The notes under the pieces: generated by a model
Seen by the model: the letters and a program-made list of their open reading frames with translations, nothing else
Databases searched by the model: none
Told to the model about the DNA's origin: nothing
Translations under genes and position numbers: made by a program
In this document: positions 1 through 64,000 of the stretch, in pieces
How positions within the stretch are numbered: the stretch's first letter is position 1
How the letters are laid out: each line of letters begins with the position of its first letter
Source: Candidatus Levyibacteriota bacterium
GTDB lineage: Bacteria; Patescibacteriota; Microgenomatia; Levybacterales; UBA12049
Direction of reading: 5' to 3'
Assembly: GCA_963716145.1 (NCBI GenBank)
Contig: OY970292.1
Coordinates: 822,528 to 886,527, forward strand
Length of the DNA stretch: 64,000 nucleotides

Positions 1-541
1 TATGGTCGGTAACAATGATATCCTGCGCGGTGCTAGGATATGATACAACAATTTGATAAGGGAGAAGATCTCCTATTGCTGCTTGGGAAGGTCCGGTTTT
101 GGTTATGGTCAGTTGCGGCGCATTTGGGTCGGCAGCAGCACTACTTGCCCCCATTATTATTAGAATAATAGCAATTATAAATATAACTATGAGAATCGCG
201 GCAATTACATAAGGGTTTCTTTTTGCAAGCTCAATTGCGCCTTTTGCAAGATTTTTAATGCCTTTTTTAAGGAGTTGGCTTGGGGAGAGGTTTTCCTGCA
301 TTTTTCTCAACCGGTTCATGGGGTTAAGATTTTGGGCCATATCCCTCGCTCTTTTTGCTGGGTTCGTTACATTCGAGATAGCCTTGCCTATTTTTGATTT
401 TCCCTGCTGGTCATGGCCGATTCTTTTGCGTTGTCCGGGATCAAGATTTTCTCCTTTTGCGTTTTTTTCCGTTTTTTCTCCTCCTGGAGGCGCAGATGTT
501 TCGGGCGCGTCTGTCTCAGCATCTAATAAATCTGTGGGCAT
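1..541 (-). CDS. partial CDS (N-terminal part; continues beyond position 1): membrane-anchored surface protein with DUF11-like conserved repeat
   Basis: ATG at 541-539 on minus strand; my translation is open to the window edge. Basic N-terminus, TM helix YVIAAILIVIFIIAIILIIM, then LTITKTGPSQAAIGDLLPYQIVV resembling the DUF11/TIGR01451 repeat. Absent from the ORF track because it runs off the window. Confidence 0.4.
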   Translation of the reverse strand, partial: MPTDLLDAETDAPETSAPPGGEKTEKNAKGENLDPGQRKRIGHDQQGKSKIGKAISNVTNPAKRARDMAQNLNPMNRLRKMQENLSPSQLLKKGIKNLAKGAIELAKRNPYVIAAILIVIFIIAIILIIMGASSAAADPNAPQLTITKTGPSQAAIGDLLPYQIVVSYPSTAQDIIVTDH

Positions 542-560
542 AATTTAATACTAACAAAAA

Positions 561-2708
561 TTAAGGTTTTGGCAAAACTGGGGTGGCGGGACTTGGTGAT
601 TGTACGGGTTCTTGCATAGCAGAACTGACTGGTGGTGTTACCGGAGGAGGTGTCTGTGGATTAGCTCCGCTTGGGGGGATTGGAGCGGAGGGTTCAGATG
701 TTGGCGCCACTGTGGGATCAGGCGTGGTAGCGCTGACTTGAGAAGGAGCGGAAGACGTTATTGTAGGTGCGTTCTGGCTAGGTAGAGTTTGGTTTATTGG
801 TGGAGAGGTTGACAACGCCGACGCCGGGGGCGTAAGGGTTGGTGCTGGCGGTGTGGTTATGAGTGGGGGTGCAATGGGCGCTACAGGTGCAGCGAGACTA
901 TCATTGAGTTTTGATTTTGCAATTGCTGCCTCTTTATCCTGCTGTCTTTTCATTAGTTCTGCCGGGTTTGAAGTAATTAGTTCATGCTCAAAAGGCGCTG
1001 CAAAGACTTTCATCGCCACATGGTTTTGTCCGGCAAAAAATAGTCCCTCCCCCACGTCAGATGATAGAAGCAGGGCTTTTTCCCCTTCTGAGAGATAAAA
1101 CGTGTTGGCAATCATATCCACTTCAGCTGTGCCTTGCTTTAGAAGAATCTGGATTGAGGAATTGGTCAGAACAGCTTTTCCATACTCATTTTTGAGAAAA
1201 TCCTCAACATCCTGAGTTGCGGTAGTCATTCCTAGATAATATTTTCTTGCCCGCTTTGCAAGTGAGTAGACAAAAGAGGCTGAGTCCTGATATTTCATCA
1301 TATACCATGCCTCATCAAGAATTAGAATCCTTTTTTTCAGATTCTTTTTTACCTTTGTCCAGACAAAATCAAGAATGATATGCATGGCAACAGCCCGGAG
1401 TTCTTCTTCAAGATTGCGGATTGAAAAAATAGTCAGCGGATTGTTAATCTCAAAATTTGACTGCTGATTGAAAATCCCAGCAGCTGATCCTTTAATGAAT
1501 TTTTCCAGCCGGTATGCTAGATCTTTCGCCGGCTGATTTTCCATGCCAAGGAGAGTTTTGTATAAGTCTTCCATAAGGGGAGGCTGTTTTCGTTGGGTTG
1601 CCGGATCAGTTGTGATTCCTTTTTGGCGGTAGCATTCAATAAGCGCACGATCCATAATCGCATCATGTTCAGCATCAAGATCACCTGTTATGAGCTTTAA
1701 AAGTCCATGGAGGGATAGAATTTTGAGACCCAGTTCGTTTTCTCCTTCTTCAAAAACATCAGATAAATCAAAAGGATTAATTTTTATCTCTGAGCTTGAT
1801 GAAAAATCCACCACCTCACCGCCAAGAGCCGGTGTCATAGTCTCGTACTCTCCCTCAGGGTCAATTACAATTACTTCAGCCCCAAGCATAAATTGGCGTG
1901 CAATCTCAAGTTTAATAGCATAAGATTTTCCAGCACCTGATTTTCCCAAGACTACTTCGTTGGCATTTTCAAGCGAGAAGCGATCAAAAATAATCAGCGA
2001 GCCGTTTTGTTGATTAACCCCATACATAACCCCTTTATTTTGCGTCAAAATGGCCGAAGTGAAAGGGAAGGTTGAGGCAAGCGATGAGGTATCCATATTG
2101 CGTGTAACATATAGCCTGTCAAGTCCGAGAGGCAGTGTTGACTTAAATCCTTCTTCCATTTGGAGAGTTGCCGTTTTTCCGGCAAGAAGAAGGGAGCCAA
2201 GAGTTGTCTGAAGCTCTTTAACTGTTTGTTGAAGCTCGGGTAGATCAAGCGCTGACACGGTGATATAAAATCCGAATTGGAAAAATCGTTCAATACCCTT
2301 TGCGAGCTCTTCCTGAAGTCCGAGGGCATCTTCAAGCGCTGCTTCAACCGTTGGGTCAGTAACTTTGCCGGCTTCCGCATCGGACGAAAGAGTTGCCTGC
2401 ATTTCTCCAATTTTACGCTTAAGATCTGTCAGAACGTCTTTGGATGATGTGGGATAGCAAAACATTGATATATCCAGAGTGTGATCATAATCAATAATCG
2501 GCTGAAGCCAACCTGGGGAGACATAGCGAGGATAGCCTGCGATAAAAAGGGTTGTGTAAAAAGAATCTCCGACTCGTATGTAGCGGAAATCAACCTCAAC
2601 TGATGAAGGAGCGATGATATCAATTATTGACGTTAATCCCTTTTCAACTGCCCCAATAGCCTTGCTTGACTGAGCAGTAACAGCAGGGACCTGTTTTTTT
2701 GCCCCCAA
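561..2708 (-). CDS. virB4: VirB4/TrbE-like type IV secretion ATPase with C-terminal Pro/Thr/Ser-rich low-complexity tail
   Basis: 715 aa; Walker A GKSGAGKS followed by IVIDPEGEY; overall VirB4/CagE-like order; about 110 aa P/T/S-rich tail. Track start is a TTG. An ATG at 2766 in another frame, joined through T7/T8 runs, would give MKLPFSKKTPANPAVAPTAVG... and abut the stop of the upstream gene. Confidence 0.75.
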   Translation of the reverse strand: MGAKKQVPAVTAQSSKAIGAVEKGLTSIIDIIAPSSVEVDFRYIRVGDSFYTTLFIAGYPRYVSPGWLQPIIDYDHTLDISMFCYPTSSKDVLTDLKRKIGEMQATLSSDAEAGKVTDPTVEAALEDALGLQEELAKGIERFFQFGFYITVSALDLPELQQTVKELQTTLGSLLLAGKTATLQMEEGFKSTLPLGLDRLYVTRNMDTSSLASTFPFTSAILTQNKGVMYGVNQQNGSLIIFDRFSLENANEVVLGKSGAGKSYAIKLEIARQFMLGAEVIVIDPEGEYETMTPALGGEVVDFSSSSEIKINPFDLSDVFEEGENELGLKILSLHGLLKLITGDLDAEHDAIMDRALIECYRQKGITTDPATQRKQPPLMEDLYKTLLGMENQPAKDLAYRLEKFIKGSAAGIFNQQSNFEINNPLTIFSIRNLEEELRAVAMHIILDFVWTKVKKNLKKRILILDEAWYMMKYQDSASFVYSLAKRARKYYLGMTTATQDVEDFLKNEYGKAVLTNSSIQILLKQGTAEVDMIANTFYLSEGEKALLLSSDVGEGLFFAGQNHVAMKVFAAPFEHELITSNPAELMKRQQDKEAAIAKSKLNDSLAAPVAPIAPPLITTPPAPTLTPPASALSTSPPINQTLPSQNAPTITSSAPSQVSATTPDPTVAPTSEPSAPIPPSGANPQTPPPVTPPVSSAMQEPVQSPSPATPVLPKP

Positions 2709-2762
2709 CAGCTGTAGGCGCTACGGCAGGGTTTGCGGGTGTTTTTTTTGAAAAGGGTAGCT

Positions 2763-3440
2763 TCATGTCTTGGGTCCTCCTGTTACAATCGATGCTCCTA
2801 CAGCCGGATCAATTTGCTCAACTTCAATATCTGCACCATTGTTATAAATGTCGTAAAAAAGTTTAATTAAATCTTCCCGTTCCAGCACCCTTGCCGATAC
2901 TGCAAACTTTTGTAGTTGACCAAGTACCGTTTCCGCTTTGGATTGCAGACTTTTCGCCGCACCTTCCGGCAGAGACTTGGTTTGAGCATTTGTTTTTTGT
3001 CCCTTTTGAGCCGTTTGCTTCACACCAACCATGCCCATCTCAAGTGAGGAGAATGGAATAACTATGTAAAACGACTTGTTTAGAACAACATTTACCGTTA
3101 CCATTTCCTGGACAAAATCACGGTAGTAGCCGATGTAGGTCTGTAGCTGCGGGTTTTTGCTGCTGGCAATTATTTCATCCAAGTCCTTTAAATACGAGGT
3201 AATATCAATTCTTTTATTCCTTATAAGTATTTGGATAGGGAAAGACAGCGAGTTGAGAAGAGAAGCATAAGAAAAAATTCTGCTGTCCTGCTCTCTTTTG
3301 GACAAAAGAGCAAAATTGCTTGCAGTTATTTCAATTATCAGACAAGCAGCTCCACCTTCCATAACGACCACATTTTCAACGAAATCAACAATCTCGGTGA
3401 ATTTTTGGGTTGACGCATGAATTTTTTGGGCAGCACTCAT
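2763..3440 (-). CDS. hypothetical protein, translationally coupled upstream partner of virB4
   Basis: 225 aa ORF, no recognisable motif; its stop at 2763 directly precedes the candidate virB4 ATG at 2766. Confidence 0.45.
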   Translation of the reverse strand: MSAAQKIHASTQKFTEIVDFVENVVVMEGGAACLIIEITASNFALLSKREQDSRIFSYASLLNSLSFPIQILIRNKRIDITSYLKDLDEIIASSKNPQLQTYIGYYRDFVQEMVTVNVVLNKSFYIVIPFSSLEMGMVGVKQTAQKGQKTNAQTKSLPEGAAKSLQSKAETVLGQLQKFAVSARVLEREDLIKLFYDIYNNGADIEVEQIDPAVGASIVTGGPKT

Positions 3441-3443
3441 AAT

Positions 3444-4757
3444 TTAACTAAATAAATCCTTTCGTAGCTCTTCACGTTTATCATAAGAAGTAATTTCAAT
3501 CGGCTGCATTATTTGATCATTTGCGGTAATTTGGATGGAATCAAACGTGTGCTGCTTTTTTAGATCCTCAAGCGTTATTGTATATGTGCCTGAAGCAAGC
3601 GGCGTAGCAGATGCAAAATTGCCAAGTGAGTTGGTTTTAAAGGCTCTTACCGGATTACCGCTTTTGTCTTTTATTTCAACCAGAATGTTGGGTAGGACGT
3701 TTCCTCTTGCATCCTTAACCATTCCCGAAACTACATTTGGTGTATCTGATGCAAAAATTCCAAGGCGTTTGTTCATGTCTGTTGGCACGCTTCTCACATG
3801 CGGAGTTTTCGTTTCAATAGGAGTTGTTTTTGCGACATCAGTTTTTGCAGCAGGTACTGCCGGAGTAGCCTGCTGGGTTGATAATTGTTTTTTTAAGTTC
3901 ATAATTTCCTGCTCAAGTAACTGTTTTTGGGAATGAATTTCCGCAACCTGTTTTTCCAGATCTTGCGCTTTCAGGGGAGCGTCCGGAAGAATACTCGGAG
4001 ACTGAAGAGTAGCCTCTTGATGCGTTGCGAACTCTAATTGTTTTTCTAAAGCAGCTTCTTTTTCAGAAAGAATTTCAGGCGATGGTTTTACGGCCGGGAC
4101 ATTTGCGATTGGTTTATCAGAGGGCTTTGGTGATGCATTTGGCAGATTTTTAGGTAAACCGGGAGGGGTGGCTGGAAGCGTTTGGCTTTGGGGAGTTGCG
4201 ACTGGAGATGCCAGAATAGAGCTAAGAAATGCCGCTTCCCGCGCGTCTTGTGGGTTTTTTATTTTACTCTCAGAACTATTAATTAAAATTTTTTGCAATT
4301 CCCTTCCTCTCTCGTTAATCATTTTTTGCTTTGGGGTACTATGCGCATCCTGTCCTGAGCTTGTCGAAGGATGCGGTTTGGAAAGAGATATTGTTGAAAA
4401 GCTGAATTTTTTATCCATCTTGTGGTATATGTATTGATTTGGAGAGAATAAAGCTTTCATAAAATTTCCTGCCATAATGTCAATAGGTCTACCGTCAACC
4501 GGAACAAAAGCCAGGATTGGTCCGCTTGCCCCAAAAAGAGGTATAAGGAGGATTTTTAAAAAGATAGCAAGAATTCCACCAGGTAAGGGCAGATAATAGA
4601 TTATCGCAGCTCCTATGACGCCTGCCGCAACATAGCCAAACTGCTTGACAGTCATCGAGCCTATAAGCTTAAACTGAAATCCTGTTACATTTTGTGGTAT
4701 TGGGTGTTGGTCCATTGCTGATACAAAAAGTGTATAACGTGAAAAATAGCATTGCAA
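3444..4757 (-). CDS. membrane protein: N-terminal TM hairpin, Pro-rich linker, coiled coil, C-terminal beta-sandwich-like domain (VirB10-like architecture only)
   Basis: 437 aa; TM segments at about residues 40-95; PATPPGLPKNLPNASPKPSDKP Pro-rich; heptad-like QLLEQEIMNLKKQL; C-terminal GNVLPNILVEIKDKSGNPV...GTYTITLED resembles carboxypeptidase-regulatory/Big-type fold. Confidence 0.45.
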   Translation of the reverse strand: MQCYFSRYTLFVSAMDQHPIPQNVTGFQFKLIGSMTVKQFGYVAAGVIGAAIIYYLPLPGGILAIFLKILLIPLFGASGPILAFVPVDGRPIDIMAGNFMKALFSPNQYIYHKMDKKFSFSTISLSKPHPSTSSGQDAHSTPKQKMINERGRELQKILINSSESKIKNPQDAREAAFLSSILASPVATPQSQTLPATPPGLPKNLPNASPKPSDKPIANVPAVKPSPEILSEKEAALEKQLEFATHQEATLQSPSILPDAPLKAQDLEKQVAEIHSQKQLLEQEIMNLKKQLSTQQATPAVPAAKTDVAKTTPIETKTPHVRSVPTDMNKRLGIFASDTPNVVSGMVKDARGNVLPNILVEIKDKSGNPVRAFKTNSLGNFASATPLASGTYTITLEDLKKQHTFDSIQITANDQIMQPIEITSYDKREELRKDLFS

Positions 4758-4816
4758 CTCCTACAAAGTAGGTCAAACGGAATACGTTGCGAGGCTGACT
4801 TGTGAAAAGTTGAGGA

Positions 4817-5143
4817 TTATTTGCAGCCGCCATTGTTAATGGCTTCAATATTCGTAATACAGTCTGAGGATTTGGTGATAAAGCCGATAAAGTACAAAAT
4901 GGCAAAAGAGGAAAGGACGGTAATAGCGCCGATTATTGCATAGTTCATGATCTTGCGGGCTGCTTCTACTTGCTTGGGATCACCACCTGATGTAACTAGT
5001 CTGATGCCGGAATAAATAATCAGAGAAAGAGCAACAACGCCGACAAATATCAGAAAAGCATTAACGACATTGTGAAAGACAACGGGAAGACAGCGAAGTG
5101 TCGCAACACCATTCTCAACGCAATTTCCCCAAGGTTGAAACAT
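4817..5143 (-). CDS. small two-TM hairpin protein, VirB2/TrbC-like putative T4SS pilin (paralog 1 of 3)
   Basis: 108 aa; two hydrophobic helices separated by loop TSGGDPKQVEAARKIMNYAIIGAI. Same motif as ORFs 50536..50982 and 50998..51321 (SGGDK..ARxxI..AI(I/V)GL). Confidence 0.45.
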   Translation of the reverse strand: MFQPWGNCVENGVATLRCLPVVFHNVVNAFLIFVGVVALSLIIYSGIRLVTSGGDPKQVEAARKIMNYAIIGAITVLSSFAILYFIGFITKSSDCITNIEAINNGGCK

Positions 5144-5187
5144 ATATAAAGATTAACAAATAGAAAGATAGAAAAGCAAGGCTTTGG

Positions 5188-7377
5188 TCAAAAAGAGACT
5201 TTATACAGCTTTGTGTTTTGGTTTTGGTATACAAGCGTTCCCATCTTTTGGAATTTTTGCTCAGAAAGCGTAGGGTATTTTTGCTGCTCTAAAGACCCAA
5301 TGAAAACGTACTCCACTTTATATTTTTGGAGCAAGTTCTTAGCTACTTGTAAATCCTGGGTTTCATATATGGTTTTTATTTCGTTAATTCTAGGTGCGGG
5401 AATATCATATGTTCCGCGCCAGAGCCATTCATGCACTGTCCAGCCTAGAACAGTCGGGAGGCCGGTATTTGATGATACGCGGGCAAAATCAGTGTATGAG
5501 TCGCTTTGCGCTTCAAGAATTACAGGCTGACCCGTTATGTTTTTGTTAATCCACTCAATTGCAGTATAGTCATATGGGTAGAGAGTTTTAAGATAATCAG
5601 TTCCGTCCAGACCCTTTTGTGTTTTGAGATCGCCATAATACGATTTAATCGCGAGATAAGGATAGGCCATGACGAGGGTTATTAAGCTAATAACTAATAA
5701 CAAATAACTAATAACTAATAACGTTTTTTTATAATTTATAATTTGAAATTTGAAATTTGAAATTATTCTCACGATTATGTATCCGCAGGAAAGCGAGAGC
5801 ATTATAAATGCTTGAAAAACGAGTTTAAACATCGTATTTGCCCGGTAGTGAGCCGGGTAAATGTCTTTTAGGTAAATGAATTCAGGAAGAATAATTAGAA
5901 AAGTTGAGAGAATCAAGAGCAATAATACGAATATGTCTGCCTGCAAAAACTTTTTGGCTTTCCTCATAAACAGCAAATAGGAGAAAACAAAGAAGTAGAA
6001 GAACCCATAAAGTATGAGCAATTGCCACCAATATGAATGTTGGCAATGCTTTGCTTCAAACAGAAAAGGACCGATTTTACCGATTTTATTTAAAAAATTT
6101 GGGGCGCAAAGTATGCCAATACCGGAGGCAAAGGGCTTGAAAAAGTAGCTGTAGGGCATTGAAAATACAACCAGGCTTACAAAGACTATAAAAATAGAAA
6201 AAAAGAAGTTTATTAATTTTTTAGAATAAACATAAAAAAGCACAAGCGATGCAAGAAGGAGGTAAATCCCCCCATCCCATGCATTAGTCATATACATCAC
6301 TGAAAGTAAAAACCCAATCAGGATTAGACTCGGAAAACTCGGAATACTCTGAAAACCAGACTTTCTGACTGTCAGATTTTCAGACGACCTGATATTGCTG
6401 ACGTTCTGAGTTTTCTGAGTGTTCTGGAAAAAAGCAAGTAGTACAGCAATTGTGAGCAGTACAAATGGAATATCAAGAACATGTCCGTGCAGATCCGCAA
6501 CCACCCATGAATAAATCGGAAATTCATGAATTGTGTGATCTATAAAACGAGTCGCGTTGGGGTACCAGTATGAGTTCGGGAAGCTTAAGGGTAAGAATTT
6601 AAGCTGCCATAAAGGGACAGGATGCTCGGCTGTGTAGGGTTTGAAAAAAGCATAAAGAATGTGTAGATTTCCTGCAAAAGTGACAAGGCTGGCTGTTAAA
6701 AATCCTGCAGCAAAGTTTTTGATGCCAGCTATTTTTTTGTTTTTTTGCATAAGGGCATAAAGATTTGCGCCTAGAGAAAAGGCTTCTGTAAAGCAGAATG
6801 CAAAAATTGTGGAAAGCATGAGATTGAATGTAATTTTGGAAGGAATGTCTGATAATCTGGTCAATACAGCTGTAGCCAAGTGACCAAAGTAATAATAATT
6901 GATAAAAAACGGAGTAAACCACATGTCTTTTGGGGGGAAGTAGTCCGCTCTAAGAATTGAGTTTATAAATCCAAAATCCATATATTTTTCAAGCCCATGA
7001 ATCTCAGGATTAAAAGAATGAATATATGCCCAGAAAAATAGACTAAGCAGGAATAGTATTTCTTCAAAAAGCAATAGCTTCCAGTTAAGTTTTAGGATTT
7101 GTAGGGTTTTTGACCTCAATGGGATCAGTATGAAAAGCAGTATTGCAAGAAAAATAAAAATAAGAAAGGAGAAGAATTGAGTAAATGGGGTTAGATGCAA
7201 AACCCCAAAAATAAAAATCGCGTAAGACGTAAAAGCAATGCCGAGTATTTTTGAGAAAATATATCCGCGGTCAAAAAACTTTTCAAACAGGAAAAATGTT
7301 AGCGGCAAAAATCCGGTTTCCAACATTAAGATAGTTAACCACCATTGTAAAACTGAGTGAATATCGGAAGGAAGCAT
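5188..7377 (-). CDS. large polytopic membrane protein, DUF2298/GT-C-like (possible oligosaccharyl/glycosyl transferase)
   Basis: 729 aa, more than 12 predicted TM helices plus a C-terminal soluble domain; contains in-frame heptamer repeats (TAATAAC x5, AATTTGA x3.5). Confidence 0.4.
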   Translation of the reverse strand: MLPSDIHSVLQWWLTILMLETGFLPLTFFLFEKFFDRGYIFSKILGIAFTSYAIFIFGVLHLTPFTQFFSFLIFIFLAILLFILIPLRSKTLQILKLNWKLLLFEEILFLLSLFFWAYIHSFNPEIHGLEKYMDFGFINSILRADYFPPKDMWFTPFFINYYYFGHLATAVLTRLSDIPSKITFNLMLSTIFAFCFTEAFSLGANLYALMQKNKKIAGIKNFAAGFLTASLVTFAGNLHILYAFFKPYTAEHPVPLWQLKFLPLSFPNSYWYPNATRFIDHTIHEFPIYSWVVADLHGHVLDIPFVLLTIAVLLAFFQNTQKTQNVSNIRSSENLTVRKSGFQSIPSFPSLILIGFLLSVMYMTNAWDGGIYLLLASLVLFYVYSKKLINFFFSIFIVFVSLVVFSMPYSYFFKPFASGIGILCAPNFLNKIGKIGPFLFEAKHCQHSYWWQLLILYGFFYFFVFSYLLFMRKAKKFLQADIFVLLLLILSTFLIILPEFIYLKDIYPAHYRANTMFKLVFQAFIMLSLSCGYIIVRIISNFKFQIINYKKTLLVISYLLLVISLITLVMAYPYLAIKSYYGDLKTQKGLDGTDYLKTLYPYDYTAIEWINKNITGQPVILEAQSDSYTDFARVSSNTGLPTVLGWTVHEWLWRGTYDIPAPRINEIKTIYETQDLQVAKNLLQKYKVEYVFIGSLEQQKYPTLSEQKFQKMGTLVYQNQNTKLYKVSF
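5690..5765. repeat. two heptanucleotide tandem repeat tracts inside CDS 5188..7377: (TAATAAC)x5 (one variant unit) and (AATTTGA)x3.5
   Basis: direct reading: ctaataactaataacaaataactaataactaataac ... aatttgaaatttgaaatttgaaatt; encodes LLVISYLLLVISL and NFKFQI on the minus strand. Confidence 0.8.
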
Positions 7378-7382
7378 AAAAA

Positions 7383-7922
7383 TTATTTGAAAATTTCGGT
7401 AAGCTTTGAGATAGCGAATATATTGTTGGGCAAATCCTGTATTTTCGCCATGTCATTTAGCCAAAAAAATTTAGTTTTAGTATTCGTTTTTGCTGCGTGC
7501 TTGATAAGAGATAGATCATCATCAATATAAATATCAAGGTTCAATTTATTAATAATTTTTTGTTTAAAAACATGAGGCTGGATATTTTCAAAATTGAAAT
7601 ACATCTCATCAAATATTTCATTTAATCCATATCGCTTTATTAGTTTTTCGGTGCGTTTTTCCAGAAATTTAAATCGGCTGGAAATAAGATAGAGCTTGTT
7701 ATTTTTTTTGGGAAGTCTTTTTAGAAAGTCCATATTTTCTTTAATTGCGGGTCTGAGAAATGGTGTATGGCTTGCTCTTCTAAGTAGTTGCTCGGGGTAT
7801 GATGGAATTCTGTAAAGCAGTATGCCATTGTCCTTTTTCTTATAAAGCTTGTCAATTAATTTTGGTGAAACAAAGGGAGGGTAGTCAATAAAAACTTTGT
7901 CCAAATCAAAACCAATATTCAT
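7383..7922 (-). CDS. HAD-superfamily hydrolase-like protein (5'(3')-nucleotidase-like)
   Basis: 179 aa; N-terminal FDLDKV matches HAD motif I DxDx(T/V); IYIDDD matches motif IV. Confidence 0.45.
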   Translation of the reverse strand: MNIGFDLDKVFIDYPPFVSPKLIDKLYKKKDNGILLYRIPSYPEQLLRRASHTPFLRPAIKENMDFLKRLPKKNNKLYLISSRFKFLEKRTEKLIKRYGLNEIFDEMYFNFENIQPHVFKQKIINKLNLDIYIDDDLSLIKHAAKTNTKTKFFWLNDMAKIQDLPNNIFAISKLTEIFK

Positions 7923-7953
7923 AAAATTAAGTTAAATAGTCAATTTACCAGCT

Positions 7954-9538
7954 CTATTGTACTACGCTGCCTATTTGAAAGGCAACGGTTTTATTGGGAT
8001 AGTAAATTTTTTTTAAACTGAAAAATTTTAAATTAGGTCTTTGCTGTAGATAAGCAGGAGTTACGGCAAAAAGTTGTTTACGTGTCGGTATATAAGAATC
8101 ATCCGGCGTTCCGATTCTACACTTCTCGCAATTGTTAGGCGCATAGAATTTAATAAAAATGTATGGAGCGTTAAATTCTCCAACCATATAAAAATCATCA
8201 TAAGATTCTTCGTTTACAGCAAAATAATTGACGATTTCCCTGGGTTCAGTATTGCCAACCCCAGAAATCAGAAGAGTAATTTGGGTAGGAAATAAAATAA
8301 TTTGACAGGAAATTTGCGAAAGAAATAATTAGCACAATTGAAGAAGTAGAAATAAAAGCCAATTGGAAATATTTTTTAAAACCAAGAGTTATTCTCAGTA
8401 AGTATACGACGCCCGCTGCCGAGAGTATTTGAAAAGGCAAAGTCCCAATAATTGATCTTGTTGCCTGCGGACTTTCATCAATTGTAAATATGCTGCCCAT
8501 TGGATACAGAACAAGCCATAACAAAAGAGCAAAAAATGCTTTACTTTTTTTCTTAAATAGCATAATTGCTCCAAAAACAATTAAAGGAAGCTGAAGCAAA
8601 TAAAGCTCTCCAATGCCTCTTATAGAATGTCTTGATATGAATTGTCCCGGCATGTCAATGTCTCCTTTGAGAAATAAGAAGTCTGCTGAGAAATGTCTGA
8701 AATAATTTGAGAGGATGTGAGTTGTTATTGTTTGCTTTTGTGGAGGATTAGAAAAAATGTTTACTTGCTGCCAGCGGGCAAGCCCAACAGGAGACAGTAG
8801 GTTTTGGATAAAAGGAGCAAGTAAAATAAGCAACAGAATAAAGCTTAAAATAGATTCTTTTTTATGTGAAAGAAAAAAACGGAAATAGATAGCAAATAAT
8901 CCTAGTCCAAATAGCGGGATAAAAATCCGCGCTGGAAAATAGCAATACATTGCCAAGGCAAAAGAAGTGAGGGATAAGTATAAAAATTTTGGTTTCAGTT
9001 GTGCTTTAAGAAAGAAATATAGTCCTATTGTGGTAAAAAAAACAAAGGCCATTAGACCCTCAAGCGATACGCGACTGAAGTGGATGTGCCAGGGAGATAT
9101 TGCCAGAAACAGAGCAGACAAAAGAGCGAGTTGCTGCCTGTGTTTGTCGTGGATGAATAGCTCTTTTGTTAGAAGATAAATTGCGATTATTGACAATATT
9201 CCATATGTAACAGAGACTAGCCTAACCGACATTTCATTAAGCCCAAAAAGCGCTACCAAAGGAACTGTGCTGTAGGTTTGGATAGGGCTTTTATATTCAC
9301 CAAAGGCTCTAAAAAAGAAAGGAAGATGCGCGCCGTGTTCATCAAAGCCTGTTGTTAAAATACTGAAAGCATTATAGCCAATTGATGCCTCATCAGCGAA
9401 AAATCCTGCGGGTATATTTGCTAAATTGTATGTTCTCAGACCAAATCCCAGGACAAGTATTAGAAGAAATATAATAAAATGGGTTTTGGATTTTATTCCC
9501 CGGGAAGAATCCTTTGCTGCGTGTTGATTTATTTTCAC
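7954..9538 (-). CDS. ArnT/PMT (GT39/GT83)-family GT-C membrane glycosyltransferase; reading frame interrupted near 8246
   Basis: N-terminal TM, then loop FFADEASIGYNAF (the DE motif of the PMT/ArnT family). ORF 8246..9538 ends at TGA. The next frame is open from that stop to 7954 (EIVNYFAVNEESYDDFYMVGEF...). Paralogs are about 565 aa, so a 1-nt indel is likely. Confidence 0.55.
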
Positions 9539-10581
9539 AGTTTGGAAACAAGATTTAGTATCTTAAAATTCCATCCAACCCGATGTGTGTTGCCGGTGCG
9601 ACCCAGGACATTTTTTCTATTTTGTTTATACCACAGGTAGCTTTCCAGGAACAAATCCTGATTGGATTTTTTTGGAGCCCACTTTAGTAATTTTCTGGCT
9701 TTTTCGATTGAAACATAAGAGTCAACAGGCATAGTTTTGTAATGCCAGGCTGCAATTGGCGAGAGGTTAAGCACCTCAAGTATTTGGAGAATAAGTTGAG
9801 AAGGCAGGGTTGGAAGGGAGGTAATTTTTGATTTTGATTTTGCATGTTTTATAACGTGCCCCAAGTCAGATCTCCAAGTCCCAAATCTTTCAGCGCCAAT
9901 ATTAAAGATCTCACCACTTACTCGGGTTGTCAGCGCTTTTTCTATAGCTGACACAACATCTGTGACAGCAAGCAATTGGTATTTATTGTTTCCAGGGCCC
10001 AAAATAAACACCCGTTTATTGTTGAAAATCGCCTCAAACCATAATTCAAAAACTCCAAGCCGCTCAGTTCCCAAAAAAGTCTTCGGACGAATAACGTTTA
10101 CCTGAAGGCCCTTTTTTTGATATTCCATACATAGTTTTTCCCCTTCGATTTTTGAAATTCCGTAATTTCCTATCGGGTCAAGAGGGGCGGTTTCTGTCTC
10201 AGGAAGATGCTTTGGTACGCCGTAAACTGCGGTTGAGGAGATAAAAACAAGACGCTTTACTTTATTTTTAAGCGCTGAGGCTAGAACATTTTTTGTACCT
10301 TCAATATTTACGCTAAATATCACTTTCTTATCAACCTGAATAGGAAGCGCTGCTGCCGCGTGAACTACATAATTTTGGCCGACTAAAGCCTTATCAACTG
10401 TTTTAATATTCCGTATATCACCAATTATAACTTTCACCTTACCAATTAAATCTTTTGCGTCCAAGTCTGCCAAGTCAAAAAGCGTAACATTGTAGTTTTT
10501 CTTGAGAAGAAATCTTGCCAGATGTACTCCCAAAAAACCGGTTCCGCCTGTAATGAGCACCTTTTTTACCATAGAATACAT
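9535..10581 (-). CDS. NAD-dependent epimerase/dehydratase (SDR family; UDP-sugar 4-epimerase-like)
   Basis: 348 aa; N-terminal Rossmann motif VLITGGTGFLGVHL; 4-nt overlap with the upstream GT gene. Confidence 0.8.
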   Translation of the reverse strand: MYSMVKKVLITGGTGFLGVHLARFLLKKNYNVTLFDLADLDAKDLIGKVKVIIGDIRNIKTVDKALVGQNYVVHAAAALPIQVDKKVIFSVNIEGTKNVLASALKNKVKRLVFISSTAVYGVPKHLPETETAPLDPIGNYGISKIEGEKLCMEYQKKGLQVNVIRPKTFLGTERLGVFELWFEAIFNNKRVFILGPGNNKYQLLAVTDVVSAIEKALTTRVSGEIFNIGAERFGTWRSDLGHVIKHAKSKSKITSLPTLPSQLILQILEVLNLSPIAAWHYKTMPVDSYVSIEKARKLLKWAPKKSNQDLFLESYLWYKQNRKNVLGRTGNTHRVGWNFKILNLVSKL

Positions 10582-10590
10582 TCTACTATG

Positions 10591-12285
10591 TCAGCGTGTT
10601 TTTTGAAAGATCATGATTTTTGGGTGATCAAAGACTGTGAAATTCTCATCAGCCGACTGATCGACAAGCGGAGTGTTGAGAATCGGGGTAGTTGGGAAAG
10701 ATGTAAATTCGGCAACTTTTTGGAAACCTAATTCTCCCGAAAATAATTTTTTGTAATAATTCGCTGTTTGCGGGTAGCATCTAAATGTGGGCAAGCGTTG
10801 GCAATCGGTTAATTTTTGAAGAGGCGTATATAGTCTGTTTGAGGCAATAACTATATAGTCGGTTTGAGCAAGCTGGTTATTTATTTCATTCCACTTTTCC
10901 TTTGTGTCAGGGTCGTAAAGTTTTAGAACTTGAGTGTTAAATTTTGGCGGTTGTCCCATTGGAAGCTGATCATCCCAATGCTCAACTGCCAGTGTTTTAT
11001 TTGTCGGAATATTATTGTAGATCCAGTTAGATGCGACAAGTCGTGTGTTGGGTTTTGTGTAAATCCGTATAAAGCTGATTGGCCAGATTAGGCAGGAAGT
11101 AAGAAGTAAGAAGTAAGAAGTAAGAATAATAGGTTTTAATTTGATTTTTTCCATAAATTTATAAACCATTACAGCTGCAAAAAGGGCAAAAAGAGGGTAT
11201 ACAGGAAGCATATAGCGCATAAATCCAACAGCAAATTTCCCAACTATAGAAACGTATATACAGAAAAAAACCAATATAATTAATTCTTTCCCAATTTGGG
11301 AAGACTTTTCTTTTTTGAAGATTAAATAAGTAAAATAAATAAATCCTAAAAACGCAAGTGCTGCAATTAAGGGGCCTAGTCCCCAAAGAAAAATATTTTT
11401 GAACTCATAGACATAAGGGATTTTACCTACAAATTGAAGCGTATACGGAAAGAAAAAAGGATTAATTGTGAGCGCAGATTGTTGAACAGTTTGCTGCCAA
11501 AAAGTGTCAAAATCAATCGCTGCATAAGGTTCCATAAACACAAACGTAAGCAGAGTGGATAGTCCTATTACAAATGCGTATTCCAGCAGATGCCTAATGG
11601 ATTTTGGCAAATGAGGTAGCCAGTGTTTAGGTCTATGCGGATTTTTTAAAAATATCAGAATAAAATCAGAAGTTAGCGCCAGGCCTATTGAAGCTAGCAA
11701 AACGCTTGCGCTTATTTTTGTGGCAAGCGCGAGACCAAAGAATAAGCCTATGACAACTGCGGTTTTAAGAGTGGGTTTTTCATAAAACCTGAGTAGGTTA
11801 TAGAGGGTTGCAAGGATAAAACAGGTTAAAAGTGTATCTACCGCATAGAAATGGGAAAGCTGAATTGGTAGAACGCTAACCGCGTAAAAAAATGCGCTTA
11901 TCAGGCCTACTGAGGAATTAAAAAGTTTACGGGCGATTTTAAAAAGTAGAATAATCGTAATAAGATCTGCAAAAGCAGATAAAACCCTTCCTAAAAGATT
12001 GATATTGCCATATTGTCCAAGAAATGGGTCGAAGACTGCCAGAGTGTTTCCTGTGACCCTTAAGAGGTACATGGGAAAGGATCCATAAGCAAAAAAATGC
12101 GGGTTCCAAGAGCTTTGGGGAGACAAGAATTCGGAAACACTAGTTGGAAATTTCAATTTATCAATTGTTGCGGTAATTGCCCGCTCATCCGGGTGCAAAT
12201 GAAATCCCTGGTCCCAATTAACATTATAAAGCCTAAGAAATGCAGCAAAAATAATAATGATGAATAAAATAATTTTAGTTTTCAT
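10591..12285 (-). CDS. GT-C fold membrane glycosyltransferase, ArnT/PMT-like (paralog A)
   Basis: 564 aa polytopic; first loop LRLYNVNWDQGFHLHPDERAI matches the D/E loop motif of lipid-carrier-dependent GTs; C-terminal soluble domain; (GAAGTAA)x4 in frame. Confidence 0.55.
   Translation of the reverse strand: MKTKIILFIIIIFAAFLRLYNVNWDQGFHLHPDERAITATIDKLKFPTSVSEFLSPQSSWNPHFFAYGSFPMYLLRVTGNTLAVFDPFLGQYGNINLLGRVLSAFADLITIILLFKIARKLFNSSVGLISAFFYAVSVLPIQLSHFYAVDTLLTCFILATLYNLLRFYEKPTLKTAVVIGLFFGLALATKISASVLLASIGLALTSDFILIFLKNPHRPKHWLPHLPKSIRHLLEYAFVIGLSTLLTFVFMEPYAAIDFDTFWQQTVQQSALTINPFFFPYTLQFVGKIPYVYEFKNIFLWGLGPLIAALAFLGFIYFTYLIFKKEKSSQIGKELIILVFFCIYVSIVGKFAVGFMRYMLPVYPLFALFAAVMVYKFMEKIKLKPIILTSYFLLLTSCLIWPISFIRIYTKPNTRLVASNWIYNNIPTNKTLAVEHWDDQLPMGQPPKFNTQVLKLYDPDTKEKWNEINNQLAQTDYIVIASNRLYTPLQKLTDCQRLPTFRCYPQTANYYKKLFSGELGFQKVAEFTSFPTTPILNTPLVDQSADENFTVFDHPKIMIFQKTR
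11096..11123. repeat. (GAAGTAA)x4 heptanucleotide tandem repeat inside CDS 10591..12285
   Basis: ggaagtaagaagtaagaagtaagaagtaagaat; encodes LLTSYFLLLTS on the minus strand. Confidence 0.85.
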
Positions 12286-13847
12286 TTATTTGGTATTGTA
12301 TTAAATTCGGTTTTTGAAATCTCGTATTTTTTGATCAGGTCTTTGTTTTGAGCATTTCTCCTTGCAAAAATAATGTTATATGAGTCTGCAAATACTACTG
12401 ACCAGTCAGGATCTTTAACTTTATCGATTAAAAAAGCTTGTGCCCATGGCGTGTAATCATGATAAGCAAAGAAAATTGTGTTGAAATGATATTTTGCGTC
12501 CAGCTCTGCCCATTTTTTGGGATCTTGCTGCACCGCTTTATAGGCGTGCTCAAAAAAATCAGGAGTGTAGGCTTCCGGTCTATTGTCAACAAAAAGCTTT
12601 TGCGGATAAAGATGATAGATCAAATACCCGCCAATATCATAATTGTTAAAAATAGGCCCTGAAATATTATTTTTTTTATAAAATTCAGCTGCATTATTTA
12701 TATTTGGTAATAATCCAAATCCCAAGAGTGATCGATTAATTGAAAAAGTTTGAAATTGCTGAAACAGAAGAACGGTCATAATCACAAAGCCAACTGTAGC
12801 GAATGCTTGGAGATAAGACTTTGGCAAATTCTTAATGGAAATTTTATATATAATTTCGGAAAAAGCAGGAAGCGCAAAAAAAGCAAAACTTGGGAAATTG
12901 CGAATGCCCAGATAGGCCATTATCCCGGTTGTTAGTACTAGGATTAGTGCAGACAAATCTATTTTGCGCCAATTTTTAAAAGCAATGAATGCAAAACCGG
13001 CAAGAAGAAGTCCGGCAATAGTTTTAAAAAGCAGGAAGTGTTGCCCTGTTGTAAATCCGATATTCTCCAGAAAACTTATCGATTGGTTTTCTACTATTAA
13101 ATATCCATATTTGTTGAATATATGCAGCGGATATAAAAAGCCATTAGTAAAATTCGGATTTATTAATCCTGAAATTACACAACTTAGGGAAACATATAAA
13201 AGCTGTAAAAAATTGTTTGGCTGTTTCTTGGTAAATTTAATTAACTGTTCCAGACTGAAAGAAGCCAAAACCAGAAATCCAAAAACAAAACCAATATGCA
13301 AATTAATCCATACCAGCATTAGGATAGGTAAGGCATAGAGATACTTTTTTGATAAATTTTCAGCTCGTAAATTCCAAAGGATCCAAAGAAATACTCCGGT
13401 TAGAAAATAAGTAAATATCTCGGGACGTACTTCTGCGCGGGCTGACACCAGAGGTATTAAAGCAAAAGCAATGGTGGTAGCGATTAGGAAGTTACTGCTT
13501 TTTCTTGCAATATCCCAGAACAATAGCAAAGTTGCCACTCCTAAGAAAACATAAAAAATGGATAAACCTGTGAAGCCAAAAAACTGACTTAGTATATAAA
13601 ATACTACTCCTGATCCCCAGTGATGGTTTATAAATGTTTGATTAGGAAGTGTATATGAATAAAAGTTGGTATGCAGAAGTGCTGATTTAGCCTCGTTTGA
13701 TCCGTTGATAATAATATTGCCGTTTTGAATATGCCGACCTAAATCAGCAGTTGTTAAGTTTATTTTATGAGCCAAAAAAGTAACATACCAGGCAAGAAGT
13801 AGGAATAGAACAACTAATTTGATAAAAAACAATAACTTCGGGTTCAT
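12282..13847 (-). CDS. polytopic membrane protein with C-terminal soluble domain, probable GT-C-like glycosyltransferase
   Basis: 521 aa; more than 10 TM helices; sits between GT-C paralogs; 4-nt overlap with the downstream gene. Confidence 0.4.
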   Translation of the reverse strand: MNPKLLFFIKLVVLFLLLAWYVTFLAHKINLTTADLGRHIQNGNIIINGSNEAKSALLHTNFYSYTLPNQTFINHHWGSGVVFYILSQFFGFTGLSIFYVFLGVATLLLFWDIARKSSNFLIATTIAFALIPLVSARAEVRPEIFTYFLTGVFLWILWNLRAENLSKKYLYALPILMLVWINLHIGFVFGFLVLASFSLEQLIKFTKKQPNNFLQLLYVSLSCVISGLINPNFTNGFLYPLHIFNKYGYLIVENQSISFLENIGFTTGQHFLLFKTIAGLLLAGFAFIAFKNWRKIDLSALILVLTTGIMAYLGIRNFPSFAFFALPAFSEIIYKISIKNLPKSYLQAFATVGFVIMTVLLFQQFQTFSINRSLLGFGLLPNINNAAEFYKKNNISGPIFNNYDIGGYLIYHLYPQKLFVDNRPEAYTPDFFEHAYKAVQQDPKKWAELDAKYHFNTIFFAYHDYTPWAQAFLIDKVKDPDWSVVFADSYNIIFARRNAQNKDLIKKYEISKTEFNTIPNK

Positions 13848-13886
13848 TATGCAACTTCAGAAAGATATAAATATTTTAGCAGAAAC

Positions 13887-15587
13887 TTAGCGTAGTTTTT
13901 TGAAGATAAATACTGTCGGGCGTTCAAAAACGGAAGCTGTTTCTTCAAAGCTAAAAACAGGATTGCCAAGGTAAGTAATATTGCAAAAAATATCACAAGG
14001 CGTTTCATAGATTTTTTGATAACCTGCTGCTTCCTTGGTTAGCAAAGAATAAAAACCGTAACCTTTTGGAAATTTACTAGCATTTAGCAGCCGGGATCTT
14101 AAAAGTCGCTGGCTGGGAAGAATAATATAGTCGGATTGCGATAGCTTTGTGCTTAATTCTTTGTCCAAAGAAGCTCTTCCAGGATCAAGATCATAAAAAT
14201 TGAAATCATGGATGTTTAAGAGGTGAGAATTAAAAGGTATGATTCCCAGGTCATAAGGTTCAGTTAAAATTGTAGCTGATTGTGCAATATTATTTTGGGA
14301 AAATTTACTTGCCGCTATTCTAGTATCAGGTTGCACAAAAGCGGTTATGAAATAGGACATTGAAAATATTACGCTTGTAAGCGTAAAAATACTTAATACT
14401 AAATACTCGCCTCGCGCCAGCGTCGACGCCAGGCGCGGCGAAGCGGGCTTAATACTAAATACTTTCTTGAAACTCTGCAGAAAGTCTGAAACAAAAATAG
14501 AGACTATTAAATAAACAAAAGGTAGGGTGGGCACCATGTATCGTGTCCATTTCGCATATAGAAATGCCTGGGGGAGGAAAAGAAGTAAGAAGTAAGAAGT
14601 AAGAAGTAAGAATGGCTGATTCTTTGTTTTTATTGCTTTATAAACCAAATAGAAAAAAGCCGGGACCAAAACGGCTGTCAGTACTGGGTTTATGAGAAAG
14701 GGAAGAATATGTAGGAACTGAAAAATAACAGGAGGCGTGTTGTAAAAAGATTGAGTGTAGAAAACCGGCGTTATTCCTGCTACCAAACTTCTTTCATAAA
14801 ATAAGGCAGCTCTGAACTCAGGCGCCAGATAATTTGGTGAGAAAAGAGCTGTTAAAGAAATTAGAAGCAGCATTCCCAATATTGAGTGTTTTGATATTGG
14901 GAGTAAGTTGGATTTTTGTTTTTTTATACTTGTGAGCAATATGGCAACTGGGAAAATTGCTAAAATCAGAAGATTTATCTTGGCTGCAGCCCCTATCGCC
15001 AGAAATAAAATTGAAATGTAGTAATTGATAATTCTTTTTGTTCTCAAAAATCTTAGAATAAAATAAAAAACAGTTATCGCACAAAATGCTCCAAGCCCGT
15101 CATAGGTTCCAAAATGGGCTTGCTGGATCAACCCGGTTGAAAAAACGGAAAGAAATAAAGCAAGTAAAGCCACTTTTTGCGACCAAAACTTTCCGCAAAG
15201 ATAGATTACATAAATGGTAAGTATAGAAAACACAGCAGAAATAGTGCGTAGAATAATTGCAGTTTGTGCGAACGCATCCGTAAGCTTAAATACCTGAAAA
15301 GACAGCAGGAATAGCGGTTTTAGTAAAAGAGTGAGTATTACCGGAAAATTACCGTAGGCAAATGTTCCTTTCAAAAGCGTTTCGGGATTTGCCAAAGATG
15401 ATTTTAGAACAAGGTCCACGATATTCCGCTCATCAGGGTGAAAATAAAAAGGCGAACCCCAATTTAGATTATAAAAACGGAGAAACGCTCCAATCAAAAT
15501 AAGGGATGCTATCAAAAGTTTTACTTTATGTGTTTTTAACAAATGGGACACAATGTTAATTGTAATAGCTTTGGCCACCGTTGACAA
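13887..15587 (-). CDS. GT-C fold membrane glycosyltransferase, ArnT/PMT-like (paralog B)
   Basis: 566 aa; LRFYNLNWGSPFYFHPDERNIV loop motif as in 10591..12285; similar C-terminal end (..IFxKxR); (GAAGTAA)x4 in frame. Confidence 0.55.
   Translation of the reverse strand: MSTVAKAITINIVSHLLKTHKVKLLIASLILIGAFLRFYNLNWGSPFYFHPDERNIVDLVLKSSLANPETLLKGTFAYGNFPVILTLLLKPLFLLSFQVFKLTDAFAQTAIILRTISAVFSILTIYVIYLCGKFWSQKVALLALFLSVFSTGLIQQAHFGTYDGLGAFCAITVFYFILRFLRTKRIINYYISILFLAIGAAAKINLLILAIFPVAILLTSIKKQKSNLLPISKHSILGMLLLISLTALFSPNYLAPEFRAALFYERSLVAGITPVFYTQSFYNTPPVIFQFLHILPFLINPVLTAVLVPAFFYLVYKAIKTKNQPFLLLTSYFLLLFLPQAFLYAKWTRYMVPTLPFVYLIVSIFVSDFLQSFKKVFSIKPASPRLASTLARGEYLVLSIFTLTSVIFSMSYFITAFVQPDTRIAASKFSQNNIAQSATILTEPYDLGIIPFNSHLLNIHDFNFYDLDPGRASLDKELSTKLSQSDYIILPSQRLLRSRLLNASKFPKGYGFYSLLTKEAAGYQKIYETPCDIFCNITYLGNPVFSFEETASVFERPTVFIFKKLR
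14582..14609. repeat. (GAAGTAA)x4 heptanucleotide tandem repeat inside CDS 13887..15587
   Basis: gaagtaagaagtaagaagtaagaagtaagaatgg; encodes LLLTSYFLLL. Confidence 0.85.
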
Positions 15588-15609
15588 ATGGCTTATAGAA
15601 AAGTATAAT
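15581..15609 (+). promoter_or_regulatory. consensus sigma70-type promoter TTGACA-17-TATAAT; -10 ends 7 nt before ATG 15617 (leaderless transcript predicted)
   Basis: ttgacaaatggcttatagaaaagtataat read directly; -35 overlaps the first codons of the minus-strand GT gene. Confidence 0.5.
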
Positions 15610-15616
15610 CCTCTCC

Positions 15617-15934
15617 ATGACTATTGAAAGATCGACTGGCAATCATATGCACCATAATCCTGGTAGGGTTTTTCCAGAGGGATATCGCGATACAGAATTA
15701 AGGAGAGTAAGAGTTGATCAAGTAGTTATTGTCGATTTTAGGTCGCGACCAAAACCTGAAAATAGAGTAGTTGTGAAAGTTAAAGGAGCTAATGAAAAAG
15801 GCGGAGTTTTAGTTGAGCCGCTTGAGGAAACGGAACATTTAAACATAGGTAAACCAGGTAAAAAAATAGGTTTAAGCGGAAATACAAGAGTTTACGCTTC
15901 TTTTTCAACTCCATTACTGTCCGAAGCCCTTTAG
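15617..15934 (+). CDS. small hypothetical protein (105 aa) with atypical composition, or untranslated RNA
   Basis: ORF follows a perfect promoter; Arg/Val/Gly/Glu/Pro-rich unlike neighbours; lies in the 360-bp gap between two minus-strand genes. Confidence 0.3.
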   Translation: MTIERSTGNHMHHNPGRVFPEGYRDTELRRVRVDQVVIVDFRSRPKPENRVVVKVKGANEKGGVLVEPLEETEHLNIGKPGKKIGLSGNTRVYASFSTPLLSEAL

Positions 15935-15948
15935 TGCCTAAATAAATC

Positions 15949-17235
<1,287 letters not shown>

Positions 17236-17367
17236 ACTTTGATTGAAATCTATCTCTTCGGCGTAGTTTTGCGTATAGTTTGGCTTAGTTCTGCGTTTAA
17301 AGTTTATAACGCTAAACCACGCGGAATAAGACGCAGAACAATGCTAAAAAGCCTGCTTTCCCCTATG

Positions 17368-18765
17368 TCACAGCAGGAAGAAAAGCAAAGAGCCAATGCC
17401 AATTATAGTTCCTATTCCGATAAAACCAAAGAGCAAAGCAGAGCTTCCGCCTTGAGGGATTGGCGGAGTTGTGATTTGGGGCTCAGGAGATGTTGTTGCA
17501 GAAGGTGTTGAAACAATAGGAGTTGTAATGATGATAATTGGCGTAGGCACCTCTGTTGGAGGAGTTGTGGGTATTACTGTTACTGTTGGGACCGGAGTTG
17601 ATTGCGGCGTGGTTGGGGAAGGGGGCAGCGTTGGGGATATTGAAGGCTCCACAAATTGACTGCCCTCAGCGTAAACGGTAAATGATTGAGTAAGGGTTTT
17701 TATAATGCCTGATGCGTCCAAACTCTTGATGGTAAGAGTGTGCAGGCCGGGCGCGAGCTTGGTATCCGGACGGAATTTCCAGTTACCGCTACTGTCTGCC
17801 TGTACGGTTGTAGTTATCTCCTGCTCCGATTGAATGGTAATTTCAACGTCGTTTCCGGGGATGGCTTTCCCTTCAAAAAGCGGCTGCTGATCTTTAAATT
17901 CCTGCGAAGTCTTGGGAGTTAAAATTTGAGGACCAGATGATGATGTTAACACCTCAGGTGTCGGAAAGCTGGTGATCTGAGCGGATTCCGATGCAGATGA
18001 AGTCAGGGCATTGATGCTTACGCTAAAATCATAATCTTTCGAAAGAATTACAGGCGGGACGGGACTTGTTTGAGATGCAAGAACAGAAACCCGGGATTTA
18101 AGAGCCGGGTTGACAATTTGAATGCGAAGAACCGTATCAGCAGGCATCTCTAAAGCACTTGAGAGGTCTTTTTTGAGCATATCTTTAAGAGGCAGATTGT
18201 AGCTGCCATCCGGCTTGAGAAGGGTTGATAGGGTTTGAGAGTTATCGGATGACACATATGCAATTGCCTCAGTGGGCATACTGCCATCATCAAGACTGAC
18301 CTGCCCGTTTATTATTGTTTCTGTTGAATTACCGGCTTCGGTGCTTGCAGCAGTTATAATCTCGTAGGGTACGGAACTATCCGGAAAAACCTTATCCCCT
18401 GAAACTATCGAGAAAAAGTATTTTGTAGAAGATTTAAGCTTGGGGATTGTAACGTAATGAACTCGGTGAGGCACAGGAGAGCCTGAATCTCTTACGTCAA
18501 AAGCAACTTTACCCAAGTTTGCATCCTGGCCATAAGTAACACTTCCCGGAACACTCTCATCGGTAATATATGAGACAGTATAAGCAGTTGAGGAAATATT
18601 ACTTATTTGTAGATCCTTTGGGATATTGCCGACAGCTGCTTTGGTGCCCAACAATACGGCATTCCTGCTCAGCCAAAAAATAGCAGCAAGTGAGAAGAAC
18701 AGGACGATTAATCCCAAACCTCTTGGAAGGCGTTTGTTCAAAATGTTATTTCTTACGTGTGTCAT
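17368..18765 (-). CDS. cell-surface protein with N- and C-terminal TM anchors, Ig/FN3-like middle and Pro/Thr-rich stalk
   Basis: 465 aa; N-terminal LGLIVLFFSLAAIFWL; C-terminal PT-rich region then GGSSALLFGFIGIGTIIGIGSLLFFLL. Confidence 0.45.
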   Translation of the reverse strand: MTHVRNNILNKRLPRGLGLIVLFFSLAAIFWLSRNAVLLGTKAAVGNIPKDLQISNISSTAYTVSYITDESVPGSVTYGQDANLGKVAFDVRDSGSPVPHRVHYVTIPKLKSSTKYFFSIVSGDKVFPDSSVPYEIITAASTEAGNSTETIINGQVSLDDGSMPTEAIAYVSSDNSQTLSTLLKPDGSYNLPLKDMLKKDLSSALEMPADTVLRIQIVNPALKSRVSVLASQTSPVPPVILSKDYDFSVSINALTSSASESAQITSFPTPEVLTSSSGPQILTPKTSQEFKDQQPLFEGKAIPGNDVEITIQSEQEITTTVQADSSGNWKFRPDTKLAPGLHTLTIKSLDASGIIKTLTQSFTVYAEGSQFVEPSISPTLPPSPTTPQSTPVPTVTVIPTTPPTEVPTPIIIITTPIVSTPSATTSPEPQITTPPIPQGGSSALLFGFIGIGTIIGIGSLLFFLL

Positions 18766-19076
18766 TGTTCTGGGTTTTCTATAGATCCTGTTGGTATTGG
18801 CGTTTCTTGAGCAGTGGGTGGTTCTGGCGTAACAGCCGCGCTTGGAGATGCATTTGTCGCTTCATAAAGAGGAGAGATTTGTTCTCTTGTTTTAAGTTTT
18901 TGAATTATTTCCGTGTCAAATTTAGGATTAATCGGTACGATTTGCAGCTGTAGATCCGGTTCGATTGTTGATGTGACCTGAGCATGATAAAGATTAAAAC
19001 CAATCCATAGAACAACCAGTACAAAAGAGGAAATGGAAATATACAGAATGTCTTTTTGAGCTCTATTTTTTTTCAT
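18762..19076 (-). CDS. small membrane-anchored protein (PilP-like position in pilNO cluster)
   Basis: 104 aa; single N-terminal TM ILYISISSFVLVVLWIGF, Pro-rich C-terminus; overlaps the downstream gene by 4 nt. Confidence 0.35.
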   Translation of the reverse strand: MKKNRAQKDILYISISSFVLVVLWIGFNLYHAQVTSTIEPDLQLQIVPINPKFDTEIIQKLKTREQISPLYEATNASPSAAVTPEPPTAQETPIPTGSIENPEQ

Positions 19077-19078
19077 AA

Positions 19079-19692
19079 TTATTTTTTAAAATATCCCCGG
19101 CCGTGAATATCTAAAGTGAGAGTATTCAATTTTGGATCTTTATTTACGGAAAGAGAATCAATACTTGTAATCCGATTAAATTGCGTGAGAGATTTGGCAA
19201 AATTCATAAGGTCGGCGTATGAGCCTTGGGCTTGCAGGGAAAAAGCATAAGAAGATTCGCTCGCTGTTTTGCCGCCAATTAATTGGATATTTGAGACAGC
19301 TAAAGATGTTGTTTGAACATTTGTCTTTTTTGACAATGCGAAGATTTGTCCCATAAGTCCGGTGCCTGAGCAGTTTGAGGAATTGCCTCAAAGACAACAG
19401 GCAGTTCAGAGCTCAGCTGAGTATATTGCTGTTGAAGAGAGCTGAGATTATTAATTTTTGTCCCCAATTTTTCATGAACCAGTTGGCTATCGGCGAGCTG
19501 CTTTTTTAGTGTTACAATCGTTGAAAGCGTTGGGTTAATGGCAAAAATTCCAAAAAATGACATTGCTAAGAAAGTCAGGATAAGCGTTGTGATAATTCTT
19601 GTATTCTCCTCATGGAAATTAGGCAGAAGCTTCAGATATTCACGATATTTACTGGTTGACAGGTTTTCAAAGTAATTTTTTGGAATTTTCAT
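19079..19692 (-). CDS. PilO-like type IV pilus assembly protein, split into two overlapping frames (19300..19692 and 19079..19354)
   Basis: N-terminal part has TM plus coiled coil (typical PilO N-terminus); C-terminal 91-aa ORF in another frame overlaps by 55 nt; combined length about 200 aa fits PilO; break probably an indel. Confidence 0.4.
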
Positions 19693-19695
19693 AAA

Positions 19696-20244
19696 TTAAA
19701 TGGTACCTCCTTTTTTTACTTGAGCGGTAATATTCATGTAGATAAGAGCACTGCTGGTTTTGTTTTCGATAGCGCCAATATTTACAGAGTTTAGGCTCGG
19801 GTAGTTTTTTAGCTTTTGGACAAAAGTACTTAAAGCGTTACTGTTTGAGGCTTGAACTTCAATTTTGACACCTTTTTCTGAAACAAGGAGATTTCTAAAT
19901 GTAACAATTCCCCTTCCTGCTTCAATAATATCAGCAAAAACACCAGGGGTAATTCCGCCTGCTTGATCATACTTTTTGGCTAGGGCAAGTCTTGCCTGGA
20001 GATTGCGGGCGGTATCCTCGGTGCTTTTGAATTGGCTGACTATTGCGCTTTGATTTTTGATCAGGTCGTGCAAATCAGTGATCTTCATGTCCAGTGAAAA
20101 ACGGTAAAGAAATGTTCCAAGGGCAAGTGTTTCAGTGAGTATGATAAGAAGCCTGCCTATGGTAAGTGCCCAATCAAAAAATTGGTCAAAAAAACCTTCT
20201 CCTTTGTGAGGAATCAAATTTATAGATTTTTTCTTCTCTGCCAT
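19696..20244 (-). CDS. PilN-like type IV pilus assembly protein
   Basis: 182 aa; N-terminal KKSINLIPHK matches the INLLP signature of PilN, followed by a single TM and a periplasmic domain. Confidence 0.5.
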   Translation of the reverse strand: MAEKKKSINLIPHKGEGFFDQFFDWALTIGRLLIILTETLALGTFLYRFSLDMKITDLHDLIKNQSAIVSQFKSTEDTARNLQARLALAKKYDQAGGITPGVFADIIEAGRGIVTFRNLLVSEKGVKIEVQASNSNALSTFVQKLKNYPSLNSVNIGAIENKTSSALIYMNITAQVKKGGTI

Positions 20245-20476
20245 AGCAAAAATAACGCTGGTTCAGCGGCTACTTTTAGCATAGGCAAATGAGTAAGAAA
20301 TGTAAAGTATTTCTAGATTTATCTAGAAAAGTTTTTTCAAGTATGATATACTTGCTTTAATCTCAAAGCTTAAATCGCAAAGCGCAAAGCTACAGCGGAG
20401 AGTTTAAAGCTTAACAGTTTTGAATTTTGAACTGTAATTTTGAGTTTTGCCTTTTGAATTTTGAGTTTTATTTTAT

Positions 20477-22603
20477 ATGGCTGATCAATCACGAAACGTA
20501 CCGCTGGACAAAATCCGAAATATCGGCATTATTGCCCATATTGATGCTGGTAAAACCACGACAACAGAGCGAATTCTTTACTATACCGGTAAAACATACA
20601 AGATCGGAGACATTGATGAAGGAAACACCCAGATGGACTGGATGGAGCAGGAAAAAGAGCGCGGGATTACTATTGTTTCAGCTGCCACCACTGCTTTCTG
20701 GACACACTCCCAAAATCCAACCGACCCATACCGCATAAATATTATCGATACTCCCGGACACGTTGACTTTACAGCTGAAGTTGAGCGCTCACTCCGTGTT
20801 CTTGACGGCGGAGTCACAGTTCTTGATGCCGAAGAAGGAGTCCAGTCACAATCCGAAACAGTCTGGAGACAAGCAGACAAATACAAAGTTCCTAGACTTT
20901 GCTTTGTTAACAAAATGGATAAATTGGGAGCTGATTTTCTATACACGATCGGAACGATTGAAGATCGGCTTGGTGCGAATTGTGCGATTATGGTCCTTCC
21001 AATTGGTGCTGAGAACACATATGTCGGAAATGTCGACCTCTTAACCCGCCAATCTTACACTTGGGGCTCGGAAGAGTTGGGTGCAAAATATGATGTAAAA
21101 GATGAAGTGCCTGAGGAGATGAAGGAAAAAGTCGAGGAATACCGCAATAAGCTGATTGAGAAAATCTCAGAAACAGATGACGCGCTTCTCGAAAAATACC
21201 TCGGAGGAGAAGAGCCGACAGTTGATGAGCTCAAAAAGGCTCTGCGCGCAGCAGTTATTGCATATAAGCTAGTCCCAATTTTCGCCGGGACTTCGCTTCG
21301 AAACAAAGGTGTCCAGCCGCTACTTGATGCTGTTGTTGATTATCTTCCCTCACCCGTTGATCTGAAAGAAGTAAAAGGACTAAATCCCAAAACAGGAGAT
21401 GAAGAAATCCGCCAGCTCGTACAAGACGCGCCTATGGCTGGTCTTGCTTTTAAAATCCAGAATGACCCGCACGTTGGAAAGCTTTCATATTTTAGAGTTT
21501 ACTCGGGAACTCTGGTTTCAGGCTCATATATATACAACAGTACAAAAGGCGTAAAAGAGCGTGTGGGTCGGATCCTTTTGATGCATGCCAATAACCGTGA
21601 GGAGATAAAAGAAGCATATGCTGGTGAAATTGTGGCTGTGGTTGGGCTCAAAGATACCATAACAGGAGATACCCTTTGTGATGAGGCAAAGCCGATTGTT
21701 CTTGAGCAGATTACATTTCCCGAGCCTGTCATTTCTCTTGCCATTGAGCCAAAAACAAAATCAGATCAGGAAAAACTCGGCTTTTCCATAAAGCGGCTAA
21801 CTGAGGAGGACCCTACATTTTCGGTTAAATCCAACCACGAAACAGGCCAGACAATTATCTCAGGAATTGGAGAACTTCAGCTTGAGATTATGGTTGATAG
21901 GATGAAGCGGGAGTTTGGTGTTGAGGCCAATGTCGGAGCTCCGATGGTTGCGTATAAAGAGACAATTGAGCAGGAGACTGAGGCTGAGGGGAAATATATC
22001 AAGCAATCAGGAGGACGCGGTCAATATGGCCATTGTTTCCTAAGAGTTACACCGGTGCCACGAGGCGAGGGATACTCATTTGTTAACGCTATAAAAGGTG
22101 GCGCGATTCCTGCGGAATTTGTCAAAGCGGTTGAAAAAGGAGCCAAAGAAACCTTGGAAAACGGAGTTCTGCTTGGATATCCTCTAATTGATGTACAAGT
22201 TACTTGCTATGACGGTTCATATCATGATGTTGATTCTTCAGAAATTGCGTTTAAAATAGCAGCCAGTCAGGCAATCCAAGCTGCCACCAAAAAAGCCGGT
22301 ATTTCACTTCTTGAGCCGATCATGAAGGTTGAGGTTACAACCCCCTCTGAATATATGGGAGAAGTAATTGGGGATCTTTCATCCAAAAGAGCACAGATTT
22401 TGGGGTCTGAGGAGAAAAATAAAGCAACTATCATCATGGCCATGGTGCCACTTGCTGAATTCTCTGGGTACGCGACCCAGCTTCGTTCATTAACTCAGGG
22501 AAGAGCGCACTACTACATGGAGCCATCACATTATGAAGCAGTGCCTAAGAACATCGTCGAAGGCCTCCTTGCCAAGTCCACATTCACGGGAAGAGTTGAG
22601 TAA
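20477..22603 (+). CDS. fusA: translation elongation factor G
   Basis: 708 aa; G-domain motifs [21 protein letters not shown]; full-length EF-G order. Confidence 0.97.
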
Positions 22604-22632
22604 AAGTTTAAATTTTCCGCTATAATATTTTT

Positions 22633-23286
22633 ATGTCTACAGTTCTTGGGGTTTTTGCGCATCCGGATGATGAAGCGTTTTTTACAGGCGGGACGATTGC
22701 CACACTTGCGAAAGATCACGATGTCTACACAATTTGTATTACAGATGGTGCTGCAGGGGAGAATAGCAGCAATAAAAAGGGTGAACTTTCAGCTATAAGG
22801 CGCGAAGAGCTTTTGGAGGCTGGAAAAATTCTCGGTGTCAGAAAGACTTTTTTCCTGGATTATAAAGATGGAACTCTTTCCAATAATCTTTATCATGATA
22901 TTGCGGAAAAGATACAAAAAATCACTGACGAGCTGAGGCCTGAGATACTCCTTACATTTGAACTTCGCGGTATATCGGGACATATTGATCACATGGCGAC
23001 ATCTGTGATCACCTCCTACGTTTTTGAGAAAGTAGACTACATAAAAGAGCTTTGGTATTTCTGTAATACGGAAAAAATTAAAGAAACAATTGAAGATTAT
23101 TATATTTTTTGGCCACCAGGATACAAAGATTCTGATATCTCAAAGACTATTGATATTTCTCCTGTTTGGGATACAAAAGTTTCAGCTATGATAGCTCACA
23201 ACTCTCAAATGCATGATGTTATGCGTATTCTTAAACGTGCTGAAACCCAACCAAAAGAAGAAAACTTCATAATAGTTAAGAAATAA
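22633..23286 (+). CDS. PIG-L/LmbE-family N-acetylglucosaminyl deacetylase
   Basis: 217 aa; N-terminal VFAHPDDEAFFTGGT (HPDDE zinc-binding signature of the PIG-L family). Confidence 0.75.
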   Translation: MSTVLGVFAHPDDEAFFTGGTIATLAKDHDVYTICITDGAAGENSSNKKGELSAIRREELLEAGKILGVRKTFFLDYKDGTLSNNLYHDIAEKIQKITDELRPEILLTFELRGISGHIDHMATSVITSYVFEKVDYIKELWYFCNTEKIKETIEDYYIFWPPGYKDSDISKTIDISPVWDTKVSAMIAHNSQMHDVMRILKRAETQPKEENFIIVKK

Positions 23287-23290
23287 TTTT

Positions 23291-23686
23291 ATGGCGTTTA
23301 CAAAATACAGAATTTTAATTTATTCGGAAAATCCGGATAAGTTGATGGAATTTTACCGCGACATTTTGGAATTTAAACTTGTGGATCATTTAGATATTCC
23401 CGGAGACTATGGATATATGCTTAATATTGGGGGGGGGGACTTAAATGTTTGGATTGGGAAGCATTCTGAAATAAGAGGATCAGCAAAAGAAAATTTCAGA
23501 CACTTGTTCAATCTATATCCTGAAGAAGGGCTTGAGTACTGGTTTAATAAGATTAAAGATAAACCAGGAGTGAAAATTATTGCAGAGCCCTATCTCGCTC
23601 CATTCTCAACTCCTGACAATCAAGTTTGGTTCTGCACTTTTCTTGATCCTGAAGGAAACTGCTGGCAATTTGTTGGAAAAAAGTAG
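23291..23686 (+). CDS. VOC/glyoxalase-bleomycin-resistance family protein
   Basis: 131 aa; beta-alpha-beta-beta-beta-like pattern with EFYRDILEFKLVD; contains a 10-G homopolymer at 23429-23438. Confidence 0.5.
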   Translation: MAFTKYRILIYSENPDKLMEFYRDILEFKLVDHLDIPGDYGYMLNIGGGDLNVWIGKHSEIRGSAKENFRHLFNLYPEEGLEYWFNKIKDKPGVKIIAEPYLAPFSTPDNQVWFCTFLDPEGNCWQFVGKK

Positions 23687-23705
23687 AAAAGGTATAATAG
23701 GAGAC

Positions 23706-24800
23706 ATGAAAAAGTTTCTTTTTCTGGCCTTCATTCTTGCCGCTGCTTCTCTATTCGCTTTCAAGACAATCCGCCAAAACGTAAAAAGTGATTTGGCACA
23801 GCCCGTTGTCCTCCCCGCCCCAACGCCCATACCCACAGAAGTTGTAAAAGATATAAAAGGAGCAAGGATCACGCGGTCTTTATTTGTGCCTTACTGGTCA
23901 TTGGATAGTAAAAAAATTGATACGGTTGGATTTGATAAAATACTTTATTTTGGAATAACTCCTGGTACCAATGGCATCAACAAAACGGAAGCAGGCTATA
24001 CAGGAATGGATAAATTTGTGTCCGCAGTCCCCGCCGGACACCAAACAGAATTGGTTGTTCGGATGATTGACTCAGATATTACCTTCCCGATACTAAAAGA
24101 TACTGCAAAACAAAAAAAACTTATTGAGGATTCGATTGCTATCGCAAAAGAAAATGGGTTTTCAGGAATAGTTTTGGATCTCGAGATCTCTGCAGTTCCA
24201 TTTGAGTCATTAATCAAGCAGGTTAACACTTTTACTCAAGCGTTTCATTCGCAAACAAAAAAAAGTAATATAAAGTTCTCGTTGATGTTTTACGGAGACA
24301 GTTTTTACAGACTCAGGCCCTTTGATATTCAAGCACTCTCAAAAAACGGAGACCATTTTATGATCATGGCATATGATTTTAGCAAGTCCCGCGGAAATCC
24401 GGGCCCCAATTTTCCACTCAATGGTAAAGAAGTTTACGGATACGATATGAGTAAGATGACTGACGACTTTTTGCGGTTTTTACCAACCGATAAAACTAGC
24501 GTAGTGTTTGGGTTATTCGGATACGATTGGATAGTTGATGACAAGGGAACAGCAGTATCAACAGGAGAGCCAAAGACATATCAGCAGATTAAAAAAGAAT
24601 TTCTATCAGGATGCGTTTATAAAGATTGCGATATTAAAAGAAAAAATGATTCGGTTGAGATAGAAATTACATATACCGATAAAGAGGATAAAAAGCACAT
24701 TGTCTGGTTTGAAGACATGGAATCAGTTGGGAAAAAGCAAAAGTATCTACAGGGAAAAGGCATAAATAACTTCAGCTTCTGGGCGTATTCGTATTTTTGA
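23706..24800 (+). CDS. secreted glycoside hydrolase family 18-like protein
   Basis: ATG 23706 preceded by aggag; signal peptide MKKFLFLAFILAAASLFA; GIVLDLEIS (DxE-like catalytic region) and MAYD (GH18 MxYD motif). Confidence 0.5.
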   Translation: MKKFLFLAFILAAASLFAFKTIRQNVKSDLAQPVVLPAPTPIPTEVVKDIKGARITRSLFVPYWSLDSKKIDTVGFDKILYFGITPGTNGINKTEAGYTGMDKFVSAVPAGHQTELVVRMIDSDITFPILKDTAKQKKLIEDSIAIAKENGFSGIVLDLEISAVPFESLIKQVNTFTQAFHSQTKKSNIKFSLMFYGDSFYRLRPFDIQALSKNGDHFMIMAYDFSKSRGNPGPNFPLNGKEVYGYDMSKMTDDFLRFLPTDKTSVVFGLFGYDWIVDDKGTAVSTGEPKTYQQIKKEFLSGCVYKDCDIKRKNDSVEIEITYTDKEDKKHIVWFEDMESVGKKQKYLQGKGINNFSFWAYSYF

Positions 24801-24811
24801 TATTTTCCCTC

Positions 24812-24840
24812 TTGACGCTATTTAAAAAATATTGTATCAT
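24812..24840 (+). promoter_or_regulatory. promoter-like element TTGACG-17-TATCAT upstream of tuf
   Basis: cttgacgctatttaaaaaatattgtatcat; followed at 24850-24878 by hairpin tctcatc-gaga-gatgaga plus T-run. Confidence 0.3.
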
Positions 24841-24894
24841 TACATTCACTCTCATCGAGAGATGAGATTTATTTTTTTGTATTAATTAACCAAT

Positions 24895-26081
24895 ATGGCA
24901 GACACAAAATTTAACAGAACTAAACCACACGTAAATATCGGAACAATCGGTCACGTTGATCACGGTAAGACCACCACTTCAGCTGCAATTGCAACTGTTC
25001 TCTCCAAAGAAGGCGGATGGCAAAAGCAATGAAGTACGAAGATATTGATAACGCCCCTGAAGAAAAAGCCCGCGGAGTCACCATTAATATTTCCCACCTA
25101 GAATACGAAACAGAAAAACGACACTATGCACATATCGACGCTCCAGGACACGCTGATTATATTAAAAACATGATCACAGGTGCAGCTCAAATGGACGGAG
25201 CAATTCTAGTTGTTTCAGCGCCAGACGGACCTATGCCACAAACCCGTGAGCACATTCTTCTTGCACAACAAGTCGGAGTTCCAGCAATCGTTGTTTTCCT
25301 TAACAAATGTGACATGGTTCAGGATGAAGAGCTTTTGGACTTCGTTGAAATGGAAGTCCGAGAGCTTCTTACAAAATACGAATATCCAGGCGATAAAACT
25401 CCAATTATCCGCGGATCAGCACTTAAAGCACTTGAAGGAGACGCAGAAGCAGAAAAAGCAATCTTAGAGCTTATGGAAACAGTTGATGAATATATCCCAA
25501 CTCCTGAGCGAGCACTGGACAAGCCATTCTTAATGCCTGTTGAGGACGTTTTCTCAATCAAAGGTCGTGGAACAGTTGTTACCGGAAGAATTGAGAGAGG
25601 AATAGTTAAAGTAAACGAAGCTGTTGAGATCGTCGGACTTGATAAGAACAAAGAATCAGTTGTAACCGGAGTTGAAATGTTCAAAAAACAGCTTGATGAT
25701 GGACAAGCAGGAGACAATGTTGGACTTCTTCTCAGAGGTCTTGAAAAAGACAGACGTTGAACGCGGCCAAGTTATTGCAAAACCAGGAACTATTACTCCT
25801 CACACAGAATTTGAAGCAGAAGCATATATCTTAACCAAAGAAGAAGGCGGACGACACACACCATTCTTTACAGGATACCGCCCACAATTTTATATCAGAA
25901 CAACTGATGTTACCGGAACAGCAACACTTCCAACAGGTGTTGAGATGGTTATGCCTGGAGACAAACAAAAATGACAGTAAAACTTATTGTGCCAGTTGCC
26001 CTTGAAGAAGGACTCCGATATGCAATCCGAGAAGGTGGAAAGACAGTCGGAGCAGGAGTAATTACCAAAATAATAAAATAA
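24895..26081 (+). CDS. tuf: translation elongation factor Tu; reading frame broken at at least three positions (about 25015, 25745, 25968), likely sequence errors
   Basis: [27 protein letters not shown]...; frame shifts after VLSKEGG (gga-tgg should be gga atg), before [10 protein letters not shown] and before [35 protein letters not shown]; all three pieces are canonical EF-Tu. Confidence 0.9.
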
Positions 26082-26088
26082 CCTAAAG

Positions 26089-26111
26089 AACCCGAGAAAT
26101 CGGGTTTTTTT
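26089..26111 (+). terminator. rho-independent terminator after tuf
   Basis: aacccgagaaatcgggttttttt: 5-bp GC stem, GAAA loop, T7. Confidence 0.7.
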
Positions 26112-26160
26112 GCCCGCTTCGCAGCGAGGCGAGTTCTTTAAAAGTTTGTTAGGGAAACAT

Positions 26161-26472
26161 ATGCCAAAAGGAAGAATCAGAGTCACGATTAAAAAGTTAT
26201 GATGCGCGCGTCTTGGATGCGTGTTGTCAGCAGATATTGGATTCGGTTATAAGAACCGGAGCTAAAGTTGTTGGTCCAGTTCCTCTACCCACAGACAGAC
26301 AGCTTTACGCTGTGAATAAATCACCATTTATTGATAAAGAACGCAAGAGATCATTTTGAGATCAGAGTTCACAAGCGCTTGATTGATATCATGTCACCGA
26401 CAGACAAAACAATTGACAGTTTAACAAATTTGGCTCTACCAGCAGGAGTAGATGTAGAGTTGAAGATGTAGT
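26161..26472 (+). CDS. rpsJ: 30S ribosomal protein S10; frame interrupted by several 1-nt indels
   Basis: [19 protein letters not shown]... and ...[41 protein letters not shown] recovered only by switching frames (stops at 26200 and 26359). Confidence 0.8.
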
Positions 26473-26594
26473 TTTACATTTTAATTATAAATGCCCAACC
26501 AACAATTGAATATTAAAATGGTAGATCGATTAAAAATGCTTAGCTAAGCCACCCCATTTAGAGGGGATCAGATCACACAAGTGTGAAATATGAT

Positions 26595-26620
26595 GATAGC
26601 CTAAGGGCTATCTTTTTTTT
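26595..26620 (+). terminator. hairpin plus T8 between rpsJ and rplC
   Basis: gatagcctaagggctatctttttttt: 7-bp stem, taag loop, T8. Confidence 0.55.
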
Positions 26621-26642
26621 GTCGATAAGAATACGCAATAAT

Positions 26643-27356
26643 ATGATTAATACATTAATAGGACAAAAAGTAAGTCAGGCGCAAAGTTTCCGGCAAGATG
26701 GGCTTCGGATTCCTGTCACGGAAATTGCGTTATCAGATAACGTGGTTTTGCAGGTAAAAAACGCTGATAGAGATGCTTATTCTGCTGTTCAATTAGGCGC
26801 AGGTCTTAAAAAGAAGCCAAACAAAGCATTTCTGGGACACGCAAAAAAAGCAGGTCAGGAAAAAGCACCTTTAAAGATTAAAGAAATTTCGGTTATCGGC
26901 ATAAATGTTGATGATTTGCCCAAAGCTGGTGATCAAATAGCACTGGATGCTGTATTTAAGCCGGGAGACGTTGTGCAGGTAACCGGTACATCAAAAGGAA
27001 AAGGTTTTGCCGGCGTAGTACGGCGCTACAATTTCAGAGGCGGTCCCAAGACTCATGGACAATCCGACAGGCACAGAGCTCCCGGATCAATCGGGCAGTC
27101 AACAACTCCGGGAAGAGTATACAAAGGAAAAAGAATGGCAGGTCGAATGGGATCTGACACTGTCACTGTCAAAAATTTGACAGTTGTTGATGTTGATTCT
27201 GAAAATAAAAAACTCTATGTTTCAGGGCTTGTTCCCGGACACAGAAGCTCATGGCTTTATATCACCAAAACAGGCGAGGACAAAAAATTTGTACCGTTAA
27301 TTAGTGATAAAGAAGAGGTTGCGGAAGAGGAGAAGGTTCCAAGTAGAAGAAGTTAA
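26643..27356 (+). CDS. rplC: 50S ribosomal protein L3 (acidic tail may continue to 27600 in another frame)
   Basis: MINTLIGQKVSQAQSFRQDGLRIPVTEIAL... typical uL3; RBS-less internal start chosen at 26643; the ORF track starts further upstream across the terminator. Confidence 0.85.
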   Translation: MINTLIGQKVSQAQSFRQDGLRIPVTEIALSDNVVLQVKNADRDAYSAVQLGAGLKKKPNKAFLGHAKKAGQEKAPLKIKEISVIGINVDDLPKAGDQIALDAVFKPGDVVQVTGTSKGKGFAGVVRRYNFRGGPKTHGQSDRHRAPGSIGQSTTPGRVYKGKRMAGRMGSDTVTVKNLTVVDVDSENKKLYVSGLVPGHRSSWLYITKTGEDKKFVPLISDKEEVAEEEKVPSRRS

Positions 27357-27600
27357 AGCAGAGGCAAAAATTGATGAAGCGCCTGTCGAGGTTGCTCATG
27401 ATTCGGAAGTAGTCAAGTTTGAGGTAGAGCAGGCAGAAGAAGCAAAGGATGCAGCAGAAGCTGTTGTTGCTCCTGAAGAGACTGTAAAGACAGCAGCAGA
27501 TACTGTTAAAACTGCAGAAGAGACAGTTGAAGCACCGGCTGAAGAAGTTAAGGCTTCAGAGGAGTCTGTTGCTGAGCCAAAGAAGGAGGAAAATGTCTAA
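27304..27600 (+). CDS. Glu/Ala/Val-rich acidic low-complexity ORF, probable C-terminal extension of L3 displaced by an indel
   Basis: EEVKAEAKIDEAPVEV...AEETVEAPAEEVKASEESVAEPKKEENV; overlaps the L3 end in the +1 frame. Confidence 0.35.
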   Translation: MIKKRLRKRRRFQVEEVKAEAKIDEAPVEVAHDSEVVKFEVEQAEEAKDAAEAVVAPEETVKTAADTVKTAEETVEAPAEEVKASEESVAEPKKEENV

Positions 27601-28420
27601 GACAAGTTTAAAGTTAAAAGTTAAAAGTTCAAAAGTAGTTAAAAAACCAGCTAAGGCGCCTAAAGTTCTTCTTAAAAAAGAAGCGTTAAAGGTCGTAAAG
27701 TCTGGCGAAGCTAGATCCCGCTCCGCGGGACAAAAGACCGTTTCAAAAACTGTTAAAGCAGAATCTATTAATCTAACAGTCAGCGTTTATGGCTTGGACG
27801 GCAAAGTTAGCGGAAAAGTATCTTTGCCAAAAGAAATTTTTGGAGAGATAGTTAATAAAAAACTTTTGGCACAAGCTGTACGGGTTTACCAAGCAAACAA
27901 AAGACAAGGAAATGCAAATACCAAAACCCGGGGAGAAGTAGACGGATCAACTAGGAAGATTTACAAACAAAAAGGAACGGGAAAAGCACGACACGGCTCG
28001 GTTCGTGCCCCTATATTTGTAAAAGGTGGAATAGTTCATGGCCCAAGAGTTCGTGATTTTGGCCTTGAATTACCCAAAAAAATGAAGAGAAAAGCGCTCT
28101 TTTCCGCCCTTTCGGCAAAATTGCAGGATGGAGAAGTAAAAGTTCTTTCAGGTCTTGAAAAAATTACACCTAAAACTAAACAATTTGCAGCTGTCATAGA
28201 AAAATTAGCATTTGAAGGAAATAATAAAAAATTGCTTTTAGTTGCGCCTGATAATTTTGACAACGCGAAGCGGGCATCGCGCAATCTTACAGGCATAACA
28301 AATACATCGGCTCTTAGGCTGAACGCGCTTGAGGTATTGAGTAGTAAATATCTACTTTTTACAAAAGAAGCAATTATTGAGATGGAGACGTATTTTTTGA
28401 AAAAAGGAGCAACAAAATGA
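27593..28420 (+). CDS. rplD: 50S ribosomal protein L4 with Lys-rich N-terminal extension
   Basis: ATG 27593 after aaggagga; MSKTSLKLKVKSSKVVKK...; core INLTVSVYGLDGK...YKQKGTGKARHGS is typical uL4. Confidence 0.85.
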   Translation: MSKTSLKLKVKSSKVVKKPAKAPKVLLKKEALKVVKSGEARSRSAGQKTVSKTVKAESINLTVSVYGLDGKVSGKVSLPKEIFGEIVNKKLLAQAVRVYQANKRQGNANTKTRGEVDGSTRKIYKQKGTGKARHGSVRAPIFVKGGIVHGPRVRDFGLELPKKMKRKALFSALSAKLQDGEVKVLSGLEKITPKTKQFAAVIEKLAFEGNNKKLLLVAPDNFDNAKRASRNLTGITNTSALRLNALEVLSSKYLLFTKEAIIEMETYFLKKGATK

Positions 28421-28734
28421 ATAACACAATAATTATAAAGCCTGTTGTTACTGAAAAATCAATGCAAAGTGGTGGCCCTGCCAAGTTTACATTTATGGTT
28501 GATGCGTTTGCAACAAAAACAGATATAAAAAATGCACTTAAAGAGTCATTTGGAGTAAATGTTGTGTCTGTTTCAACAAGTAAGATCAAGGGAAAAAGGA
28601 AAAGAATCGGAGCGCGAAGACTTGAGGTGCAGGAGCAAGCAACAAAAAAAGCAACAGTAATGCTCAGAAAAGGAGAAAAGCTCTCAATTTTTGAATCGGG
28701 AACAGACGAAGAAAAGAAGAAAAAGAAAAAATAA
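28417..28734 (+). CDS. rplW: 50S ribosomal protein L23
   Basis: 105 aa; [11 protein letters not shown]... uL23 pattern; Lys-rich tail. Confidence 0.9.
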
Positions 28735-28736
28735 TT

Positions 28737-29488
28737 ATGAAAAAATTAAAAACAATTAAAAAAAAACATTCCGGACGCGACGCAAGCGGACAGGTATCAG
28801 TTCGTCATCAGGGCGGACAACACAAGAGATTTGTCAGGAGCATTGATTTTAAAAGAGATAAATTTGATATAGTTGGGAAAGTTTTGGGGATTGAATATGA
28901 TCCAAATAGAACTTGTGACATTGCTCTGGTTCAATACACCGATGGAGATAAGCGCTATATGTTGGCTCCACATCGGATTAAAGATAAATGATACAATAGT
29001 GTCCGGCAAGAGTGTGGATGCGGTTTTGGGTAACTCGCTTCCTCTGTCAAACATTCCGCTCGGAACAATGGTTCACAATGTTGAACTAACACCAGGCAAG
29101 GGTGGACAAATCGCAAGGAGCGCCGGGACTGGAGCAATTGTTACAGCAAAAGAAGGCGATTTCGTACATCTGAAGATGCCCTCAGGTGAAATGAGGAAAG
29201 TCCGCGTTATGGCTCATGGCAACCGTCGGACAATTGGGAAATGAGGATTGGAAAAATGAGCAATTGGGAAAAGCAGGGAGAGCCCGAAATATGGGTAGAC
29301 GCCCGACCGTCCGGGGAGTAGCGCAAAACCCAAGATCTCATCCGCATGGAGGAGGAGAAGGACGATCTGGTATCGGTATGCCCGGGCCAAAGACTTTTGC
29401 AGGAAGAGCGGCTGTAGGTAACACTCGAAAAAAGAAAAAATATTCAGATAAATATATTTTAAAGAGAAGAAAGACTAAGAGAGGATAG
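28737..29488 (+). CDS. rplB: 50S ribosomal protein L2; split into three frames by indels
   Basis: fragments 28737..28991, 28873..29244 and 29216..29488 together read as uL2 (…[44 protein letters not shown]…[26 protein letters not shown]…). Confidence 0.85.
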
Positions 29489-29515
29489 TTCGACTAGCTC
29501 ACTATAAACAAAATT

Positions 29516-29801
29516 ATGGGAAGAAGTACAAAAAAAGGACCATACATAGACGCAAAATTAATGAAAAAGGTTATGCTGCAAAAAGCAGGCAGTAACCGCG
29601 ACGGAATAAAAACCTGGGCAAGAGCTTGCCAGATTCCACCTGAATTTGTGGGTCACACATTTATGGTGCACAACGGGAAAAATTTTATCAAAGTGCTATG
29701 TTAATGAAAATATGGTTGGTTCACGTCTTGGTGAATTCTCACCAACCCGGATGTTCCGAGGTCACGGAAAAGTTGTAGCACGAGAGATAAGTAAGACTTA
29801 A
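29516..29801 (+). CDS. rpsS: 30S ribosomal protein S19; frameshift near 29695
   Basis: [19 protein letters not shown]...HNGKNFIKV, then in +1 frame [31 protein letters not shown]. Confidence 0.85.
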
Positions 29802-29805
29802 AGAT

Positions 29806-30175
29806 ATGGAAGTTAGAGCAATAGCAAAATCAGTCAGAATGAGTCCAAGAAAAGTGAGGCTTGTTGCGGATGCGATAAGGCAGCTTTCAATTGAGCAAGC
29901 TTTTATCGTTCTTGAAGCCACACAAAATAGAGCGGCTGCACCACTTTCCAAAACGCTTCAAGAGCGCTGTTGCAAACGCAATTATGAATAACAATCTTGA
30001 CCGAGAAAATTTAATAATCGAAAGTATCATGGTGAATGAAGGGCAAGCCCTGAAAAGGTTTCACCCCAGTCACGAGGACGTGATACATCCTTACAAAAAA
30101 AAGAGCAGCCATATAACAATTGTTTTGAAAGAAAAAGCTGTTAAGAAGCCTGCGGTTCGTAAAAGCAGATTCTAA
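29806..30175 (+). CDS. rplV: 50S ribosomal protein L22; frameshift near 29940
   Basis: MEVRAIAKSVRMSPRKVRLVADAIRQLSIEQA..., continuing in another frame with ...IMNNNLDRENLIIESIMVNEGQALKRFHPSHEDVIHPYKKKSSHITIVLKE. Confidence 0.8.
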
Positions 30176-30240
30176 AAAAGCAGAAAAAGACGATAAAACA
30201 AGAAACAGTATTCGTTAAAACAGATAAGAAGAAAGGAGGG

Positions 30241-30317
30241 GGAAAATAAATTTCAAATATCAAATTTCAAATATCAAATTTCAAATAGATTTGATAGGAA
30301 ATTGGAAATTGGAAATT
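30241..30317. repeat. intergenic tandem repeats upstream of rpsC: (AAATTTCAAATATC)x2.7 and (GGAAATT)x4
   Basis: aaatttcaaatatcaaatttcaaatatcaaatttcaaatag ... ggaaattggaaattggaaattggaaatt, directly before RBS aggagg. Confidence 0.85.
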
Positions 30318-30339
30318 GGAAATTCTCCGAAGGAGGCAT

Positions 30340-30981
30340 ATGGGACAAAAAGTTAATCCACACGTTGTAAGACTTGGTAATGTGTTTAGCTGGGCAAGCC
30401 GATGGTTTGATGAGAGAAAGTACAAAGAAACTTTACTTCAGGATTTTACTCTTCGAAAATGCTGATGAATAAGTTAAGACCGGCAGGTATTGCAAAAGTT
30501 GAAATTGAGCGCTCAATTAACAGTCTGAAAATTATTATTTTTGTCTCACGTCCCGGAATTGTGATAGGCAGAGGCGGATCAGGTCTTGAAGATCTTAAGA
30601 AAAGCATAGTCAAGTTTTTCGCTAAGCAAACCGGTGCAAATATGTCGAAATTGGATATCCGGGTTGAGCCGGTAAAAGACCCGAATCTGGACGCATATCT
30701 TGTAGCGGTAAGTATTTCAGATCAGCTGATCAGAAGACTTCCGTATAAAAGAATTTTGCATCAACAGCCGAGCGTGTGATGAAAGCGGTGCAAAGGGTGT
30801 TAAGATTTTACTGACCGGAAGAATCGGCGGTTCTGAAATTGCGAGACGGGAGAAAATTCATTTCGGTACAGTCCCACTATCAACAATCCGAGAAAATATA
30901 AGTTACGTAAGCTATCCGTCATTAACAAAAAAGGGTTATATCGGGATTAAAGTTTGGATAAATAAACCAGAAGAAAAATAG
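30340..30981 (+). CDS. rpsC: 30S ribosomal protein S3; multiple frame interruptions
   Basis: ATG 30340 after aggagg; [23 protein letters not shown]...; KH-domain and C-terminal [12 protein letters not shown] pieces lie in different frames (ORF 30459..30779 is the middle part). Confidence 0.8.
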
Positions 30982-30982
30982 T

Positions 30983-31396
30983 ATGTTAATACCAAGAAGA
31001 CAAAAATACAGAAAACAGCAAAGAGGAAGCATGAAGGGGAACGCTAACCGCGGAATCAAGATTTCCTTTGGAGATTTCGGTTTGCAGACTTTGGAAATGG
31101 CTTGGATATCAGCACGTCAAATTGAAGCAGCCAGACGGGCAATTACCCACTATACCCAAAGAGGCGGACGTATCTGGATCAGAATTTTCCCTGACAAACC
31201 GATCAGTAAAAAACCGGCTGAGGTTAGAATGGGCGGAGGAAAAGGAGATACTCATGAATATGTTGCGCCGGTACGCCCAGGGCGAATCCTGTTTGAAATC
31301 GCAGGAGTAACACAGGAGGCAGCAAAAGAAGCACTGCGTTTGGCAGCTCACAAATTACCGGTTAAAACAAGATTTGTTTCAAAATCGGACAACTAA
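30983..31396 (+). CDS. rplP: 50S ribosomal protein L16
   Basis: 137 aa; [15 protein letters not shown]... typical uL16. Confidence 0.9.
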
Positions 31397-31399
31397 TAT

Positions 31400-31722
31400 A
31401 TGAAATTAAATATAAAAAAGAATTACACGCAAAATCTATAGCAGAGCTTAGTAAGCAGCTTAAAGAAGCACGCAGCGAGCAGCGCGTTTTAAAGCTTGAT
31501 AAAGAAATGGGAAAGCTCAAAAACACCAGCTCTCTTACGAGTAAAAGAGGAGAAATAGCTGTGATCAATACGATTATTAATGAGAAGTTGGCTGAAGCAA
31601 GAATTGTAGAAGTGGCTAAAGCAGATGATAAAAAAGAGGTTTCAGTAAAAGTTAAACCTGCTATTGAGGCTAAAGTGAGCAAGAAGGTTAAGGCTGTTAA
31701 AAAAGGAGGTAAAAGTGAGTAA
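31400..31722 (+). CDS. rpmC: 50S ribosomal protein L29 with Lys/Ala-rich C-terminal extension; frameshift in an A-run near 31415
   Basis: MKLNIKK then (frame +1) ELHAKSIAELSKQLKEARSEQRVLKLDKEMGKLKN... uL29 core; extension ...[24 protein letters not shown]. Confidence 0.7.
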
Positions 31723-31960
31723 AGTATTAACAGGAAAAGTGGTATCAGTCAAAATGCAGGATACAGTACTTGTTGAGGTGGTTAGAAGAACCCCTCACAA
31801 GCTCTATGGAAAGCTAATGAGAAGAAGTAAAAAATTTAAAGTGGCGGTTAATGGACAAAGTGTAGTTGTGGGTAGCCAGGTGAAAATTGAGGAAACAAAG
31901 CCAATGTCCAAAGATAAGCACTTTAAAGTGATTGAGATAATTAAGGAGCAAAAAGTATGA
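31715..31960 (+). CDS. rpsQ: 30S ribosomal protein S17
   Basis: 81 aa; [29 protein letters not shown] typical uS17. Confidence 0.9.
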
Positions 31961-32331
31961 TTCAGCAGAAAACTATTTTAGTTGCAGCAGATAATTCAGG
32001 CGCAAAGCAGCTGATTGTCATTCATATGTATGGTGGTTCAAAAAGAAAATTTGCCCGAATTGGGGACGTCATCCACTGTGTTGTAAAAGAAGCTGCGCCA
32101 AATGGGCAGGTTAAGGATAGTGAGATGGTAAAGGCAGTAGTTGTCAGAACCAGGAAAGAGTTTAGGCGCTCGGATGGTTCATATATCCGTTTTTCAGATA
32201 ATGCGGCGGTTGTTATTGATAATCCAAAAGATAAAAATGTAAGGGGAACAAGAATTTTTGGACCGATTGCAAGAGAAGTAAAAGACCGAGGATTTGCGAA
32301 AATTGCCAGTATGGCAACGGAGGTACTGTAA
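31957..32331 (+). CDS. rplN: 50S ribosomal protein L14
   Basis: 124 aa; [17 protein letters not shown]... Confidence 0.95.
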
Positions 32332-32332
32332 T

Positions 32333-32638
32333 ATGAAATTAATAAAAGGAGATTTAGTAAAAGTAACTAAAGGAAAAGACAGCGGTAAAACCGGAAAAGT
32401 CGAGCGGGTTTATGTCCTAACGAGTAAAGTCCTTGTTGAAGGAGTGAATCAATACAAAAGACATATTAAAGCAAAAACTCAAGGTCAGAAGTCAGAAATT
32501 GTTACTATCACCAAGCCTTTACCAGTTAGTAATGTTGCGCTGCTTTGTCCCAAATGTAAAAAGCAGACAAGAATTGGATACAAGATCCTAAAAGACGGCA
32601 AAGTGAGAATATGCAAGAAATGTAAAGCTCAAATATGA
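32333..32638 (+). CDS. rplX: 50S ribosomal protein L24 (KOW) with C-terminal CxxC...CxxC zinc-ribbon-like motif
   Basis: MKLIKGDLVKVTKGKDSGKTGKVERV... KOW domain; C-terminus LLCPKCKKQTRIGYKILKDGKVRICKKCKAQI. Confidence 0.85.
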   Translation: MKLIKGDLVKVTKGKDSGKTGKVERVYVLTSKVLVEGVNQYKRHIKAKTQGQKSEIVTITKPLPVSNVALLCPKCKKQTRIGYKILKDGKVRICKKCKAQI

Positions 32639-33189
32639 CAGATTTACAAAAAAAATATAAAGAGGAAATGATTCCGGAGTTACAAAAAAAGCTCAGTCTC
32701 AAGAACCCGATGAGTGTGCCAAGAATTGCAAAAATTGTTGTCAACATGGGTGTTAAAGACGCTGTGGCGGACAAAAAAAACATTGAAAAAATGGCCGCAA
32801 TTATGTCCCAAATTACCGGACAGAAAGCAAAAGTAACCAAAGCAAAAAAGGCAATCGCGACTTTTAAGCTTAGAATTGGGGATCCAATCGGACTGGTTGT
32901 TACCTTACGCGGTGCTAGGATGTATGATTTTTTTGATAAAATTGTCAAGGTTGTTCTTCCTCGTATTAAGGATTTTAGAGGAGTTAAGAGGACGAGTTTT
33001 GACAAAACAGGAAATTACACATTGGGTCTTTACGAATACTCGGTTTTTCCTGAGATTGATCCGGGAAGCGTTGAGAAGCTTCAGGGGATGGAAATTGTAA
33101 TCGTAACTAGTGCTAAAACCAATCAAGAATCACTTGCTCTTCTTGAGCAAATGGGAATGCCGTTTACGAAGGAAGCTGCTAAGCAGTAA
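32635..33189 (+). CDS. rplE: 50S ribosomal protein L5
   Basis: 184 aa; typical uL5. Confidence 0.95.
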   Translation: MTDLQKKYKEEMIPELQKKLSLKNPMSVPRIAKIVVNMGVKDAVADKKNIEKMAAIMSQITGQKAKVTKAKKAIATFKLRIGDPIGLVVTLRGARMYDFFDKIVKVVLPRIKDFRGVKRTSFDKTGNYTLGLYEYSVFPEIDPGSVEKLQGMEIVIVTSAKTNQESLALLEQMGMPFTKEAAKQ

Positions 33190-33338
33190 AATGAGCGTAA
33201 ATGTGGTATAATTCATGCGTAGAATTTTTAATTTGAAATTTTCAATTTTCATTGAAATCCAAAATGTTTAAAAATTTAAATTTAAAACATTAAATATTCA
33301 TTTCAAATTTTAAATTAAAAATTAAATCTTAATAAATT

Positions 33339-33524
33339 ATGGCTAAATTATCAAATGTAGTTCAAGCAAAGAAAAAGCAAAAATTCACGACTCGTGTGGT
33401 AAACAGGTGCGCAATTTGCGGCCGTTACAGGGGATACTTCCGCAGATTTGGATTATGCAGGATTTGTTTTAGAGAGAGGGCTTTGAAAGGAGAATTACCG
33501 GGTGTTCTTAAAGCAAGCTGGTAG
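33339..33524 (+). CDS. rpsN: 30S ribosomal protein S14 type Z (zinc-binding)
   Basis: 61 aa; [23 protein letters not shown]. Confidence 0.9.
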
Positions 33525-33539
33525 TTATAAATAAATATT

Positions 33540-33920
33540 ATGTATCACGATTTTGTTATTCAATTAAAAAATGCGGCAATGGCCCGAAAAAAAGATATCA
33601 CAGTGCCTTACGCTAATTTAAATAAAGCGATTGCCAAGGCATTGATAAAAGAAGGATTTCTGGAAACGGCCAAAGAAGAGACGGTTGATGGGAAAAAATT
33701 ACTCAGTATTCGTCTTCGTTATCAGAGTAGAAAGCCCGCGATTACTGATCTTGTTCTTATTTCAAAACCGTCACTTCGCAAATATGTAGGCGCTGCGGAG
33801 ATTGGAAGAATTCAGGGCAGGGCATCAACAGCAATAATTTCAACAAACATAGGTGTACTATCGGGGAAGGAGGCAATCAAAAAAGGAGCAGGAGGCGAGC
33901 TTCTTTTTAAGATTTGGTAA
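33540..33920 (+). CDS. rpsH: 30S ribosomal protein S8
   Basis: 126 aa; typical uS8. Confidence 0.9.
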   Translation: MYHDFVIQLKNAAMARKKDITVPYANLNKAIAKALIKEGFLETAKEETVDGKKLLSIRLRYQSRKPAITDLVLISKPSLRKYVGAAEIGRIQGRASTAIISTNIGVLSGKEAIKKGAGGELLFKIW

Positions 33921-33924
33921 AAAT

Positions 33925-34479
33925 ATGTCAAAAATAGGTAAATTACCAATTACTATTGTACAAGGGGTTAGTCTTACGGTTGAGGATAAAGCTGTTCAGG
34001 TTACAGGTCCTAAAGGAATGGCAACTGTAAACAAGCCTGAAGGAATAGCAGTTAATATAAATGAGACAACTGTTATAGTTTCTGCCAAAGAGCAAAATGA
34101 CAAAAAAATAAGATCACTGTTTGGAATGTTTCGGGCCAATCTTGCAAATGCTATGAAAGGTGTTGACTCAGGATTTGAAAAAAAGCTTGAAATGGCAGGA
34201 GTTGGTTACAGGTCTCAAATGCAAGGAGAAGATTTGGTTTTGTCAGTTGGATTTTCACACCCTGTGAAATTTAGCCCAAAAGATGGGATCAAGCTGGGAG
34301 TTGCCGATAACGTCATATCTGTCTCAGGAATGGATAAGGCAATGGTTGGTGAGATGGCAGCTGAAATACGCGCAGTACGTCCGCCTGAACCATACAAAGG
34401 AAAGGGTATTAAATATCAGGGAGAATACGTAAGGAGAAAAGCTGGTAAAGCAGCAAAAGCTGCAGGAGCAACAAAATAA
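33925..34479 (+). CDS. rplF: 50S ribosomal protein L6
   Basis: MSKIGKLPITIVQGVSLTVEDKAVQVTGPKG... Confidence 0.9.
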   Translation: MSKIGKLPITIVQGVSLTVEDKAVQVTGPKGMATVNKPEGIAVNINETTVIVSAKEQNDKKIRSLFGMFRANLANAMKGVDSGFEKKLEMAGVGYRSQMQGEDLVLSVGFSHPVKFSPKDGIKLGVADNVISVSGMDKAMVGEMAAEIRAVRPPEPYKGKGIKYQGEYVRRKAGKAAKAAGATK

Positions 34480-34481
34480 TT

Positions 34482-34823
34482 ATGAATAATACAGATAAAA
34501 AATTTCAAAGACAGACAAGGATTAGGGGGAAAATCAGTATTGTTACGATGCGTCCAAGATTGTCAGTTTTCCGCTCAAACAATTATTGCTACGCGCAAAT
34601 AATTGACAAAGCAGGAAACACGCTTTTTGGGCTATCTGATAAAGGTATGGCAAAAGAAAAAACAACACCTATTGAGAAGGCAAAGCTATTGGGGTTGGAA
34701 ATAGCAAAAATGGCAAAAGATAAAAAGATAAAAGAGGTGGTTTTTGATAAGGGACGTTTTTCTTACCACGGACGTGTTAAGGCAGTAGCCGAGGGAGCAC
34801 GGGAAGGAGGGTTACAATTCTAA
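34482..34823 (+). CDS. rplR: 50S ribosomal protein L18
   Basis: 113 aa; ...RPRLSVFRSNNYCYAQIID... Confidence 0.9.
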   Translation: MNNTDKKFQRQTRIRGKISIVTMRPRLSVFRSNNYCYAQIIDKAGNTLFGLSDKGMAKEKTTPIEKAKLLGLEIAKMAKDKKIKEVVFDKGRFSYHGRVKAVAEGAREGGLQF

Positions 34824-35329
34824 TGAGACAACGATCTATGAACAGAATGCCCAATCAGCAAAGCGAGTTTGAGGAGCAAATTGTACAAATTAATAGGGTA
34901 TCTAAAAAAACAAAAGGTGGAAATAAGGTAGGCTTTTCAGCCCTTACTGTAGTAGGTGACCGAAAAGGAAAAGTCGGAGTTGGACTTGGCAAGGCGCCCG
35001 ACGTCGCCTCAGCAATCAGAAAGGGTATAAGTTATGCCAAAAAACATTTGGTTGAGGCACCGCTTGTAAATGGAACAATTCCATTTAGAATAGATATCAA
35101 ACTTGGCGCTGCAAGAATTATGCTCAAGCCTGCTCCTCACGGATCAGGTGTTATTGCAGGCGGTGCTGTCAGAAGTGTTGTAACGGCTGCGGGAATTGAG
35201 AACATCTCTTCAAAAGTTTTGGGTACAAGAAACAAAATAAGCAATATTTACGCAACTCTTGAAGCATTAAGAAGACTTAGTGAGCGCGGGACAAAGCAAA
35301 AAGATAGAAAATCCGCGATGAAGGGATAA
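34823..35329 (+). CDS. rpsE: 30S ribosomal protein S5
   Basis: 168 aa; dsRBD plus S5 C-terminal domain pattern. Confidence 0.9.
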   Translation: MRQRSMNRMPNQQSEFEEQIVQINRVSKKTKGGNKVGFSALTVVGDRKGKVGVGLGKAPDVASAIRKGISYAKKHLVEAPLVNGTIPFRIDIKLGAARIMLKPAPHGSGVIAGGAVRSVVTAAGIENISSKVLGTRNKISNIYATLEALRRLSERGTKQKDRKSAMKG

Positions 35330-35383
35330 CCCGTTCGGGACATTCGGCTGAGCTCAGTCGAAGTCCGGGCTCAGGATAAAAAT

Positions 35384-35821
35384 ATGAATTTAAGCAATCT
35401 TGAAAAAATAAAAGACAAAAAGAAAAAGCGAATCGGTCTTGGGCATGGATCGGGACGTGGAAAAACTGCAGGACGTGGGACAAAAGGTCAGAAAGCAAGA
35501 GGAGATGTGCCCTTGGATTTTGAAGGGGGAGCGCTTCCTCTTATCAAAAGACTTCCATTTTTGCGCGGAAAAGGAAAAAATAAATCATTTAAAAAAACAC
35601 CACTTGTTATTAATGTCAGTCTTTTAAGCAATTTTCCCAAGAACTCAGTTGTGGATATTGAGAGTCTGGTAAAACATAAACTGGTAAAGCAAGACAGTGT
35701 AAAGACAAATGGTGTTAAAATATTAGGTGATGGAGATTTGAGCGTCGCACTTACCGTTAAAGTTCCGGCGTCAAAAGGAGCAACTGAAAAAATCAAAAAA
35801 GCGGGCGGATCAGTAATTTAA
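35384..35821 (+). CDS. rplO: 50S ribosomal protein L15 (follows rpsE directly; no L30 gene)
   Basis: 145 aa; [23 protein letters not shown]. Confidence 0.9.
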
Positions 35822-37110
35822 TGGACAGTTTTATAAAAACTCTTCAAAGCAGCTTTAAGTCACCTGAGGTAAGAAAAAAAATCCTTTTCACTCTTGGGAT
35901 CTTCTTAGTATTTAGATTTTTAGCACACGTTCCTGTGGCCGGAGTCAACGTGGCACAGCTTAAAAATCTTTTTGCGGGCAATCAATTTTTGGGGCTTTTA
36001 GATATATTTTCAGGCGGAACCCTTGGTAACTTTTCAATAATGGCACTTGGTTTAAATCCGTATATCAACGCTTCAATCATACTCCAACTGCTGACAATGG
36101 TATTCCCAAAACTTGAAGAACTCTCAAAAGAAGGCGCATCAGGACAGCGCAAGATCAATCAGTACACCAGGTTTTTGACAATTCCGCTTGCGTCTTTGCA
36201 GGCAATTGGTATGTACGCACTCTTAAGAAGTCAGGGAATTATCGCAACACTGTCTCCTATTGCAACTATTTCATTCATCGTTACAATGGTAGCCGGTACT
36301 ATGTTTCTGGTTTGGCTTGGGGAACTTATTACCGAGCGCGGAGTGGGAAATGGTATTTCTCTTATGATTTTTGCCGGAATTGTAGGCCGCTTTCCTGTGC
36401 TCTTGGGGCAAACCCTTTCAACTGCCACACCTGAGTCGACCTCTAATATTATAACCTTTCTTGTGCTTGGGTTGGTAGTTATAGCGGCAGTAATTGTCAT
36501 GACTGAGGCAACGCGTCAGGTCACAGTTTTTTATGCCAAAAGAGTACGGGGAAATAAGATGCAAGGGGGAGAGTCAACTCATCTGCCGCTTCGCTTAAAT
36601 CAAGCAGGAGTAATTCCGATCATTTTTGCAGTCTCCATTGTACTTCTACCCTCCCTTCTTGCTAATTTTTTTCAAGCTTCAAAAAACCCTGTACTTTCAG
36701 GTTTTGCGCAAAACGTAAGTATTTGGTTTGCTCCGTCCAGTATTGCCTACAATTTGTTATATTTTCTTTTGGTTGTTGGGTTCACTTTTTTCTATACGGC
36801 AATTGTTTTTAACCCCAAAAAGATTTCAGAGGAAATACAAAAACACGGCGGTTTTATACCAGGAATCAGGCCCGGTACGCCCACTACCAAATACCTCAAT
36901 TATATTTTAACCAGAATTACGCTGGTTGGCGCCAGCTTTTTGGGACTCGTCGCGATATTGCCTGAATTGGCGCGTGTTATAACCGGTGTTCAGACGCTTC
37001 TTCTTGGAGGAACAAGTATTTTGATTGTTGTCAGTGTTGTTCTTGAGACTTTTAAAAAAATTGAGGCAAACCTTGTAATGCGTAATTACGAAAGTTTCCT
37101 TAACAAATAA
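35821..37110 (+). CDS. secY: preprotein translocase subunit SecY
   Basis: 429 aa, 10 TM helices, typical N-terminus. Confidence 0.95.
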
Positions 37111-37134
37111 TCCTTCGACAAGCTCAGGATAAAT

Positions 37135-37683
37135 ATGAAGATAATTTTATTAGGTGTACAGGGATCCGGTAAATCAACTCAAGGAAATCTTCTTTCAACT
37201 TTTTTTAATGTTCCCTATCTTTCAACCGGCCAAATTTTTCGCCAACTTGCAAAAGAAGATACCTCAATAGGACGTGAGATAAAAGAGCTAATGACTAAAG
37301 GCTACCTTATTCCTGATGACAAAACACTTGAAATAGTCACAGATTATTTAACACGCCTTGCGTATCAAAAGGGATTTATTCTTGATGGTTATCCGCGCAA
37401 TCTTGCACAGGCAGAATCATTTCCAACAGCAATTGATAAAGTCGTGTACATAAATGTTTCTGATAAAGAAGCAAGACGGAGAATTGAAGGAAGAAATGTT
37501 GATAAAGCCCAAGTGCGCCCGGATGATACACCAGAGGCAATTACAAGAAGGATTGATATTTTTCATAAATCTACAAAACCGCTTCTGGAATACTACAAAA
37601 ATAAAGGAATGTTAATTGAGGTAAACGGAGAACAAGAGGTTTCGGAAATTCACAAAGAGATAATTGATAAACTTAAAAAATAA
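37135..37683 (+). CDS. adk: adenylate kinase (short form)
   Basis: 182 aa; MKIILLGVQGSGKSTQG P-loop. Confidence 0.9.
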   Translation: MKIILLGVQGSGKSTQGNLLSTFFNVPYLSTGQIFRQLAKEDTSIGREIKELMTKGYLIPDDKTLEIVTDYLTRLAYQKGFILDGYPRNLAQAESFPTAIDKVVYINVSDKEARRRIEGRNVDKAQVRPDDTPEAITRRIDIFHKSTKPLLEYYKNKGMLIEVNGEQEVSEIHKEIIDKLKK

Positions 37684-38387
37684 TGTCAAAAGGATTTGTA
37701 ATCGCAATAGATGGACCGGTTGCCTCAGGTAAGGGAACAATTGCTCAAAAACTCGCAAAAGAATTAAGCGGGTTTTATCTTTACACAGGAGCAATGTATA
37801 GGTGTATTGCTCTTTTGGTTATTGAAAGAGGACTTAACTTAGAAAATGAGCAGGAAGTTGAATCTGTTTTGCCAGAGCTAAATATTGAATTTGTTGAGGA
37901 TGCGATTTTATTAAACGGCAAAGATGTAACTGAGAGAATAAAAAATTCTGATACCGCAAGCGGTGCATCAAAAGTCGGGGTTTTTCCAAATGTCAGACAA
38001 TTTGTTGATAAAAACCTTAGAATTATAGCGGAAAAGATAAGTTCAGAAGGTAAAATAGTTGTATCTGAGGGAAGAGATACAGCTACAACGATATTTCCAA
38101 ATGCTCCAATTAAAATATATTTAACAGCAAGGGATGAGATTAGAGCAATGCGTCGGATGGAGCAGTTTGTAAATCAGGAAAAAAATCTTGATCAAGAACT
38201 TGAAAGATTAAAAACTAGGGATAAAAGAGATACGGAGAGAGAAGCCAGTCCTCTACCAAGTAATCCTGAAAGTCTTGGATATTTTGTTTTGGATAACTCG
38301 GATCTGAGTGAGGAACAAACACTGGACGTGATAAATAAAGAGTTGGTAAATAAAGGATTGATAGATCCTGAATCGAGTTCAGGATGA
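37683..38387 (+). CDS. cmk: cytidylate kinase
   Basis: 234 aa; IAIDGPVASGKGT. Confidence 0.85.
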   Translation: MSKGFVIAIDGPVASGKGTIAQKLAKELSGFYLYTGAMYRCIALLVIERGLNLENEQEVESVLPELNIEFVEDAILLNGKDVTERIKNSDTASGASKVGVFPNVRQFVDKNLRIIAEKISSEGKIVVSEGRDTATTIFPNAPIKIYLTARDEIRAMRRMEQFVNQEKNLDQELERLKTRDKRDTEREASPLPSNPESLGYFVLDNSDLSEEQTLDVINKELVNKGLIDPESSSG

Positions 38388-38396
38388 CATAAATAT

Positions 38397-39185
38397 ATGA
38401 TTAATATTAAAACAAACCAAGAAGTAGAAATAATGCAAATAGGCGGGCGGATTTTGGCTGAGACGCTGTCTGAAGTTATGGATTCAATAAAATCGGGCGT
38501 TACCGAGTTGGAACTTGATCAGTTAGCCGAGAAGTTAATAAGGGAAAAAGGTGGAGAACCAGGGTTTAAAAAAGTAAAAGGATATCATCACACAATTTGT
38601 ATGTCTACAAATGATGCAGTTGTTCATGGAATTCCAGGGAGCTATGAGTTTAAAGAAGGAGATGTTGTAGGGGTTGACTGTGGCGTTTTTTATAAGGGAT
38701 TTCATACGGATATGGCAGAAACTAAAATAGTTCAAAGTTCATCCATTCGGCAAGCTCAGGACGCGAAGTTCAAAGTTCAAAGTTCGGTTGAAAAGTTTTT
38801 GGAAGTTGGGAAACAAGCATTGGAAGAAGGTATTAAGCAAGCTGTTGTTGGTAATAGGGTTGGGCATATTTCAAAAACAATTCAGGATATTGTTGAAAAA
38901 GAGGCTGGATATTCAGTTGTCAGAAGTTTAATAGGGCACGGTGTTGGGCGGGAACTTCATGAAGAACCGGAAGTGCCAGGATATTTGGTGGGTAAAATTG
39001 AGAAAACACCGTTCTTGAGAGAAGGTATGACAATTGCTATCGAAGTGATTTATAACATGGGTTCAAAAGATGTTGTTTTGGATCATGACGGCTGGACAAT
39101 TCGCTCAAAAGACGGCAGTCTGGCGGGATTATTTGAGCGGTCAATCGCCATCACACAATCAGGTCCAATTGTATTAACAAGCTGA
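38397..39185 (+). CDS. map: methionine aminopeptidase type I, carrying a 15-codon in-frame insertion (38743-38787)
   Basis: 262 aa; metal ligands D..D..H..E..E in order (VDCGVFYKGFHTD, GHGVGRELHEEP, IAIEV). Confidence 0.9.
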   Translation: MINIKTNQEVEIMQIGGRILAETLSEVMDSIKSGVTELELDQLAEKLIREKGGEPGFKKVKGYHHTICMSTNDAVVHGIPGSYEFKEGDVVGVDCGVFYKGFHTDMAETKIVQSSSIRQAQDAKFKVQSSVEKFLEVGKQALEEGIKQAVVGNRVGHISKTIQDIVEKEAGYSVVRSLIGHGVGRELHEEPEVPGYLVGKIEKTPFLREGMTIAIEVIYNMGSKDVVLDHDGWTIRSKDGSLAGLFERSIAITQSGPIVLTS

Positions 39186-39205
39186 TTGCGCTTTTGAGCC
39201 TGATT

Positions 39206-39214
39206 TGGTATAAT
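39206..39214 (+). promoter_or_regulatory. extended -10 element TGgTATAAT upstream of infA
   Basis: tttggtataataactg, 45 nt before infA ATG. Confidence 0.35.
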
Positions 39215-39258
39215 AACTGAACGGTCCTCGGGGCAATCCCTGGGACTTGTATTTAATT

Positions 39259-39477
39259 ATGGCTCATCAAGGGTCTTTTGAAACAGATGGGGAAGTTGTC
39301 GAAGCGCTGCCAAACACCTTATTTCGCGTAAAGCTTGAAGATGGATCTCTGGTACTTTGTCATCTATCCGGAAAGATGCGGATGCATTTTATAAAAATTT
39401 TACCGGGCGACAGAGTAAAAATAGAAATGACTCCGTATGACCAGACACGGGGGCGGATCATGTTCCGGTATAGATAA
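39259..39477 (+). CDS. infA: translation initiation factor IF-1
   Basis: [41 protein letters not shown]...; track start 39247 is a TTG. Confidence 0.9.
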
Positions 39478-39505
39478 ATAGTTACAAGTTATAACTATCA
39501 AACCT

Positions 39506-39619
39506 ATGAAAGTACAAGCAAGTGTAAAAAAAAGATGTATAAAATGTAAAATAATTAAACGCTCGGGCGTGGTGCGTGTGACTTGTGAGAATCCGAGACA
39601 CAAGCAAAGACAAGGATAA
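39506..39619 (+). CDS. rpmJ: 50S ribosomal protein L36 (not in ORF track, 37 aa)
   Basis: [37 protein letters not shown]. Confidence 0.85.
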
Positions 39620-39622
39620 TAT

Positions 39623-40030
39623 ATGCGTATTTCAAGTGTTACAATACCGGACAATAAAAGAGTTGATATTGCATTGACTTATATCTATGGAATAGGCCGA
39701 AGCAATGTTTCCCTTGTCCTAAAAAATTCTAAAATTGAGGCTTCCAAAAAAGCAAAAGATCTAACGGAAGAAGAAATAAAGCGGATCACAAAAATTCTGG
39801 AAACGTACAAAATCGAGGGAGATTTAAGAGCAGATGTGGCTTCAGACATAAGACGTCTTAAAGAGTCAGGTAGTTATCGAGGAATCCGTCACACCAGAGG
39901 TTTGCCATCCCGCGGACAGCGTACCCGCTCAAATGCCAGAACTAAAAGAGGTAAGAGAGTAACAATCGGAGCGATTAAAAAAGAAGTTGCAGCAAAGATG
40001 GATGTAGCAGCAAAAGCAAAGGGAAAATAA
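39623..40030 (+). CDS. rpsM: 30S ribosomal protein S13
   Basis: 135 aa typical uS13. Confidence 0.9.
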   Translation: MRISSVTIPDNKRVDIALTYIYGIGRSNVSLVLKNSKIEASKKAKDLTEEEIKRITKILETYKIEGDLRADVASDIRRLKESGSYRGIRHTRGLPSRGQRTRSNARTKRGKRVTIGAIKKEVAAKMDVAAKAKGK

Positions 40031-40033
40031 ACT

Positions 40034-40468
40034 ATGGCAAAAAAAGACACAAAAATAGTTAAAGAAAAAGAGAAAAAAACTAAAGTCAAAGTTGGCGCAG
40101 CGCGCAAAAAGGTAAATAACGTTACCGACCGCGGACGTGTTTATGTAACCTCTACATTTAACAACACGCTTGTAACTGTCACAAATGACAAAGGTGACAC
40201 TCTCGGTTGGAGTTCGGCAGGCGCCAGGGGATTTAAAGGAACACGTAAATCAACTCCATATGCAGCAAGTCTGGCAGTTGAGGATGTAGTAAAGCGGATT
40301 GTTGAAAAAGGCTTGAAGTCAGTTGATATTTTTATCAAAGGGCCGGGTAATGGACGTGATAGTTCTCTCCGGGGCATCAGAACTTCAGGAGTTCTAATAA
40401 ATTCAATATCTGATATAACGCCAATGCCGCATAACGGACCAAGAGCGAAGAAAAAGAGGAGAGTTTAA
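40034..40468 (+). CDS. rpsK: 30S ribosomal protein S11
   Basis: 144 aa typical uS11. Confidence 0.9.
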   Translation: MAKKDTKIVKEKEKKTKVKVGAARKKVNNVTDRGRVYVTSTFNNTLVTVTNDKGDTLGWSSAGARGFKGTRKSTPYAASLAVEDVVKRIVEKGLKSVDIFIKGPGNGRDSSLRGIRTSGVLINSISDITPMPHNGPRAKKKRRV

Positions 40469-40471
40469 AAT

Positions 40472-41077
40472 ATGGCTAGATATACAGGACCAAAACATAA
40501 ATTAGCAAGACGTGAAGGAATTAATATTCTGGATAAGAATTCAGCATCTTTGATGCGAAGACTTAATCAGCCGCCAGGCGTGCACGCCGGAAAAAAGGGA
40601 AGAAGAAGAGCCTCAGAGTACGGGAACCAGCTTCGTGAGAAACAAAAAGCAAAAGTAATGTATGGTTTATTTGAAAAGCAGTTCAAGCAACTGGTTCAGG
40701 CTGTTTCAGAGCAAGTCGGAGATACCGAAGAGCTACTTCTTTCAACCCTTGAGAGACGACTGGATAATATTGTTTACCGGTTGGGTTTCTCAAAGTCCCG
40801 CATGATGGCGCGTCAAATCGTAGTCCACGGACACGTATTGGTAAACAACAAAAAAATGACAATCCCATCTTACACAGTCAAAGAAGGAGACGTGGTTTCA
40901 ATAAGTGAGATAATGCAAAAAAATCCGGATATTAAAAAACTATTTGAAGAGAAGACTGAAGCCCTTCCTTTTCTTGAGAAAAAAGGTCCGGCGGGAAAGT
41001 TAAAACGCATGCCAACAGCTGAGGATATCATGCCGCCTTTCAGTACAAGACAGATCATTGAATATTACTCAAGATAA
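40472..41077 (+). CDS. rpsD: 30S ribosomal protein S4
   Basis: 201 aa; MARYTGPKHKLARREG. Confidence 0.9.
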   Translation: MARYTGPKHKLARREGINILDKNSASLMRRLNQPPGVHAGKKGRRRASEYGNQLREKQKAKVMYGLFEKQFKQLVQAVSEQVGDTEELLLSTLERRLDNIVYRLGFSKSRMMARQIVVHGHVLVNNKKMTIPSYTVKEGDVVSISEIMQKNPDIKKLFEEKTEALPFLEKKGPAGKLKRMPTAEDIMPPFSTRQIIEYYSR

Positions 41078-41098
41078 TGGTACAATAGGTAGATTGTT

Positions 41099-42025
41099 AT
41101 GGATGAATACATTTTTAAAGTAAAAGAAATAAGCGCAACTTCTGATTTTGGAGAATTTGCAATTGAGCCCTTGGAACCAGGATATGGACACACAATGGGT
41201 AACAGTTTGCGCCGCGTTTTGTATACCACTATCCCAGGTGCTGCTGTGACCTCTGTCAGAATCAGCAATGTAAAGCACAAATTTTCAACTCTTCCGGGGC
41301 TTAAAGAAAATATTATTGATCTCCTGCTTAACATCAAAGAATTAAATTTCCGTATTGTAGGTAGTAAAACAAGTGAAACAATAAAACTTTCAGTCAAAGG
41401 TACTAAAAAAATTACTGCGAAAGATTTGGAATTAACAGAAGGAGTTGAGGTAGTAAATAAAGATCAATATATCGGTTCTCTTTCAGGGGACAAGTCAAAG
41501 TTGGAAATGGAACTGACAATTGAAAAAGGTATTGGTTACTCGCTTTCAGAAGAGAGAAAAGCTGCAGCGCTTGGTGCTATTACGATTGATGCAGTATTCA
41601 CACCAGTCAGAAGGGTTACGTATACAGTTGCCGCAACCCGTGTCGGACGCAGAACCGATCTTGATAAACTTATTCTTAAGATCTGGACCAACGGTAGTGT
41701 TAGCCCAACTGATGCGCTAAACGCAGCTTCGAAGATTTTGGCTTCCCATTTCCCCCAGGTTTATGAACCAAAGGCTCAGCCCGCAGCAGTCGAAGGACCA
41801 GCTTCCTCATCCACAATTCCGCAAAGCACTCTTAAGACAACAATTGATGAATTAGATCTCCCGACAAGAATTTATAATAGTTTAAGAAACGGTGGAGTTG
41901 AGACAATCGAGCAGCTTTTGGCTGTTCCACGCAAAGATTTGGTCAGCATGCGCAACATGGGTGGAAAGTCCATTTCTGTGATTGAGGAAAAACTTAAAGA
42001 AAAAGGTGTTACATTATCTGCCTAA
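41099..42025 (+). CDS. rpoA: DNA-directed RNA polymerase subunit alpha
   Basis: 308 aa; N-terminal dimerisation domain and C-terminal domain patterns. Confidence 0.95.
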   Translation: MDEYIFKVKEISATSDFGEFAIEPLEPGYGHTMGNSLRRVLYTTIPGAAVTSVRISNVKHKFSTLPGLKENIIDLLLNIKELNFRIVGSKTSETIKLSVKGTKKITAKDLELTEGVEVVNKDQYIGSLSGDKSKLEMELTIEKGIGYSLSEERKAAALGAITIDAVFTPVRRVTYTVAATRVGRRTDLDKLILKIWTNGSVSPTDALNAASKILASHFPQVYEPKAQPAAVEGPASSSTIPQSTLKTTIDELDLPTRIYNSLRNGGVETIEQLLAVPRKDLVSMRNMGGKSISVIEEKLKEKGVTLSA

Positions 42026-42158
42026 GTAAGTCCTAAATTCTAATATCGAAATACTAAACAAATCCAAATTCTAAAATTAAATAAAGTTTTAGATTTGTAA
42101 TTAGGATTTTAAAAATTGTTTAGGATTTGGAATTTAGTGTTTGGGATTTTTATTTATT

Positions 42159-42740
42159 ATGAAGAAGCATGTTTTCGGCCGAAAATTTAAGAGAGACGCC
42201 AATGAGCGAAAAGCCTTATTTAAAAACCTGCTTACATCTCTTGTTTTGGAAGAACGCATCAAGACAACCGAGGCAAAAGCAAAGGCTATCAAGGGTGCAG
42301 CGGATAAGTTAATCACAAAAGCCAAAAAAGAGGGAGTTAATGTTTACAAAAGTCTGCACCCAGACATAAATCAGGAGGCAGTCCTTAAATTAATGTCCGA
42401 GATTGCCCCGCGTTTTGCAGGAAGACAGGGAGGATATACTAGAATTATAAAGGTTGGGAAAAGACGCGTCGCGGACAACGCGGAAATGGTGTATTTGGAG
42501 TGGACGGAACGGAGTTCAGAAGTAAGAGTTAAGAATTCAGAATTGCCGAAAAAAGCTAAGAAAAACAAGCCGGCTTCGTCAAAGAAAGCTACGGAAAAGG
42601 TTAAGAAGGTAACTAAAATAGAAGCGCCCGCGCCAAACGCGGTTATTGCAAAACCTGTAATAGGTAAAAAAGTTGAGGAAAAAGTTCAAAAGCAAGGAAT
42701 ATTCAAAAGGTTGGTAACAAGACAGAAAAAAGGACAATAG
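42159..42740 (+). CDS. rplQ: 50S ribosomal protein L17 with Lys-rich C-terminal extension
   Basis: MKKHVFGRKFKRDANERKALFKNLLTSLVLEERIKTT... Confidence 0.85.
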   Translation: MKKHVFGRKFKRDANERKALFKNLLTSLVLEERIKTTEAKAKAIKGAADKLITKAKKEGVNVYKSLHPDINQEAVLKLMSEIAPRFAGRQGGYTRIIKVGKRRVADNAEMVYLEWTERSSEVRVKNSELPKKAKKNKPASSKKATEKVKKVTKIEAPAPNAVIAKPVIGKKVEEKVQKQGIFKRLVTRQKKGQ

Positions 42741-42766
42741 TTCGGCAAGCTCACTATAAATAAAAT

Positions 42767-43207
42767 ATGAATCAAGCAAGTATAACAACAGCTACAAAAG
42801 TATCGGATATTAAGCGTTCATGGCACTTTGTTGATGTAAAAGGTAAGGTGTTAGGGCGTATTTCGACCGACATAGCAAAGCTTTTGATGGGCAAGAACGA
42901 AGCCTATTTTGTACGCAATCTTGATTGCGGAAATTTTGTGGTGGTTGTCAACGCAAAGGACATTAAAGTAACAGGCAACAAAGAAGAACAGAAAAATTAT
43001 TACAGACACTCAGGATATCCGGGAGGTTTTAGGCAGGAGACACTTCAGGAACTAAGAGTGCGAAAGCCTGAAGAAATTGTAATTCGTGCCGTAAAAGGAA
43101 TGCTTCCGCAAAACAAATTGCGAGACAAAATGCTAAAAAGACTTTTTGTTTTTGCAGGCGAAGAACACAAGTATGCTGATAAATTTGGAAAAAACGTATC
43201 AGCATAA
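42767..43207 (+). CDS. rplM: 50S ribosomal protein L13
   Basis: 146 aa typical uL13. Confidence 0.9.
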   Translation: MNQASITTATKVSDIKRSWHFVDVKGKVLGRISTDIAKLLMGKNEAYFVRNLDCGNFVVVVNAKDIKVTGNKEEQKNYYRHSGYPGGFRQETLQELRVRKPEEIVIRAVKGMLPQNKLRDKMLKRLFVFAGEEHKYADKFGKNVSA

Positions 43208-43275
43208 TTTTCAATTTGAAATTTTCAATTTTCAGTGAATTTTTCAAATTAAGAATTAAAAATTAAATTAATACT

Positions 43276-43761
43276 ATGGAAGAAAATAATAAAGATCAAG
43301 TAAAGGTTAGTAAAAAGTCTCAAAAAAAGGATTATGTTTCTGCAGTTGGAAGGCGTAAGTCAGCTGTCGCCCGAGCAAGATTGTATGAACATGTCAAGGC
43401 TGATCTGATGTTTGGTAATACGCCTGTGAAAAAAGGTGAAATGCTGGTGAATGAACATCTAATTGCTGAATATTTTCCAAGTGAAGTGCAGAGAAAACTT
43501 TACACCGAACCAATGCGCCTCACCAATACTCATCAGCAAAATTACGCTGTTACAATCAGAGTTACAGGTGGTGGAAAAAGCGGACAATTGGACGCGGTAA
43601 TTGCCGCAATTTCAAACGTTTTGAATAAATTGGATAGGGACAAACACCGCCCGATTCTTAAGAAAAAAGGACTTTTAACCAGAGATTCCCGTATAAGGCA
43701 AAGAAGAAAAGTAGGCATGGGTGGAAAATCAAGAAGAAAACTCCAATCCCCAAAGAGATAA
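43276..43761 (+). CDS. rpsI: 30S ribosomal protein S9 with N-terminal extension
   Basis: 161 aa; C-terminus ...GGKSRRKLQSPKR. Confidence 0.9.
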   Translation: MEENNKDQVKVSKKSQKKDYVSAVGRRKSAVARARLYEHVKADLMFGNTPVKKGEMLVNEHLIAEYFPSEVQRKLYTEPMRLTNTHQQNYAVTIRVTGGGKSGQLDAVIAAISNVLNKLDRDKHRPILKKKGLLTRDSRIRQRRKVGMGGKSRRKLQSPKR

Positions 43762-43779
43762 GAAAGATTTTTGAAACTT

Positions 43780-44970
43780 CTAGTGCCCCGGCTTAATTGA
43801 CATTGCAGCCCCAATAACTAAAGCCCCGGCAAGAGCTGCAAGAAGCGCGGCAAGGCCCAAAGGTGCACCTCCGACGATAGCACTGCCTTTGAGAGCCTTG
43901 AGAGTATTTGTTTTCCATCTTGCTCTTTCTTCAGCATCCATGCCTTTAGTCTGTTCCTCAAGCATTTTGTCAACAATACCGCTTAGATCGCCTTTACGGA
44001 CTGATTCCAATAAGGCTTGGGCTGCTTCTGAGTCAAACTCACCGTTTTGTATTTGGTCAAATAAGCCATCAAAAGGTGTTTCTCCTTTTGCTTCAGCTTC
44101 AGAAAATAGCTTATAGGCATTGCCCAAAACTGCTTGCTCAGCTTGTGCTGCTTCCAGCCTTTGTTGAGCTGTAGCATTATTGTTATCAATCTTTAATGTT
44201 GCTTCTAGATTCGCGATCTCGGCACTAAGCTTATCGGATTGTTGAGCAAACGCTTCTTTACTTCCGCCGAGAACCGTTACTGCTTCCTGAAAATCATCTT
44301 TTGTCAGGACAACTTTTCCATCCAAGTTTTCTAACAATTTTGTTGCTTGAGGTGAACGGGTTGTTTCGTCAGGAGAGATGGAGCTTATAAGAGATCTGAT
44401 ATCATCAGCTGTGGGGATGCGGTTCTTGGCAGCATTTTCTATCGCCGGATCAAGACTTTCATCCATATCCCGATTGCCCATACAAGCTTGGAATACCTGC
44501 TGACTGTCTTCGCCTACAAAAAGTTTTGCATATGTATTCAGCTCTGCCTGCATTTGAAGACCAAGGACCTCTTCTCTAGTATAGGCAAGTTTTAGGCGTG
44601 CATCGCCTTGTTCATCTTTACCTGCGCTATCCTCAAGCACCTCTCCATCCTTATCTTCAAAGTAACATAGCAGTTGACCATCAGGTGTAACACCTGCAAT
44701 ACCAGCTAAGCGGATTTCTCCTTCCGGAAATTCCTGGTCTTTGCCACCCCTATCTTGTCTTATGACTGCCGGCATCATTACGTCATGTCCATCGCCGGTT
44801 GCTTTGGGAAATTTTCTTGCAAATGGCTGATCGCCGTCATTCTCACCAGTAAGCAATGCGTGAGATATGGCAAGCGCAGATTCCTCAGCAGTTTTTGCGG
44901 ATTTAATCTCCCCTTTATCACCGATTAGCCTTTTGCGGTGTTCTGACATAAGAATCGACTTAACCAACAT
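43780..44970 (-). CDS. hypothetical tail-anchored protein (acidic, Ala/Glu/Gln-rich coiled-coil, C-terminal TM); may extend upstream to 45262 across poly-T/A indels
   Basis: 396 aa; C-terminus GSAIVGGAPLGLAALLAALAGALVIGAAMSI; upstream ORF 45056..45262 (MSAPGTAATETPGMNADELAAAKSFDAKKKGPKLKKKEKAKRKK) in another frame through T9/T10 runs; G+C visibly higher than flanks. Confidence 0.5.
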   Translation of the reverse strand: MLVKSILMSEHRKRLIGDKGEIKSAKTAEESALAISHALLTGENDGDQPFARKFPKATGDGHDVMMPAVIRQDRGGKDQEFPEGEIRLAGIAGVTPDGQLLCYFEDKDGEVLEDSAGKDEQGDARLKLAYTREEVLGLQMQAELNTYAKLFVGEDSQQVFQACMGNRDMDESLDPAIENAAKNRIPTADDIRSLISSISPDETTRSPQATKLLENLDGKVVLTKDDFQEAVTVLGGSKEAFAQQSDKLSAEIANLEATLKIDNNNATAQQRLEAAQAEQAVLGNAYKLFSEAEAKGETPFDGLFDQIQNGEFDSEAAQALLESVRKGDLSGIVDKMLEEQTKGMDAEERARWKTNTLKALKGSAIVGGAPLGLAALLAALAGALVIGAAMSIKPGH

Positions 44971-45316
44971 GGCTGCTTCTGTACCTCTTCTTTCAGCTGT
45001 CCTAGGAGTTCTTTCAGCTGTCTCCTCTTCTGTATCGCTGTAGCCTGCGCCTCTGTCAAGGTAGCAGCGGTTGCTGGATCTGGGGAGGGGGCATCTGCAG
45101 GTCTGCTAGCATCACTCCTAGTAGGTGGCCCTTTTTTCTTTTCGCCTTTTCCTTTTTTTTCAGTTTTGGGCCTTTTTTTTTGGCATCAAAGCTTTTGGCT
45201 GCAGCCAATTCGTCTGCGTTCATACCGGGTGTTTCTGTTGCTGCTGTTCCTGGTGCTGACATATTACTACTATCATAGTTGAAACTTTACCACCGATCAA
45301 GTATGATTTTAAGTAT

Positions 45317-48300
45317 ATGCTTGCAATGGAAAGCGGAGATAGTGGTGGCGGAAAATTGGGGCGGGCCACCGAACGGGCCAAAACTGCCATCAAATCAAAG
45401 TTTAGTAATAAATCTGATGCAGCTCCAAGTGATGCTCCAAAGCACCCGGCTCTTAATACAATTAAAGAGAGAATATCTCCTTTTTTACTCAGGGAGCAAA
45501 CAGGAACAGGTGAAACAACTCTTGATTGGCAGGGACGGGAAGTGCAAATTAAAGAGCGGACCGGCTCTATTGATCCCGAATTGGTCACTGATTTTTCTAA
45601 AAGCCTGAAAGGCGACCTGGAAAGATTGATGGATATTCAGCAAAATACACCGGACGTCTTTGATAGATTGATTAACGACCCGCATTTTCGCCCGTATAGA
45701 GATCTTTTTGATAAATATACAAGGCTTAAAGAAGGCTCAGCTGCGGTAGGCGGGCACGCGATCAGGGAATTTGATTCAACATCGTTTGATGACTACATGG
45801 GGACTGATGCTGGATTCGCGACTGCTTTTGAAATGCGGAAATTAAAACTTCAGGATATGGCAACCAACGCCGCGGTGTTTCTTGATGACAATCTTCCCAC
45901 GACAAATCCTGAGGAAATTGAAGAACAGGATGTCAATACAGGACCGGGAGGTAAGGCTAGGGAAATAGGTAGAAAGGTTGGGCATTTTTTTCAAGAACCG
46001 CGTACCAGATACGGACGAAAAATACCTATAGATTTGGGTATTACGACTCTGGACTCAAAAGGAGATATAGCAGCGGTCATAACTGCTGCAAGTACTTTCC
46101 TTGGGGGGTTGGGAGCACTGGGTGGCGGTCCCGTAGGAGGATTGATTGGAGCTGGTATTCCACCGGCTGTTGTGGGGGTAATACACGCCTTTCATAGGGG
46201 GGAGAGGGTTACTGTTGAGCAAGCAAGAGCCGCTTTACGTATTGCCCGAGCAACGGATCCTGTAAGACGGGAATGGGCCCGTGAGATGTATAACGTAGAC
46301 TCAAGCAATCTTGGAATTGATAACAACGGAAATGTAGTTATACGCCCAGGTATCAGAAATAACAGGCAGCTTGCCAGTCCGGCAAAACAGAGTGAGGTTT
46401 TGCGCGATATTTTGGTTCGGGAAAATGCACAAATCATGAAAGCTCAGGAAGCGATGGGTATACGCCGGGAACAACGCGGTGGAATGGATTTGGTGGGATT
46501 GACTCGCCCCGGGCGGAATGAGCAATTTGCCCAACGCGATATACCTATTGAGATAAGTGTACAGCGCGAATTTAAGCGGGACCCTAGGTTAGTTGATAGA
46601 AATGGTAACACCTGCCAATTTCAAAATGCACAAGGTGAGTGGGTGGATAACGCCAATTTTAATTGGCGGAATACAAACCGATTAGCAGCATGGGATCTGC
46701 GTCAAGAAATTCACAGAAGGCTCCTTTCAGAAAAGATAACAGGAGACTTTAATGATATTGCTGAATGGGGCAAAAATCACAATACGGATTTAGGCAGCGC
46801 AATCACAAAAGCAAAAGAGCGCGGACCATTGATACTTACGGAAAGAAAAGCGGCATTAAATGAGCAAGACCGGAATCTTACCGAGGATCAGCGTCGCTTA
46901 AGAGCAGAAATTCCGCCTTTTACAGAGCTGGATACTGTCTTAACTCAAGTAGCTGCTGCCAGAAGAGCTGCTGAACAGGCAAGGAGAAATGTTACACGGG
47001 TAACCGCTCACCCAACTGGATTAACTGATGAATTATCGCTTTTAACTCAAGTATTAAATGATGTTCCAGCAGGCGGAGCTGCTCCGTTTGAACTGGATGT
47101 TATGCATGAGGGGGTTCGCCTACGCATTACCAGTATTGCCGGAAGAGAAGCTGAAGCATTGAGGACTTACCAGAACGCAGTTAATACAATTTCCGGATCT
47201 GTGCCTACAGGAAAAGGAGCTGACCAAATTATCACTGCAAGACTAAAAATTGCTAAGGATATTTACGATCAGCAGATGATTCCAATTAATAGAGACAAAA
47301 CAGCTGTCACCGCAGCCCGGCAGGCCATAGATGCTGCAAATACCGCAGCGCGTGAAGTATTTAATAGGTTTAATACTCTTGATGCGCAAAGAGAAGCTAC
47401 AGCAACTACATCAACAGAGATGCAGACCGCAAGAACAACTATCGAAGGATGGACCACTCCCGGAGTTGCTGATTTAAGTACAGCAGAGTTACAAAATCAA
47501 TCTTTCGATGAGCTCTTGACCCGCATAAATGCGGTAAATGCAGGGGGTGGGGGTGGCTGGCCGGAAGCTGAGAATGATACTCCTGAGAACAGAGAACGTC
47601 TGGTACGTGCGATGGCTGAAGCAAGAGCTATAGCATTAGAGCCACGCGTGGCGACACCAAGCGCCAATTTCGAGGATGCGATTAATCCCAATGGTTTTGC
47701 ATTGCTCGAAACAGATTTGTTGACAAGATCATCTGAGGATATAAGAAATATAATGGCTGATTTGATTGCAAGGGCTCCAGCTGGATCACCTCTTAACGGT
47801 TTGGTCATTCCTGCGAATGCAATAGATCAAATAAATGAGATCAAAAATGAAGCACAAGCCCGCTTTACAGCCCGCTTAAGAGCCATGCAGGCACTTGACA
47901 GAGAGATTACCAGCAGAAAAACGATAATCGAAGGCCAGAAAACGCGTATTGATAGAGAGGGTATTCAAACTCCCGAACTTGATGCTATAGAGAGAGCATA
48001 TCCGCTGGTAGATGATATCAGGAGCACTATTGATGCTATGACTGTTGTACCGCGGCTTGTTGAGTTCCTTGATACAGCGCAGGCAGCCACCCAAGCCCGT
48101 TATTTACCTGAGGAGCAAGCAAATAACCATTCAATAGCCTATGCCAATATAATGGAGTTGATTTTTAATCACCGCGATGATAATGATGCGAAGGTCGGTA
48201 CAGTAACCGGTAGGGCAGTTGCTTTTGAAAGAAACAGTAATTTCCTGACAGAAGATGTGCTCCGAGATCTGCTGGTACAGCAGTTTAATTTAGTAGGTCC

Positions 48301-48472
48301 TCCTCTTCCAGCTGGAGTCGTTGGTCCGCCAGCCACTCCGACATTTGAGCAGGCAATAGATCAATTGCGTAACGAAATCCAAGCCGGAAACATACCAAAA
48401 GGGCAGTTCGCGCAATTCCTGACAGAAAACGTCATATATGGATATATGGAACCGCTTGTACCGGTGTTATAA
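45317..48472 (+). CDS. giant hypothetical protein (1051 aa), Ala/Arg/Gly/Thr-rich, mostly helical with one Gly-rich hydrophobic segment
   Basis: no recognisable catalytic motif; GLGALGGGPVGGLIGAGIPPAVVGVIHAF at about 270-300; codon and amino-acid usage unlike host genes (sampled G+C about 50-58 percent). Confidence 0.6.
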   Translation: MLAMESGDSGGGKLGRATERAKTAIKSKFSNKSDAAPSDAPKHPALNTIKERISPFLLREQTGTGETTLDWQGREVQIKERTGSIDPELVTDFSKSLKGDLERLMDIQQNTPDVFDRLINDPHFRPYRDLFDKYTRLKEGSAAVGGHAIREFDSTSFDDYMGTDAGFATAFEMRKLKLQDMATNAAVFLDDNLPTTNPEEIEEQDVNTGPGGKAREIGRKVGHFFQEPRTRYGRKIPIDLGITTLDSKGDIAAVITAASTFLGGLGALGGGPVGGLIGAGIPPAVVGVIHAFHRGERVTVEQARAALRIARATDPVRREWAREMYNVDSSNLGIDNNGNVVIRPGIRNNRQLASPAKQSEVLRDILVRENAQIMKAQEAMGIRREQRGGMDLVGLTRPGRNEQFAQRDIPIEISVQREFKRDPRLVDRNGNTCQFQNAQGEWVDNANFNWRNTNRLAAWDLRQEIHRRLLSEKITGDFNDIAEWGKNHNTDLGSAITKAKERGPLILTERKAALNEQDRNLTEDQRRLRAEIPPFTELDTVLTQVAAARRAAEQARRNVTRVTAHPTGLTDELSLLTQVLNDVPAGGAAPFELDVMHEGVRLRITSIAGREAEALRTYQNAVNTISGSVPTGKGADQIITARLKIAKDIYDQQMIPINRDKTAVTAARQAIDAANTAAREVFNRFNTLDAQREATATTSTEMQTARTTIEGWTTPGVADLSTAELQNQSFDELLTRINAVNAGGGGGWPEAENDTPENRERLVRAMAEARAIALEPRVATPSANFEDAINPNGFALLETDLLTRSSEDIRNIMADLIARAPAGSPLNGLVIPANAIDQINEIKNEAQARFTARLRAMQALDREITSRKTIIEGQKTRIDREGIQTPELDAIERAYPLVDDIRSTIDAMTVVPRLVEFLDTAQAATQARYLPEEQANNHSIAYANIMELIFNHRDDNDAKVGTVTGRAVAFERNSNFLTEDVLRDLLVQQFNLVGPPLPAGVVGPPATPTFEQAIDQLRNEIQAGNIPKGQFAQFLTENVIYGYMEPLVPVL

Positions 48473-48478
48473 TAAATT

Positions 48479-48832
48479 ATGAACGCATTAGATATTATCA
48501 AGGCATTACCAATCGATGAGGTAGTAAAGACCAAAATCTTGAATAATTATGATTCTTTTACTGTGGCTCAGAAATCCGCAACCGATCATCTAGCATGGAC
48601 CACCTATGACGCTTTATATGAGGAGAGGCTTAGGAAAAATTTGGGAGTCCAGTATGATAACGTAGAACAAGGAGGAGAGAAATTTGGCAACGACTTTTAT
48701 AAAAGAGCACTTAAAAAAACGGAACGTGAAATGACAACTGAATTTAAGGAATCTGTTTCCAAGCATGATCTTTCTGCTGCGAGGAAGGCAATGGAAATAA
48801 TTGTTCGGGAAATTCAAGTCGCAAAAAAATAA
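48479..48832 (+). CDS. hypothetical protein (117 aa), operon partner of the giant protein
   Basis: starts 7 nt after the stop of 45317..48472. Confidence 0.4.
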   Translation: MNALDIIKALPIDEVVKTKILNNYDSFTVAQKSATDHLAWTTYDALYEERLRKNLGVQYDNVEQGGEKFGNDFYKRALKKTEREMTTEFKESVSKHDLSAARKAMEIIVREIQVAKK

Positions 48833-48850
48833 TTGGTTAGCTTATTTCTG

Positions 48851-49618
48851 CTACTGGTCCTCAATTCTTCCAATCTCTCTTACTTCTCTGATAGTTTCCT
48901 CGGGCTTGAGTTTGGTTGTATCGATGTTCTCACCTCTATAGAGGAGTAACATACCTTCAATGATTTCCTTGGCCTTTAGGGCATCAGCACGCCAGAGATG
49001 AGATACAAAGACCTTTTTAACCTTGAGCGGATGCGGTCCGTAATCAATGATCAGCTTTGCCATAAAAAGTGCTGTGTGAACCCGCACATCCATAATCTCT
49101 TTAAGCATAATGCTTGTCATGGCTTCCGTAGCAAAGAAACTCTTCAGGGTTATATCCACTTTGTTGGCGTCAATTGTCACGGTGTCGGGGAAAAAGTCAA
49201 AAGGAAAAACAGTTTTGGCTCTGAAAAGTATTTTATCAGCCCGCGATACGAGTATATCGAGCTCTTTTTTAGCTTGCTGTGAATCATCAGTTTCATTGGG
49301 TTCATTTTGTTGGTCACTTTCAGATTTACCGCTATCAGCTTTCTTCTGCTTTTTCTTTGATCCGCCGTCCATACCGCTTCTTTCAGAAGGTGTCATATAG
49401 GGATCTTCAGCTAGCATCTCGGCTCTTTTTGCAAGAGTCTCATCGCTTCGTTTCTCTTTGTAGCCTTTTTTAGTACCATTACCAGATTTTTTATCGGGAG
49501 GGCTGGGAGATTTTCTCCGAGCAGGTTGTTGTCGGCGTTTTGCGCCGTTTTGAAAAATTGGTGCTGCTGCCTCATCAAAAAGTATATTATTATCATTCAT
49601 GACTCCTAAGTATAGCAA
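48851..49618 (-). CDS. hypothetical protein with basic disordered N-terminus and conserved-looking C-terminal domain
   Basis: 255 aa; Lys/Ser-rich N-terminal 120 aa. Confidence 0.45.
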   Translation of the reverse strand: MLYLGVMNDNNILFDEAAAPIFQNGAKRRQQPARRKSPSPPDKKSGNGTKKGYKEKRSDETLAKRAEMLAEDPYMTPSERSGMDGGSKKKQKKADSGKSESDQQNEPNETDDSQQAKKELDILVSRADKILFRAKTVFPFDFFPDTVTIDANKVDITLKSFFATEAMTSIMLKEIMDVRVHTALFMAKLIIDYGPHPLKVKKVFVSHLWRADALKAKEIIEGMLLLYRGENIDTTKLKPEETIREVREIGRIEDQ

Positions 49619-49699
49619 TTTGAAGCAAAGAATTGAATAGAGATCGGTAAGAGAACTATAAGATAAAAGTTAGTTTCCTTCGACAGGCTCAGGACTTAG

Positions 49700-50524
49700 C
49701 TAATTTAAAATATAAAGATCCTGGTTATATCCGCCAACTGCCACAAATTCCGCTTCATGAGTGATAATGGCCTCAAAGGGAAGGCAGGCAAAGCAGCCGC
49801 CCTTTGGACAGATGTATTCTCCAGCAAGCCTTGCCTGTTTTACTCTTAAGGCAGTTTCCAGGACTGTTTGAAAAGCAAGATCTTTATCAGGTAGTTTCAT
49901 CTCAGTGGGTGTATCATCCCGGTCCAAATACCAATAGCTGGCTTTACTGACCAATCTGCTCTGGCAATTTTCAACCAGAAGTAAATAAATAGGAAGTTGG
50001 AGGGAATTGACCTTTTCATCATTTTTACCTGTTTTGAAATCGATTATGTGAAGAGTATTATCAGGCATATACTCAAGCCAGTCAATCTTACCGCAAAGTA
50101 TTATATTATCCGCTACAGATAAATAATAATTTGGCAGTTCTTTATTGATTTTAATAGCTTTTTGAATTAGTGGGCCAGGGTTATCAATAACCCGCTTTAA
50201 CATTTGTACGCCCCGTTCTTTTATTGCATGCTCTTCCTCTTTGTTCTTAAAACCTCCAAGTTTGCCGGTTACTTTTTCCCAAGATAAGTTATATTTATCA
50301 ACAAGCGGCTCTTTAAAGCGGTCCTCAACCCGTAGAGTAGATAATGCTTCAAGCACAACGTGCACTGTTTGTCCAAGAGCAAGCGAGGGATTTATGATAT
50401 TCACTTTGTGTCCCGTTTGCGGGTCTTTGTAAACATTTCTAAGGTAATAAAGCCTCGGACAAGAAAGAAAATCACTGATGGATGAGTTAGATACCCAGAC
50501 CGCGCTATATTTATCTTGGGGCAT
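49700..50524 (-). CDS. Cas4/RecB-like PD-(D/E)xK nuclease with Cys4 Fe-S motif (stand-alone)
   Basis: 274 aa; GKIDWLEY...HIIDFKTGK (D...D/ExK); one N-terminal Cys (DFLSCPRLYY) plus CPKGGCFAC at the C-terminus, as in Cas4/AddB Fe-S nucleases. Confidence 0.6.
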   Translation of the reverse strand: MPQDKYSAVWVSNSSISDFLSCPRLYYLRNVYKDPQTGHKVNIINPSLALGQTVHVVLEALSTLRVEDRFKEPLVDKYNLSWEKVTGKLGGFKNKEEEHAIKERGVQMLKRVIDNPGPLIQKAIKINKELPNYYLSVADNIILCGKIDWLEYMPDNTLHIIDFKTGKNDEKVNSLQLPIYLLLVENCQSRLVSKASYWYLDRDDTPTEMKLPDKDLAFQTVLETALRVKQARLAGEYICPKGGCFACLPFEAIITHEAEFVAVGGYNQDLYILN

Positions 50525-50535
50525 AAAAGCGGGGT

Positions 50536-50982
50536 TTAACTGCCAAAAGTAGGTATTTTTAGGCTACGAATATCCCCTAGGCCAAATGCGCTTAGGACAA
50601 TTTGTACTATGAAGTAAGCAACAAAGGCGACAATGAGACCCACAATGGCTGCAACGATATGCTTTCTCGCTTCATCAACTTTTCCTTTGTCTCCACCGGA
50701 GGTTATCCATCTGATTCCACCATAAACTAGGTAAAAAAGAGCGATGATAACTGCCGCGATCAGAAGAAATGTTAATACAGTGCCTATGATGCCACCTGCT
50801 TTATCTGCTTTGAAGTTGTCGCAGAGTTTGAAAAAAGTTGAACTCCGAGGGCAGGGATCAAGATCTGTCTCTGCAAACGCAGGAAGAGCTGAGTAGGCGA
50901 AAGCACTAAGTCCTAATAATATTGCTGAAACCTTTTTCATAAGTACATATCTATGATAGAACAATGTTTTTCTGCTTGTCAA
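50536..50982 (-). CDS. VirB2/TrbC-like two-TM pilin-like protein (paralog 2)
   Basis: 148 aa; signal-like N-terminus; YGGIRWITSGGDKGKVDEARKHIVAAIVGLIVAFVAYFIV. Confidence 0.45.
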   Translation of the reverse strand: MTSRKTLFYHRYVLMKKVSAILLGLSAFAYSALPAFAETDLDPCPRSSTFFKLCDNFKADKAGGIIGTVLTFLLIAAVIIALFYLVYGGIRWITSGGDKGKVDEARKHIVAAIVGLIVAFVAYFIVQIVLSAFGLGDIRSLKIPTFGS

Positions 50983-50997
50983 TATAGCAAAATATAA

Positions 50998-51321
50998 TTA
51001 AGCAAAATTTAGAAGGTTTACCTTGAAGAAATAGCCAATAAGGCTAACAATGAAAAACGCAGCAAACGCGACAACAAGCCCAATTATTGCCCAGGTCAAT
51101 TTTGCACGAGCTGCTTGAAGCTTTGTTTTATCTCCGCCTGATAGAATCCATTGTATGCCGGCAACTACTATAAATATAAGCGCCAAAGCTACGCAGATTA
51201 TGATCATGATGATAAAGCTATTGCGGAAAACCTTACTTACTGTACCAATGCCTCCGGTTGGGATACCAGGAGGGGCAGAGATTGTTTGTCCGCCGGGAAG
51301 AGTTAATGCCAAATAGTTCAT
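50998..51321 (-). CDS. VirB2/TrbC-like two-TM pilin-like protein (paralog 3)
   Basis: 107 aa; AGIQWILSGGDKTKLQAARAKLTWAIIGLVVAFAAFFIV. Confidence 0.45.
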   Translation of the reverse strand: MNYLALTLPGGQTISAPPGIPTGGIGTVSKVFRNSFIIMIIICVALALIFIVVAGIQWILSGGDKTKLQAARAKLTWAIIGLVVAFAAFFIVSLIGYFFKVNLLNFA

Positions 51322-51495
51322 ACATATACAGTACTAAGTTCGGGCGATAAAAGCAATAGTACTAGGACAATTTTTAATTTTCAGTTTTCAATTTTCATTG
51401 AATTTTCAATGACTAAATGTTTAAAAATTAAAACATTGTGATTTGATTGAAAATTGTAAATTTCAAATTGAAAATTATAGTGTTACAATAATTGT

Positions 51496-52929
51496 GTGGA
51501 GCAAGTTCATTTTGAATCGCTTTATCCTGATACAGCCTGGTCCTCAGAAATTGAAAAACTGGGAAGTTTTATAAAAGACGGTACATCCTGTCAATTATTG
51601 AGTATACCTGGTGCCGGAAGATCAACTATTTTGGGTCTTTTGGCGCATAACAGCAAAATACGTATAAAGCATTTCGGTAAGAATCAGGCTGCAATCCATT
51701 TTGTAGCTGTTAATTTTTCAGAGATTAAAAAACGTCCGCTTTTTGACGTGATGAAGTTTTTGTTTCTGTCTCTTGCCGACTCTCTTCGGGCGCGCAAAAT
51801 GGAGGAATATGAGAAGATTAATGATCTGTTCAAAGAATCTTTGGGATTTAATGATGAGCTTGTGCTTTTTCAGGCTCTAAAAGAAGCTATTGATTATCTT
51901 GCTCTTGAAAGAAAATTTAAGATTGTTTTTTTGTTTGATCGATTTGAGGAATATGTGCCCAAAGTAACCAGCGAGTTTTTTACCAATCTCAGAACTCTTA
52001 GGAATCGTGCCAAATATCAATTTTCAGTGATTTTTTCTCTCAACAGACCGCTTGAGGAGCTCTTGGAACAGGATCAGCTTTTCGACTTTTATGAATTTAT
52101 CGCAGGACATTACGTTTACTCAGGCCTATCTGATAAAGTCACAACAGATTTCCGCGTTGCATATATAGAAAAAATTACAGGAAAAAAAATTCTGCCAAAA
52201 ATACTTACCGGTATTCTAGAAGAGACAGGGGGAGTGGGAAGACTTATCAAGTTATCAGTTGAGACAGTCCTGGCGAATAATAAATTCGAAGCACGAAGCA
52301 CGAAATCCGAGACAAATATAAATAACAAAAATCCAAATACGAAAAATGTTTCGAGTTTCGACCTGCCTGCCGGCAAGGCAGGTATTCGGATTTCGGATTT
52401 GGGTTTGGGGGAATATCTTTTTTCACAAAAACCAATCCAAAGTGCTCTAATGGAGATTTGCCGCTCGCTTTTACCAGTTGAGCAGGCGGCACTTATTAAT
52501 AACAAATTTGATGACCCGCAAGCAGAAAGTTATCTTGAGACTGTTGCAATAATTAAAGCTAGGAAAATACAAATTCCTCTTTTTGAGAAACATATTAAAT
52601 CGCACGTTGGGAAATTTCAGCAAGATGCCAAAAAAATTGTATATGATCAAAACACAAACGCTATAAAAATGAACGAGGTTGTCTTATCTGATCAGCTGAC
52701 TTCGTCTGAGTTTAGACTGCTGAAATTTCTTCTGCAAAATCCTGACAGAATTGTTGATAGAGACGCGCTGATTGGCGTTGTATGGTCAAGCGTAAAATCA
52801 ACCGCCGGTATAACCGATCAGGCAGTTGACCAACTGGTTTTTAGAGTAAGACGGAAAATAGAAGACGACCCTAATAATCCCGTTCACCTGCTTACTGTTA
52901 AAGGGCGGGGATTTCGATTCGTTTCCTAA
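51496..52929 (+). CDS. regulator: N-terminal P-loop-like ATPase (Walker A Lys replaced by Arg) fused to C-terminal OmpR/PhoB-type winged-helix DNA-binding domain
   Basis: 477 aa; LSIPGAGRSTILGLL; IVFLFDRFEE (Walker B-like); C-terminal ...LTSSEFRLLKFLLQNPDRIVDRDALIGVVW...DQLVFRVRRKIEDDP...LLTVKGRGFRFVS matches the trans_reg_C pattern. Confidence 0.6.
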   Translation: MEQVHFESLYPDTAWSSEIEKLGSFIKDGTSCQLLSIPGAGRSTILGLLAHNSKIRIKHFGKNQAAIHFVAVNFSEIKKRPLFDVMKFLFLSLADSLRARKMEEYEKINDLFKESLGFNDELVLFQALKEAIDYLALERKFKIVFLFDRFEEYVPKVTSEFFTNLRTLRNRAKYQFSVIFSLNRPLEELLEQDQLFDFYEFIAGHYVYSGLSDKVTTDFRVAYIEKITGKKILPKILTGILEETGGVGRLIKLSVETVLANNKFEARSTKSETNINNKNPNTKNVSSFDLPAGKAGIRISDLGLGEYLFSQKPIQSALMEICRSLLPVEQAALINNKFDDPQAESYLETVAIIKARKIQIPLFEKHIKSHVGKFQQDAKKIVYDQNTNAIKMNEVVLSDQLTSSEFRLLKFLLQNPDRIVDRDALIGVVWSSVKSTAGITDQAVDQLVFRVRRKIEDDPNNPVHLLTVKGRGFRFVS

Positions 52930-52994
52930 CATTTGTAATCTTCCTGTAATTCAAATATCAAGTCTATTTTATCAACAGATACTATAATCCTCCT

Positions 52995-55900
52995 ATGATA
53001 GAGCAAAAATTGACAGCCAGAGAGGCTTCCCGATATGATAGAAGAGGAGCAAAATATATGTCAGAAACAGGAGCAGCCGTATTGGAAAGATCGGAAGAAT
53101 CAGATGAAGAAAAACTGTATAAAAAATGGGAGCCTTTTTTGGCGCAAGCTACCAAGCCCGAAGAACGCGCCCACATACTTGATCTTATAACTCAACGTAG
53201 AGAACCACCCTCAGAAGATCCAAGTGAATTAACGCAGGCCAGATTGAGAGAAATGTCCCAGGATGAGGTTGATAAGAAATTTGCCGCCATGATCAAAAAG
53301 CCTGAGATTAACAGGCCTGAAGATTTAAAGGGGCTTGACAAGATACTGGATAAGTACCAGGAGCAGGCAAAGGGCGCAGACGGTCTATTGGGAGATGAGT
53401 CGGTAGCACCAGGGGAAGTCTTGCGGGATAAGGACAGCTGGGCAGAGTATGGATGGAGCGATACTGAGAAAATCAGAGTTGCTGGTGACCTAAAGACCAC
53501 CCTTGCGAGCTTAAAGCTTACCGATAAACAGGTAGATACTATGATGGAAATTTTTCTTTCCGAAGGTAAATTGCCTGAACATTTAACAAAAGGAAAAATA
53601 GAAGAGATATCAGCCAACATATGGGATGAATGGGAGAAAGACCCAAATATCAGACATGATTATAAAAATGAATTCGATATATTTGTAATGCAGAAGTTGG
53701 GAATTACGGAAAAGCAAATAAAGCATTTTATTTTGACTGATAAATTTGAACAGGATAATGATATGTATGTTGATTATAATTCTCCACGAAATATTGAGGC
53801 CCTTGCCTGGCAGATCATGCACACCCCCGGTAAAGGATACGCAGGGTGGGGTATTAAGGGCGAGCGTCCGCTTCTTGAGATGCGGATAGTAAAGAATGCT
53901 GATGGAACTGTTGACACAGACAAGAGCCGTTACCGTGTAAATACAGCAAATATGGTTGCTTGGGCACGTTACAGCATGTATACCGCCTATGATCTTGACC
54001 GTGAAACTCCTCACAATTTTTTTCAGGAAATTGCTTTAAAGAAAAGATACCCGCTTTCTCTTCAAGAGATGCTTCTTAATCCTGATCAGTATTTTGTTTC
54101 GGAAGACGGAGAGACAAAATATAAACAAATGCTGCTGGAGTGGTATAAGGAAGCGGCTGTTTTTACAACTGTCAGGGGCTGGGATGTTGCTTACCGTGGA
54201 GTAATAGGAGATAGCGAGGAGCTGATGAAGGTTTTTAGGGAAATGTATAACACCCAAAATTTACTGACCAGAGGAGCTCTTGGTTCCAACATACTTAATC
54301 TTATGACAACTATGCCATTGGATTTTCAGGGGACAAAAGACGGTCAATGGAATAGCGATAGTAAGATGGGGGCCGGTTGGATTGATATCTATAGAGCTTA
54401 CGACAGCATGACTGATTTTGATAACCTGCAAAAGATACTTGGCAAGGGCTCAAAATTTTTTACCCGCGCAGGTTTCTCGGAGGCGATAAAAGAAGTGGAA
54501 AAAGGCAAGATTACAGCAACAGGTATAACTAAGTCAAGAGTGTTTATGGGTCGTAAGGAGCTTGAGTTTTTTAAAAATGCATTTGATGACAAGGGGGAGA
54601 TTTCATCTGAGGCGAATAAGGTAAATTTTATAAAACTTATTAATATTTTCGGAACCAAGCAGCCTGGAGCCGGAGTTGAGTTTGCAGTGCGTTTTGCACT
54701 GCGCAATGCTATTGCTGAAAAATACGGGGAGGAAGTGTACGTTAAAAATGCAAAGGGTGAAATCATGAAGGATGAAAATGGAAAAAAGATAAAAACGCAT
54801 GCTTTTGTTACTACACAAGGGGAGAAAAAAGGCGACGAGATAGAAAACAGGATAGCAGATAATGAAAGTCTATATATAGCTGAGGCAATTGCCTGGTCGC
54901 TGGCCAGACCATTTGGCGCGGCCGCCAAAAATGATCCTGATTCCATAGCGCATGACTATATGGCCAAAATTTATAATACCCAGCTGCTGCGTGAGAAATA
55001 TCCTCATCGCGGAGACAAACTTGGTAATGAGCTGACAATGAATTTAATCAAGCGGACAGGTGTTGATATTCTTAACGCTGTAGTAACAGAAGCCCAGACA
55101 CCCGAGCTGGATTCAGAGGGAAAAGTAATTTATAAAACAAAAGACGATAGGGCAAACAACCGCCCGGTAATGCGTGACAAAACTCCAATGGAACTCTTTG
55201 TTGAGCTGTCTGAGTTCAGGACAATAGCAGCTAGTGAGATACGGTTAATGAGAGATAAGCTTATGGGAATGACCAGGGGAACAGAGGAATGGAAAAGGCA
55301 AAAGGATTTGGTAGATGCCTACGAACAGCAATCAGAGCAAAAATACCAGAATATAGCTTCCCAAATATCTATCAGACAAAGAGTGCTTTCGAACTATTAT
55401 GAAGATCATTTGAGGTATGCCTCTGACATATTTAAGCAGGTTATGAACGCGGATGAAATAGGATTTGATAAATTCACCGATTACAATGTCTTCGGAGGTG
55501 TGCGGTTCAAGCAGGCGGAATTTCAGAAAGAGGTGCAGGATACCTGGATTCATAAGATCCGTTACATGCTCGATACTTATTCGAGTCTTAACTTTAATCA
55601 GACTGTGCGTGTTTTGGATCAGAAAGAGACATCAAGACGGCATTGGGACGATCATCGTGAGTCTGAACCTGCTTTTCATGATGTTCCGCTGGGTGAGGCG
55701 CTTTTCGGGCACGAAATGCTCAATATACCAAAATTCTGGAAAAGAGACGATAAAGGGAGGCCGATAAATTTGAGAGATAATAAAGGCCGGAAGATGAAGG
55801 GACTCTACGAAATTGATTATTTGAAAGTACAGGAGAACAAACAGGATGTCTGGAAGCAATGGTTTATGATCAAAGTTGCCGCGGATTTACGCTCGCACAA

Positions 55901-56210
55901 AATGCTACACGGTAATGATGTCAGATATAATTTCACATATTATCAAAATGTTATTGAGTCACTGGGAAGAATACCGGGGAATATTTTGCAGGATGAATAT
56001 AAGATGAAGGATACAGTAGTAAACGAGCGTTTTTTCACAAAAGCCAATATTGCATGGCTGCGTGAAAAAGCAGGCGTAACGAATTTTAACCTTTATATGG
56101 GAGCAATACTTAAAGATCTGATTTTGGAAGAGGATAAGCCTGAGGAGGGAATAGGACTGCTTCTTGCCTTAAGTCTCGCGATGAAAGCAATTGTACGGGA
56201 TAAAGTTTAG
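52995..56210 (+). CDS. giant hypothetical soluble protein (1071 aa), Lys/Glu/Asp/Trp/Tyr-rich
   Basis: single uninterrupted ORF, no signal peptide or TM, no recognisable motif. Confidence 0.6.
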   Translation: MIEQKLTAREASRYDRRGAKYMSETGAAVLERSEESDEEKLYKKWEPFLAQATKPEERAHILDLITQRREPPSEDPSELTQARLREMSQDEVDKKFAAMIKKPEINRPEDLKGLDKILDKYQEQAKGADGLLGDESVAPGEVLRDKDSWAEYGWSDTEKIRVAGDLKTTLASLKLTDKQVDTMMEIFLSEGKLPEHLTKGKIEEISANIWDEWEKDPNIRHDYKNEFDIFVMQKLGITEKQIKHFILTDKFEQDNDMYVDYNSPRNIEALAWQIMHTPGKGYAGWGIKGERPLLEMRIVKNADGTVDTDKSRYRVNTANMVAWARYSMYTAYDLDRETPHNFFQEIALKKRYPLSLQEMLLNPDQYFVSEDGETKYKQMLLEWYKEAAVFTTVRGWDVAYRGVIGDSEELMKVFREMYNTQNLLTRGALGSNILNLMTTMPLDFQGTKDGQWNSDSKMGAGWIDIYRAYDSMTDFDNLQKILGKGSKFFTRAGFSEAIKEVEKGKITATGITKSRVFMGRKELEFFKNAFDDKGEISSEANKVNFIKLINIFGTKQPGAGVEFAVRFALRNAIAEKYGEEVYVKNAKGEIMKDENGKKIKTHAFVTTQGEKKGDEIENRIADNESLYIAEAIAWSLARPFGAAAKNDPDSIAHDYMAKIYNTQLLREKYPHRGDKLGNELTMNLIKRTGVDILNAVVTEAQTPELDSEGKVIYKTKDDRANNRPVMRDKTPMELFVELSEFRTIAASEIRLMRDKLMGMTRGTEEWKRQKDLVDAYEQQSEQKYQNIASQISIRQRVLSNYYEDHLRYASDIFKQVMNADEIGFDKFTDYNVFGGVRFKQAEFQKEVQDTWIHKIRYMLDTYSSLNFNQTVRVLDQKETSRRHWDDHRESEPAFHDVPLGEALFGHEMLNIPKFWKRDDKGRPINLRDNKGRKMKGLYEIDYLKVQENKQDVWKQWFMIKVAADLRSHKMLHGNDVRYNFTYYQNVIESLGRIPGNILQDEYKMKDTVVNERFFTKANIAWLREKAGVTNFNLYMGAILKDLILEEDKPEEGIGLLLALSLAMKAIVRDKV

Positions 56211-56215
56211 AGATG

Positions 56216-58084
56216 CTATGATTTGGGTTTTGCGCCATTTTTATTTCTTCGTCTTTGCCTAAAGGGTACTCTTTCACCTCTTTCTTTCCGAATTGCTTCC
56301 CTTTCCGCCTCAATGGTTTTTTCGAATCCGCCCTCCCCATGTACTGTTCCTTGTCTCTCAATAAGTCTTCTTGATGCCAGACCTCTCTCAGCCATAGAAC
56401 CGAGAATAGGCACGCGGGATCCGGCTCCGATTATCTTTTCACCGGTTTTACGTTTCAAAACAGCAAGAGCTCCCTTGTCACCGCTTCTCGCGTCATATCT
56501 ATTTAGATGCTTCATTGCACGCCCCACCGGTGCGCCAACTACCGCAGCTCCAGCGGCAATTCCAGCTCCAACAATTCCCGGAGTGCCGATATTTTTGACA
56601 CCCATTTTCTCACGTAGAATGGTCTGGATAGTCGGGGCAATCAGAAGCACTCCAAATGCCATAAGCGCTCCGAAATTGGTGCTTGATGGATTTCCCACAA
56701 GGGGAGGTACGAATTGATTGGGAGATGCCGTACTATATATATCCAAAAGCAAACGCGCGGCAATTAAAAGAAACACTGTTAGAGGAAAAATGGCAATATT
56801 GACAAAAAGCCTTCTGATCCAGCTTTCAAAACCCATAGGTTTGGTTGGAAGCAGCCCAAAAACAATAATAATAGGCGCCAATATTACATAGGCCAGAGTA
56901 TAGATATATGCTTTAAGGAGATTAAACCAGATTTTGAATAGATTTATAACCAAAATTACGAAAATGATAATTTGCGCGACAGCGCTGACGAGAACAGCAA
57001 GGAAATTGGCAACGCCTTTTTTGGCGCATTTTATGGGATGATACCACTTGCATTTTGTTTCCAGATCATTTTCATCAAACATCAAACTTCTTGCTACATT
57101 GCCGATAGTGTTTCCCGCGCTGTCGGCAACTGATTTGGTCATGACATGAAATCCGCCGTCGCGATCATTACCTTCACCAATAGATAAAAATCCTGTTTCC
57201 TCGCTGCACCTGGCAAAAATTTGATTAAAATAAGTAATAGGAGTCTGAAGAATTGTGCTGGTTGCTTTTTCTGAAAGCTTTTCCGGCCCGGCAGTTTTAT
57301 CTGTACAGTTGCCTACATCCGGGTCATGAGTGGCAGTAAGTAAGTAGGATCCTGCATAAGTAGTCACCCACATCAGGTCAATAAGCATAGCCGAAATCGC
57401 GTAAGAGAGAGTAATAAGTATTATCGAAACTATTACTTTGGGAATTTGATTCTGAATAGTCATGACTGTCCTGGGGTCAATTTTTATCCTTAGCATGATA
57501 CCAACGCCAATAAATACAAACGCAAGAGTCAGAAGAACATAGGCGATATTGCGCACAGTTTCCCAGAGTCCGATAATCGGCTGGAGGCCGCACAATCCGT
57601 AGCCTGATTTAGCAGGATCACAAGGCGCTACCGCGGCATAAGCTTTGGGGACAATGCCGAATTTATCTGAGATATACCGCGTATACGTTCCTGTTGATGC
57701 AATCGGCTGATAGGTTGAGGTGATCAGACCGGTTGAAATACCCACAAGTCCCCCAATTTCCGGCTTGCCATACTCATCGAGTACAGGTTTACTCATCCCT
57801 AGTCTTTTGGTCTCAGGATTGATGCCAAGACAGCCTTGAGTCGGGTTGATCGGATCAACCCCGATTAGTAGACAATGTATAGCTGATAAAACTTCAATTG
57901 TTGTTGACTGGGCAAAAGTGTGTTGATTGAGGGGAACATCCGGATCCATATTTGGAGCCGCGAAAGAATTGGTTGTCGTAGTAGCCGAAGTGGGGGATAT
58001 TTGAGCAAATGAGGGCTTGGAAGCCATAAATAACAACCCAACAATAACAAATAACAAACAGAATAAAACGCGGACAGAGCGCAT
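56216..58084 (-). CDS. VirB6/TrbL-like polytopic membrane protein with signal peptide and long basic C-terminal tail
   Basis: 622 aa; MRSVRVLFCLLFVIVGLLFMASKPSFA signal; about 8 TM helices in the middle; hydrophilic Arg/Lys/Gly-rich C-terminal 110 aa. Confidence 0.4.
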   Translation of the reverse strand: MRSVRVLFCLLFVIVGLLFMASKPSFAQISPTSATTTTNSFAAPNMDPDVPLNQHTFAQSTTIEVLSAIHCLLIGVDPINPTQGCLGINPETKRLGMSKPVLDEYGKPEIGGLVGISTGLITSTYQPIASTGTYTRYISDKFGIVPKAYAAVAPCDPAKSGYGLCGLQPIIGLWETVRNIAYVLLTLAFVFIGVGIMLRIKIDPRTVMTIQNQIPKVIVSIILITLSYAISAMLIDLMWVTTYAGSYLLTATHDPDVGNCTDKTAGPEKLSEKATSTILQTPITYFNQIFARCSEETGFLSIGEGNDRDGGFHVMTKSVADSAGNTIGNVARSLMFDENDLETKCKWYHPIKCAKKGVANFLAVLVSAVAQIIIFVILVINLFKIWFNLLKAYIYTLAYVILAPIIIVFGLLPTKPMGFESWIRRLFVNIAIFPLTVFLLIAARLLLDIYSTASPNQFVPPLVGNPSSTNFGALMAFGVLLIAPTIQTILREKMGVKNIGTPGIVGAGIAAGAAVVGAPVGRAMKHLNRYDARSGDKGALAVLKRKTGEKIIGAGSRVPILGSMAERGLASRRLIERQGTVHGEGGFEKTIEAEREAIRKERGERVPFRQRRRNKNGAKPKS

Positions 58085-58150
58085 AGCTATTTTAGTTTGA
58101 GGTATTTTGAATGGGTTGTCAAGTTCTGCAAAGCAGAATTTTAAGCCTTG

Positions 58151-58235
58151 CGGAGAGGACGGGACTCGAACCCGTAATCCCGTTTCCGGGACACGCGCTT
58201 TCCAAGCGCGCCGACTACCATTATCACACCTCTCC
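58151..58235 (-). tRNA. tRNA-Ser (anticodon GGA), type II with long variable arm
   Basis: acceptor GGAGAGG/CCTCTCC, anticodon arm CGCGC-TTGGAAA-GCGCG, variable hairpin CCCGGAAACGGG, T-arm ACGGG-TTCGAGT-CCCGT, discriminator G. Confidence 0.85.
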
Positions 58236-58459
58236 TTTTTTTAATCTAAATTTCTTCTAAAATATTTTCTCCCACGCGCACTCTTGTCCGCCTCTGGCGG
58301 AAGACCACCCCGCCAAAGGCGGGCAGGTATGCGACCCTTCCATTTCAAAACTATTATATAAGGTAAATGTCAAGCGATTTAGCTCGAAATTTCCTATACT
58401 TGTCTGGTAATTATACCTGATTAGTTTCATATTTGCATAAAAGGGAGGGAGGATATAAA

Positions 58460-59314
58460 ATGACAGAGAACGATTATATTATGGACCCATTACCACCAGA
58501 TAGACCGGGATCTAGACCAGGAGATCCCCGAGCGCCACGTGAAGCCGGGCCTCCGATAGTACCTAGGCCTACCCAAGATCCGAAAGAGGCAGCAGATCAT
58601 CCTCTTGGTCCAGCTATTCCCTCACCGTCCAGAAAGGAAGGTGTAGGTGATGAAACCGTGGAGGCCTGGACAAAAGGCGCAACCTCGCGCAGCAGAATGA
58701 GTCCATCAGAAACTGTCGAGAAAGTATTGCCCGCACGTGGACTGGATTTGCCAACTGGCGAAAGAGGACAAGAAGATGCTGCCCGCGACTTGGAACTAAC
58801 GACGAGGGTAGTAAATGAAAACATTAGTATTCCTGAGATGGCTGCTATTGCTAATGAATTTGGAATTCCAAGGAATATGGTGTCGCACGAATTTGCGCAG
58901 ATGGGTGTTAAGCCGGAGAAAATCGAGGAACTTATGCAGCATCAGCATCTGCTGCTGCCCGAATTAACAGAGGCCGAAAAAGTAAACGTCTCTGATCCTG
59001 TCACCGAAGAGGTAATACAAGCCGGAAAGACAAACGCAGAAAAGGAATTGGAAGCTGGAATTTTTGAAGATGTAAAGAAAAGGTTTGAGACCGAAGCTGA
59101 ACCTCAGGAGGGTGACTTAGAAAAGATAGCCACAGTAAGAAAGGGATTTAATAAGTTTTTATTTGACGAGAATGAGGGTATTTTAAGAAGAGAGGGACGA
59201 AAAGCAAGACTTTTTGGAAAACCGCTGGTGGTTGGATTAATGGCCACATTTCTTGCCTATCTTTCGCTTTTGAGTCTTATGACAAAGTGGGCGGCCAAAA
59301 GAGTAGGAAGTTAG
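58460..59314 (+). CDS. hypothetical tail-anchored protein, Pro/Arg/Glu-rich N-terminus, C-terminal TM
   Basis: ATG 58460 after gggagggagg; C-terminus GKPLVVGLMATFLAYLSLLSLM; G+C higher than host. Confidence 0.45.
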   Translation: MTENDYIMDPLPPDRPGSRPGDPRAPREAGPPIVPRPTQDPKEAADHPLGPAIPSPSRKEGVGDETVEAWTKGATSRSRMSPSETVEKVLPARGLDLPTGERGQEDAARDLELTTRVVNENISIPEMAAIANEFGIPRNMVSHEFAQMGVKPEKIEELMQHQHLLLPELTEAEKVNVSDPVTEEVIQAGKTNAEKELEAGIFEDVKKRFETEAEPQEGDLEKIATVRKGFNKFLFDENEGILRREGRKARLFGKPLVVGLMATFLAYLSLLSLMTKWAAKRVGS

Positions 59315-59386
59315 TGTCCCCGGCGGGAATCGAACCCACAACTGAAGCTTCGGAAGCTCCTGTTTTATCCGTTAGACTACGAGGAC
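59315..59386 (-). tRNA. tRNA-Arg (anticodon CCG)
   Basis: acceptor GTCCTCG/CGGGGAC (one G-U), anticodon arm GGAGC-TTCCGAA-GCTTC, T-arm GTGGG-TTCGATT-CCCGC, discriminator A. Confidence 0.75.
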
Positions 59387-59503
59387 TCTTCTGCTCCGGC
59401 TGCGTAAATTGCTCTGCAACATTTTCAGGCGAAACGTAAGAAATTTCTCAAGAAATTTCAACGTTTCTGCAACGTTGAAATCGCAAAGCGATTTCTTACG
59501 TTG

Positions 59504-59587
59504 CGGAGGGTACAGGATTCGAACCTGTGTAGGGATTACTCCCTCGAGTTTTCGAAACTCGTGCAATTGCCACTATGCGAACCCTCC
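59504..59587 (-). tRNA. tRNA-Ser (anticodon CGA), type II
   Basis: acceptor GGAGGGT/ACCCTCC, anticodon arm CGAGT-TTCGAAA-ACTCG, variable hairpin AGGGAGTAATCCCT, T-arm ACAGG-TTCGAAT-CCTGT, discriminator G. Confidence 0.85.
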
Positions 59588-59692
59588 TTGTTCGCCAGTT
59601 GGCGAACACAATGAACTAAGAACAAAGAACTTAGAAAACTTTCTATTCTTGGTTTTAAGTTCTTAGTCCTTAGTATTCTGCTTTGCAGAATG

Positions 59693-59766
59693 TGTTCCCG
59701 AGTGGATTCGAACCACCGGCCTTAACGTCCGCAACGTTACGCTCTATCCAGCTGAGCTACGGGAAC
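59693..59766 (-). tRNA. tRNA-Arg (anticodon GCG)
   Basis: acceptor GTTCCCG/CGGGAAC perfect, D-arm GCTC-AGCTGGATA-GAGC, anticodon arm TAACG-TTGCGGA-CGTTA, T-loop TTCGAAT, discriminator A. Confidence 0.8.
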
Positions 59767-59816
59767 ATGTGTGTATTTTACCTAATATGGTCTAGGCTTG
59801 CAATTAAAATGAAATT

Positions 59817-60392
59817 TTACCGGCTTGTCTTTTCAAGAGGAAAGTTTTTTGAGAGCCAATCTCCTGATTTTTCCGTAAAAGTGGGCTTAACATATTCACG
59901 GTAAGGAAGGTACGGTAGAAGAATTGGTTTTATCTCCTCAGCCGTAATATCTCCAAGTGAAATCTTTAATTCTCCGGGAAAATAACTCTTGGTAGTCAAA
60001 TACAATACATCTTTATCATGATGTTTTATAAAGAAAAAATCATACAATTCTTCCCAGATAAAAAAATAATCTTCAACCCGTATGCCCTCCGTCGTAATTT
60101 TGTAGTAAAAATCATGAGGTGGGACAATTGATAAAGCAAACCACAGAAAAACCAATGAGAATATAGCACCCATTAAAAAAAAGTCTTTAGATGCAATATA
60201 AACTATGATTTCAAGTGCTGCCATTATCAGGAATCCGTTGAAAAAATACTCACGTGAGTGTTCTTTGAAAGGCCTACCGGGGGCGTGCCATTCTAAAAAA
60301 GTTCTGACATCATGTGTAAAGGCCGGGTTTTGTTCTCTTTCTTCTGGTTTTGGCTTATGTTTTGGGGTAGTCACACTTTTAATGTAACTCAT
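59817..60392 (-). CDS. membrane protein with two TM helices and a bacterial PH (bPH_2/DUF304)-like C-terminal domain
   Basis: start moved to ATG 60392 (MSYIKSV...) because the track ORF (to 60542) would overlap tRNA-Ser(TGA). Confidence 0.4.
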   Translation of the reverse strand: MSYIKSVTTPKHKPKPEEREQNPAFTHDVRTFLEWHAPGRPFKEHSREYFFNGFLIMAALEIIVYIASKDFFLMGAIFSLVFLWFALSIVPPHDFYYKITTEGIRVEDYFFIWEELYDFFFIKHHDKDVLYLTTKSYFPGELKISLGDITAEEIKPILLPYLPYREYVKPTFTEKSGDWLSKNFPLEKTSR

Positions 60393-60435
60393 TTTCAAGA
60401 CAAAAGTCAAGAAATTTGCTATACTTGAGCCTCCT

Positions 60436-60522
60436 GGAGAGGTCGCATAGTGGTCTAGTGCGGATGTCTTGAAAACATCTGTGGGCGCAAGTCTACCGCG
60501 AGTTCGAATCTCGCCCTCTCCG
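60436..60522 (+). tRNA. tRNA-Ser (anticodon TGA), type II
   Basis: acceptor GGAGAGG/CCTCTCC, anticodon arm GATGT-CTTGAAA-ACATC, long variable arm, T-arm GCGAG-TTCGAAT-CTCGC, discriminator G. Confidence 0.85.
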
Positions 60523-60544
60523 CAACGTAAGAAATCTACCAAAT

Positions 60545-61570
60545 ATGATAATTCGTCCCATAACTTCTTCTGAAAAAAAACAGTTCAATGCTGTGGTAGG
60601 TCATCCGCTTCAATCTTATGAATGGGGGGAGTTCCGGGAGAAAACAGGGGTAAAAGTGATTAGGCAAGGTTTTTTCACTAAGGAAAATATGACTTCAGGT
60701 TTTCAGCTAACTATTCATCCCATTCCGCATTCTCCTTTTACAATCGGATATTTACCCAAAGGTGAGTTGCCGGGCAAAGAGCTATTGAAAGAGTTGAAAA
60801 AAATCGGCAAAGAAGAAAAATGTATTTTTATCCAACTCGAGCCAAATGTTATTGCTTCGCAAATTTCAAATTTCAAATTTCAAATTTCAAATTTAGAGCT
60901 TCGGCAGGCCGCGCATCCGCTTTTTACAAAATATAATTTTGTTTTGGATATTACCAAATCCGAAGACGAGCTCCTCAAAAATATGCATCAAAAAGCCAGG
61001 TACAATATAAAAGTTGCGCAAAAAAACGGAGTCGCGGTAGTTGAAGATAATTCGAAAAAAGCCTTCGAGGCATACTTGAAATTAACCCATGAAACAACAG
61101 AAAGACAGAAATTTTATGCGCACACAGAAGAGTATCACAAGAAAATGTGGGGAGCGCTTCAAGGTCAGAATTTGGACAAAAATAAACTAAGTGCACATTT
61201 ATTAACGGCAAAATATAAAGGAAAGATTTTAACTGCTTGGATTTTGTTTGTCTTTAAAGACACGCTTTACTATCCTTACGGTGCGTCAAGTAGTGAAAAC
61301 CGTGAAGTAATGAGCAGTAATCTGATGATGTGGGAAGCGATACGGTTTGGCAAAAAATTGGGACTTAAAAAATTTGATATGTGGGGAGCGTTGGGTCCAA
61401 ATCCTGATAAAAATGATCCATGGTATGGATTTCACAGTTTTAAGCAAAAATACGGACCTGAACACGTTGAGTACATGGGGAGTTTCGATTTGATAGTAAA
61501 TCCAGTTTCGTATAAGTTCTACAAGATAGCGGACAAACTTCGTTGGCTCATGTTAAGATTAAAGAAGTGA
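60545..61570 (+). CDS. FemAB-family aminoacyltransferase (peptidoglycan interpeptide-bridge formation)
   Basis: 341 aa; N-terminal HPLQSYEWGEFRE (FemABX QSWEW-like) and GNAT-like C-terminal half; (CAAATTT)x5 in frame at 60860-60894. Confidence 0.65.
   Translation: MIIRPITSSEKKQFNAVVGHPLQSYEWGEFREKTGVKVIRQGFFTKENMTSGFQLTIHPIPHSPFTIGYLPKGELPGKELLKELKKIGKEEKCIFIQLEPNVIASQISNFKFQISNLELRQAAHPLFTKYNFVLDITKSEDELLKNMHQKARYNIKVAQKNGVAVVEDNSKKAFEAYLKLTHETTERQKFYAHTEEYHKKMWGALQGQNLDKNKLSAHLLTAKYKGKILTAWILFVFKDTLYYPYGASSSENREVMSSNLMMWEAIRFGKKLGLKKFDMWGALGPNPDKNDPWYGFHSFKQKYGPEHVEYMGSFDLIVNPVSYKFYKIADKLRWLMLRLKK
60860..60894. repeat. (CAAATTT)x5 heptanucleotide tandem repeat inside the FemAB-family CDS
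   Basis: caaatttcaaatttcaaatttcaaatttcaaattt; encodes SQISNFKFQISNL. Confidence 0.85.
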
Positions 61571-62967
61571 AGACGAAGCATTTTGTCCCAATAGCAATTT
61601 TATTACTAATTTTCTTCATTTTTAAATTAACAAATTTTGGCATAAGACTTTCTGACTCAAATATATATTTTTACACCGGATACAAAATTCTTCAAGGGGA
61701 AATTTTGTATAGGGATATCTTTTTTACCAACTTTCCGCTTCTTCCATATATTTCCTCGATTTATTTTTTGCTAACAGCCGGTAATCTGAAATTATTTTTT
61801 TTGACTCCGACAATTGAAGTCTGCACTATCGCATTCTTAATTTACCAAATCACATATAAAAATAATAAAGATATTTTTTTGGCATTAACATCAAGCATTC
61901 TTTATCTTTTTTCATTTATAATTCTCTCAACATCTGATCATCAATCCGGCGTTTTCATCGCCTCACTTTTTGCGTTATTGAGTTATTATTTTTATCTCAA
62001 TAAAAGACATTTATTAACAGGTATTTTTATAGCCCTGGCGCTTTTGACGAAAGTTTATTTTATACCGATACTGCTTACATATCTCGCTATTTTTATCTGG
62101 CCCGCTTCGCCGGAGCTTCAGCGAGGCGAGGAGCAAAAGTTTAAAAATTTACAGCGGTTTTTAATTGGGGGAGTAATTACGAGTTTAATTATATTACTTC
62201 CGACTGTTATTTTTGCATTCCCAGATTTTATAAAAGATGTTTTTGCATACTCACTGACAAGGTCCCAGGGAGTTGAAAAAAGCGCGATTGCTTGGTTTTT
62301 TGTGACTCATGATTTCCCGCTTTTTATTCTTCTTTTATTCAATTTGCTGATGATTATAAAAAATAAGTTTTTTGGTTTACTTTCTTTGTTTGGGATTTTA
62401 TTCCTCTTTCTTTATAAAGATATTTATTTTTTATATCTTAATTTTTTCGTACCATTTCTCGCTCTCTCTTATTCTGAATTTCACAAAACAATACAGAAAA
62501 ATTTTGGAGTCCAAAAATTTATCATTCCTACAATTATATTTTGTTTTTTAATTTTCAGTTTTGTAACTTATGTAACCGGTTTTAAAAATCTGCAAAAAAT
62601 AAATCCGGATCGGGCAGTTGCAATAATTAAAAAGGAGCAGCCGAAATTTTTATACGGGGTGAACGATATAACGCCTGCTTTATCCTATTTAAGCGGCATC
62701 CCGCTTTTGGGAAATGTGATTGATACCAATTCCAATATTTACAGAAAAGGATTTCTCAATAGCAAAAAAATGACAGAAGATGTTGTGGAGCAAAAATCAA
62801 TTATCGTAACGCATGGCTTGTATTATCCTGATGCAGGAGTTAATGAAGAAGTGGTTGATGAAATTTTTGATAAATCCCAAATAAAAAAATCCTGTAGATT
62901 AATTGGAAGTTTTCCGGTGCAGATGGAGGGTCCGGAAAACCGTTTGAATCTTTTGAAATGTTATTAA
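61543..62967 (+). CDS. polytopic membrane protein, GT-C-like glycosyltransferase candidate
   Basis: 474 aa; more than 10 TM helices; C-terminal soluble domain; 28-nt overlap with the FemAB gene. Confidence 0.4.
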   Translation: MAHVKIKEVKTKHFVPIAILLLIFFIFKLTNFGIRLSDSNIYFYTGYKILQGEILYRDIFFTNFPLLPYISSIYFLLTAGNLKLFFLTPTIEVCTIAFLIYQITYKNNKDIFLALTSSILYLFSFIILSTSDHQSGVFIASLFALLSYYFYLNKRHLLTGIFIALALLTKVYFIPILLTYLAIFIWPASPELQRGEEQKFKNLQRFLIGGVITSLIILLPTVIFAFPDFIKDVFAYSLTRSQGVEKSAIAWFFVTHDFPLFILLLFNLLMIIKNKFFGLLSLFGILFLFLYKDIYFLYLNFFVPFLALSYSEFHKTIQKNFGVQKFIIPTIIFCFLIFSFVTYVTGFKNLQKINPDRAVAIIKKEQPKFLYGVNDITPALSYLSGIPLLGNVIDTNSNIYRKGFLNSKKMTEDVVEQKSIIVTHGLYYPDAGVNEEVVDEIFDKSQIKKSCRLIGSFPVQMEGPENRLNLLKCY

Positions 62968-62970
62968 AAT

Positions 62971-63495
62971 TTATTTCTTTTTCGGTATCTCGTAGACGTA
63001 GACTTCGTTTTTTTTGTCACTTGCAATAAGGGGAAGATCAATTCTGTAGACAAAGGTTACAATTCTTGTTCCCGGTTTGAGTTCTTTCAAAAATTTGGGT
63101 TTTAATCTTGCAAGGGTCTTTGGTACCAGATAGGCAAAGACTACTGTCGCGCCAGTTAGATCTACATCAAAAAAGTTTTTTCTCCGGATTTCTATTTTAT
63201 CCGAGACGCCATTTAGTCTAAAAAGAATTTTGGAAATTAACACACGGGAAATATCAATTTCAACTCCAACTCCTTTTGCGCCCAATTTTGCAGCAGTGAT
63301 GAGGGCCTGTCCGTCACCTGATCCCAAGTCATAGATAAAATCCTTTTTTGTTATTTTCGCGAGCTTACACATGATCACTGAGATTCTTTTGGAAGTTCTC
63401 CACCATGGAGACCAAGGAGAATCAGGTGGCCAAATCATGGAGAGAAGAAATAAAAGCAGAGCTATTGTTATGGCGAAAATTAAAAAAATAAACAT
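62971..63495 (-). CDS. class I SAM-dependent methyltransferase with N-terminal TM
   Basis: 174 aa; motif I FIYDLGSGDGQALITAA. Confidence 0.65.
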   Translation of the reverse strand: MFIFLIFAITIALLLFLLSMIWPPDSPWSPWWRTSKRISVIMCKLAKITKKDFIYDLGSGDGQALITAAKLGAKGVGVEIDISRVLISKILFRLNGVSDKIEIRRKNFFDVDLTGATVVFAYLVPKTLARLKPKFLKELKPGTRIVTFVYRIDLPLIASDKKNEVYVYEIPKKK

Positions 63496-63500
63496 GCGTT

Positions 63501-63827
63501 TTAAATTTTGGGAAATATTACTTTTCCAATGATATCATTTTTGCTGACCCAGCCAAAGCTTCGACTATCAGTACTTTGTTTTTGGTTATCTCCCAAAACA
63601 AAATATTTACCATCTTCAATTTTATTAATCCTCTTAATTAAGACTTTTTTATCACGAGGATCTTTTACTGCAACAACGTCTTTATTTTTTGGTTTTGAAA
63701 CAAAGTACGATAGGCGGTTTACCAAAACATTCTGGCCCGATTCTAAAGTAGGAGACATACTGCTTCCTGCAATTGTGTATTTATAAATAGGCGATATCAC
63801 TTCTCTCAAGTATAACAAAAAGCCCAC
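63501..63827 (-). CDS. minimal S26-family signal peptidase I-like protein (no N-terminal TM)
   Basis: 108 aa; catalytic Ser box TIAGSSMSPTL and box E FVLGDNQKQSTDSRSFGWV. Confidence 0.5.
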   Translation of the reverse strand: MGFLLYLREVISPIYKYTIAGSSMSPTLESGQNVLVNRLSYFVSKPKNKDVVAVKDPRDKKVLIKRINKIEDGKYFVLGDNQKQSTDSRSFGWVSKNDIIGKVIFPKI

Positions 63828-63879
63828 TTTGCCAACCTAAATTGCTTTGCTATAATGCTTATGCACACAGCACCATTAA

Positions 63880-64000
63880 ATGACAGCAGTAGAAACAAGG
63901 CCCAGGCCTGATGCCGGTATTCCAACACCAGAAAAGAAGGCAATTAAAAAAAGACATAGAGTTAGACGTACTCTTACCGGTGCTTTATTGGTAGCTATGC
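63880..64000 (+). CDS. partial CDS (5' end only), hypothetical
   Basis: ATG 63880 preceded by tataat at 63851-63856; open to the window end; MTAVETRPRPDAGIPTPEKKAIKKRHRVRR... Confidence 0.25.
   Translation, partial: MTAVETRPRPDAGIPTPEKKAIKKRHRVRRTLTGALLVAM

Follow-up and report, generated by a model that had tools for sequence, protein, structure and literature searches.

The four genes at positions 561-5143 of the 64-kb window (the whole stretch of DNA analysed) raise the question of which kind of T4SS they encode, and whether it belongs to a mobile element or to the resident chromosome. We consider it very likely that they form the core operon of a chromosomal, relaxase-less T4SS of the type typical of Patescibacteria, here in Candidatus Levyibacteriota (Microgenomatia). 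The machine is already known from ultrasmall Patescibacteria, and the Patescibacteria-type T4SS has been described as kin to the Gram-positive MPF-FATA conjugation machines (Quinonero-Coronel et al. 2025, PMC12102498). What is new here is a few undescribed local details.

Composition of the core operon

A first-pass annotation had described a T4SS-like module of four co-directional, tightly spaced or overlapping genes around a VirB4 ATPase, with a two-TM pilin-like gene. All four ORFs were recovered on the minus strand, in the order pilin, VirB3/PrgI, TrsD and VirB4, followed by a gene that is cut by the window end:

4817..5143, minus strand, VirB2-like T4SS pilin, 108 aa
3444..4715, minus strand, extended VirB3/PrgI protein, 423 aa
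2763..3440, minus strand, TrsD/TraC-like protein, 225 aa
561..2766, minus strand, VirB4 ATPase, in-frame ORF 2708..561 (715 aa)
1..541, minus strand, TM-anchored DUF11/CLIPPER surface protein, 5′ part only

The gap between the pilin and PrgI genes is 101 nt and that between PrgI and TrsD only 3 nt, while 19 nt separate the VirB4 stop from the ATG of the next gene (541). Past the left edge of the window, the operon goes on with the DUF11 surface protein and then with genes for candidate cell-wall hydrolases. The full DUF11 gene is present on the Logan contig L003 (7703-8920, 405 aa, Pfam DUF11 E = 2.6e-8), and a CLIPPER/DUF11 gene comes after virB4 in relatives too.

Profile searches bear out the VirB4 and pilin identities. 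The ATPase scored 383.9 bits against NCBIfam NF045971 conju_CD1110 (cut-off 325), with only profile positions 186-734 covered, and 89.7 bits against Pfam P-loop_TraG (cut-off 25.8), with AAA_10 and DUF87 also matching. Residues 221-580 matched the VirB4 C-terminal domain structure (PDB 4AG5/4AG6) with E = 2.1e-47. The expected Walker A motif GKSGAGKS lies at residues 255-262 and a Walker B motif, ILILDE, at 461. The score against TIGR00929 VirB4_CagE was 118 bits, far under the cut-off of 643. The 108-aa pilin scored 34.1 bits against Pfam T4SS_pilin PF18895 (E = 2.9e-8, cut-off 26.6). The module is not a chance association, because the conju_CD1110, T4SS_pilin and PrgI scores all exceed their cut-offs.

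The VirB4 polypeptide lacks a complete N-terminal domain, its match beginning at position 186 of 752 (CD1110) or 293 of 894 (Mbov_0397). The missing part is separately encoded as TrsD, a known pGO1-type split, which does not exclude the protein from the VirB4 family. Its profile matches identify the 225-aa partner as TrsD, which is homologous to the N-terminal domain of full-length VirB4 but forms a protein of its own. Residues 16-156 align to positions 109-261 of the 894-position NCBIfam VirB4_plasma model (E = 6e-8), and the TrsD/TraD family is matched at E = 2.9e-4. TrsD and VirB4 tile one full VirB4 profile (NF045975) without overlap, at positions 109-261 and 293-893 respectively. The VirB4_plasma match recurs in all 30 of 30 TrsD homologues and the TrsD match in 28 of them, and the homologues bear the precomputed Pfam annotation PF26593 TraC-like. 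TrsD adjoins virB4 in 43 of 43 related loci holding the region. The likeness of this protein to the VirB4 N-domain had gone unnoticed in the earlier annotation, which recorded that its stop abuts the ATPase start. The TrsD stop does overlap an ATG (ATGA at 2766-2763), but this ATG is not in the VirB4 frame.

At its C-terminus, VirB4 carries a Pro/Thr/Ser/Ala-rich tail (residues ~599-715, nt 564-914), with Pro, Thr and Ser making up 57% of the last 110 residues (606-715). This tail of about 110 aa had been considered unusual; it is present as described, but it is clade-wide, being found in hypervariable form in 36 of 38 relatives.

In the 108-aa pilin, a hydrophobicity scan located two hydrophobic helices, between which lies the loop SGGDPKQVEAARK, and the hairpin motif reported previously, SGGDPKQVEAARKI, was confirmed. 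Cys pairs occur in both the N- and C-terminal segments. The features of a VirB2/T4SS_pilin protein, namely two hydrophobic helices, a short charged loop and a family HMM match, are present, and the NCBIfam Mbov_0395 pilin-like model was matched at E = 8e-5, under the model cut-off. At least 40 relatives have an ortholog at the corresponding place. TrsD next to virB4, VirB3/PrgI near virB4 and VirB2-like pilin genes, the components of a Patescibacteria-type T4SS, are thus found at this locus.

Distant genes of the system

A second group of genes is located towards the other end of the window:

43780..44970, minus strand, tail-anchored acidic protein, 396 aa
45317..48472, plus strand, protein with a Gly-rich TM pair, 1051 aa
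48479..48832, plus strand, 117-aa protein
50536..50982, minus strand, second VirB2-like pilin paralogue, 148 aa
50998..51321, minus strand, third VirB2-like pilin paralogue, 107 aa
51496..52929, plus strand, candidate cluster regulator, 477 aa
52995..56210, plus strand, conserved soluble cluster-linked protein, 1071 aa
56216..58084, minus strand, VirB6-like polytopic membrane protein, 622 aa

In most of 43 relatives one contiguous array runs from the VirB6-like gene through those of the 1071-aa protein and the regulator to the three pilins, PrgI, TrsD and VirB4, whereas the window cluster is in two parts ~39 kb apart. The first-pass proposal of an apparatus divided over the window is borne out by this synteny, since the distant genes adjoin the core operon in most relatives. 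By gene order, the genes at 43.8-58.1 kb belong to the same system as the core operon, the sub-lineage of the window having rearranged an ancestrally contiguous cluster. The closest relatives have the split arrangement of the window, with DUF2298 upstream of the pilin.

Two further pilin-like paralogues had been noted far from the operon, and both proved to be T4SS_pilin genes (E = 8.5e-10 for the 148-aa protein, which also matched Mbov_0395 at E = 1.3e-7; E = 1.1e-8, together with synteny, for the 107-aa protein). The window therefore holds three PF18895 genes, which form a tandem array in relatives. Identities are 25-31% between paralogues and 55-64% between orthologs. In most relatives the 148-aa gene is the immediate upstream neighbour of the 108-aa pilin ortholog; by eye, its product begins with a stretch resembling a signal peptide, which the 108- and 107-aa pilins lack.

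The VirB6-like gene, placed 45-52 kb away in the first-pass annotation, encodes the 622-aa protein. A hydrophobicity scan revealed an N-terminal segment and at least six TM regions, exceeding the five expected at minimum of a polytopic VirB6/TrbL protein, and the model is helical. No match to PF04610 TrbL/VirB6 was obtained for the window copy, while 17 of 38 homologues match (best E = 4.1e-7). By topology and fold the protein is a divergent VirB6-like component, though with weak Foldseek E-values for the window copy.

In the 477-aa candidate regulator, a P-loop-like N-terminal region is joined to a winged-helix DNA-binding domain of the OmpR/PhoB type (Pfam Trans_reg_C, E = 2.7e-17; NCBIfam response-regulator C-terminal domains). 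Its gene and the pilin genes are divergently transcribed, and in at least 20 relatives its place beside the pilins, with the 1071-aa gene on the other side, is conserved. The 1071-aa protein, whose gene adjoins that of the VirB6-like protein in relatives, has no TM segment and gave no match in Pfam, NCBIfam, PHROG or PDB; its family counts 254 representatives, with a Pfam domain in 0 of 30 sampled. Profile searches likewise gave no family matches for the 396-, 1051- and 117-aa proteins. Their genes (43780..48832) can be linked to the cluster tentatively by synteny in some relatives: L025 and L028 have the order pilins, 117-like(−), ~980-aa(−), ~450-aa(+), PrgI, as found by blastp and tblastn.

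Direction of transport

An importer instead of an exporter, in the form of a ComB- or Ced-like T4SS taking in DNA or host macromolecules for a cell unable to make nucleotides, is possible but unlikely. The T4SS has been proposed as a candidate route of nucleotide acquisition, the competence machinery of S. epibionticum being dispensable (PMC11665869), and the window VirB4 does show a weak likeness to the archaeal DNA importers CedB (E = 3e-12) and CedD (E = 1e-6). These NCBIfam scores are, however, far under the cut-offs, and reflect the generic P-loop and VirB4 fold. Next after the pilin pair in the window comes a gene for a PD-(D/E)XK nuclease (49700..50524), but it lies outside the conserved cluster in relatives. 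The sequence itself gives no sign of transport direction.

Chromosomal context

An integrated conjugative element or a plasmid remnant, with these genes as its mating-pair-formation module for moving DNA to other cells, is very improbable. The closest characterised kin of VirB4, TrsD and PrgI are Gram-positive plasmid and ICE conjugation proteins (CD1110, TrsD/TraD, Mbov_0395/0397), the G+C content of the T4SS-linked genes is 0.43-0.46 compared with 0.35-0.37 for neighbouring glycosyltransferase genes, and tRNA genes are found on both sides of the VirB6-like gene. However, the higher G+C can be explained by Pro/Thr/Ala-rich coding, and Pfam and NCBIfam scans of ORFs in the 64-kb window detected no relaxase, coupling protein or integrase. 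The same ORFs yielded no VirB5, B7, B8, B9, B10 or B11, so that no outer-membrane core component was detected within the window either.

The flanks consist of housekeeping genes conserved in relatives, and the same chromosomal context, including dnaN/dnaA, recurs across many Levybacteria. In two relatives (L001 and L002), dnaN and dnaA come 5-8 kb after virB4. The window ends before this region and L003 reaches 3.2 kb further without them; the cumulative GC skew rises, as such a location would allow, and T4SS genes of Microgenomatia have been reported near dnaA/dnaN (PMC12102498). The same survey counts no more than 103 genomes with relaxases and finds that the VirB4 clade of Patescibacteria is inherited within classes, which also argues against a conjugative element.

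The 5′ end of virB4

Three-frame translation located a homopolymer that interrupts the beginning of virB4:

2694..2700, minus strand, A7 homopolymer, one extra A breaking the frame between ATG 2766 and the VirB4 body

ATG 2766, the ancestral start, shares bases with the TrsD stop but in this sequence is shifted by one base from the VirB4 frame, leaving TTG 2708 as the only in-frame start. In relatives, VirB4 starts at the ATGA overlap with MKLPFxKK, and alignment shows L001, L002 and L045 to read ..KKQ.. in frame at the A7 site. The break is probably an assembly indel error, because tuf and rplB, which are indispensable, are fragmented as well (tuf in at least three pieces, rplB in three); rpsS and rplV also contain frame breaks.

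A true inactivating mutation in a decaying system, with the split cluster as a sign of erosion, is highly doubtful. It would fit the frame shift between the VirB4 body and the coupled ATG 2766, which has a GGAGG Shine-Dalgarno sequence, and the lack of a clear ribosome-binding site at TTG 2708; a second assembly, L003, carries the identical A7 sequence. L003 may come from the same reads, however, and the break affects only ~24 poorly conserved N-terminal codons. Apart from this, all four proteins have their full length and are strongly conserved, with identities to L001 and L045 of 95-97% for VirB4 and 85-94% for TrsD.

An extended VirB3/PrgI protein

The PrgI ORF (4757..3444) comprises 437 aa when read from a TTG, and 423 aa from ATG 4715; the latter is the true start, since homologues begin MDQHPIPQ. 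The protein matches Pfam PrgI (E = 2.4e-6, 28.4 bits, cut-off 27) and CarboxypepD_reg (E = 7e-9). In the AlphaFold model, the PrgI domain (residues 1-110) has the VirB3 layout of two TM segments and a helix, with a TM hairpin at 23-41 and 47-70 and the helix at 78-90. In the 310-aa C-terminal extension, a first Pro-rich linker leads to helices at 128-169, a second one to a coiled coil (213-282), and one more linker to a transthyretin-like β-sandwich of ~100 residues (307-412). Among the best 50 Foldseek matches in the PDB, this β domain resembles carboxypeptidase regulatory, CnaB and transthyretin domains. More than 1000 homologues were found, and nearly all of the best 120 are full length with both domains.

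Canonical VirB3 proteins, including those of MPF-FATA systems, are 10-15 kDa (PrgI has 117 aa; PMC12857230), with two TM segments and short cytoplasmic ends, in contrast to the extended variant of the window. The VirB3 extension, with its coiled coil and transthyretin-like domain, and the disordered, Pro/Thr-rich VirB4 tail are clade-specific additions. Both most likely face the cytoplasm, judging from VirB3 topology: for the VirB3 extension, the canonical topology (PMC12857230) and the lack of any third TM segment suggest it.

The first-pass version, a diderm-style T4SS with the 437-aa protein as a VirB10-like envelope-spanning scaffold, is scarcely credible and is refuted by the PrgI domain and the Foldseek matches: the order of TM segment, Pro-rich region and C-terminal β domain is superficially like VirB10, but the N-terminus is PrgI/VirB3 above the Pfam threshold, TrbI/VirB10 (PF03743) gave no match at E ≤ 0.1, the β domain is a small transthyretin-like sandwich with no VirB10 among its best 50 PDB matches, the gene order VirB2-VirB3-(TrsD)-VirB4 suits VirB3, and VirB7/9/10 are absent from monoderm T4SSs (PMC12102498).

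Comparison with known systems

The locus most resembles the Patescibacteria (CPR) T4SS (PMC12102498; Southlakia epibionticum SEML1_0006-0019, Wang et al. 2023, PMC10633639), with which it shares VirB4, TrsD, PrgI/VirB3, a VirB2-like pilin array and VirB6, as well as the lack of VirB7/9/10 and of a nearby relaxase or coupling protein, and probably, to judge from relatives, a chromosomal position close to dnaA/dnaN. The survey likewise lists TrsD, PrgI, VirB2-like pilin arrays and VirB6 for these systems, without VirB7/9/10 and with relaxases rare (PMC12102498). For Microgenomatia it reports VirB6 as scarce, and linkage to virB4 in only 22.6% of VirB3 homologues. In contrast, nearly all Levybacteria loci analysed here have a PrgI-type gene directly upstream of trsD-virB4, and a divergent VirB6-like protein is recognisable in them by fold. 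The two-part arrangement of the window cluster is a further difference. A keyword search of PMC12102498 found neither a long VirB3 extension nor a Pro/Thr-rich VirB4 tail.

The MPF-FATA systems of pGO1, pSK41 and pIP501 (TrsC-TrsD-TrsE, TraC-TraD-TraE) share the order of a small two-TM VirB3-like protein, TrsD/TraD and VirB4, with TrsD separate and homologous to the VirB4 N-terminus. Unlike the window locus, they are plasmid-borne, possess a relaxase and a coupling protein, and are without VirB2-type pilins. The window TrsD scores 20.7 bits against the NCBIfam TrsD cut-off of 200, and is thus a distant relative as opposed to a family member by that model. With the Mycoplasma ICE, the locus shares pilins matching Mbov_0395 (all three, E 8e-5 to 1e-7), and TrsD and VirB4 that tile the Mbov_0397 VirB4, every window score being under the cut-offs of these two models. 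The Mycoplasma VirB4 is a single 894-position protein in a mobile element, whereas that of the window is split. The diderm Agrobacterium VirB and R388 Trw systems differ in that the window organism is monoderm and that no VirB5 or B7-B11 component was detected in the window.

Proposed mechanism

We infer the function of the system from homology and from Tn-seq in another class (Saccharimonadia), where the T4SS is essential to the epibiotic growth of Southlakia epibionticum (PMC10633639; PMC11665869). For a resident Patescibacteria-type T4SS, VirB3 and TrsD would dock VirB4 hexamers at the membrane beside the VirB6-like translocon. ATP hydrolysis by VirB4 would then extract pilins from the membrane and build a pilus or conduit that crosses the monoderm envelope, and this conduit would serve interaction with the host cell, not conjugation.

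Core operon and a two-piece VirB4 ATPase

An ORF scan recovered the four co-directional, tightly packed genes that the first-pass annotation had described, in the order VirB2, VirB3, TrsD and VirB4.

Genes of the core operon (window coordinates, ORF scan)
5143..4817, minus strand, 108-aa pilin
4757..3444, minus strand, 437-aa ORF
3440..2763, minus strand, 225-aa ORF
2708..561, minus strand, VirB4 ORF of 715 aa

The pilin gene is separated from the 437-aa gene by 101 nt and the latter from the 225-aa gene by 3 nt, while an ATG overlaps the stop of the 225-aa gene (ATGA). A further gene starts 19 nt past the VirB4 stop and extends off the window. Counts from a promoter/terminator scan of positions 1-5600 equalled those expected from shuffling (11 versus 9.8 and 6 versus 6.6), and the fold of the pilin-PrgI spacer RNA revealed no structure (z = 0.30).

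All of the motifs quoted previously are present: VirB4 contains the Walker A sequence GKSGAGKS (residues 255-262), and SGGDPKQVEAARKI occurs in the 108-aa small protein. VirB4 also contains the Walker B sequence ILILDE. Assignment of the module as a T4SS with a VirB4 ATPase is upheld by a score of 383.9 bits against the NCBIfam CD1110-family VirB4 model (curated cut-off 325) and by a match to the solved VirB4 C-terminal domain (PDB code 4AG5, E=2e-47), alongside Pfam matches to P-loop_TraG, AAA_10 and DUF87. The match to the CD1110 model (752 positions) begins only at position 186. On the Mycoplasma VirB4 model, the 225-aa protein occupies positions 109-261 and the 715-aa protein positions 293-893, so that the 225-aa protein provides the part missing from VirB4. 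This tiling, together with matches to the TrsD/TraD family and the precomputed Pfam label of its homologues (TraC-like), identifies the 225-aa protein as TrsD, the free-standing homologue of the VirB4 N-domain known from pGO1-type Gram-positive systems. Homologues from related loci behave likewise, with 30/30 matching the VirB4 N-terminal region and 28/30 matching TrsD, which is the commonest T4SS component reported in Patescibacteria (PMC12102498). A TrsD profile search of the PDB gave no match. We rejected the possibility that TrsD and VirB4 are one gene cut by an assembly error, as every independently assembled relative has TrsD as an ORF of its own.

The 108-aa protein matches Pfam T4SS_pilin above threshold, bearing out its earlier designation as pilin-like. 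The three window pilins share 25-31% identity with one another, compared with 55-64% between each and its own orthologs, a pattern that identifies them, at the level of sequence, as ancient paralogues.

Extension of the VirB3 homologue

The 437-aa protein had been described as VirB10-like, an assignment we reject on the basis of both Pfam and fold searches. Its residues 19-111 score above threshold against Pfam PrgI, the VirB3 of Gram-positive systems, and residues 343-415 match CarboxypepD_reg. More than 1000 homologues were found, and the best 120 are almost all full length with both domains. All homologues begin MDQHPIPQ, and the true VirB3/PrgI start is therefore ATG 4715, yielding a protein of 423 aa. 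This conserved start lacks an obvious Shine-Dalgarno sequence. A well-spaced AGGAG precedes ATG 4751 (window 4740-4760), but this ATG is not in the frame of the PrgI gene, a pattern that may be coincidental or due to a further small indel in the spacer.

An AlphaFold model based on 49 sequences contains TM helices at 23-41 and 47-70 and a helix at 78-90, corresponding to the VirB3 layout. These are followed by two low-confidence Pro-rich linkers, helices at 128-169, a long coiled coil (213-282) and, modelled with confidence, a beta-sandwich (307-412). In a Foldseek search of the PDB the sandwich matched carboxypeptidase regulatory, CnaB and transthyretin domains, and VirB10 is absent from the 50 best matches. 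A profile of the PrgI N-terminal region found nothing in the PDB. The protein has no third TM segment, and on canonical VirB3 topology the extension formed by the coiled coil and the transthyretin-like domain is predicted to lie on the cytoplasmic side, as is the VirB4 tail.

A clade-wide VirB4 tail

The P/T/S-rich VirB4 tail of ~110 aa noted in the first-pass annotation is indeed present, with Pro, Thr and Ser making up 57% of the last 110 residues. It had been called unusual, which does not hold among relatives: a Pro/Thr-rich tail occurs in 36 of the 38 related loci whose virB4 3' end is complete, and is thus a clade feature not peculiar to the window genome. Tail length across these loci ranges from 23 to 166 aa (median 65), placing the window tail (~117 aa) at the long end; Pro, Thr and Ser together make up a median 0.49 of the tail, and its sequences can scarcely be aligned. 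Two loci (L033 and L041) have no tail by the estimate used, and in the most distant relative (L044, judged by eye and not scored by anchor) the protein ends right past the ATPase domain. The tails of the closest relatives terminate in xLP(K/E)x, a similarity that hints at a conserved C-terminal docking motif closing a disordered linker. The individual ends, for the window (561-620) and related loci L001, L002, L018 and L040, are PVLPKP, PVLPKV, PVLPEA, SVLPES and ALPEA. A keyword search of the 2025 survey of Patescibacteria T4SS (PMC12102498) revealed no mention of the VirB4 tail.

The virB4 start and sequence quality

The virB4 start of relatives is an ATG or GTG that overlaps the stop of TrsD, giving a protein with the N-terminus MKLPFxKK. 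The corresponding window ATG (2766) has GGAGG eight bases upstream and encodes MKLPFSKK, with the frame closing after 39 codons. A stop at 2723-2721 precedes the open VirB4 frame, for which TTG 2708 is the only in-frame start. Deletion of one A from the A7 run at 2700-2694 yields ..GGKKQVPAV.., as in relatives. L003, a Logan contig that extends leftwards beyond the window, shares this A7 and is 99.976% identical to the window over 8243 nt with no gaps, and may derive from the same reads. Frame breaks also affect indispensable genes elsewhere in the window: tuf is in at least 3 pieces (24895-25032, 25017-25760, 25672-25974), rplB in three (28737-28991, 28873-29244, 29216-29488), and rpsS, rplV, rpsJ and rpsC are also split. 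The virB4 5' break is therefore most likely an assembly indel and, whether error or real, affects only ~24 poorly conserved codons. Breaks within 24895-30800 take the form of overlapping ORFs in different frames and are not limited to long homopolymers; the region looks like a concentration of assembly indel errors.

Synteny and the split cluster

A VirB4 scan with one genome per species yielded 43 loci, the closest of which are named Candidatus Levyibacteriota; several of the other taxon names attached to them evidently stem from mislabelled bins. Synteny was assessed by tblastn of window proteins against all loci. PrgI, TrsD and VirB4 are neighbours in essentially every locus, and most have the whole series without interruption: 622-aa membrane protein, 1071-aa protein (opposite strand), 477-aa regulator, three pilins, PrgI, TrsD and VirB4. 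Window counterparts of the upstream genes are located at 50.5-58.1 kb, in keeping with the earlier observation that the apparatus is split. DUF2298 and glycosyltransferase genes instead lie directly upstream of the 108-aa pilin in the window and in its nearest relatives, L001, L002/L004, L040, L045 and L003. The split is thus a lineage-specific rearrangement of an ancestrally single cluster. The envelope glycosylation block adjoining the pilin gene (5188-15587: DUF2298, HAD-like, three or four PMT_2-type glycosyltransferases and an NAD-dependent epimerase) is syntenic in the closest relatives, L001 and L002.

Past virB4 in relatives come genes for a DUF11/CLIPPER surface protein, for small proteins and for peptidase-like proteins (M23; weak M74), and then dnaN and dnaA; the same nearness to the replication origin has been noted (PMC12102498). 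On the part of L003 that lies to the left of the window (7703-11443), the first gene encodes a 405-aa DUF11 TM protein, with a C-terminal CESGYDPNA...GLFQM that resembles a lytic-transglycosylase motif by eye but gave no HMM match; it is followed by a 183-aa protein, a 255-aa protein with a weak Peptidase_M74 match, and 202-aa and 165-aa proteins. These genes may be the source of a VirB1-like wall-opening function.

An Rfam scan of the whole window identified only five tRNAs, clustered at 58150-60523 (Ser-GGA, Arg-CCG, Ser-CGA, Arg-GCG, Ser-TGA), the first immediately upstream of the VirB6-like gene. Because of its overlap with tRNA-Ser-TGA, the mechanical ORF 59817..60542 is noncoding in its 5' part. 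Elsewhere, a 182-aa protein (19696-20244) gives a weak Pfam PilN match (E=3e-4) just under the gathering score, and small ORFs beside it (18762-19692) may be type IV pilus assembly genes.

VirB6-like and cluster-linked proteins

The VirB6 claim of the first-pass annotation concerned the 622-aa protein. The window copy has no direct family match and its family profile found nothing in the PDB. Pfam TrbL/VirB6 is matched by 17/38 homologues, and the six best Foldseek matches of its AlphaFold model (pLDDT 74) are TrwI/VirB6 chains, albeit weak (E 0.1-0.6). Together with synteny, these matches provide good support for a divergent VirB6. VirB6 has been found to be scarce in Microgenomatia, with extreme divergence suspected (PMC12102498).

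Uncharacterised proteins associated with the cluster
52995-56210, 1071-aa soluble protein, adjoins the VirB6-like gene and is kept in Levybacteria
43780-48832, three higher-G+C genes: 396-aa acidic tail-anchored protein, 1051-aa protein with Gly-rich TM pair, 117-aa protein

The 1071-aa protein has no Pfam, NCBIfam, PHROG or PDB match. A deep profile search yielded 254 family representatives at 50% clustering, some of up to 1890 aa, and known domains are absent from 30/30 sampled members. Paralogy with the 1051-aa protein was rejected, the two having no similarity. In the more distant relatives L025 and L028, homologues of the 117-, 1051- and 396-aa proteins are placed between the pilins and PrgI with their relative orientation preserved, and the 43.8-48.8 kb stretch is therefore probably linked to the T4SS cluster. 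A PHROGs scan of eight cluster-linked proteins returned nothing meaningful.

The intergenic region 51322-51495, divergent between the 477-aa winged-helix regulator and the pilins, contains repeated ATTTTCA/TGAAAAT units and is a candidate operator for the regulator. The equivalent site in relatives carries AATCTTCAATC. A conserved, promoter-like TTGCTT-N17-TAC(G/T)(C/G)T ends ~8 nt ahead of the pilin ATG.

Discussion

By homology and synteny, the predicted machine comprises VirB3 as membrane anchor, a VirB4 ATPase in two pieces, three VirB2-like pilins, a channel protein with the VirB6 fold, a divergently transcribed winged-helix regulator and downstream surface/wall-active proteins. No relaxase, coupling protein or integrase was found in the 64-kb window. 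At the membrane, VirB3 and the N-terminal domain of VirB4 bind each other 1:1 (PMC12857230), and TrsD is presumably the VirB3 partner here. By analogy with T4SS biology (PMC12857230), VirB4 would power pilin extraction and assembly, and VirB6 would form the translocon. Effector export and import of host material are both possible functions; the role of Patescibacteria T4SS has been described as completely unknown (PMC11665869).

We also considered whether the Levybacteria T4SS has gained a clade-specific cytoplasmic superstructure, consisting of the extended VirB3 and the VirB4 with its disordered tail, that could replace the missing coupling protein as a substrate-recruitment platform, with the 1071-aa, 1051-aa and 396-aa tail-anchored proteins as new structural components or dedicated substrates; we consider this scenario unlikely.

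The window contains no new system. It holds an instance, and a clean Levybacteria example, of the Patescibacteria T4SS that was catalogued in 2025 from 2,474 virB4 genes (PMC12102498). The closest layout is that of pGO1/pIP501-type TrsC-TrsD-TrsE modules, to which VirB2-like pilins are added here. Additions to this already-known system are modest: the extended VirB3, the clade-wide tail of VirB4, a Levybacteria VirB6 recognised at the level of fold, uncharacterised accessory genes defined by synteny and the sub-lineage cluster split. Useful details are that VirB3 takes the form of a large multidomain protein across >1000 homologues, that fold comparison provides a VirB6 candidate in a class for which sequence searches had yielded few, and that a regulator and several uncharacterised proteins are tied to the machine by synteny. 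In Southlakia epibionticum, the one species tested, the T4SS is essential for epibiotic growth, and is thought to be non-conjugative because relaxase and coupling proteins are missing there (PMC10633639). The details described here provide concrete targets for structural and genetic work on host exploitation by ultrasmall bacteria.

Follow-up and report, generated by a model that had tools for sequence, protein, structure and literature searches.

A probable orphan gene with predicted leaderless geometry at a full-consensus, predicted two-way promoter in a Levyibacteriota genome

Introduction

Known bacterial leaderless mRNAs include that of lambda cI, transcribed from PRM, and those of the mycobacterial leaderless transcriptome (PMC3898074, PMC4633059, PMC10491246). 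The small open reading frame described here, ORF105, resembles them in that the -10 hexamer lies 7 nt before AUG, no Shine-Dalgarno sequence is present, and the transcript is predicted to begin on the A of the start codon. For the divergent glycosyltransferase gene, if also read from a leaderless mRNA, the start would be GUG. Unlike in the mapped leaderless mRNAs, the transcript start of ORF105 is predicted from promoter geometry, the host belongs to the CPR bacteria, and the promoter matches the consensus at 12/12 positions. A literature search, which was not exhaustive, found no description of leaderless transcription in CPR bacteria, and the rules of promoter recognition and translation initiation in these organisms rest on very few data.

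Divergent promoters arising from sequence symmetry were reportedly described by Warman et al. in Nature Microbiology in 2021, with the -10 as the shared element and starts 18 bp apart. The present locus is similar in that opposing promoters lie on short near-symmetric DNA and a second, opposing promoter comes along with the conserved one. It differs in that the two promoters have the -35 (TTGACAA/TTGTCAA) in common and in that their predicted starts, 15617 and 15551, lie back to back at a distance of 66 bp. A further likeness is to orphan or de novo genes, since ORF105 is short, lies behind a pre-existing promoter in a spacer specific to its lineage, and matched only itself and one artefact. 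On the other hand, ORF105 already uses codons as its host does, and the relatives yielded no non-coding precursor of it. The locus thus adds a fresh case of known mechanisms rather than a system of a new kind.

Results

The source genome is that of a Candidatus Levyibacteriota (CPR) bacterium of 1.14 Mb, of which a stretch of 64 kb (the window) was analysed. The locus lies in a conserved Levyibacteriota gene string that contains pilus-like genes, a Big_13 surface protein, an FAD oxidoreductase, and PMT-type glycosyltransferases. The genes for the oxidoreductase and the glycosyltransferase are adjacent on one strand in ~75 relatives, where they range from overlapping to ~60 nt apart. In the window, the FAD-dependent amine-oxidase-like oxidoreductase gene (15949-17235, minus strand, Pfam PF01593) and the PMT_2-family (GT-C) glycosyltransferase gene (13887-15551, minus strand, Pfam PF13231) are separated by a lineage-specific spacer of ~397 bp (15552-15948), which contains ORF105 and both arms of the promoter described below. 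Beyond the promoter core, the spacer resembled neither the sequences of relatives nor any other part of the window. The site had been assigned to a glycosylation island in the initial annotation, a description that does not hold because the gene string is conserved synteny of equal G+C and only the spacer is lineage-specific. A mobile element (MITE or IS remnant) was considered and rejected; the flanking repeats were short and at chance level, and neither the window nor 129 related loci contained a second copy.

ORF105 (15617-15934, plus strand, stop codon TAG) would encode an orphan protein of 105 aa. It runs antisense to the surrounding gene string and converges on the oxidoreductase gene, the stop codons of the two being 14 nt apart; a terminator scan at 15900-16000 detected no terminator between them. 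The explanation that we favour, with moderate confidence, is that ORF105 is a real lineage-specific orphan protein gene, antisense within the conserved gene string, and that the plus arm of a compact two-way promoter of the sigma-70 type drives its expression.

When the window was compared with the sigma-70-type consensus (TTGACA/TATAAT, 17 ± 1 nt), TTGACA at 15581-15586 and TATAAT at 15604-15609 on the plus strand, with a 17-nt spacer (15587-15603), matched at 12/12 positions, and ATG 15617 follows after 7 nt, exactly as first annotated. This plus arm was the sole 12/12 site in the whole 64 kb on both strands, and likewise the sole one in a separate consensus scan of 10-22 kb. A full 12/12 consensus is unusual among natural promoters of E. 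coli. The number of such sites expected per window was 0.015 in 200 first-order Markov simulations, an imprecise value based on 3 hits, and ~0.09 by calculation under independent bases. Since roughly 0.3-1.6 perfect sites are expected in a genome of 1.14 Mb, the hexamers alone are no better than chance genome-wide. The plus arm rises above chance because it is intergenic, because an ATG falls right where the start is expected, and because a relative has kept it. As a sequence feature, the perfect promoter of the plus arm is real. The general rule given in the initial annotation, that such promoters usually mark highly expressed small RNAs or small proteins, finds no support in this analysis.

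The seven bases that follow the -10, CCTCTCC (15610-15616), are all pyrimidines and are followed by C-A-T, a Y-R-Y start element, which completes the segment 15610-15618 on the plus strand. This element, C15616-A15617-T15618, is centred 8 nt past the -10; positions 1-7 hold no purine, and the first purine downstream is the A of ATG 15617. In E. coli, a Y-R-Y motif at position 8 coincides with the start site in 79%, and the start-site dataset of the same study takes in one CPR species, Nanosynbacter lyticus (PMC12641261). Transcription from the plus arm is predicted to start at A15617, the base with which the start codon opens. The CCTCTCC before the ATG contains no GGAGG-like motif; because the majority of the window genes have no Shine-Dalgarno sequence, its absence from ORF105 is normal here. 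The mRNA of ORF105 is probably leaderless, and the leaderless geometry proposed at the outset is supported in silico by the position of the predicted start.

Judged from its bases, the promoter is two-armed, a point absent from the initial annotation: the plus arm is the mirror of a conserved glycosyltransferase promoter. This minus arm, a 10/12 site, consists of TTGTCA (15582-15587, minus strand) and, 17 nt after it, TACAAT (15559-15564, minus strand). The -35 hexamers of the two arms have 5 bases in common (5/6 of the plus-arm hexamer), TTGACAA and TTGTCAA being nearly symmetric. GTG 15551 sits 7 nt past the minus-arm -10, with T-G-T at position 8, and the same layout, TACAAT-7 nt-GTG-TC, is seen in the relative L130. 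The N-termini of relatives and the alignment with L130 point to this GTG as the probable start of the glycosyltransferase gene, 36 nt inside the longest open reading frame, which begins at TTG 15587. The earlier statement that the plus-arm -35 overlaps codons of the divergent glycosyltransferase gene is probably wrong, an artefact of the mechanically chosen longest frame.

ORF105 is probably coding, since its codon usage is gene-typical, it is too long for chance, and neither an RNA family nor excess RNA structure was detected. Its codon log-likelihood of 0.219 bits/codon corresponds to the 36th percentile of true-gene chunks; this score was reached by 0/544 off-frame chunks and matched by 1% of random stop-free runs, and all five other frames of the locus scored negative. 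The G+C contents at the three codon positions were 0.53, 0.40, and 0.23. For an ATG-initiated frame of at least 105 aa in 397 random nt, P = 0.0036. The likelihood ratio for coding against random stop-free frames, estimated from the codon score, is only ~17:1, and a shadow frame within a real gene (47500-47826) outscores ORF105 on codon usage. By codon, frame, and length statistics, the small coding frame annotated behind the promoter looks genuine. Its product had been called rich in Arg, Val, and Gly and unlike host proteins; Val, Arg, Gly, and Glu are indeed enriched relative to the window proteins, but the codon usage is host-like.

No significant profile or sequence match to ORF105 was found in Pfam, NCBIfam, PHROGs, PADLOC, or PDB sequences. 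A word-indexed search of 5.8 billion protein clusters returned the self match only, and an exhaustive HMMER search of 1.84 billion representatives returned itself and one further protein, P0122. The latter was rejected as a homologue because ~14 near-identical repeats each weakly match 28 residues. At the nucleotide level, neither the 129 related loci nor the metagenome and viral collections, phages, or plasmids gave a match by tblastn, blastn, or tblastx. ORF105 therefore appears to be a lineage-specific orphan gene. A second contig with this gene, L001, does not differ from the window (100% identity) and may be of the same source; it was left out of the conservation count. The protein is predicted to be small, soluble, slightly basic, and beta-rich; a single-sequence AlphaFold2 model was unreliable (pLDDT 40.9).

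Among the relatives sampled, even the nearest has an oxidoreductase of only 84% identity. In L125, the closest relative, a 41-nt core (15557-15597) that includes the plus-arm -35 is 90% identical (E 9e-8), and by eye the match runs on through the -10 to an ATG at the equal 7-nt offset, giving TTGACA-17-TATAAA-7-ATG. This ATG opens an unrelated ORFan of 224 aa. L106 and L118 have CAAAAT at the plus-arm -10 position with equal spacing, together with a third unrelated antisense frame of 222 aa, and L130 has neither a plus-arm -10 nor a cargo gene and represents a promoter-only state. The plus-arm -10 thus tracks the cargo gene, both being present in the window, L125, and L106/L118 and both absent in L130. 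As conserved non-coding DNA, the plus arm extends to one close relative (L125) and the minus arm to four genomes (L125, L130, L106, and L118). The initial annotation held that the proposal would fall if the site were not transcribed or the region were not conserved even in close relatives; ORF105 itself is conserved in none of them, but the promoter and the position of the start codon are kept in the closest.

These comparisons also bear on a different explanation, in which only the minus arm is selected, the opposing promoter comes nearly free with the near-symmetric -35, and ORF105 is a young proto-gene or a non-functional frame in a divergent transcript, possibly of de novo origin. It would account for the invariance of the minus-arm hexamers and their spacing in all four genomes, whereas the plus-arm -10 varies (TATAAT, TATAAA, CAAAAT, or absent), and for the lack of similarity among the three antisense frames of 105, 224, and 222 aa in shuffle tests (P = 0.23-0.98). 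In the protein databases searched, neither ORF105 nor the 224-aa frame of L125 matches anything but itself, and the 14 nt between the convergent stops in the window, like the 11-nt overlap of the L125 frame with the convergent gene, looks as if reading continued until any stop. However, a by-product would not be expected to have a better promoter than its source, 12/12 against 10/12. An ATG also falls precisely where the start is predicted, here as well as in L125. Moreover, the codon usage of ORF105 falls within the body of the real-gene distribution, and at 40% G+C chance is very unlikely to produce frames of 105-224 codons. We therefore consider selection on the minus arm alone unlikely.

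The relatives allow a broader, tentative proposal: in one Levyibacteriota subclade, the symmetric -35 of the glycosyltransferase promoter may give a leaderless expression slot on the opposite strand, in which unrelated orphans were repeatedly installed or born, possibly making it a promoter-anchored hotspot where a reduced CPR genome gains genes by birth or capture. Type II toxin-antitoxin pairs occur at the same junction, namely DUF2283 with DUF4258 in L103 and a CopG-antitoxin gene with a 102-aa gene beside P0011. Like these, ORF105 is small, antisense to the gene string, and located directly after the oxidoreductase gene; unlike them, it is a single gene without a partner, no second frame of at least 60 aa being present in 15552-15948. 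Its assignment as a toxin-antitoxin or defence gene was rejected, since this single frame matched no toxin, antitoxin, or defence profile. Because relatives hold unrelated orphans or toxin-antitoxin pairs at this junction, our best guess is that the role of ORF105 is accessory and dispensable.

Another explanation is that the functional product is RNA, acting as an antisense RNA or by transcriptional interference against read-through from the oxidoreductase gene into the glycosyltransferase gene, with the frame being incidental. The oxidoreductase and glycosyltransferase genes overlap or abut in most relatives and are presumably co-transcribed, and the plus-arm transcript would lie wholly antisense to whatever reads through from the oxidoreductase gene, whose 3' end it would reach without a detectable terminator. 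However, Rfam 15 gave no match at the gathering threshold and none at E ≤ 10 in 15450-16050, and folding showed no excess structure against shuffles on either strand (z +0.73 and +0.41). The covariance-model comparison proposed in the initial annotation thus matched no family, and the small-RNA alternative raised there was dropped since folding shows no excess structure. Nor would a role as RNA only explain the frame-specific codon signal and the length of the frame, and we regard such a role as improbable. The plus-arm product may have a dual role as RNA and protein. Least probable of all is coincidence, that is, a chance consensus beside a chance frame in an AT-rich spacer that is not transcribed: the genome-wide expectation given above and the frequent -10-like hexamers just upstream of start codons here, common because those regions are A/T-rich, would fit it, but the conservation of the promoter core and ATG offset in L125, the intergenic position of the site, and the length and codon statistics of ORF105 oppose it.

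Discussion

In the favoured reading, a protein gene expressed from the plus arm, RNA polymerase holoenzyme would bind TTGACA-17-TATAAT, and initiation would fall on A15617, as expected from E. coli and cross-species rules, because the 7 bases after the -10 are all pyrimidine and C-A-T lies at position 8. From initiation at A15617, the mRNA would begin with 5'-AUG, and it would be translated without a Shine-Dalgarno sequence by direct 70S binding or initiator-tRNA-dependent binding, like other leaderless mRNAs. The minus arm, TTGTCA-17-TACAAT-7 nt-GTG 15551, would be the conserved element from which the glycosyltransferase gene is transcribed. Since 5 bases are common to their -35 hexamers, the arms are probably in competition for polymerase, and plus-arm transcripts probably continue antisense into the oxidoreductase gene because no terminator was detected.

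If transcription and translation are confirmed, the locus would give the CPR bacteria a clean, experimentally tractable case of a leaderless gene read from a full-consensus promoter. Its 90-bp fragment 15540-15630 could then serve in reporter systems as a compact two-way promoter, and one promoter and start position with unrelated orphans across relatives would form a small natural system for studying gene origin in streamlined genomes. Even so, the locus would change no current paradigm.

Other strong promoter matches in intergenic DNA of the window likewise lie 4-12 nt away from a start codon, at 45279 and 63829 on the plus strand and at 50982 and 15587 on the minus strand. TATAAT followed by a pyrimidine tract and ATG occurs just 4 times in ~1 Mb of loci together with the window, twice within the window itself; the second copy there (52983) has a rival start at 53058 with a Shine-Dalgarno sequence.

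An exact consensus promoter lies directly in front of ORF105

The initial annotation had described an exact TTGACA-17-TATAAT promoter 7 nt before ATG 15617, and both the sequence read and a promoter scan confirmed it. On the plus strand, the -35 hexamer TTGACA (15581-15586) is followed after a 17-nt spacer by the -10 hexamer TATAAT (15604-15609) and the discriminator CCTCTCC (15610-15616), which directly precedes the start codon of ORF105 (15617-15934, plus strand; ATG 15617, stop TAG 15932-15934, 105 aa). It was the only 12/12 consensus site in 10-22 kb, and scanning both strands of all 64 kb revealed no second 12/12 site and four 11/12 sites. The number of 12/12 sites expected by chance per window was 0.015 in 200 first-order Markov simulations (imprecise, being based on 3 hits) and ~0.09 with independent bases (40% G+C); for the whole 1.14-Mb genome, this amounts to about 0.3-1.6. 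The hexamers by themselves are thus within chance genome-wide, and the argument must come from their context. With moderate confidence, we regard ORF105 as a real lineage-specific orphan gene, with a predicted leaderless mRNA that arises from the mirror arm of the conserved promoter serving the glycosyltransferase gene.

ORF105 resembles a coding sequence and has no detected relatives

A codon model was trained on 52 genes of the window and applied to 136 true-gene chunks of the length of ORF105. ORF105 scored 0.219 bits/codon, at the 36th percentile of these chunks, which was matched by 0 of 544 off-frame chunks, and each of its five alternative frames was negative. Its GC1/2/3 values (0.53/0.40/0.23) are typical for coding sequence of an AT-rich genome. 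Since stop codons penalise off-frame chunks, the test was redone with random stretches of 90 or more codons free of stops as the reference (mean -0.07, sd 0.08), 1% of which reached the score of ORF105 (0.126 on the same scale). From both distributions, the likelihood ratio of coding to non-coding is estimated at about 17:1. A shadow ORF within a real gene (47500-47826) outscores ORF105, and the codon test therefore supports coding without deciding it. The probability that 397 random nt of the same composition hold a complete ORF of 105 aa or more starting with ATG is 0.0036. Codon usage, frame and length together give statistical support to the small ORF as coding. The suggestion that such a promoter might instead mark a small RNA found no support: neither the gathering nor a permissive threshold gave an Rfam match to the region, and its folding energies on the two strands did not improve on those of shuffles (z = +0.73, +0.41).

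No match to ORF105 was found among Pfam, PHROGs, PADLOC and NCBIfam profiles and PDB sequences, by tblastn and blastn against 129 related loci, in scans of metagenome and viral contigs, or in phage and plasmid collections. A search of 5.8 billion protein clusters found only the protein itself. When 1.84 billion representatives were searched exhaustively with HMMER, the protein itself was recovered along with P0122, a database protein of 2,925 aa that was rejected as a homologue because we regard the match as a repeat-inflated artefact (~14 near-identical repeats, each 28 residues at ~25 bits). Judged by these searches, the ORF105 protein is outside every known family. A structure model built from the single sequence hints at three beta strands at residues 36-68 but is unreliable (pLDDT 40.9). 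The only other contig with ORF105, L001, is 100% identical across 1,965 bp and was excluded as independent evidence of conservation.

A conserved promoter on the opposite strand shares the -35 element

On the minus strand, the promoter scan detected a 10/12 site facing the glycosyltransferase gene: -35 TTGTCA (15587-15582) and, 17 nt past it, -10 TACAAT (15564-15559), followed by 7 nt (taacatt) and GTG 15551. The glycosyltransferases of relatives have 14-25 residues ahead of the conserved LRFYNLNWG motif, compared with 23 from GTG 15551 and 35 from the mechanical start TTG 15587. The related locus L130 aligns codon by codon from an identical GTG-TC, and the TACAAT-7 nt-GTG layout is common to both. 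These N-terminal lengths and the alignment indicate that the gene most likely starts at 15551, which leaves the promoter outside the gene; contrary to the initial annotation, the -35 box would thus not overlap its first codons.

TTGTCA-N17-TACAAT occurs exactly in four related loci, L125 (5981-6009), L130 (5348-5376), L106 (3815-3843) and L118 (2934-2962), in each case in non-coding DNA at the junction between the oxidoreductase stop and the glycosyltransferase start, and only 6 times in ~1.03 Mb of loci with both strands counted. Because TTGTCAA reads as TTGACAA on the opposite strand, both arms use one stretch of DNA for their -35, and 5 of the 6 bases of the plus-arm hexamer also belong to the minus-arm one. 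The promoter core is kept in L125 and the minus arm in four genomes, but ORF105 is not conserved in any relative. In L125, the conserved promoter is followed by a ~75-nt leader rich in repeated TTTCGGATTT-like units and then ATG (6010-6085, plus strand), unlike the window and L130, where the start codon comes right after the -10.

The plus arm accompanies antisense ORFs in relatives

L125 is the closest relative with DNA to compare (oxidoreductase identity 84%). In the plus orientation of the window it reads AATTGTAATgGCTTTGGCCttCGTTGACAAATaGCTTATAagatgGTATAAa-gcagcct-ATG (lower case differs from the window), and BLAST aligned the promoter cores over 41 nt (90% identity, E 9e-8). This ATG starts a 224-aa antisense gene (5277-5951, minus strand). 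L106 and L118 have TTGACA-17-CAAAAT-8 nt-ATG, the start of a 222-aa antisense ORF (L106 3115-3783, L118 2234-2902, minus strand), whereas L130 has AATCTG at the -10 position and lacks an antisense gene. The plus-arm -10 accordingly accompanies an antisense ORF in three independent cases versus one, a small count. The 224-aa gene has 45% G+C inside a 39% locus, and its protein matched only itself among the 5.8 billion clusters of one database; the 222-aa ORF has odd GC1/2/3 values of 0.39/0.25/0.58, unlike native genes. The three proteins showed no mutual similarity (Smith-Waterman versus 500 shuffles, P = 0.23, 0.98, 0.45).

The oxidoreductase and glycosyltransferase genes are adjacent on the same strand in 14 genome and 61 metagenome loci. 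Where boundaries were resolved, the junction ranges from overlaps (among them 4-nt, ATGA) to a gap of ~60 nt, for example, among relatives with 79-84% oxidoreductase identity, overlaps of 14 nt (L126) and 8 nt (L128) and gaps of 6 nt (L131), 21 nt (L002 and the contig of the database protein P0012) and 37 nt (L132). That of the window spans ~397 bp (15552-15948) and contains little beyond the promoter and ORF105. Other junctions hold sense ORFs of 214 aa (L070) and 70 aa (L120), an antisense toxin-antitoxin-like DUF2283 and DUF4258 pair (L103, 852-1344, minus strand), or, beside the database protein P0011, an antisense CopG-antitoxin gene with a 102-aa gene. Both toxin-antitoxin-like pairs directly follow the oxidoreductase gene and belong to more distant relatives. 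Small accessory genes may land repeatedly at the position after this gene, and from what fills the junction in other genomes, an accessory, dispensable function is our guess for ORF105. A tentative and rather unlikely reading, drawn from four genomes, is that the promoter anchors a slot where orphan genes unrelated to each other would be captured or born.

Predicted transcript starts and translation

For the orphan gene with a leaderless mRNA, the sequence elements, conservation and coding statistics are observed, and we infer the remaining steps. The housekeeping holoenzyme would recognise the plus arm, where the -10 is followed by a tract of seven pyrimidines, with C-A-T centred at position 8. 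In re-analysed E. coli saturation data, a Y-R-Y motif marked the start in 93% of cases when at position 7 and in 79% when at position 8 (PMC12641261; its 49-species set has one CPR organism). The tract, the C-A-T and this rule point to a predicted start at A15617, giving 5'-AUG. Likewise, T-G-T at position 8 of the minus arm predicts a glycosyltransferase transcript beginning 5'-GUG. As the -35 hexamers overlap, the two arms probably compete for polymerase. A terminator scan detected no terminator-like hairpin between the convergent stops of ORF105 and the oxidoreductase gene, so plus-arm transcription probably runs on antisense into the latter.

Most of 62 inspected gene starts have only A/T-rich sequence upstream, without a Shine-Dalgarno motif, and its absence would thus be no obstacle to ORF105 translation; initiation in this genome appears mixed, mostly non-Shine-Dalgarno. 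Clear GGAGG-like sites precede few genes (e.g. 19692, 28417, 31957, 40472, 58460). Other strong intergenic promoter matches likewise lie 4-12 nt from start codons: TTGAAA-17-TATGAT-9 nt-ATG 45317 (45279-45319, plus strand; 1,051-aa gene without Pfam match), an 11/12 TTGACA-18-TATCAT at a distance of 12 nt from the ATG of a gene for a T4SS-pilin-like protein of 126 aa (50916-50982, minus strand; PF18895), and a match 4 nt from a start codon (63829, plus strand). For the pilin-like gene, the mechanical start TTG 50982 coincides with the first three bases of the -35 hexamer, a longest-ORF artefact as at 15587. A 477-aa gene has TGT-TACAAT-6 nt-GTG 51496 (51470-51498). The -10-like hexamers cluster 0-8 nt ahead of start codons, a count confounded by the A/T-richness there. 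At 52983-53060, TATAAT-CCTCCT-ATG (52995) resembles the ORF105 layout before a 1,071-aa ORF without Pfam match, and a conventional start would be possible at ATG 53058, behind an 11/12 promoter at 53010 and GAGGAG; from these motifs, the start is ambiguous.

In available accounts, lambda cI and many mycobacterial genes are leaderless with sigma-70-type promoters, and ORF105 is alike by predicted geometry; its promoter is coupled back-to-back with a second one through a common -35. Warman et al. 2021 reportedly described divergent promoters with a symmetric -10. In contrast to those, the two arms here have the -35 in common, and 66 bp separate their predicted starts. Leaderless gene, orphan gene and bidirectional promoter are known kinds, combined here.

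Gene neighbourhood and tandem repeats

Judged by the relatives of its oxidoreductase gene, the genome belongs to Candidatus Levyibacteriota, within the Candidate Phyla Radiation (CPR). The genes flanking ORF105 are on the minus strand throughout: three PMT-like membrane glycosyltransferases (10591-12285, PF13231; 12282-13847, without Pfam match; 13887-15587 as mechanical ORF, PF13231), an FAD amine-oxidase-like oxidoreductase (15949-17235) and a Big_13/fn3 surface protein (17368-18765), the last two with Pfam profile matches. Upstream of the glycosyltransferase, oxidoreductase and surface-protein genes is an arrangement that includes PilO-like genes in relatives. G+C near ORF105 (0.37-0.39) equals that of the surroundings. 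What had been called a glycosylation island is, by gene order and composition, a conserved syntenic cluster and no foreign island.

TRF found a 7-nt unit in 10 of 13 distinct tandem arrays, one further row being a 14-nt re-reading; 6 of the 10 are perfect, and most lie within ORFs. Arrays are located at 5687-5722, 5740-5764, 11096-11126, 14580-14612, 16519-16555, 20418-20469, 27604-27636, 30248-30324 and 60860-60894. The oxidoreductase gene contains ATTTTCC x5.3, encoding WKMENGKWKMEN, and two glycosyltransferase genes contain AAGAAGT x4.7 and GAAGTAA x4.4. A slip of one unit would change the reading frame, which makes the 7-nt arrays candidates for phase variation. The ends of the short-read contig L001 fall exactly inside two of these arrays.

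Follow-up and report, generated by a model that had tools for sequence, protein, structure and literature searches.

The window, a 64,000-nucleotide stretch of DNA from a 1.14-Mb single contig of an uncultured Candidatus Levyibacteriota (CPR), carries on its (+) strand a tuf gene followed by a run of ribosomal protein genes. From the letters alone, tuf, rpsJ, rplB, rpsS, rplV, rpsC and rpmC had been read as frame-broken; the ORF map and frameshift-aware alignments bore this out and revealed an eighth broken gene, rplC, that the sequence-only reading had not listed. Altogether, 18 single-base indels lie between 25,017 and 31,412 across these eight essential translation genes. Their positions come from frameshift-aware alignment with L005, the closest public relative, whose orthologues are intact, and from base-level alignment to independent contigs. 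The tuf gene (EF-Tu; 24895..26081) is spread over four ORFs (24895-25032, 25017-25760, 25672-25974 and 25971-26081), with a −1 shift after 25017, a +1 shift at 25745-25749 and another −1 shift after 25964. The rpsJ gene (S10; 26161..26471) falls into two to three pieces and has two +1 shifts, one from an added C at 26186 and the other from a G inserted at 26339 inside an A-run (26336-26339). In rplC (L3; 26643..27600), whose C-terminus carries an acidic extension, an A inserted at 27341 (+1) leads to truncation; the rplC gene call in the independent contig L001 reaches the rplD start unbroken. Intact rplD and rplW (27593..28734) are followed by rplB (L2; 28737..29488), which lies in three pieces with two +1 shifts, one at 28971, where a C is added, and one at 29217; a 90-aa rplB fragment arising from the frameshifts is on record for the deposited 1,142,061-bp contig. 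One +1 shift at 29698/29699 (CT[AT]GTT versus CTGGTT) splits rpsS (S19; 29516..29801) in two. The rplV gene (L22; 29806..30249), also in two pieces, holds +1 shifts at 29960, 30083, 30158 and 30199 and a −1 shift after 30069, and rpsC (S3; 30340..30981) is fragmented, with three −1 shifts, after 30455, 30757 and 30781. The rplP gene (L16; 30983..31396), which differs from the independent contig by three substitutions, and rpsQ are, like rplD and rplW, intact as they stand in the window. Finally, rpmC (L29; 31400..31722), in which a −1 shift after 31412 cuts the start codon off from the gene body, appears in the ORF map without a start.

Eighteen one-base edits rendered all eight genes stop-free and full-length, with products of 395 aa (tuf), 102 aa (rpsJ), 318 aa (rplC), 249 aa (rplB), 94 aa (rpsS), 146 aa (rplV), 214 aa (rpsC) and 107 aa (rpmC). 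The edited proteins align end to end with their orthologues, and no relaxed selection was seen in them. Across 80 related genomes the same genes are kept in a single frame, with two single-gene exceptions. For an independent comparison we used Logan contigs from run ERR11593400 (L001-L004), which is probably the read set behind the deposited contig, judging by their 100% identity elsewhere. These contigs carry intact rplB (249 aa), rpsS (94 aa), rplV (146 aa) and rpmC (107 aa), and the part of rpsC that is present is unbroken. The window indels are absent from them where covered, rpsJ 26339 being uncovered and the first tuf indel not resolved. The Logan contigs are imperfect as a truth set because conserved genes in them contain errors too: fusA has an in-frame TAA and an insertion, and tuf a single deletion. 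The intact copies in the ERR11593400 contigs and the single-frame genes of relatives uphold the earlier view that these are sequence errors rather than pseudogenes. The broken translation genes are an artefact, not a real feature, and they are biologically unimportant because no organism carries the frameshifts.

All 18 frame-breaking indels, together with 119 substitutions, fall in one discordant zone (24920..31412, (+) strand), as seen in alignments to L003, L001 and L004; the rpmC site at 31412 is its final discordant position. Where window and contigs were compared, they disagree solely in this zone, except for eight positions in fusA (EF-G; 20477..22603, (+) strand). The window is 100% identical to the ERR11593400 contigs at 16526-20812, 21815-24919, 31413-33290 and 35059-38758 (the last in L002), and the ~14 kb compared outside the zone are identical but for the eight fusA positions. 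Within the zone, the two differ by 0.6-7%. The fusA differences comprise seven substitutions and one indel (20813-21814), and here it is the Logan contig that is broken, the window copy being intact. The 18 indels occupy ~6.5-6.8 kb; the remaining 57 kb, dense with intact ORFs, the longest of 1071 aa, have no more than one candidate frameshift. By our own calculation, the chance that at least 18 of 19 evenly spread events would fall in this 10% of the 64 kb is ~1e-17. The only other frameshift, in a PilO-like gene (~19358), is reproduced exactly by the independent contig. It had been cautioned that every frameshift or homopolymer inference in the window is uncertain. That caution did not hold, as the errors are confined to the conserved-gene zone and the sequence outside is identical; because the errors are local, other inferences in the window, the PilO-like frameshift among them, are free of the uncertainty attached to the zone.

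Between the two assemblies there are 126 substitutions, and those that were classified comprise 91 synonymous and 30 non-synonymous changes, the latter mostly conservative. Since ~75% are synonymous, the differences between the window and Logan sequences represent evolved alleles and not noise. In tuf, the window and Logan alleles differ by ~7%, mainly at third codon positions. We found that at 93 sites the allele more frequent among the 80 relatives is that of the window, versus 29 sites for the Logan allele (p = 5e-9), and that this also applies at GC-neutral sites (25 versus 5). An allele that is rare among relatives is carried by the window at 1 of 124 sites and by Logan at 21. Moreover, in tuf the window allele lies 1.5-3.6 points nearer to most relatives that were scored for both alleles, but only ~0.5 nearer to L005. 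Sister alleles should be equidistant from relatives, so this points to a window sequence pulled towards the family consensus. The differences are also patchy. None occur in the non-conserved genes intervening between fusA and tuf, in the tuf-rpsJ spacer (26070-26151) or in rplD and rplW, and a clean island at 27342-28745 shows zero differences from the independent contig. Difference density correlates with nearest-relative identity (Spearman 0.45, p = 6e-4). Conservation alone is insufficient to produce the errors: the window is clean across the spc and alpha operons (31.7-43.8 kb), which match rplB-rpsC in conservation. A Logan allele that evolves unusually fast could in principle produce the same pull towards the family consensus.

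We consider it probable that the frameshifts arose as a local artefact of consensus building in metagenome assembly, from mixed reads of related populations. Most of the contig would have been built from one population's reads, with a near-perfect consensus. Over the genes of highest conservation (tuf and the S10 operon, with fusA faintly affected), reads of related co-occurring populations may have been pooled with the native reads, through the pooling of similar reads or read segments at assembly or polishing. The consensus caller would then have met several alleles, mostly synonymous, at many sites. The commoner, non-native base would often have been chosen, giving substitutions, and at some conflicting sites one base too many or too few would have been emitted, giving indels. 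The outcome would be a chimeric sequence carried by no organism. We infer that the cause is a mixing of reads during consensus, on a platform that appears to have been long-read and Flye-type. A co-occurring relative was not demonstrated in the same run, the proteins of the relative L086 being present in ENA only and not in Logan. A second genome shows the same syndrome: in ERZ25039516 contig_37517 (ENA), another Levybacteria contig, there are ~46 frameshifts from tuf to rplO and none in rpsJ, rplC, rplD, rplW, the flanking genes or secY/adk. This recurrence suggests a systematic failure of assembly or polishing that strikes conserved operons where a community holds many related CPR lineages. 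Indels with no read support, and chimeras at conserved loci common to subpopulations, have been described in metaFlye and metaMDBG assemblies (bioRxiv 10.1101/2025.04.22.649783). In that study, Trigodet et al. reported contig indels and SNVs with minority or zero read support, which broke the ORFs of thousands of genes. Their artefacts resemble those described here in that unsupported indels are clustered, alleles are mixed in conserved genes and the flanks are correct. Theirs were identified from read mapping, whereas ours are deduced from a second assembly and from relatives, and we did not find a concentration in tuf and S10 with clean, less-conserved islands described in that paper.

That window and independent contigs hold different evolved alleles in the zone would also be expected if the contig had been threaded through a rare related subpopulation, represented by so few reads that indels survived polishing. 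Assemblers have been reported to place the variable regions of very minor subpopulations in contigs (bioRxiv 10.1101/2025.04.22.649783), and indels do remain in low-coverage long-read consensus. We nevertheless regard this path through a minor haplotype as unlikely. The poorly conserved parts of such a haplotype should differ as much as the conserved ones or more, yet the two assemblies agree fully in rplD/rplW (27342-28745), in the tuf-rpsJ spacer and in the genes that lie between fusA and tuf. A contiguous foreign haplotype is thus disfavoured, because the parts expected to be its most divergent show no differences. In addition, a real lineage would have derived alleles of its own, whereas the window alleles are private at 1 of 124 sites. 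Random low-coverage error would furthermore produce non-conservative substitutions, and these are unseen in the repaired proteins.

Somewhat less probable still is that the alleles reflect true heterogeneity, with sub-strains having acquired their tuf and S10 alleles by homologous recombination with relatives, in short patches of conserved coding sequence, and with the indels remaining assembly artefacts. It would imply a single Levybacteria population whose co-existing sub-strains are identical across non-conserved DNA while their tuf and S10 alleles are up to 7% apart, which we likewise judge improbable. The juxtaposition of 100% identical flanks with conserved coding segments that are 0.6-7% apart, mostly by synonymous changes, is consistent with such exchange. 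RecA-dependent recombination requires high-identity anchors, and this need would limit imports to conserved genes. If this were true, the translation-gene cluster would be a recombination hotspot among CPR species. However, at the level of assembled sequence, the picture expected from recombination is the same as that expected from cross-recruitment of other species' reads. Mixing explains the spacer identity and the consensus bias as well or better, and the recurrence of the syndrome in the unrelated ERZ25039516 contig suggests a pipeline effect.

The breaks had been attributed to short homopolymer contexts, and homopolymer indels are a classic long-read error (PMC9262707). Comparing runs with the independent contigs, we found that this holds for a minority of the sites and fails for most. 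The example given for tuf, GGA-TGG where GGA-ATG is expected, was correct. Of the A-runs that had been singled out, that in rpmC can be read as a run-length error, and that in rpsJ is broken by a G and not lengthened. Relative to the independent contigs, nine of the 11 extra bases are unlike either neighbour and the other two turn a 1-nt run into a 2-nt run; among the seven missing bases, four shorten a 2-nt run and three are singletons. None of the 18 events requires a change of length in a run of at least 3 nt. At 25744-25749, 26336-26339 and 30195-30201 the A-runs are interrupted by a G or C, with no lengthening, so that an alternative in terms of A-run length is possible only at rpmC and possibly at 25745-25749. 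These data bear on the proposal that generic platform noise, as homopolymer-length miscalls across the whole assembly, makes all frameshift calls in the window unreliable. The rpmC site would fit it as A7 -> A6 if the Ile codon is ATA, 25745-25749 would fit it as A4 -> A5, and several events are 2-to-1 or 1-to-2 run changes. Yet 57 of the 58 runs of at least 5 nt in the compared part of the zone have equal length in both assemblies. The window contains 705 runs of at least 5 nt (86 of at least 7 nt), yet these runs break no gene outside the zone, where a single gene is broken, and the ~14 kb compared there are identical. The platform-noise proposal is largely refuted, and we give it very little probability. 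Sereika et al. (2022) described homopolymer-length consensus indels of the Nanopore/454 type (PMC9262707). Such errors are similar in that they too add or drop one base and cut predicted proteins short in long-read MAGs, where they are found by truncated-protein tests such as IDEEL. They differ in lying within runs, typically of 4-5 nt or more, in scaling with the length of the run and in affecting the whole genome, whereas here nearly all long runs are correct, the indels are mostly singletons and 10% of the window is affected.

Real inactivation, or frameshifts decoded by the cell (pseudogenes of a degrading symbiont, programmed frameshifting or transcriptional slippage), can for practical purposes be dismissed: the indels do stand in the deposited record and CPR bacteria are reduced symbionts, but the matching run carries intact or unbroken alleles of five of the eight genes, 80 relatives have single-frame orthologues, the edited proteins are fully conserved, and +1 and −1 shifts both occur among the 18 sites, which have no common slippery motif and no long poly(A) tract. 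In insect endosymbionts, slippage reportedly rescues frameshifts in poly(A) tracts, as Tamas et al. are said to have described in PNAS in 2008. That system is similar in its small, symbiont-like genome and in essential genes that seem frameshifted near A-rich sequence. Slippage rescue works only where the shift site has a long poly(A) tract and the frameshift is conserved; here, in contrast, there is no long tract, shifts of both signs occur and the relatives are single-frame.

The damaged genes matter because S10, L3, L2, S19, L22 and S3 (plus L29 and EF-Tu) serve as markers when CPR and tree-of-life phylogenies are built and when completeness is estimated. In the deposited 1.14-Mb contig these markers are truncated and what survives of their sequence is biased towards the family consensus, a combination that could distort phylogenetic placement and quality scores. 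Homopolymer-aware correction would miss most of the errors, because they are not of the homopolymer type.

The insertions were also considered as a tandem record of both alleles of a SNP. By eye this fits many sites, and once slot ambiguity is allowed for it is indistinguishable from chance. Eight of the 11 insertions adjoin a third codon position, versus an expectation of 2/3.

The window belongs to a Candidatus Levyibacteriota genome (CPR/Microgenomates) whose source contig of 1,142,061 bp is held in both NCBI and ENA, and its nearest species-representative locus, JBBSGK010000003 (L005), shows 88% amino-acid identity on L4 and ~79% nucleotide identity. On the (+) strand, fusA (20477-22603) is intact in the window and is followed by three non-translation genes (PIG-L-family deacetylase, glyoxalase-like and GH18 glycosidase, 22633-24800), tuf (24895-26081), the S10 operon (rpsJ, rplC, rplD, rplW, rplB, rpsS, rplV, rpsC, rplP, rpmC and rpsQ) and then the spc and alpha operons, secY, adk and the rest. 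The order of the three genes between fusA and tuf is largely common to L005 and to a second contig, L086 (ENA ERZ25039516 contig_37517), and the str operon is thus interrupted in this lineage. Two further features recur in relatives: an acidic, E/A/V-rich C-terminal extension of ~95 aa in rplC (27300-27600; rplC is 316 aa in L005 and 328 aa in L086) and a Lys-rich N-terminal extension of ~60 aa in rplD (27593-27770). An Rfam scan of the window returned five tRNAs and nothing else, and a Pfam scan of large ORFs elsewhere in the window returned no further universally conserved genes (e.g. rpoB/C) as test loci. Two very large ORFs (45317-48472, 1051 aa; 52995-56210, 1071 aa) and two ORFs on the (−) strand (56216-58084, 622 aa; 43780-44970, 396 aa) had no Pfam match at E ≤ 1e-5.

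In the ORF list, tuf, rpsJ, rplB, rpsS, rplV and rpsC are fragmented and rpmC lacks a start. We placed the indels with a frameshift-aware dynamic programme, aligning intact L005 proteins to the window, and by base-by-base alignment to independent contigs. This located 18 one-base indels. Eleven are extra bases (25749, 26186, 26339, 27341, 28971, 29217, 29698, 29960, 30083, 30158 and 30199) and seven are missing bases, one to be added after each of 25017, 25964, 30069, 30455, 30757, 30781 and 31412. The sequence-only reading had listed these genes as broken, and ORF list and alignments both confirm it; rplC, truncated in its acidic extension by the extra A at 27341, is a small addition to that list. 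Eighteen single-base edits restored every affected gene: tuf (395 aa), rpsJ (102 aa), rplC (318 aa), rplB (249 aa), rpsS (94 aa), rplV (146 aa), rpsC (214 aa) and rpmC (107 aa).

For an independent view of the locus, we used four Logan contigs of run ERR11593400 (L001-L004), found by exact-protein look-up. L002 matches window 35059-38758 with zero differences, and L003 matches 16526-24919 except at 8 fusA positions, where the L003 version is broken, before diverging by ~7% through tuf. L001 (27212-30277) differs from the window by 20 substitutions and 9 indels, with zero differences between 27342 and 28745 (rplD, rplW), and L004 (30297-33290) shows 19 substitutions and 4 indels, none of which lies past 31412. 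In L001 and L004, rplB (249 aa), rpsS (94 aa), rplV (146 aa) and rpmC (107 aa) are intact and the part of rpsC covered is unbroken. NCBI and ENA both record, for the 1.14-Mb contig, a 90-aa rplB fragment that the frameshift creates, and Logan does not; the public assembly therefore contains the indels, and the k-mer assembly lends them no support. L003 also contains errors, likewise confined to conserved genes: fusA has an in-frame TAA and a 1-nt insertion (L003 5283-5290) and is called as 444 + 233 aa, and tuf has lost 1 nt (L003 9323) and is called as 358 + 36 aa; the window has the correct version at both places. Both L001 and L004 stop in the rplV-rpsC spacer (30248-30324, ~90 nt), L001 ending at 30277 and L004 starting at 30297. 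This spacer carries two tandem arrays, AAATTTCAAATATC x2.9 and GGAAATT x4; in L005, rplV and rpsC abut without it.

Beyond ~24.9-31.7 kb, the window is densely filled with long intact ORFs, the largest being 1071 aa. Since a PilO-like gene near 19358 is the only other candidate, 18 of 19 frameshift events fall in ~10% of the window. The doubt that had been cast on every frameshift or homopolymer call in the window is therefore not borne out, given this clustering and flanks identical to the Logan contigs.

The window and the Logan contigs differ by 126 substitutions, 121 of them classifiable within genes (91 synonymous and 30 non-synonymous, the latter mostly conservative: V/I, K/R, D/E and S/A). 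Read noise would give ~25% synonymous changes; this stretch therefore exists in two evolved allelic versions whose flanks are identical. The differences are unevenly distributed: tuf differs by ~7% and rplB, rpsS, rplV, rpsC and rplP by 0.7-2.5%, fusA has a few differences, and the PIG-L, glyoxalase and GH18 genes, the tuf-rpsJ spacer (26070-26151), rplD and rplW have none. Differences tend to be denser where the sequence is better conserved in the nearest relative (Spearman 0.45, p = 6e-4). A real foreign haplotype, if contiguous, would show the reverse, with the greatest divergence in spacers and poorly conserved genes. GC3 of the two tuf alleles is 0.289 versus 0.347, with neighbouring genes at 0.275-0.40, and does not decide which allele is native. 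An exact-protein look-up of rplP found no match to window-type alleles in other contigs of ERR11593400.

We then compared allele frequencies at the differing sites across 80 related loci. The window carries the commoner allele at 93 sites and Logan at 29 (p = 5e-9), and among A/T or G/C exchanges, which are neutral in composition, the window allele is commoner at 25 sites versus 5 for Logan. Alleles rare among relatives (<10%) occur in the window at 1 of 124 sites and in Logan at 21. For most relatives in which both tuf alleles were scored, the window version is nearer than the Logan version by 1.5-3.6 points, though for L005 by only ~0.5 points. Outgroups should lie at the same distance from two sister alleles, and exactly this bias is what a consensus contaminated by relatives' reads would show.

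The frameshifts are best explained by mixing of reads when the consensus was built, a process that we infer. Over the most conserved genes, reads of related populations would have been pooled with native reads; the consensus caller would have adopted common non-native bases at numerous synonymous positions and, where alleles conflicted, may sometimes have output one base too many or too few. Assemblies by metaFlye and metaMDBG have been found to contain indels without any read support, as well as chimeric constructs at conserved loci common to subpopulations (bioRxiv 10.1101/2025.04.22.649783), and the window artefact probably belongs to this error class. ERR11593400 is probably the underlying read set, judging only by the 100% identity elsewhere; a literature search on this run found nothing. 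Three points weigh against a mixed-read consensus: the spc and alpha operons match rplB-rpsC in conservation yet are clean, the Logan contigs have their own errors in fusA and tuf, and the look-ups for a co-occurring relative brought up none. Logan members of the EF-G protein cluster (P0012, P0011) come from other samples (SRR32059644, SRR31559758/64) and are therefore uninformative on co-occurrence. Real polymorphism generated by recombination may instead be the source of the heterogeneity, in which case the indels would still be artefacts. The clean islands and the absence of private alleles from the window contradict a poorly polished path through a minor haplotype.

Generic homopolymer noise, to which the sequence-only reading had attributed the breaks, is also contradicted. 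With the independent contigs as reference, 9 of the 11 extra bases match neither adjoining base and 2 double a single base; the missing bases shorten a pair in 4 of 7 cases and are singletons in 3. In the compared part of the discordant zone (24920-31412), 57 of 58 homopolymer runs of at least 5 nt are equal in length between assemblies. Affected A-runs are broken up by an extra G or C, not lengthened, and a change in A-run length is an alternative reading only in rpmC and possibly at 25745-25749. The whole window holds 705 runs of at least 5 nt and 86 of at least 7 nt, with no damage outside the zone, and the flanks are identical. The indels thus do not match the classic homopolymer errors described in PMC9262707, and correction aimed at homopolymers would miss most of the artefact. 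The insertions can also be read as both alleles of a SNP kept in tandem (CC[A][C]ATC, CA[A][G]AGC, GT[T][C]GTA, AAA[G]AAC), which is attractive by eye; 8 of 11 against an expected 2/3 is not significant, each slot being assignable to either neighbouring codon position, and our argument therefore does not rest on it.

Intact Logan alleles, single-frame orthologues, strong purifying selection and indel sites without any shared motif all contradict real pseudogenes and frameshifts that are decoded. The initial call of errors rather than pseudogenes was right, and the clustered frameshifts are not a biological feature.

The same syndrome recurs in L086, a 463,514-bp contig reached via a cluster mate of the rplB fragment. 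It is from another Levybacteria species, ~79% identical to the window, with proteins in ENA only. We found ~46 frameshifts at L086 5842-16802, from tuf to rplO; rpsJ, rplC, rplD, rplW, secY and adk are frameshift-free, as are the flanking GH1, PIG-L and GH18 genes. Among 80 species-representative relatives, operon genes are single-frame except for two isolated genes, and the syndrome therefore belongs to particular assemblies, not to the lineage. In a CPR genome deposited as near-complete sequence, the artefact damages ribosomal genes that serve as standard markers and shifts them towards the family consensus.

The PilO-like pilus-assembly gene (19079-19692, (−) strand) is split into ORFs of 130 and 91 aa by one base missing near 19358. 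It is a single gene of 206-217 aa in relatives' loci (L085, L087 and L088), with which P0012 and P0011 agree. In contrast to the ribosomal-operon indels, exactly this frameshift is also present in L003, and its cause is therefore a real change or a systematic error in the reads. The surrounding sequence, TTA[A]TGG, is similar to GGA[A]TGG at the tuf site.

Follow-up and report, generated by a model that had tools for sequence, protein, structure and literature searches.

A recurring motif in the 64,000-nucleotide stretch of a Levybacteria (CPR) genome analysed here (the window) is the constant 13–14-base loop of a hairpin-forming repeat of about 24 bases. This repeat appears to have inserted itself recently at gene boundaries, between a stop codon and the next start, and, in two genes, in frame within the coding sequence. 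In each unit the loop TTCGRC-N2-3-GCTCA, optionally preceded by a purine, is enclosed by two complementary stem halves of 3–8 bases, and a short purine-rich tail follows, which is YAAR in AT-rich CPR genomes and GAACGG in GC-rich bacteria. We consider it probable that the repeat is a very small, non-autonomous, hairpin-forming mobile interspersed element of REP-like character and not a ribosomal-protein operator. A tiny repeat element had been one option in a first-pass annotation of the sequence, and the copies indeed behave as lineage-specific insertions belonging to a widespread interspersed family.

Occurrence of the Motif in the Window

The exact sequence TTCGRCWRGCTCA occurs six times in the window, versus 0.48 copies expected by chance, and none of 100 shuffles gave six or more. 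Five copies lie on the plus strand (29489, 37114, 38746, 42741, and 49679) and one on the minus strand (4356), the latter outside the range 29488–49696 covered by the first-pass annotation. A one-mismatch search of the window for this sequence gave no additional site. A seventh locus, upstream of rplO, is composite rather than a simple copy. A covariance model built from the relatives and run on the window returned the same seven loci and no other convincing match; a weak match at 50338–50362 proved on inspection not to be a copy. Pfam confirmed the gene order (L2 C-terminus/S19, S5/L15, SecY/Adk, and L17/L13, with the M24 methionine aminopeptidase corresponding to map). The six places first listed all carry the motif, the one at rplO as the composite, and for the four copies reported as directly preceding start codons, the distance from the end of the copy to the ATG is 14, 6, 8, and 13 bases.

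Hairpin Architecture and Covariation

The four bases before the motif pair with the four bases after it (ATCC/GGAT or ATAG/CTAT). The alternative endings GGAT and CTATAAA had been read as tails of the motif; the letters are real, but they form the 3′ side of a stem and covary with the four upstream bases. Because these endings are compensatory, each copy is a short covarying stem closing the conserved loop. Among 34 CPR copies, the three loop-closing pairs were paired in 100%, 88%, and 100%, with 8, 12, and 9 double-sided changes, and the covariation score of 0.47 was reached by none of 500 shuffles (slid controls, 0.06–0.18). At least three consecutive stem pairs were present in 53 of 59 copies, and the stem sequences differ among copies (ATAG, ATCC, ACCC, ATGC, GTGG, and others). 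When stems were left unconstrained in the GC-rich family, at least three of the four closing pairs formed in 137 of 146 copies, representing at least seven stem types; all four formed in 82 of the 146, the shuffle maximum being 27.

Simple copies fold with −2 to −3 kcal/mol and non-significant z-scores, no better than shuffled sequence. An intrinsic terminator was ruled out by these energies together with the 3–4-bp stems, the A-rich tails, and the location inside operons. Rfam at the gathering threshold reported only five tRNAs across the whole window and no ribosomal leader family, and returned zero matches for fourteen GC-rich loci; permissive scans gave only generic miRNA-hairpin matches. 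Short likenesses to tRNA T- and D-loops, tmRNA, RNase P RNA, and 16S/23S rRNA segments, none with covariance-model support, were set aside.

Copies in the Window as Insertions

Alignment with sister Levybacteria showed that the copies of the ribosomal-protein cluster are all insertions, of 20–39 bases, that most relatives lack; at each of the five cluster sites the window has the element and close relatives do not. At the rplB/rpsS junction (29485–29515, plus strand), the copy reads ATAG-TTCGACTAGCTCA-CTAT followed by the tail AAACAAAATT; the TAG within the 5′ stem half now terminates rplB, and rpsS begins with the ATG at 29516. It is a net 20-base insertion relative to L122–L126, whose junction reads GGACAAAAATAATATG. 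The copy at rplQ/rplM (42737–42766, plus strand), ATAG-TTCGGCAAGCTCA-CTAT then AAATAAAAT, is identical to it at 27 of 30 positions, also supplies the upstream stop codon (the TAG of rplQ) ahead of the rplM ATG at 42767, and amounts to about 20–23 bases inserted relative to L123 and L124 (CAATAG|ATTATG). The best covariance-model match, at 39 bits, is the copy at secY/adk (37110–37134, plus strand; (TA)A-TCC-TTCGACAAGCTCA-GGA-TAAAT), in which a Shine-Dalgarno-like AGGA lies 5 bases upstream of the ATG at 37135. This 23-base insertion occupies a junction that reads AAATAAtATG in L123–L128; L122 carries a decayed copy there (TTCGACAAATCCAGGA), and both of its genes persist.

The composite at the rpsE/rplO junction (35330–35377; CCC-G-TTCGG[GACATTCGGCTGAGCTCAGTCGAAGTC]CGGGCTCA-GGAT; rplO ATG at 35384) consists of two overlapping inverted copies with a common GAGCTC centre, nested in the split loop of an outer copy. 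The inner palindrome of 27 bases (35339–35365) presents one copy per strand, the covariance model matches both strands, and removal of the palindrome restores the outer loop TTCGGCGGGCTCA. The composite folds with −21.2 kcal/mol (z = −2.6). The same junction carries a simple single hairpin in L122 and no element in L123–L126, and a composite of this type occurs at another junction in L151.

Two copies lie in frame inside genes, in different reading frames and with no conservation of frame. The copy in map (38742–38762, plus strand; TCC-A-TTCGGCAAGCTCA-GGAC, translated ...SSIRQAQDAK...) is an insertion of about 24 bases that L122–L127 lack, and it is surrounded by a patch of heptanucleotide repeats (AGTTCAA). 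The other (4344–4375, minus strand; CGCATCC-TTCGACAAGCTCA-GGAC-AGGATGCG), which the first-pass annotation did not include, has its loop at 4356–4368 (minus), a closing stem (A)TCC/GGA, and an alternative outer stem of 8 bp (CGCATCCT/AGGATGCG); its RNA fold has −12.8 kcal/mol. It is translated as ...KPHPSTSSGQDAHS... within a linker of the ORF at 3444–4757 (minus), which encodes a PrgI-like type IV secretion protein whose PrgI and CarboxypepD_reg Pfam domains flank the linker. The remaining copy (49676–49694, plus strand; TCC-TTCGACAGGCTCA-GGA) lies between, and antisense to, two minus-strand genes, a PD-(D/E)XK nuclease gene (49700–50524) and an ORF of unknown function (48851–49618).

Insertion and Decay among Relatives

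In 1.4 Mb from 80 relatives we found 51 copies, with zero in most relatives. The element occupies the secY/adk junction in 7 of 81 genomes (3 plus, 4 minus) and the S8|L6 junction in 5 of 72, at the latter always in gene orientation and with two stem types. L151 has an extra reversed copy at a TGG-TAA junction, read as S8|L6 from flanking sequence alone and lying outside those five. Junctions filled in the window are also occupied independently in other genomes, by different stem subfamilies and in either orientation. Some copies have decayed, some sit within the loop of another, and some are arranged in tandem; variable protein linkers accommodate in-frame copies. At S5|L15, the constant loop positions are all intact in five diverged orthologous copies (L157, L238, L241, L276, and L317).

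Other filled/empty pairs have flank identities of up to 96% (e.g. L172 versus L162, net 24 bases). Thirteen such pairs followed no single target-site-duplication rule; the TAA...TAA and TA...TA flanks are ambiguous as target duplications because the stems are palindromic. Some pairs resemble spacer replacement rather than clean insertion, which counts against a mobile repeat.

Placement Relative to Genes

The first-pass annotation had named a random distribution relative to genes as the outcome that would speak against its motif; the placement observed is strongly non-random. The native stop-to-start spacers of the ribosomal cluster measure 1–10 bases, with TAAtATG-type overlaps, which leaves an insertion that disrupts neither gene no place except directly ahead of a start codon. 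Between co-directional genes in the metagenome set, 78 copies are sense versus 28 antisense. Sense copies have the upstream stop within or beside the 5′ stem half, at a median of 1 base, and are followed by the start 7–25 bases past the loop. The tail AAAT follows 48 of 99 sense copies and is not among the most frequent tails of 42 antisense copies.

Distribution beyond Levybacteria and Search for a Linked Enzyme

The element is carried by more than 120 IMG/VR contigs with GC contents of 41–70%, often as inverted doublets. The loop with covarying stems was also found in phage contigs and on plasmids of Comamonas (17 places), Sphingobium, Novosphingobium, Moraxella, and Methylobacterium, and the exact ATAG..CTAT 21-mer occurs at no fewer than 120 loci in groundwater and other metagenomes. 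We found zero copies in 5,426 E. coli genomes and zero in the INPHARED cultured phages. Literature searches with the DNA or RNA 13-mers or six-frame peptide strings gave no relevant paper, and searches by concept gave no description of CPR palindromic repeats matching the element.

No transposase was found near the copies, nor any enrichment of IS or transposase genes, and clustering of ORFs around 240 loci returned only phage structural or GTA-like genes and housekeeping genes. No repeat-flanked RAYT (Y1 transposase) gene is present among the approximately 50 window ORFs, and tblastn with E. coli RayT gave zero matches on motif-bearing plasmids. A Chloroflexota RAYT has classic GTAG REPs, not the TTCGRC..GCTCA motif, as neighbours.

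Interpretation and Rival Explanations

By analogy with REP/REPIN sequences and their separate transposase, an enzyme whose gene lies elsewhere in the genome would copy a mobile unit of this kind, in the form of a single-stranded hairpin, to further sites, and the position of the unit before start codons would be an outcome of survival, not a purpose. With native junctions of the TAAtATG type, only insertions exactly between stop and start, or in dispensable linkers, would survive. The stems would bring their own stop codon (TAG, TGA, or TAA plus NNN), and those of the TCC/GGA subfamily would also bring AGGA at Shine-Dalgarno distance, so that insertion would be closer to harmless. Tightly coupled gene pairs would thereby become pairs some 25 bases apart, and the element would not be a dedicated regulatory signal. 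Against this interpretation, the searches yielded no mobilising enzyme, the 3–4-bp stem is short by the standard of known hairpin-recognising transposases, and the sense bias and AAAT tail could reflect a function at the RNA level. Nor does pure selfishness alone account for the retention of an identical set of 11 loop positions in CPR bacteria and Proteobacteria alike.

One rival explanation is a functional intercistronic RNA module, in which a conserved factor or the ribosome binds the constant-loop hairpin and sets re-initiation, processing, or stability between cistrons; the element would then have spread through usefulness, with mobility as its vehicle only. The positions of stop and start around sense copies, the roughly 3:1 excess of sense over antisense, an A-rich tail in sense copies only, the AGGA of the TCC/GGA subfamily, and the intact loops at the five S5|L15 orthologues all favor such a module. 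However, most sister genomes lack the element at these junctions, the same spacer tolerates a reversed element and hence a different loop sequence in the RNA, and L122 has kept both secY and adk beside a decayed copy. The element is found, too, opposite to gene direction (49679), within coding sequence read in more than one frame, and in spacers of phages and plasmids from unrelated phyla; the free folding energy is negligible, and no Rfam family, ribosomal-protein leaders included, matches. We therefore judge an RNA module unlikely as the main explanation. The RNA-processing or translational-coupling role that had been suggested from the sequence may still hold, but the element's occurrence in either orientation in the same spacer, its decayed copies, and its shuffled-level folding weigh against such a role.

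A site acting on double- or single-stranded DNA, in uptake (by analogy with DUS/USS), recombination, or chromosome organisation, appears improbable. Throughout the window GC skew is positive on the plus strand, where five of the six simple copies are located, among them the one at 49679, whose neighbouring genes are on the minus strand; bias due to replication and bias due to transcription are not separable on 64 kb plus short contigs. Inverted pairs recall the pairing of Neisseria uptake sequences, and CPR bacteria depend on imported DNA. But the density is low and patchy (0.11 per kb in the window and 0.036 per kb in the relatives, most of which have zero), copies arise as insertions of about 24 bases rather than by point mutation, the variable yet complementary flanks indicate a single strand folded on itself and not a site bound as duplex, and the element is common to unrelated phyla, unlike lineage-specific uptake signals. 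The DUS/USS class, with about one lineage-specific copy per kb arising by substitution, was accordingly rejected, the element having 0.04–0.11 copies per kb, ~24-base insertions, and a cross-phylum range.

Least probable is a ribosomal-protein autoregulatory operator or a promoter, including a leaderless-transcript promoter on the TATAAA of the CTATAAA variant. The S10-spc-alpha cluster does contain four copies, each a short distance ahead of one of the genes rpsS, rplO, adk, and rplM, and TATAAA is −10-like. Yet the copies are not at known operator positions and are absent there in sister genomes, so that the presence/absence data already contradict this explanation, and Rfam gave zero ribosomal leader matches. 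The operator option of the first-pass annotation is not supported by context either: besides the PrgI-like protein gene and the neighbourhood of a nuclease gene, the element occurs on phage contigs and plasmids of Proteobacteria, and most sister genomes lack it at the same junctions. The annotation was right about sigma-70 spacing: the motif does not match it, and a −35 element at that distance is lacking. Likeness to sigma-70, leaderless, or T7 promoters (CTCACTATA) was rejected because the TATA is the CTAT stem half of one subfamily only, at a variable distance from ATG (1 to more than 12 bases).

A broader proposal, which we offer tentatively and consider rather unlikely to hold in full, is that a single ~24-base hairpin family extends across many phyla, its loop TTCGRC..GCTCA and polar 3′ tail being read by a conserved putative single-stranded-nucleic-acid enzyme, with a mobilisation distinct from RAYT/REP. 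If so, a 20–24-base unit would be placed precisely at stop/start junctions and in frame in genes, and would be active in CPR bacteria, Proteobacteria, and their phages.

Significance and Comparison with Known Systems

CPR genomes are approximately 1 Mb, highly streamlined, and usually held to be poor in mobile DNA. Here a 24-base element repeatedly broke the stop/start overlaps of the genome's most conserved operon and added eight-residue segments to essential proteins, which suggests that selfish repeats, active now or until recently, alter translational coupling even in streamlined CPR genomes. The element also gives rise to spurious short ORFs and peptide repeats (RQAQD, STSSG, FDKLR), which can mislead annotation pipelines, and motif scans may mistake its apparently conserved upstream motifs for regulatory signals. 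Culturable carriers (Sphingobium, Comamonas, and Moraxella osloensis) make the mechanism accessible to experiment.

Among described systems, bacterial MITEs (Correia, Nezha, ERIC/IRU) are likewise non-autonomous, patchy among relatives, and able to supply or alter expression signals at gene junctions. However, they span 50–500 bases, end in inverted repeats of 10 bases or more, clearly duplicate their target, and can be traced to a parent IS, none of which was seen here: the inverted flanks measure 3–8 bases and the TAA..TAA or TA..TA flanks are ambiguous. Rickettsia palindromic elements are also palindromic and lie in frame in genes, adding short peptides without destroying the protein, as in map and the PrgI-like protein, but they are lineage-restricted and about 100–150 bases long, whereas the present unit has about 24 bases (8 codons) and is mostly intercistronic. 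The hairpin sites of HUH enzymes (the geminivirus/circovirus nonanucleotide loop and IS200/IS605 ends) share a conserved loop, a free stem, and polar single-stranded DNA; they are single sites beside the enzyme gene, in contrast to dozens of dispersed 24-base copies with no linked HUH gene, and this analogy suggests a hint at mechanism rather than membership.

The closest likeness is to REP/REPIN sequences, which are short (20–40 bases), hairpin-forming, interspersed, mostly extragenic with occasional intragenic units, and non-autonomous, and which occur as singlets, as head-to-head or tail-to-tail dimers folding into long hairpins, and in clusters (Di Nocera et al. 2013, PMC3733652). REPIN-like inverted doublets are common in the GC-rich form of our element (L035, L099, L050, and Comamonas L202) and are represented in the window only by the composite at 35330–35377. 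CGTC-type REPs have no associated transposase (PMC3733652), and none was found near the copies of the TTCGRC..GCTCA element. REP families keep their stem (5–13 bp) and a terminal GTAG or CGTC tag and have mostly short loops (PMC3733652), whereas here it is the 13–14-base loop that stays constant, closed by a short stem of varying sequence that no GTAG/CGTC tag adjoins. REP families are also typically genus- or order-specific, whereas this loop is common to CPR bacteria and Proteobacteria. The constant loop and free stem, with the recurrence of the loop in proteobacterial plasmids and phage contigs, point to a recognition mechanism outside the described REP superfamilies.

Motif Copies in the Window

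A search of the window with the degenerate 13-mer TTCGRCWRGCTCA returned six exact matches, and allowing one mismatch added none; dinucleotide-preserving shuffles, searched with one mismatch allowed, gave a mean of 0.48 matches, and 0 of 100 shuffles reached six. The feature is real and non-random. The five simple copies listed in the first-pass annotation (29489, 37114, 38746, 42741, and 49679) were all exact matches of the 13-mer; a minus-strand copy at 4356 had been overlooked, and the site reported at rplO exists as a composite (35330–35377) and not as a simple copy. A covariance model built from relatives recovered exactly these seven loci, the six exact matches and the composite, and Pfam confirmed the gene names assigned earlier (L2 then S19, S5 then L15, SecY then Adk, L17 then L13, and M24 aminopeptidase). 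Copies 29489 and 42741 are identical at 27 of 30 positions, tails included, which suggests a common source.

The minus-strand copy lies in a type IV secretion system (T4SS)-like cluster (561–5143), comprising a TraG/VirB4-like P-loop ATPase (561–2708), a PrgI-family protein with a fused CarboxypepD_reg domain (3444–4757), and a T4SS pilin (4817–5143); a second T4SS pilin gene is found at 50536–50982. No L30 gene occurs between rpsE and rplO (35329–35384), an absence usual in CPR bacteria, and a cytidylate kinase gene (37683–38387) stands between adk and map. Pfam gave no match for the ORFs at 45317–48472, 52995–56210, and 56216–58084 (1051, 1071, and 622 residues), and a five-tRNA cluster (Ser-GGA, Arg-CCG, Ser-CGA, Arg-GCG, and Ser-TGA) occupies 58150–60523.

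The Motif Is the Loop of a Hairpin

Two alternative endings had been proposed for the motif. Both exist, but they are compensatory, pairing with bases 5' of the motif: ATCC precedes and GGAT follows it at 37114, ATAG and CTAT flank it at 29489 and 42741, and TCC pairs with GGA at 4356, 38746, and 49679. Among 59 copies selected by loop alone from the window and 80 related genomes, 53 had at least three consecutive Watson-Crick loop-closing pairs, sometimes after one unpaired purine. Alignment of 34 copies showed pairing of 100%, 88%, and 100% at the three innermost stem positions, with 8, 12, and 9 double-sided changes, respectively; the covariation score of 0.47 was reached by 0 of 500 shuffles, and slid partner columns gave 0.06–0.18. 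The loop consensus was TTCGRC, two or three free bases, and GCTCA.

Spacer-free tandem arrays of four copies each, with a period of 24 bases, were present in two retrieved sequences (L188, 20747–20842, and L322, 1583–1680), and net insertion sizes were 20–24 bases; these values indicate a unit of about 24 bases, including a short purine-rich 3' tail. A 22-base duplication in L317, compared with L241, adds a degenerate second copy immediately 5' of rplO. For simple copies the fold (−2 to −3 kcal/mol) was not more stable than that of shuffled sequence; just the composite, at −21 kcal/mol, and copy 4356, at −12.8 kcal/mol, gave stable folds.

Copies Are Insertions Relative to Close Relatives

SecY-based retrieval placed the window within Candidatus Levyibacteriota, in the CPR Microgenomates, and it was aligned with its closest relatives, L122 and L123 (93–94% SecY identity), and with L124–L127. 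Found in the window only were a net 20-base insertion at the rplB–rpsS junction, where the relatives read GGACAAAAATAATATG, an insertion of roughly 20–23 bases between rplQ and rplM, and an in-frame insertion of roughly 24 bases in map. The secY–adk copy, a 23-base insertion, is common to the window and L122, where it has decayed to TTCGACAAATCCAGGA, and is absent in L123–L127. At rpsE–rplO, the window carries the composite, L122 a simple hairpin, and L123–L126 no element. A virtual empty-site search yielded a net difference of 24 bases between L172 and L162, with flanks 96% identical, and a 24-base in-frame difference between L124 and L125 that adds SIRQAQDK to a C-terminal tail.

Within 28737–30200, single-base insertions relative to L122 and L123 (at about 28971, 29215, 29698, 29960, 30083, and 30158) disrupt each of rplB, rpsS, and rplV, rplB being split into three ORFs and rpsS stopping after 62 residues, and the tuf ORF (25017–25760) is without its C-terminal domain. 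These breaks look like assembly or sequencing indel errors and are less likely to be pseudogenes; the operon is intact at 35–43 kb. At 38729–38790, a surface insertion point in map holds the heptanucleotide AGTTCAA in a short tandem run, and L122–L127 have about four copies each of a differing heptamer at the same site (TTCAAAG, TCAAAAG, AACCAAG, and GCAAAAA); by sequence comparison, the 7-base repeat in this essential gene is hypervariable. Unrelated palindromic repeats of 50–60 bases, of the type CTAGGGATTAGTGGTTAGG...CTAAAACCTAAAACC, occur in spacers of the same operon in relatives (L122 rpsS–rplV; L135 SecY–adk, L23–L2, and S5–L15; L125 rplQ–rplM), and small-repeat invasion of spacers therefore seems common in Levybacteria.

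Position Relative to Genes

The positional bias toward start codons suspected in the first-pass annotation was borne out by both operon junctions and metagenome data. At 81 Levybacteria-type loci, native operon junctions were TAAtATG-type overlaps with a stop-to-start spacing of just 1–10 bases, which leaves this as the only place, before the start codon, where an insertion can land without harming either gene. The SecY–adk junction was a hotspot, with the element present in 7 of 81 genomes (forward in three, reversed in four), as was S8–L6, occupied in 5 of 72, always in gene orientation and by copies of two stem types. In L151, a reversed copy outside the latter count lies at a junction that looks like S8–L6, judged by flanking sequence; an empty relative of this junction reads TGG TAA AAAT ATG. 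The stop codon in use often falls within a stem half (TAG in ATAG, TGA in ATGACCC), or TAA directly precedes TCC or CCC. Where the copy is reversed, its stem overlaps the ATG that follows (e.g. CT-ATG), and in the TCC/GGA subfamily AGGA stands 5–7 bases 5' of ATG at adk and rplO.

An exact ATAG..CTAT 21-mer was found in at least 120 metagenome contigs, and its subfamily is abundant in the Hainich groundwater series. Among the matches listed, copies between co-directional genes were sense in 78 cases and antisense in 28, the median distance from upstream stop to loop was 1 base, and about half of the sense copies were followed by AAAT(AA) and then ATG within about 12 bases. One metagenomic copy (L224, about 1664–1714) lies directly 3' of the CCA end of a tRNA gene (...GGTTCAAATCCCGCTCCTGCTACC-ATAG-loop-CTAT).

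We considered whether the element is a dedicated signal or a mobile repeat. Tiny spacers together with purifying selection can explain most of the positional bias. The orientation bias and the A-rich tail confined to sense copies are only partly accounted for. Several findings count against a dedicated signal: most sister genomes are without the element at the same junctions, its orientation at the same junction differs between genomes, copies decay, simple copies fold weakly, copy 49679 is antisense to both neighbors, and the reading frame is not the same in the two intragenic copies, which encode STSSG in the PrgI-like protein but RQAQD in map. Rfam, ribosomal-protein leaders included, gave no match to the element. 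We interpret the element as a mobile mini-palindrome, not as a regulatory site.

Distribution beyond CPR

An IMG/VR scan with the TCC/GGA form matched at least 120 contigs with a GC content of 41–70%. Many of the contigs listed carry 2–6 copies, often as inverted pairs 40–80 bases apart that fold into long hairpins; in one of them, a bona fide phage contig, doublets occupy the interval between the terminase and portal genes. A second scan, with the stem free and a GAACGG tail fixed, gave 146 distinct copies; of the four closing pairs, three or more formed in 137 copies and all four in 82 (shuffle maximum, 27), and seven or more stem types were represented. The GAACGG tail of GC-rich copies, including those in L328–L398, is mostly without a 5' partner, which makes the unit polar. 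At the outermost closing position, A often stands opposite C (ACCC/GGGC, ATGG/CCAC, and ATCC/GGAC; 37 of 146) and G never opposite T; only on the complementary strand would the mismatch become a G-T wobble.

Plasmid BLAST located the element at 17 places on one 650-kb Comamonas replicon, at up to 12 in Sphingobium, and also in Novosphingobium, Methylobacterium, Rhizobium, and Moraxella osloensis, nearly always in unannotated spacers; the same loop is shared across phyla. Neither 5,426 E. coli genomes nor cultured-phage records contained the element. Translations of GC-rich copies (e.g. PFVLSLSKGE, RPELVEG, LRQAQDER, and FDKLRTNG) resemble strings of the kind found in spurious hypothetical proteins; a full-text search with peptide strings and nucleotide 13-mers found no paper describing the element.

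Comparison with Known Systems

Considered as a MITE, a DNA uptake sequence, or a terminator, the element fitted none of these classes. No link to a RAYT emerged: none was found in the window or on the motif-bearing plasmids, and the REPs on either side of a Chloroflexota RAYT were of the ordinary GTAG type. REP/REPIN comes closest; its members are likewise small, hairpin-forming, interspersed, and non-autonomous, occurring as singlets and dimers with occasional intragenic units. However, in the described REP superfamilies a GTAG or CGTC tag is conserved together with the stem sequence, and loops are mostly short (PMC3733652); the present element, by contrast, is untagged and combines a constant loop with a free stem. 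A conserved loop on a free stem is also the arrangement of hairpins read by HUH enzymes, and from this resemblance we infer that the element may be mobilized as single-stranded DNA.
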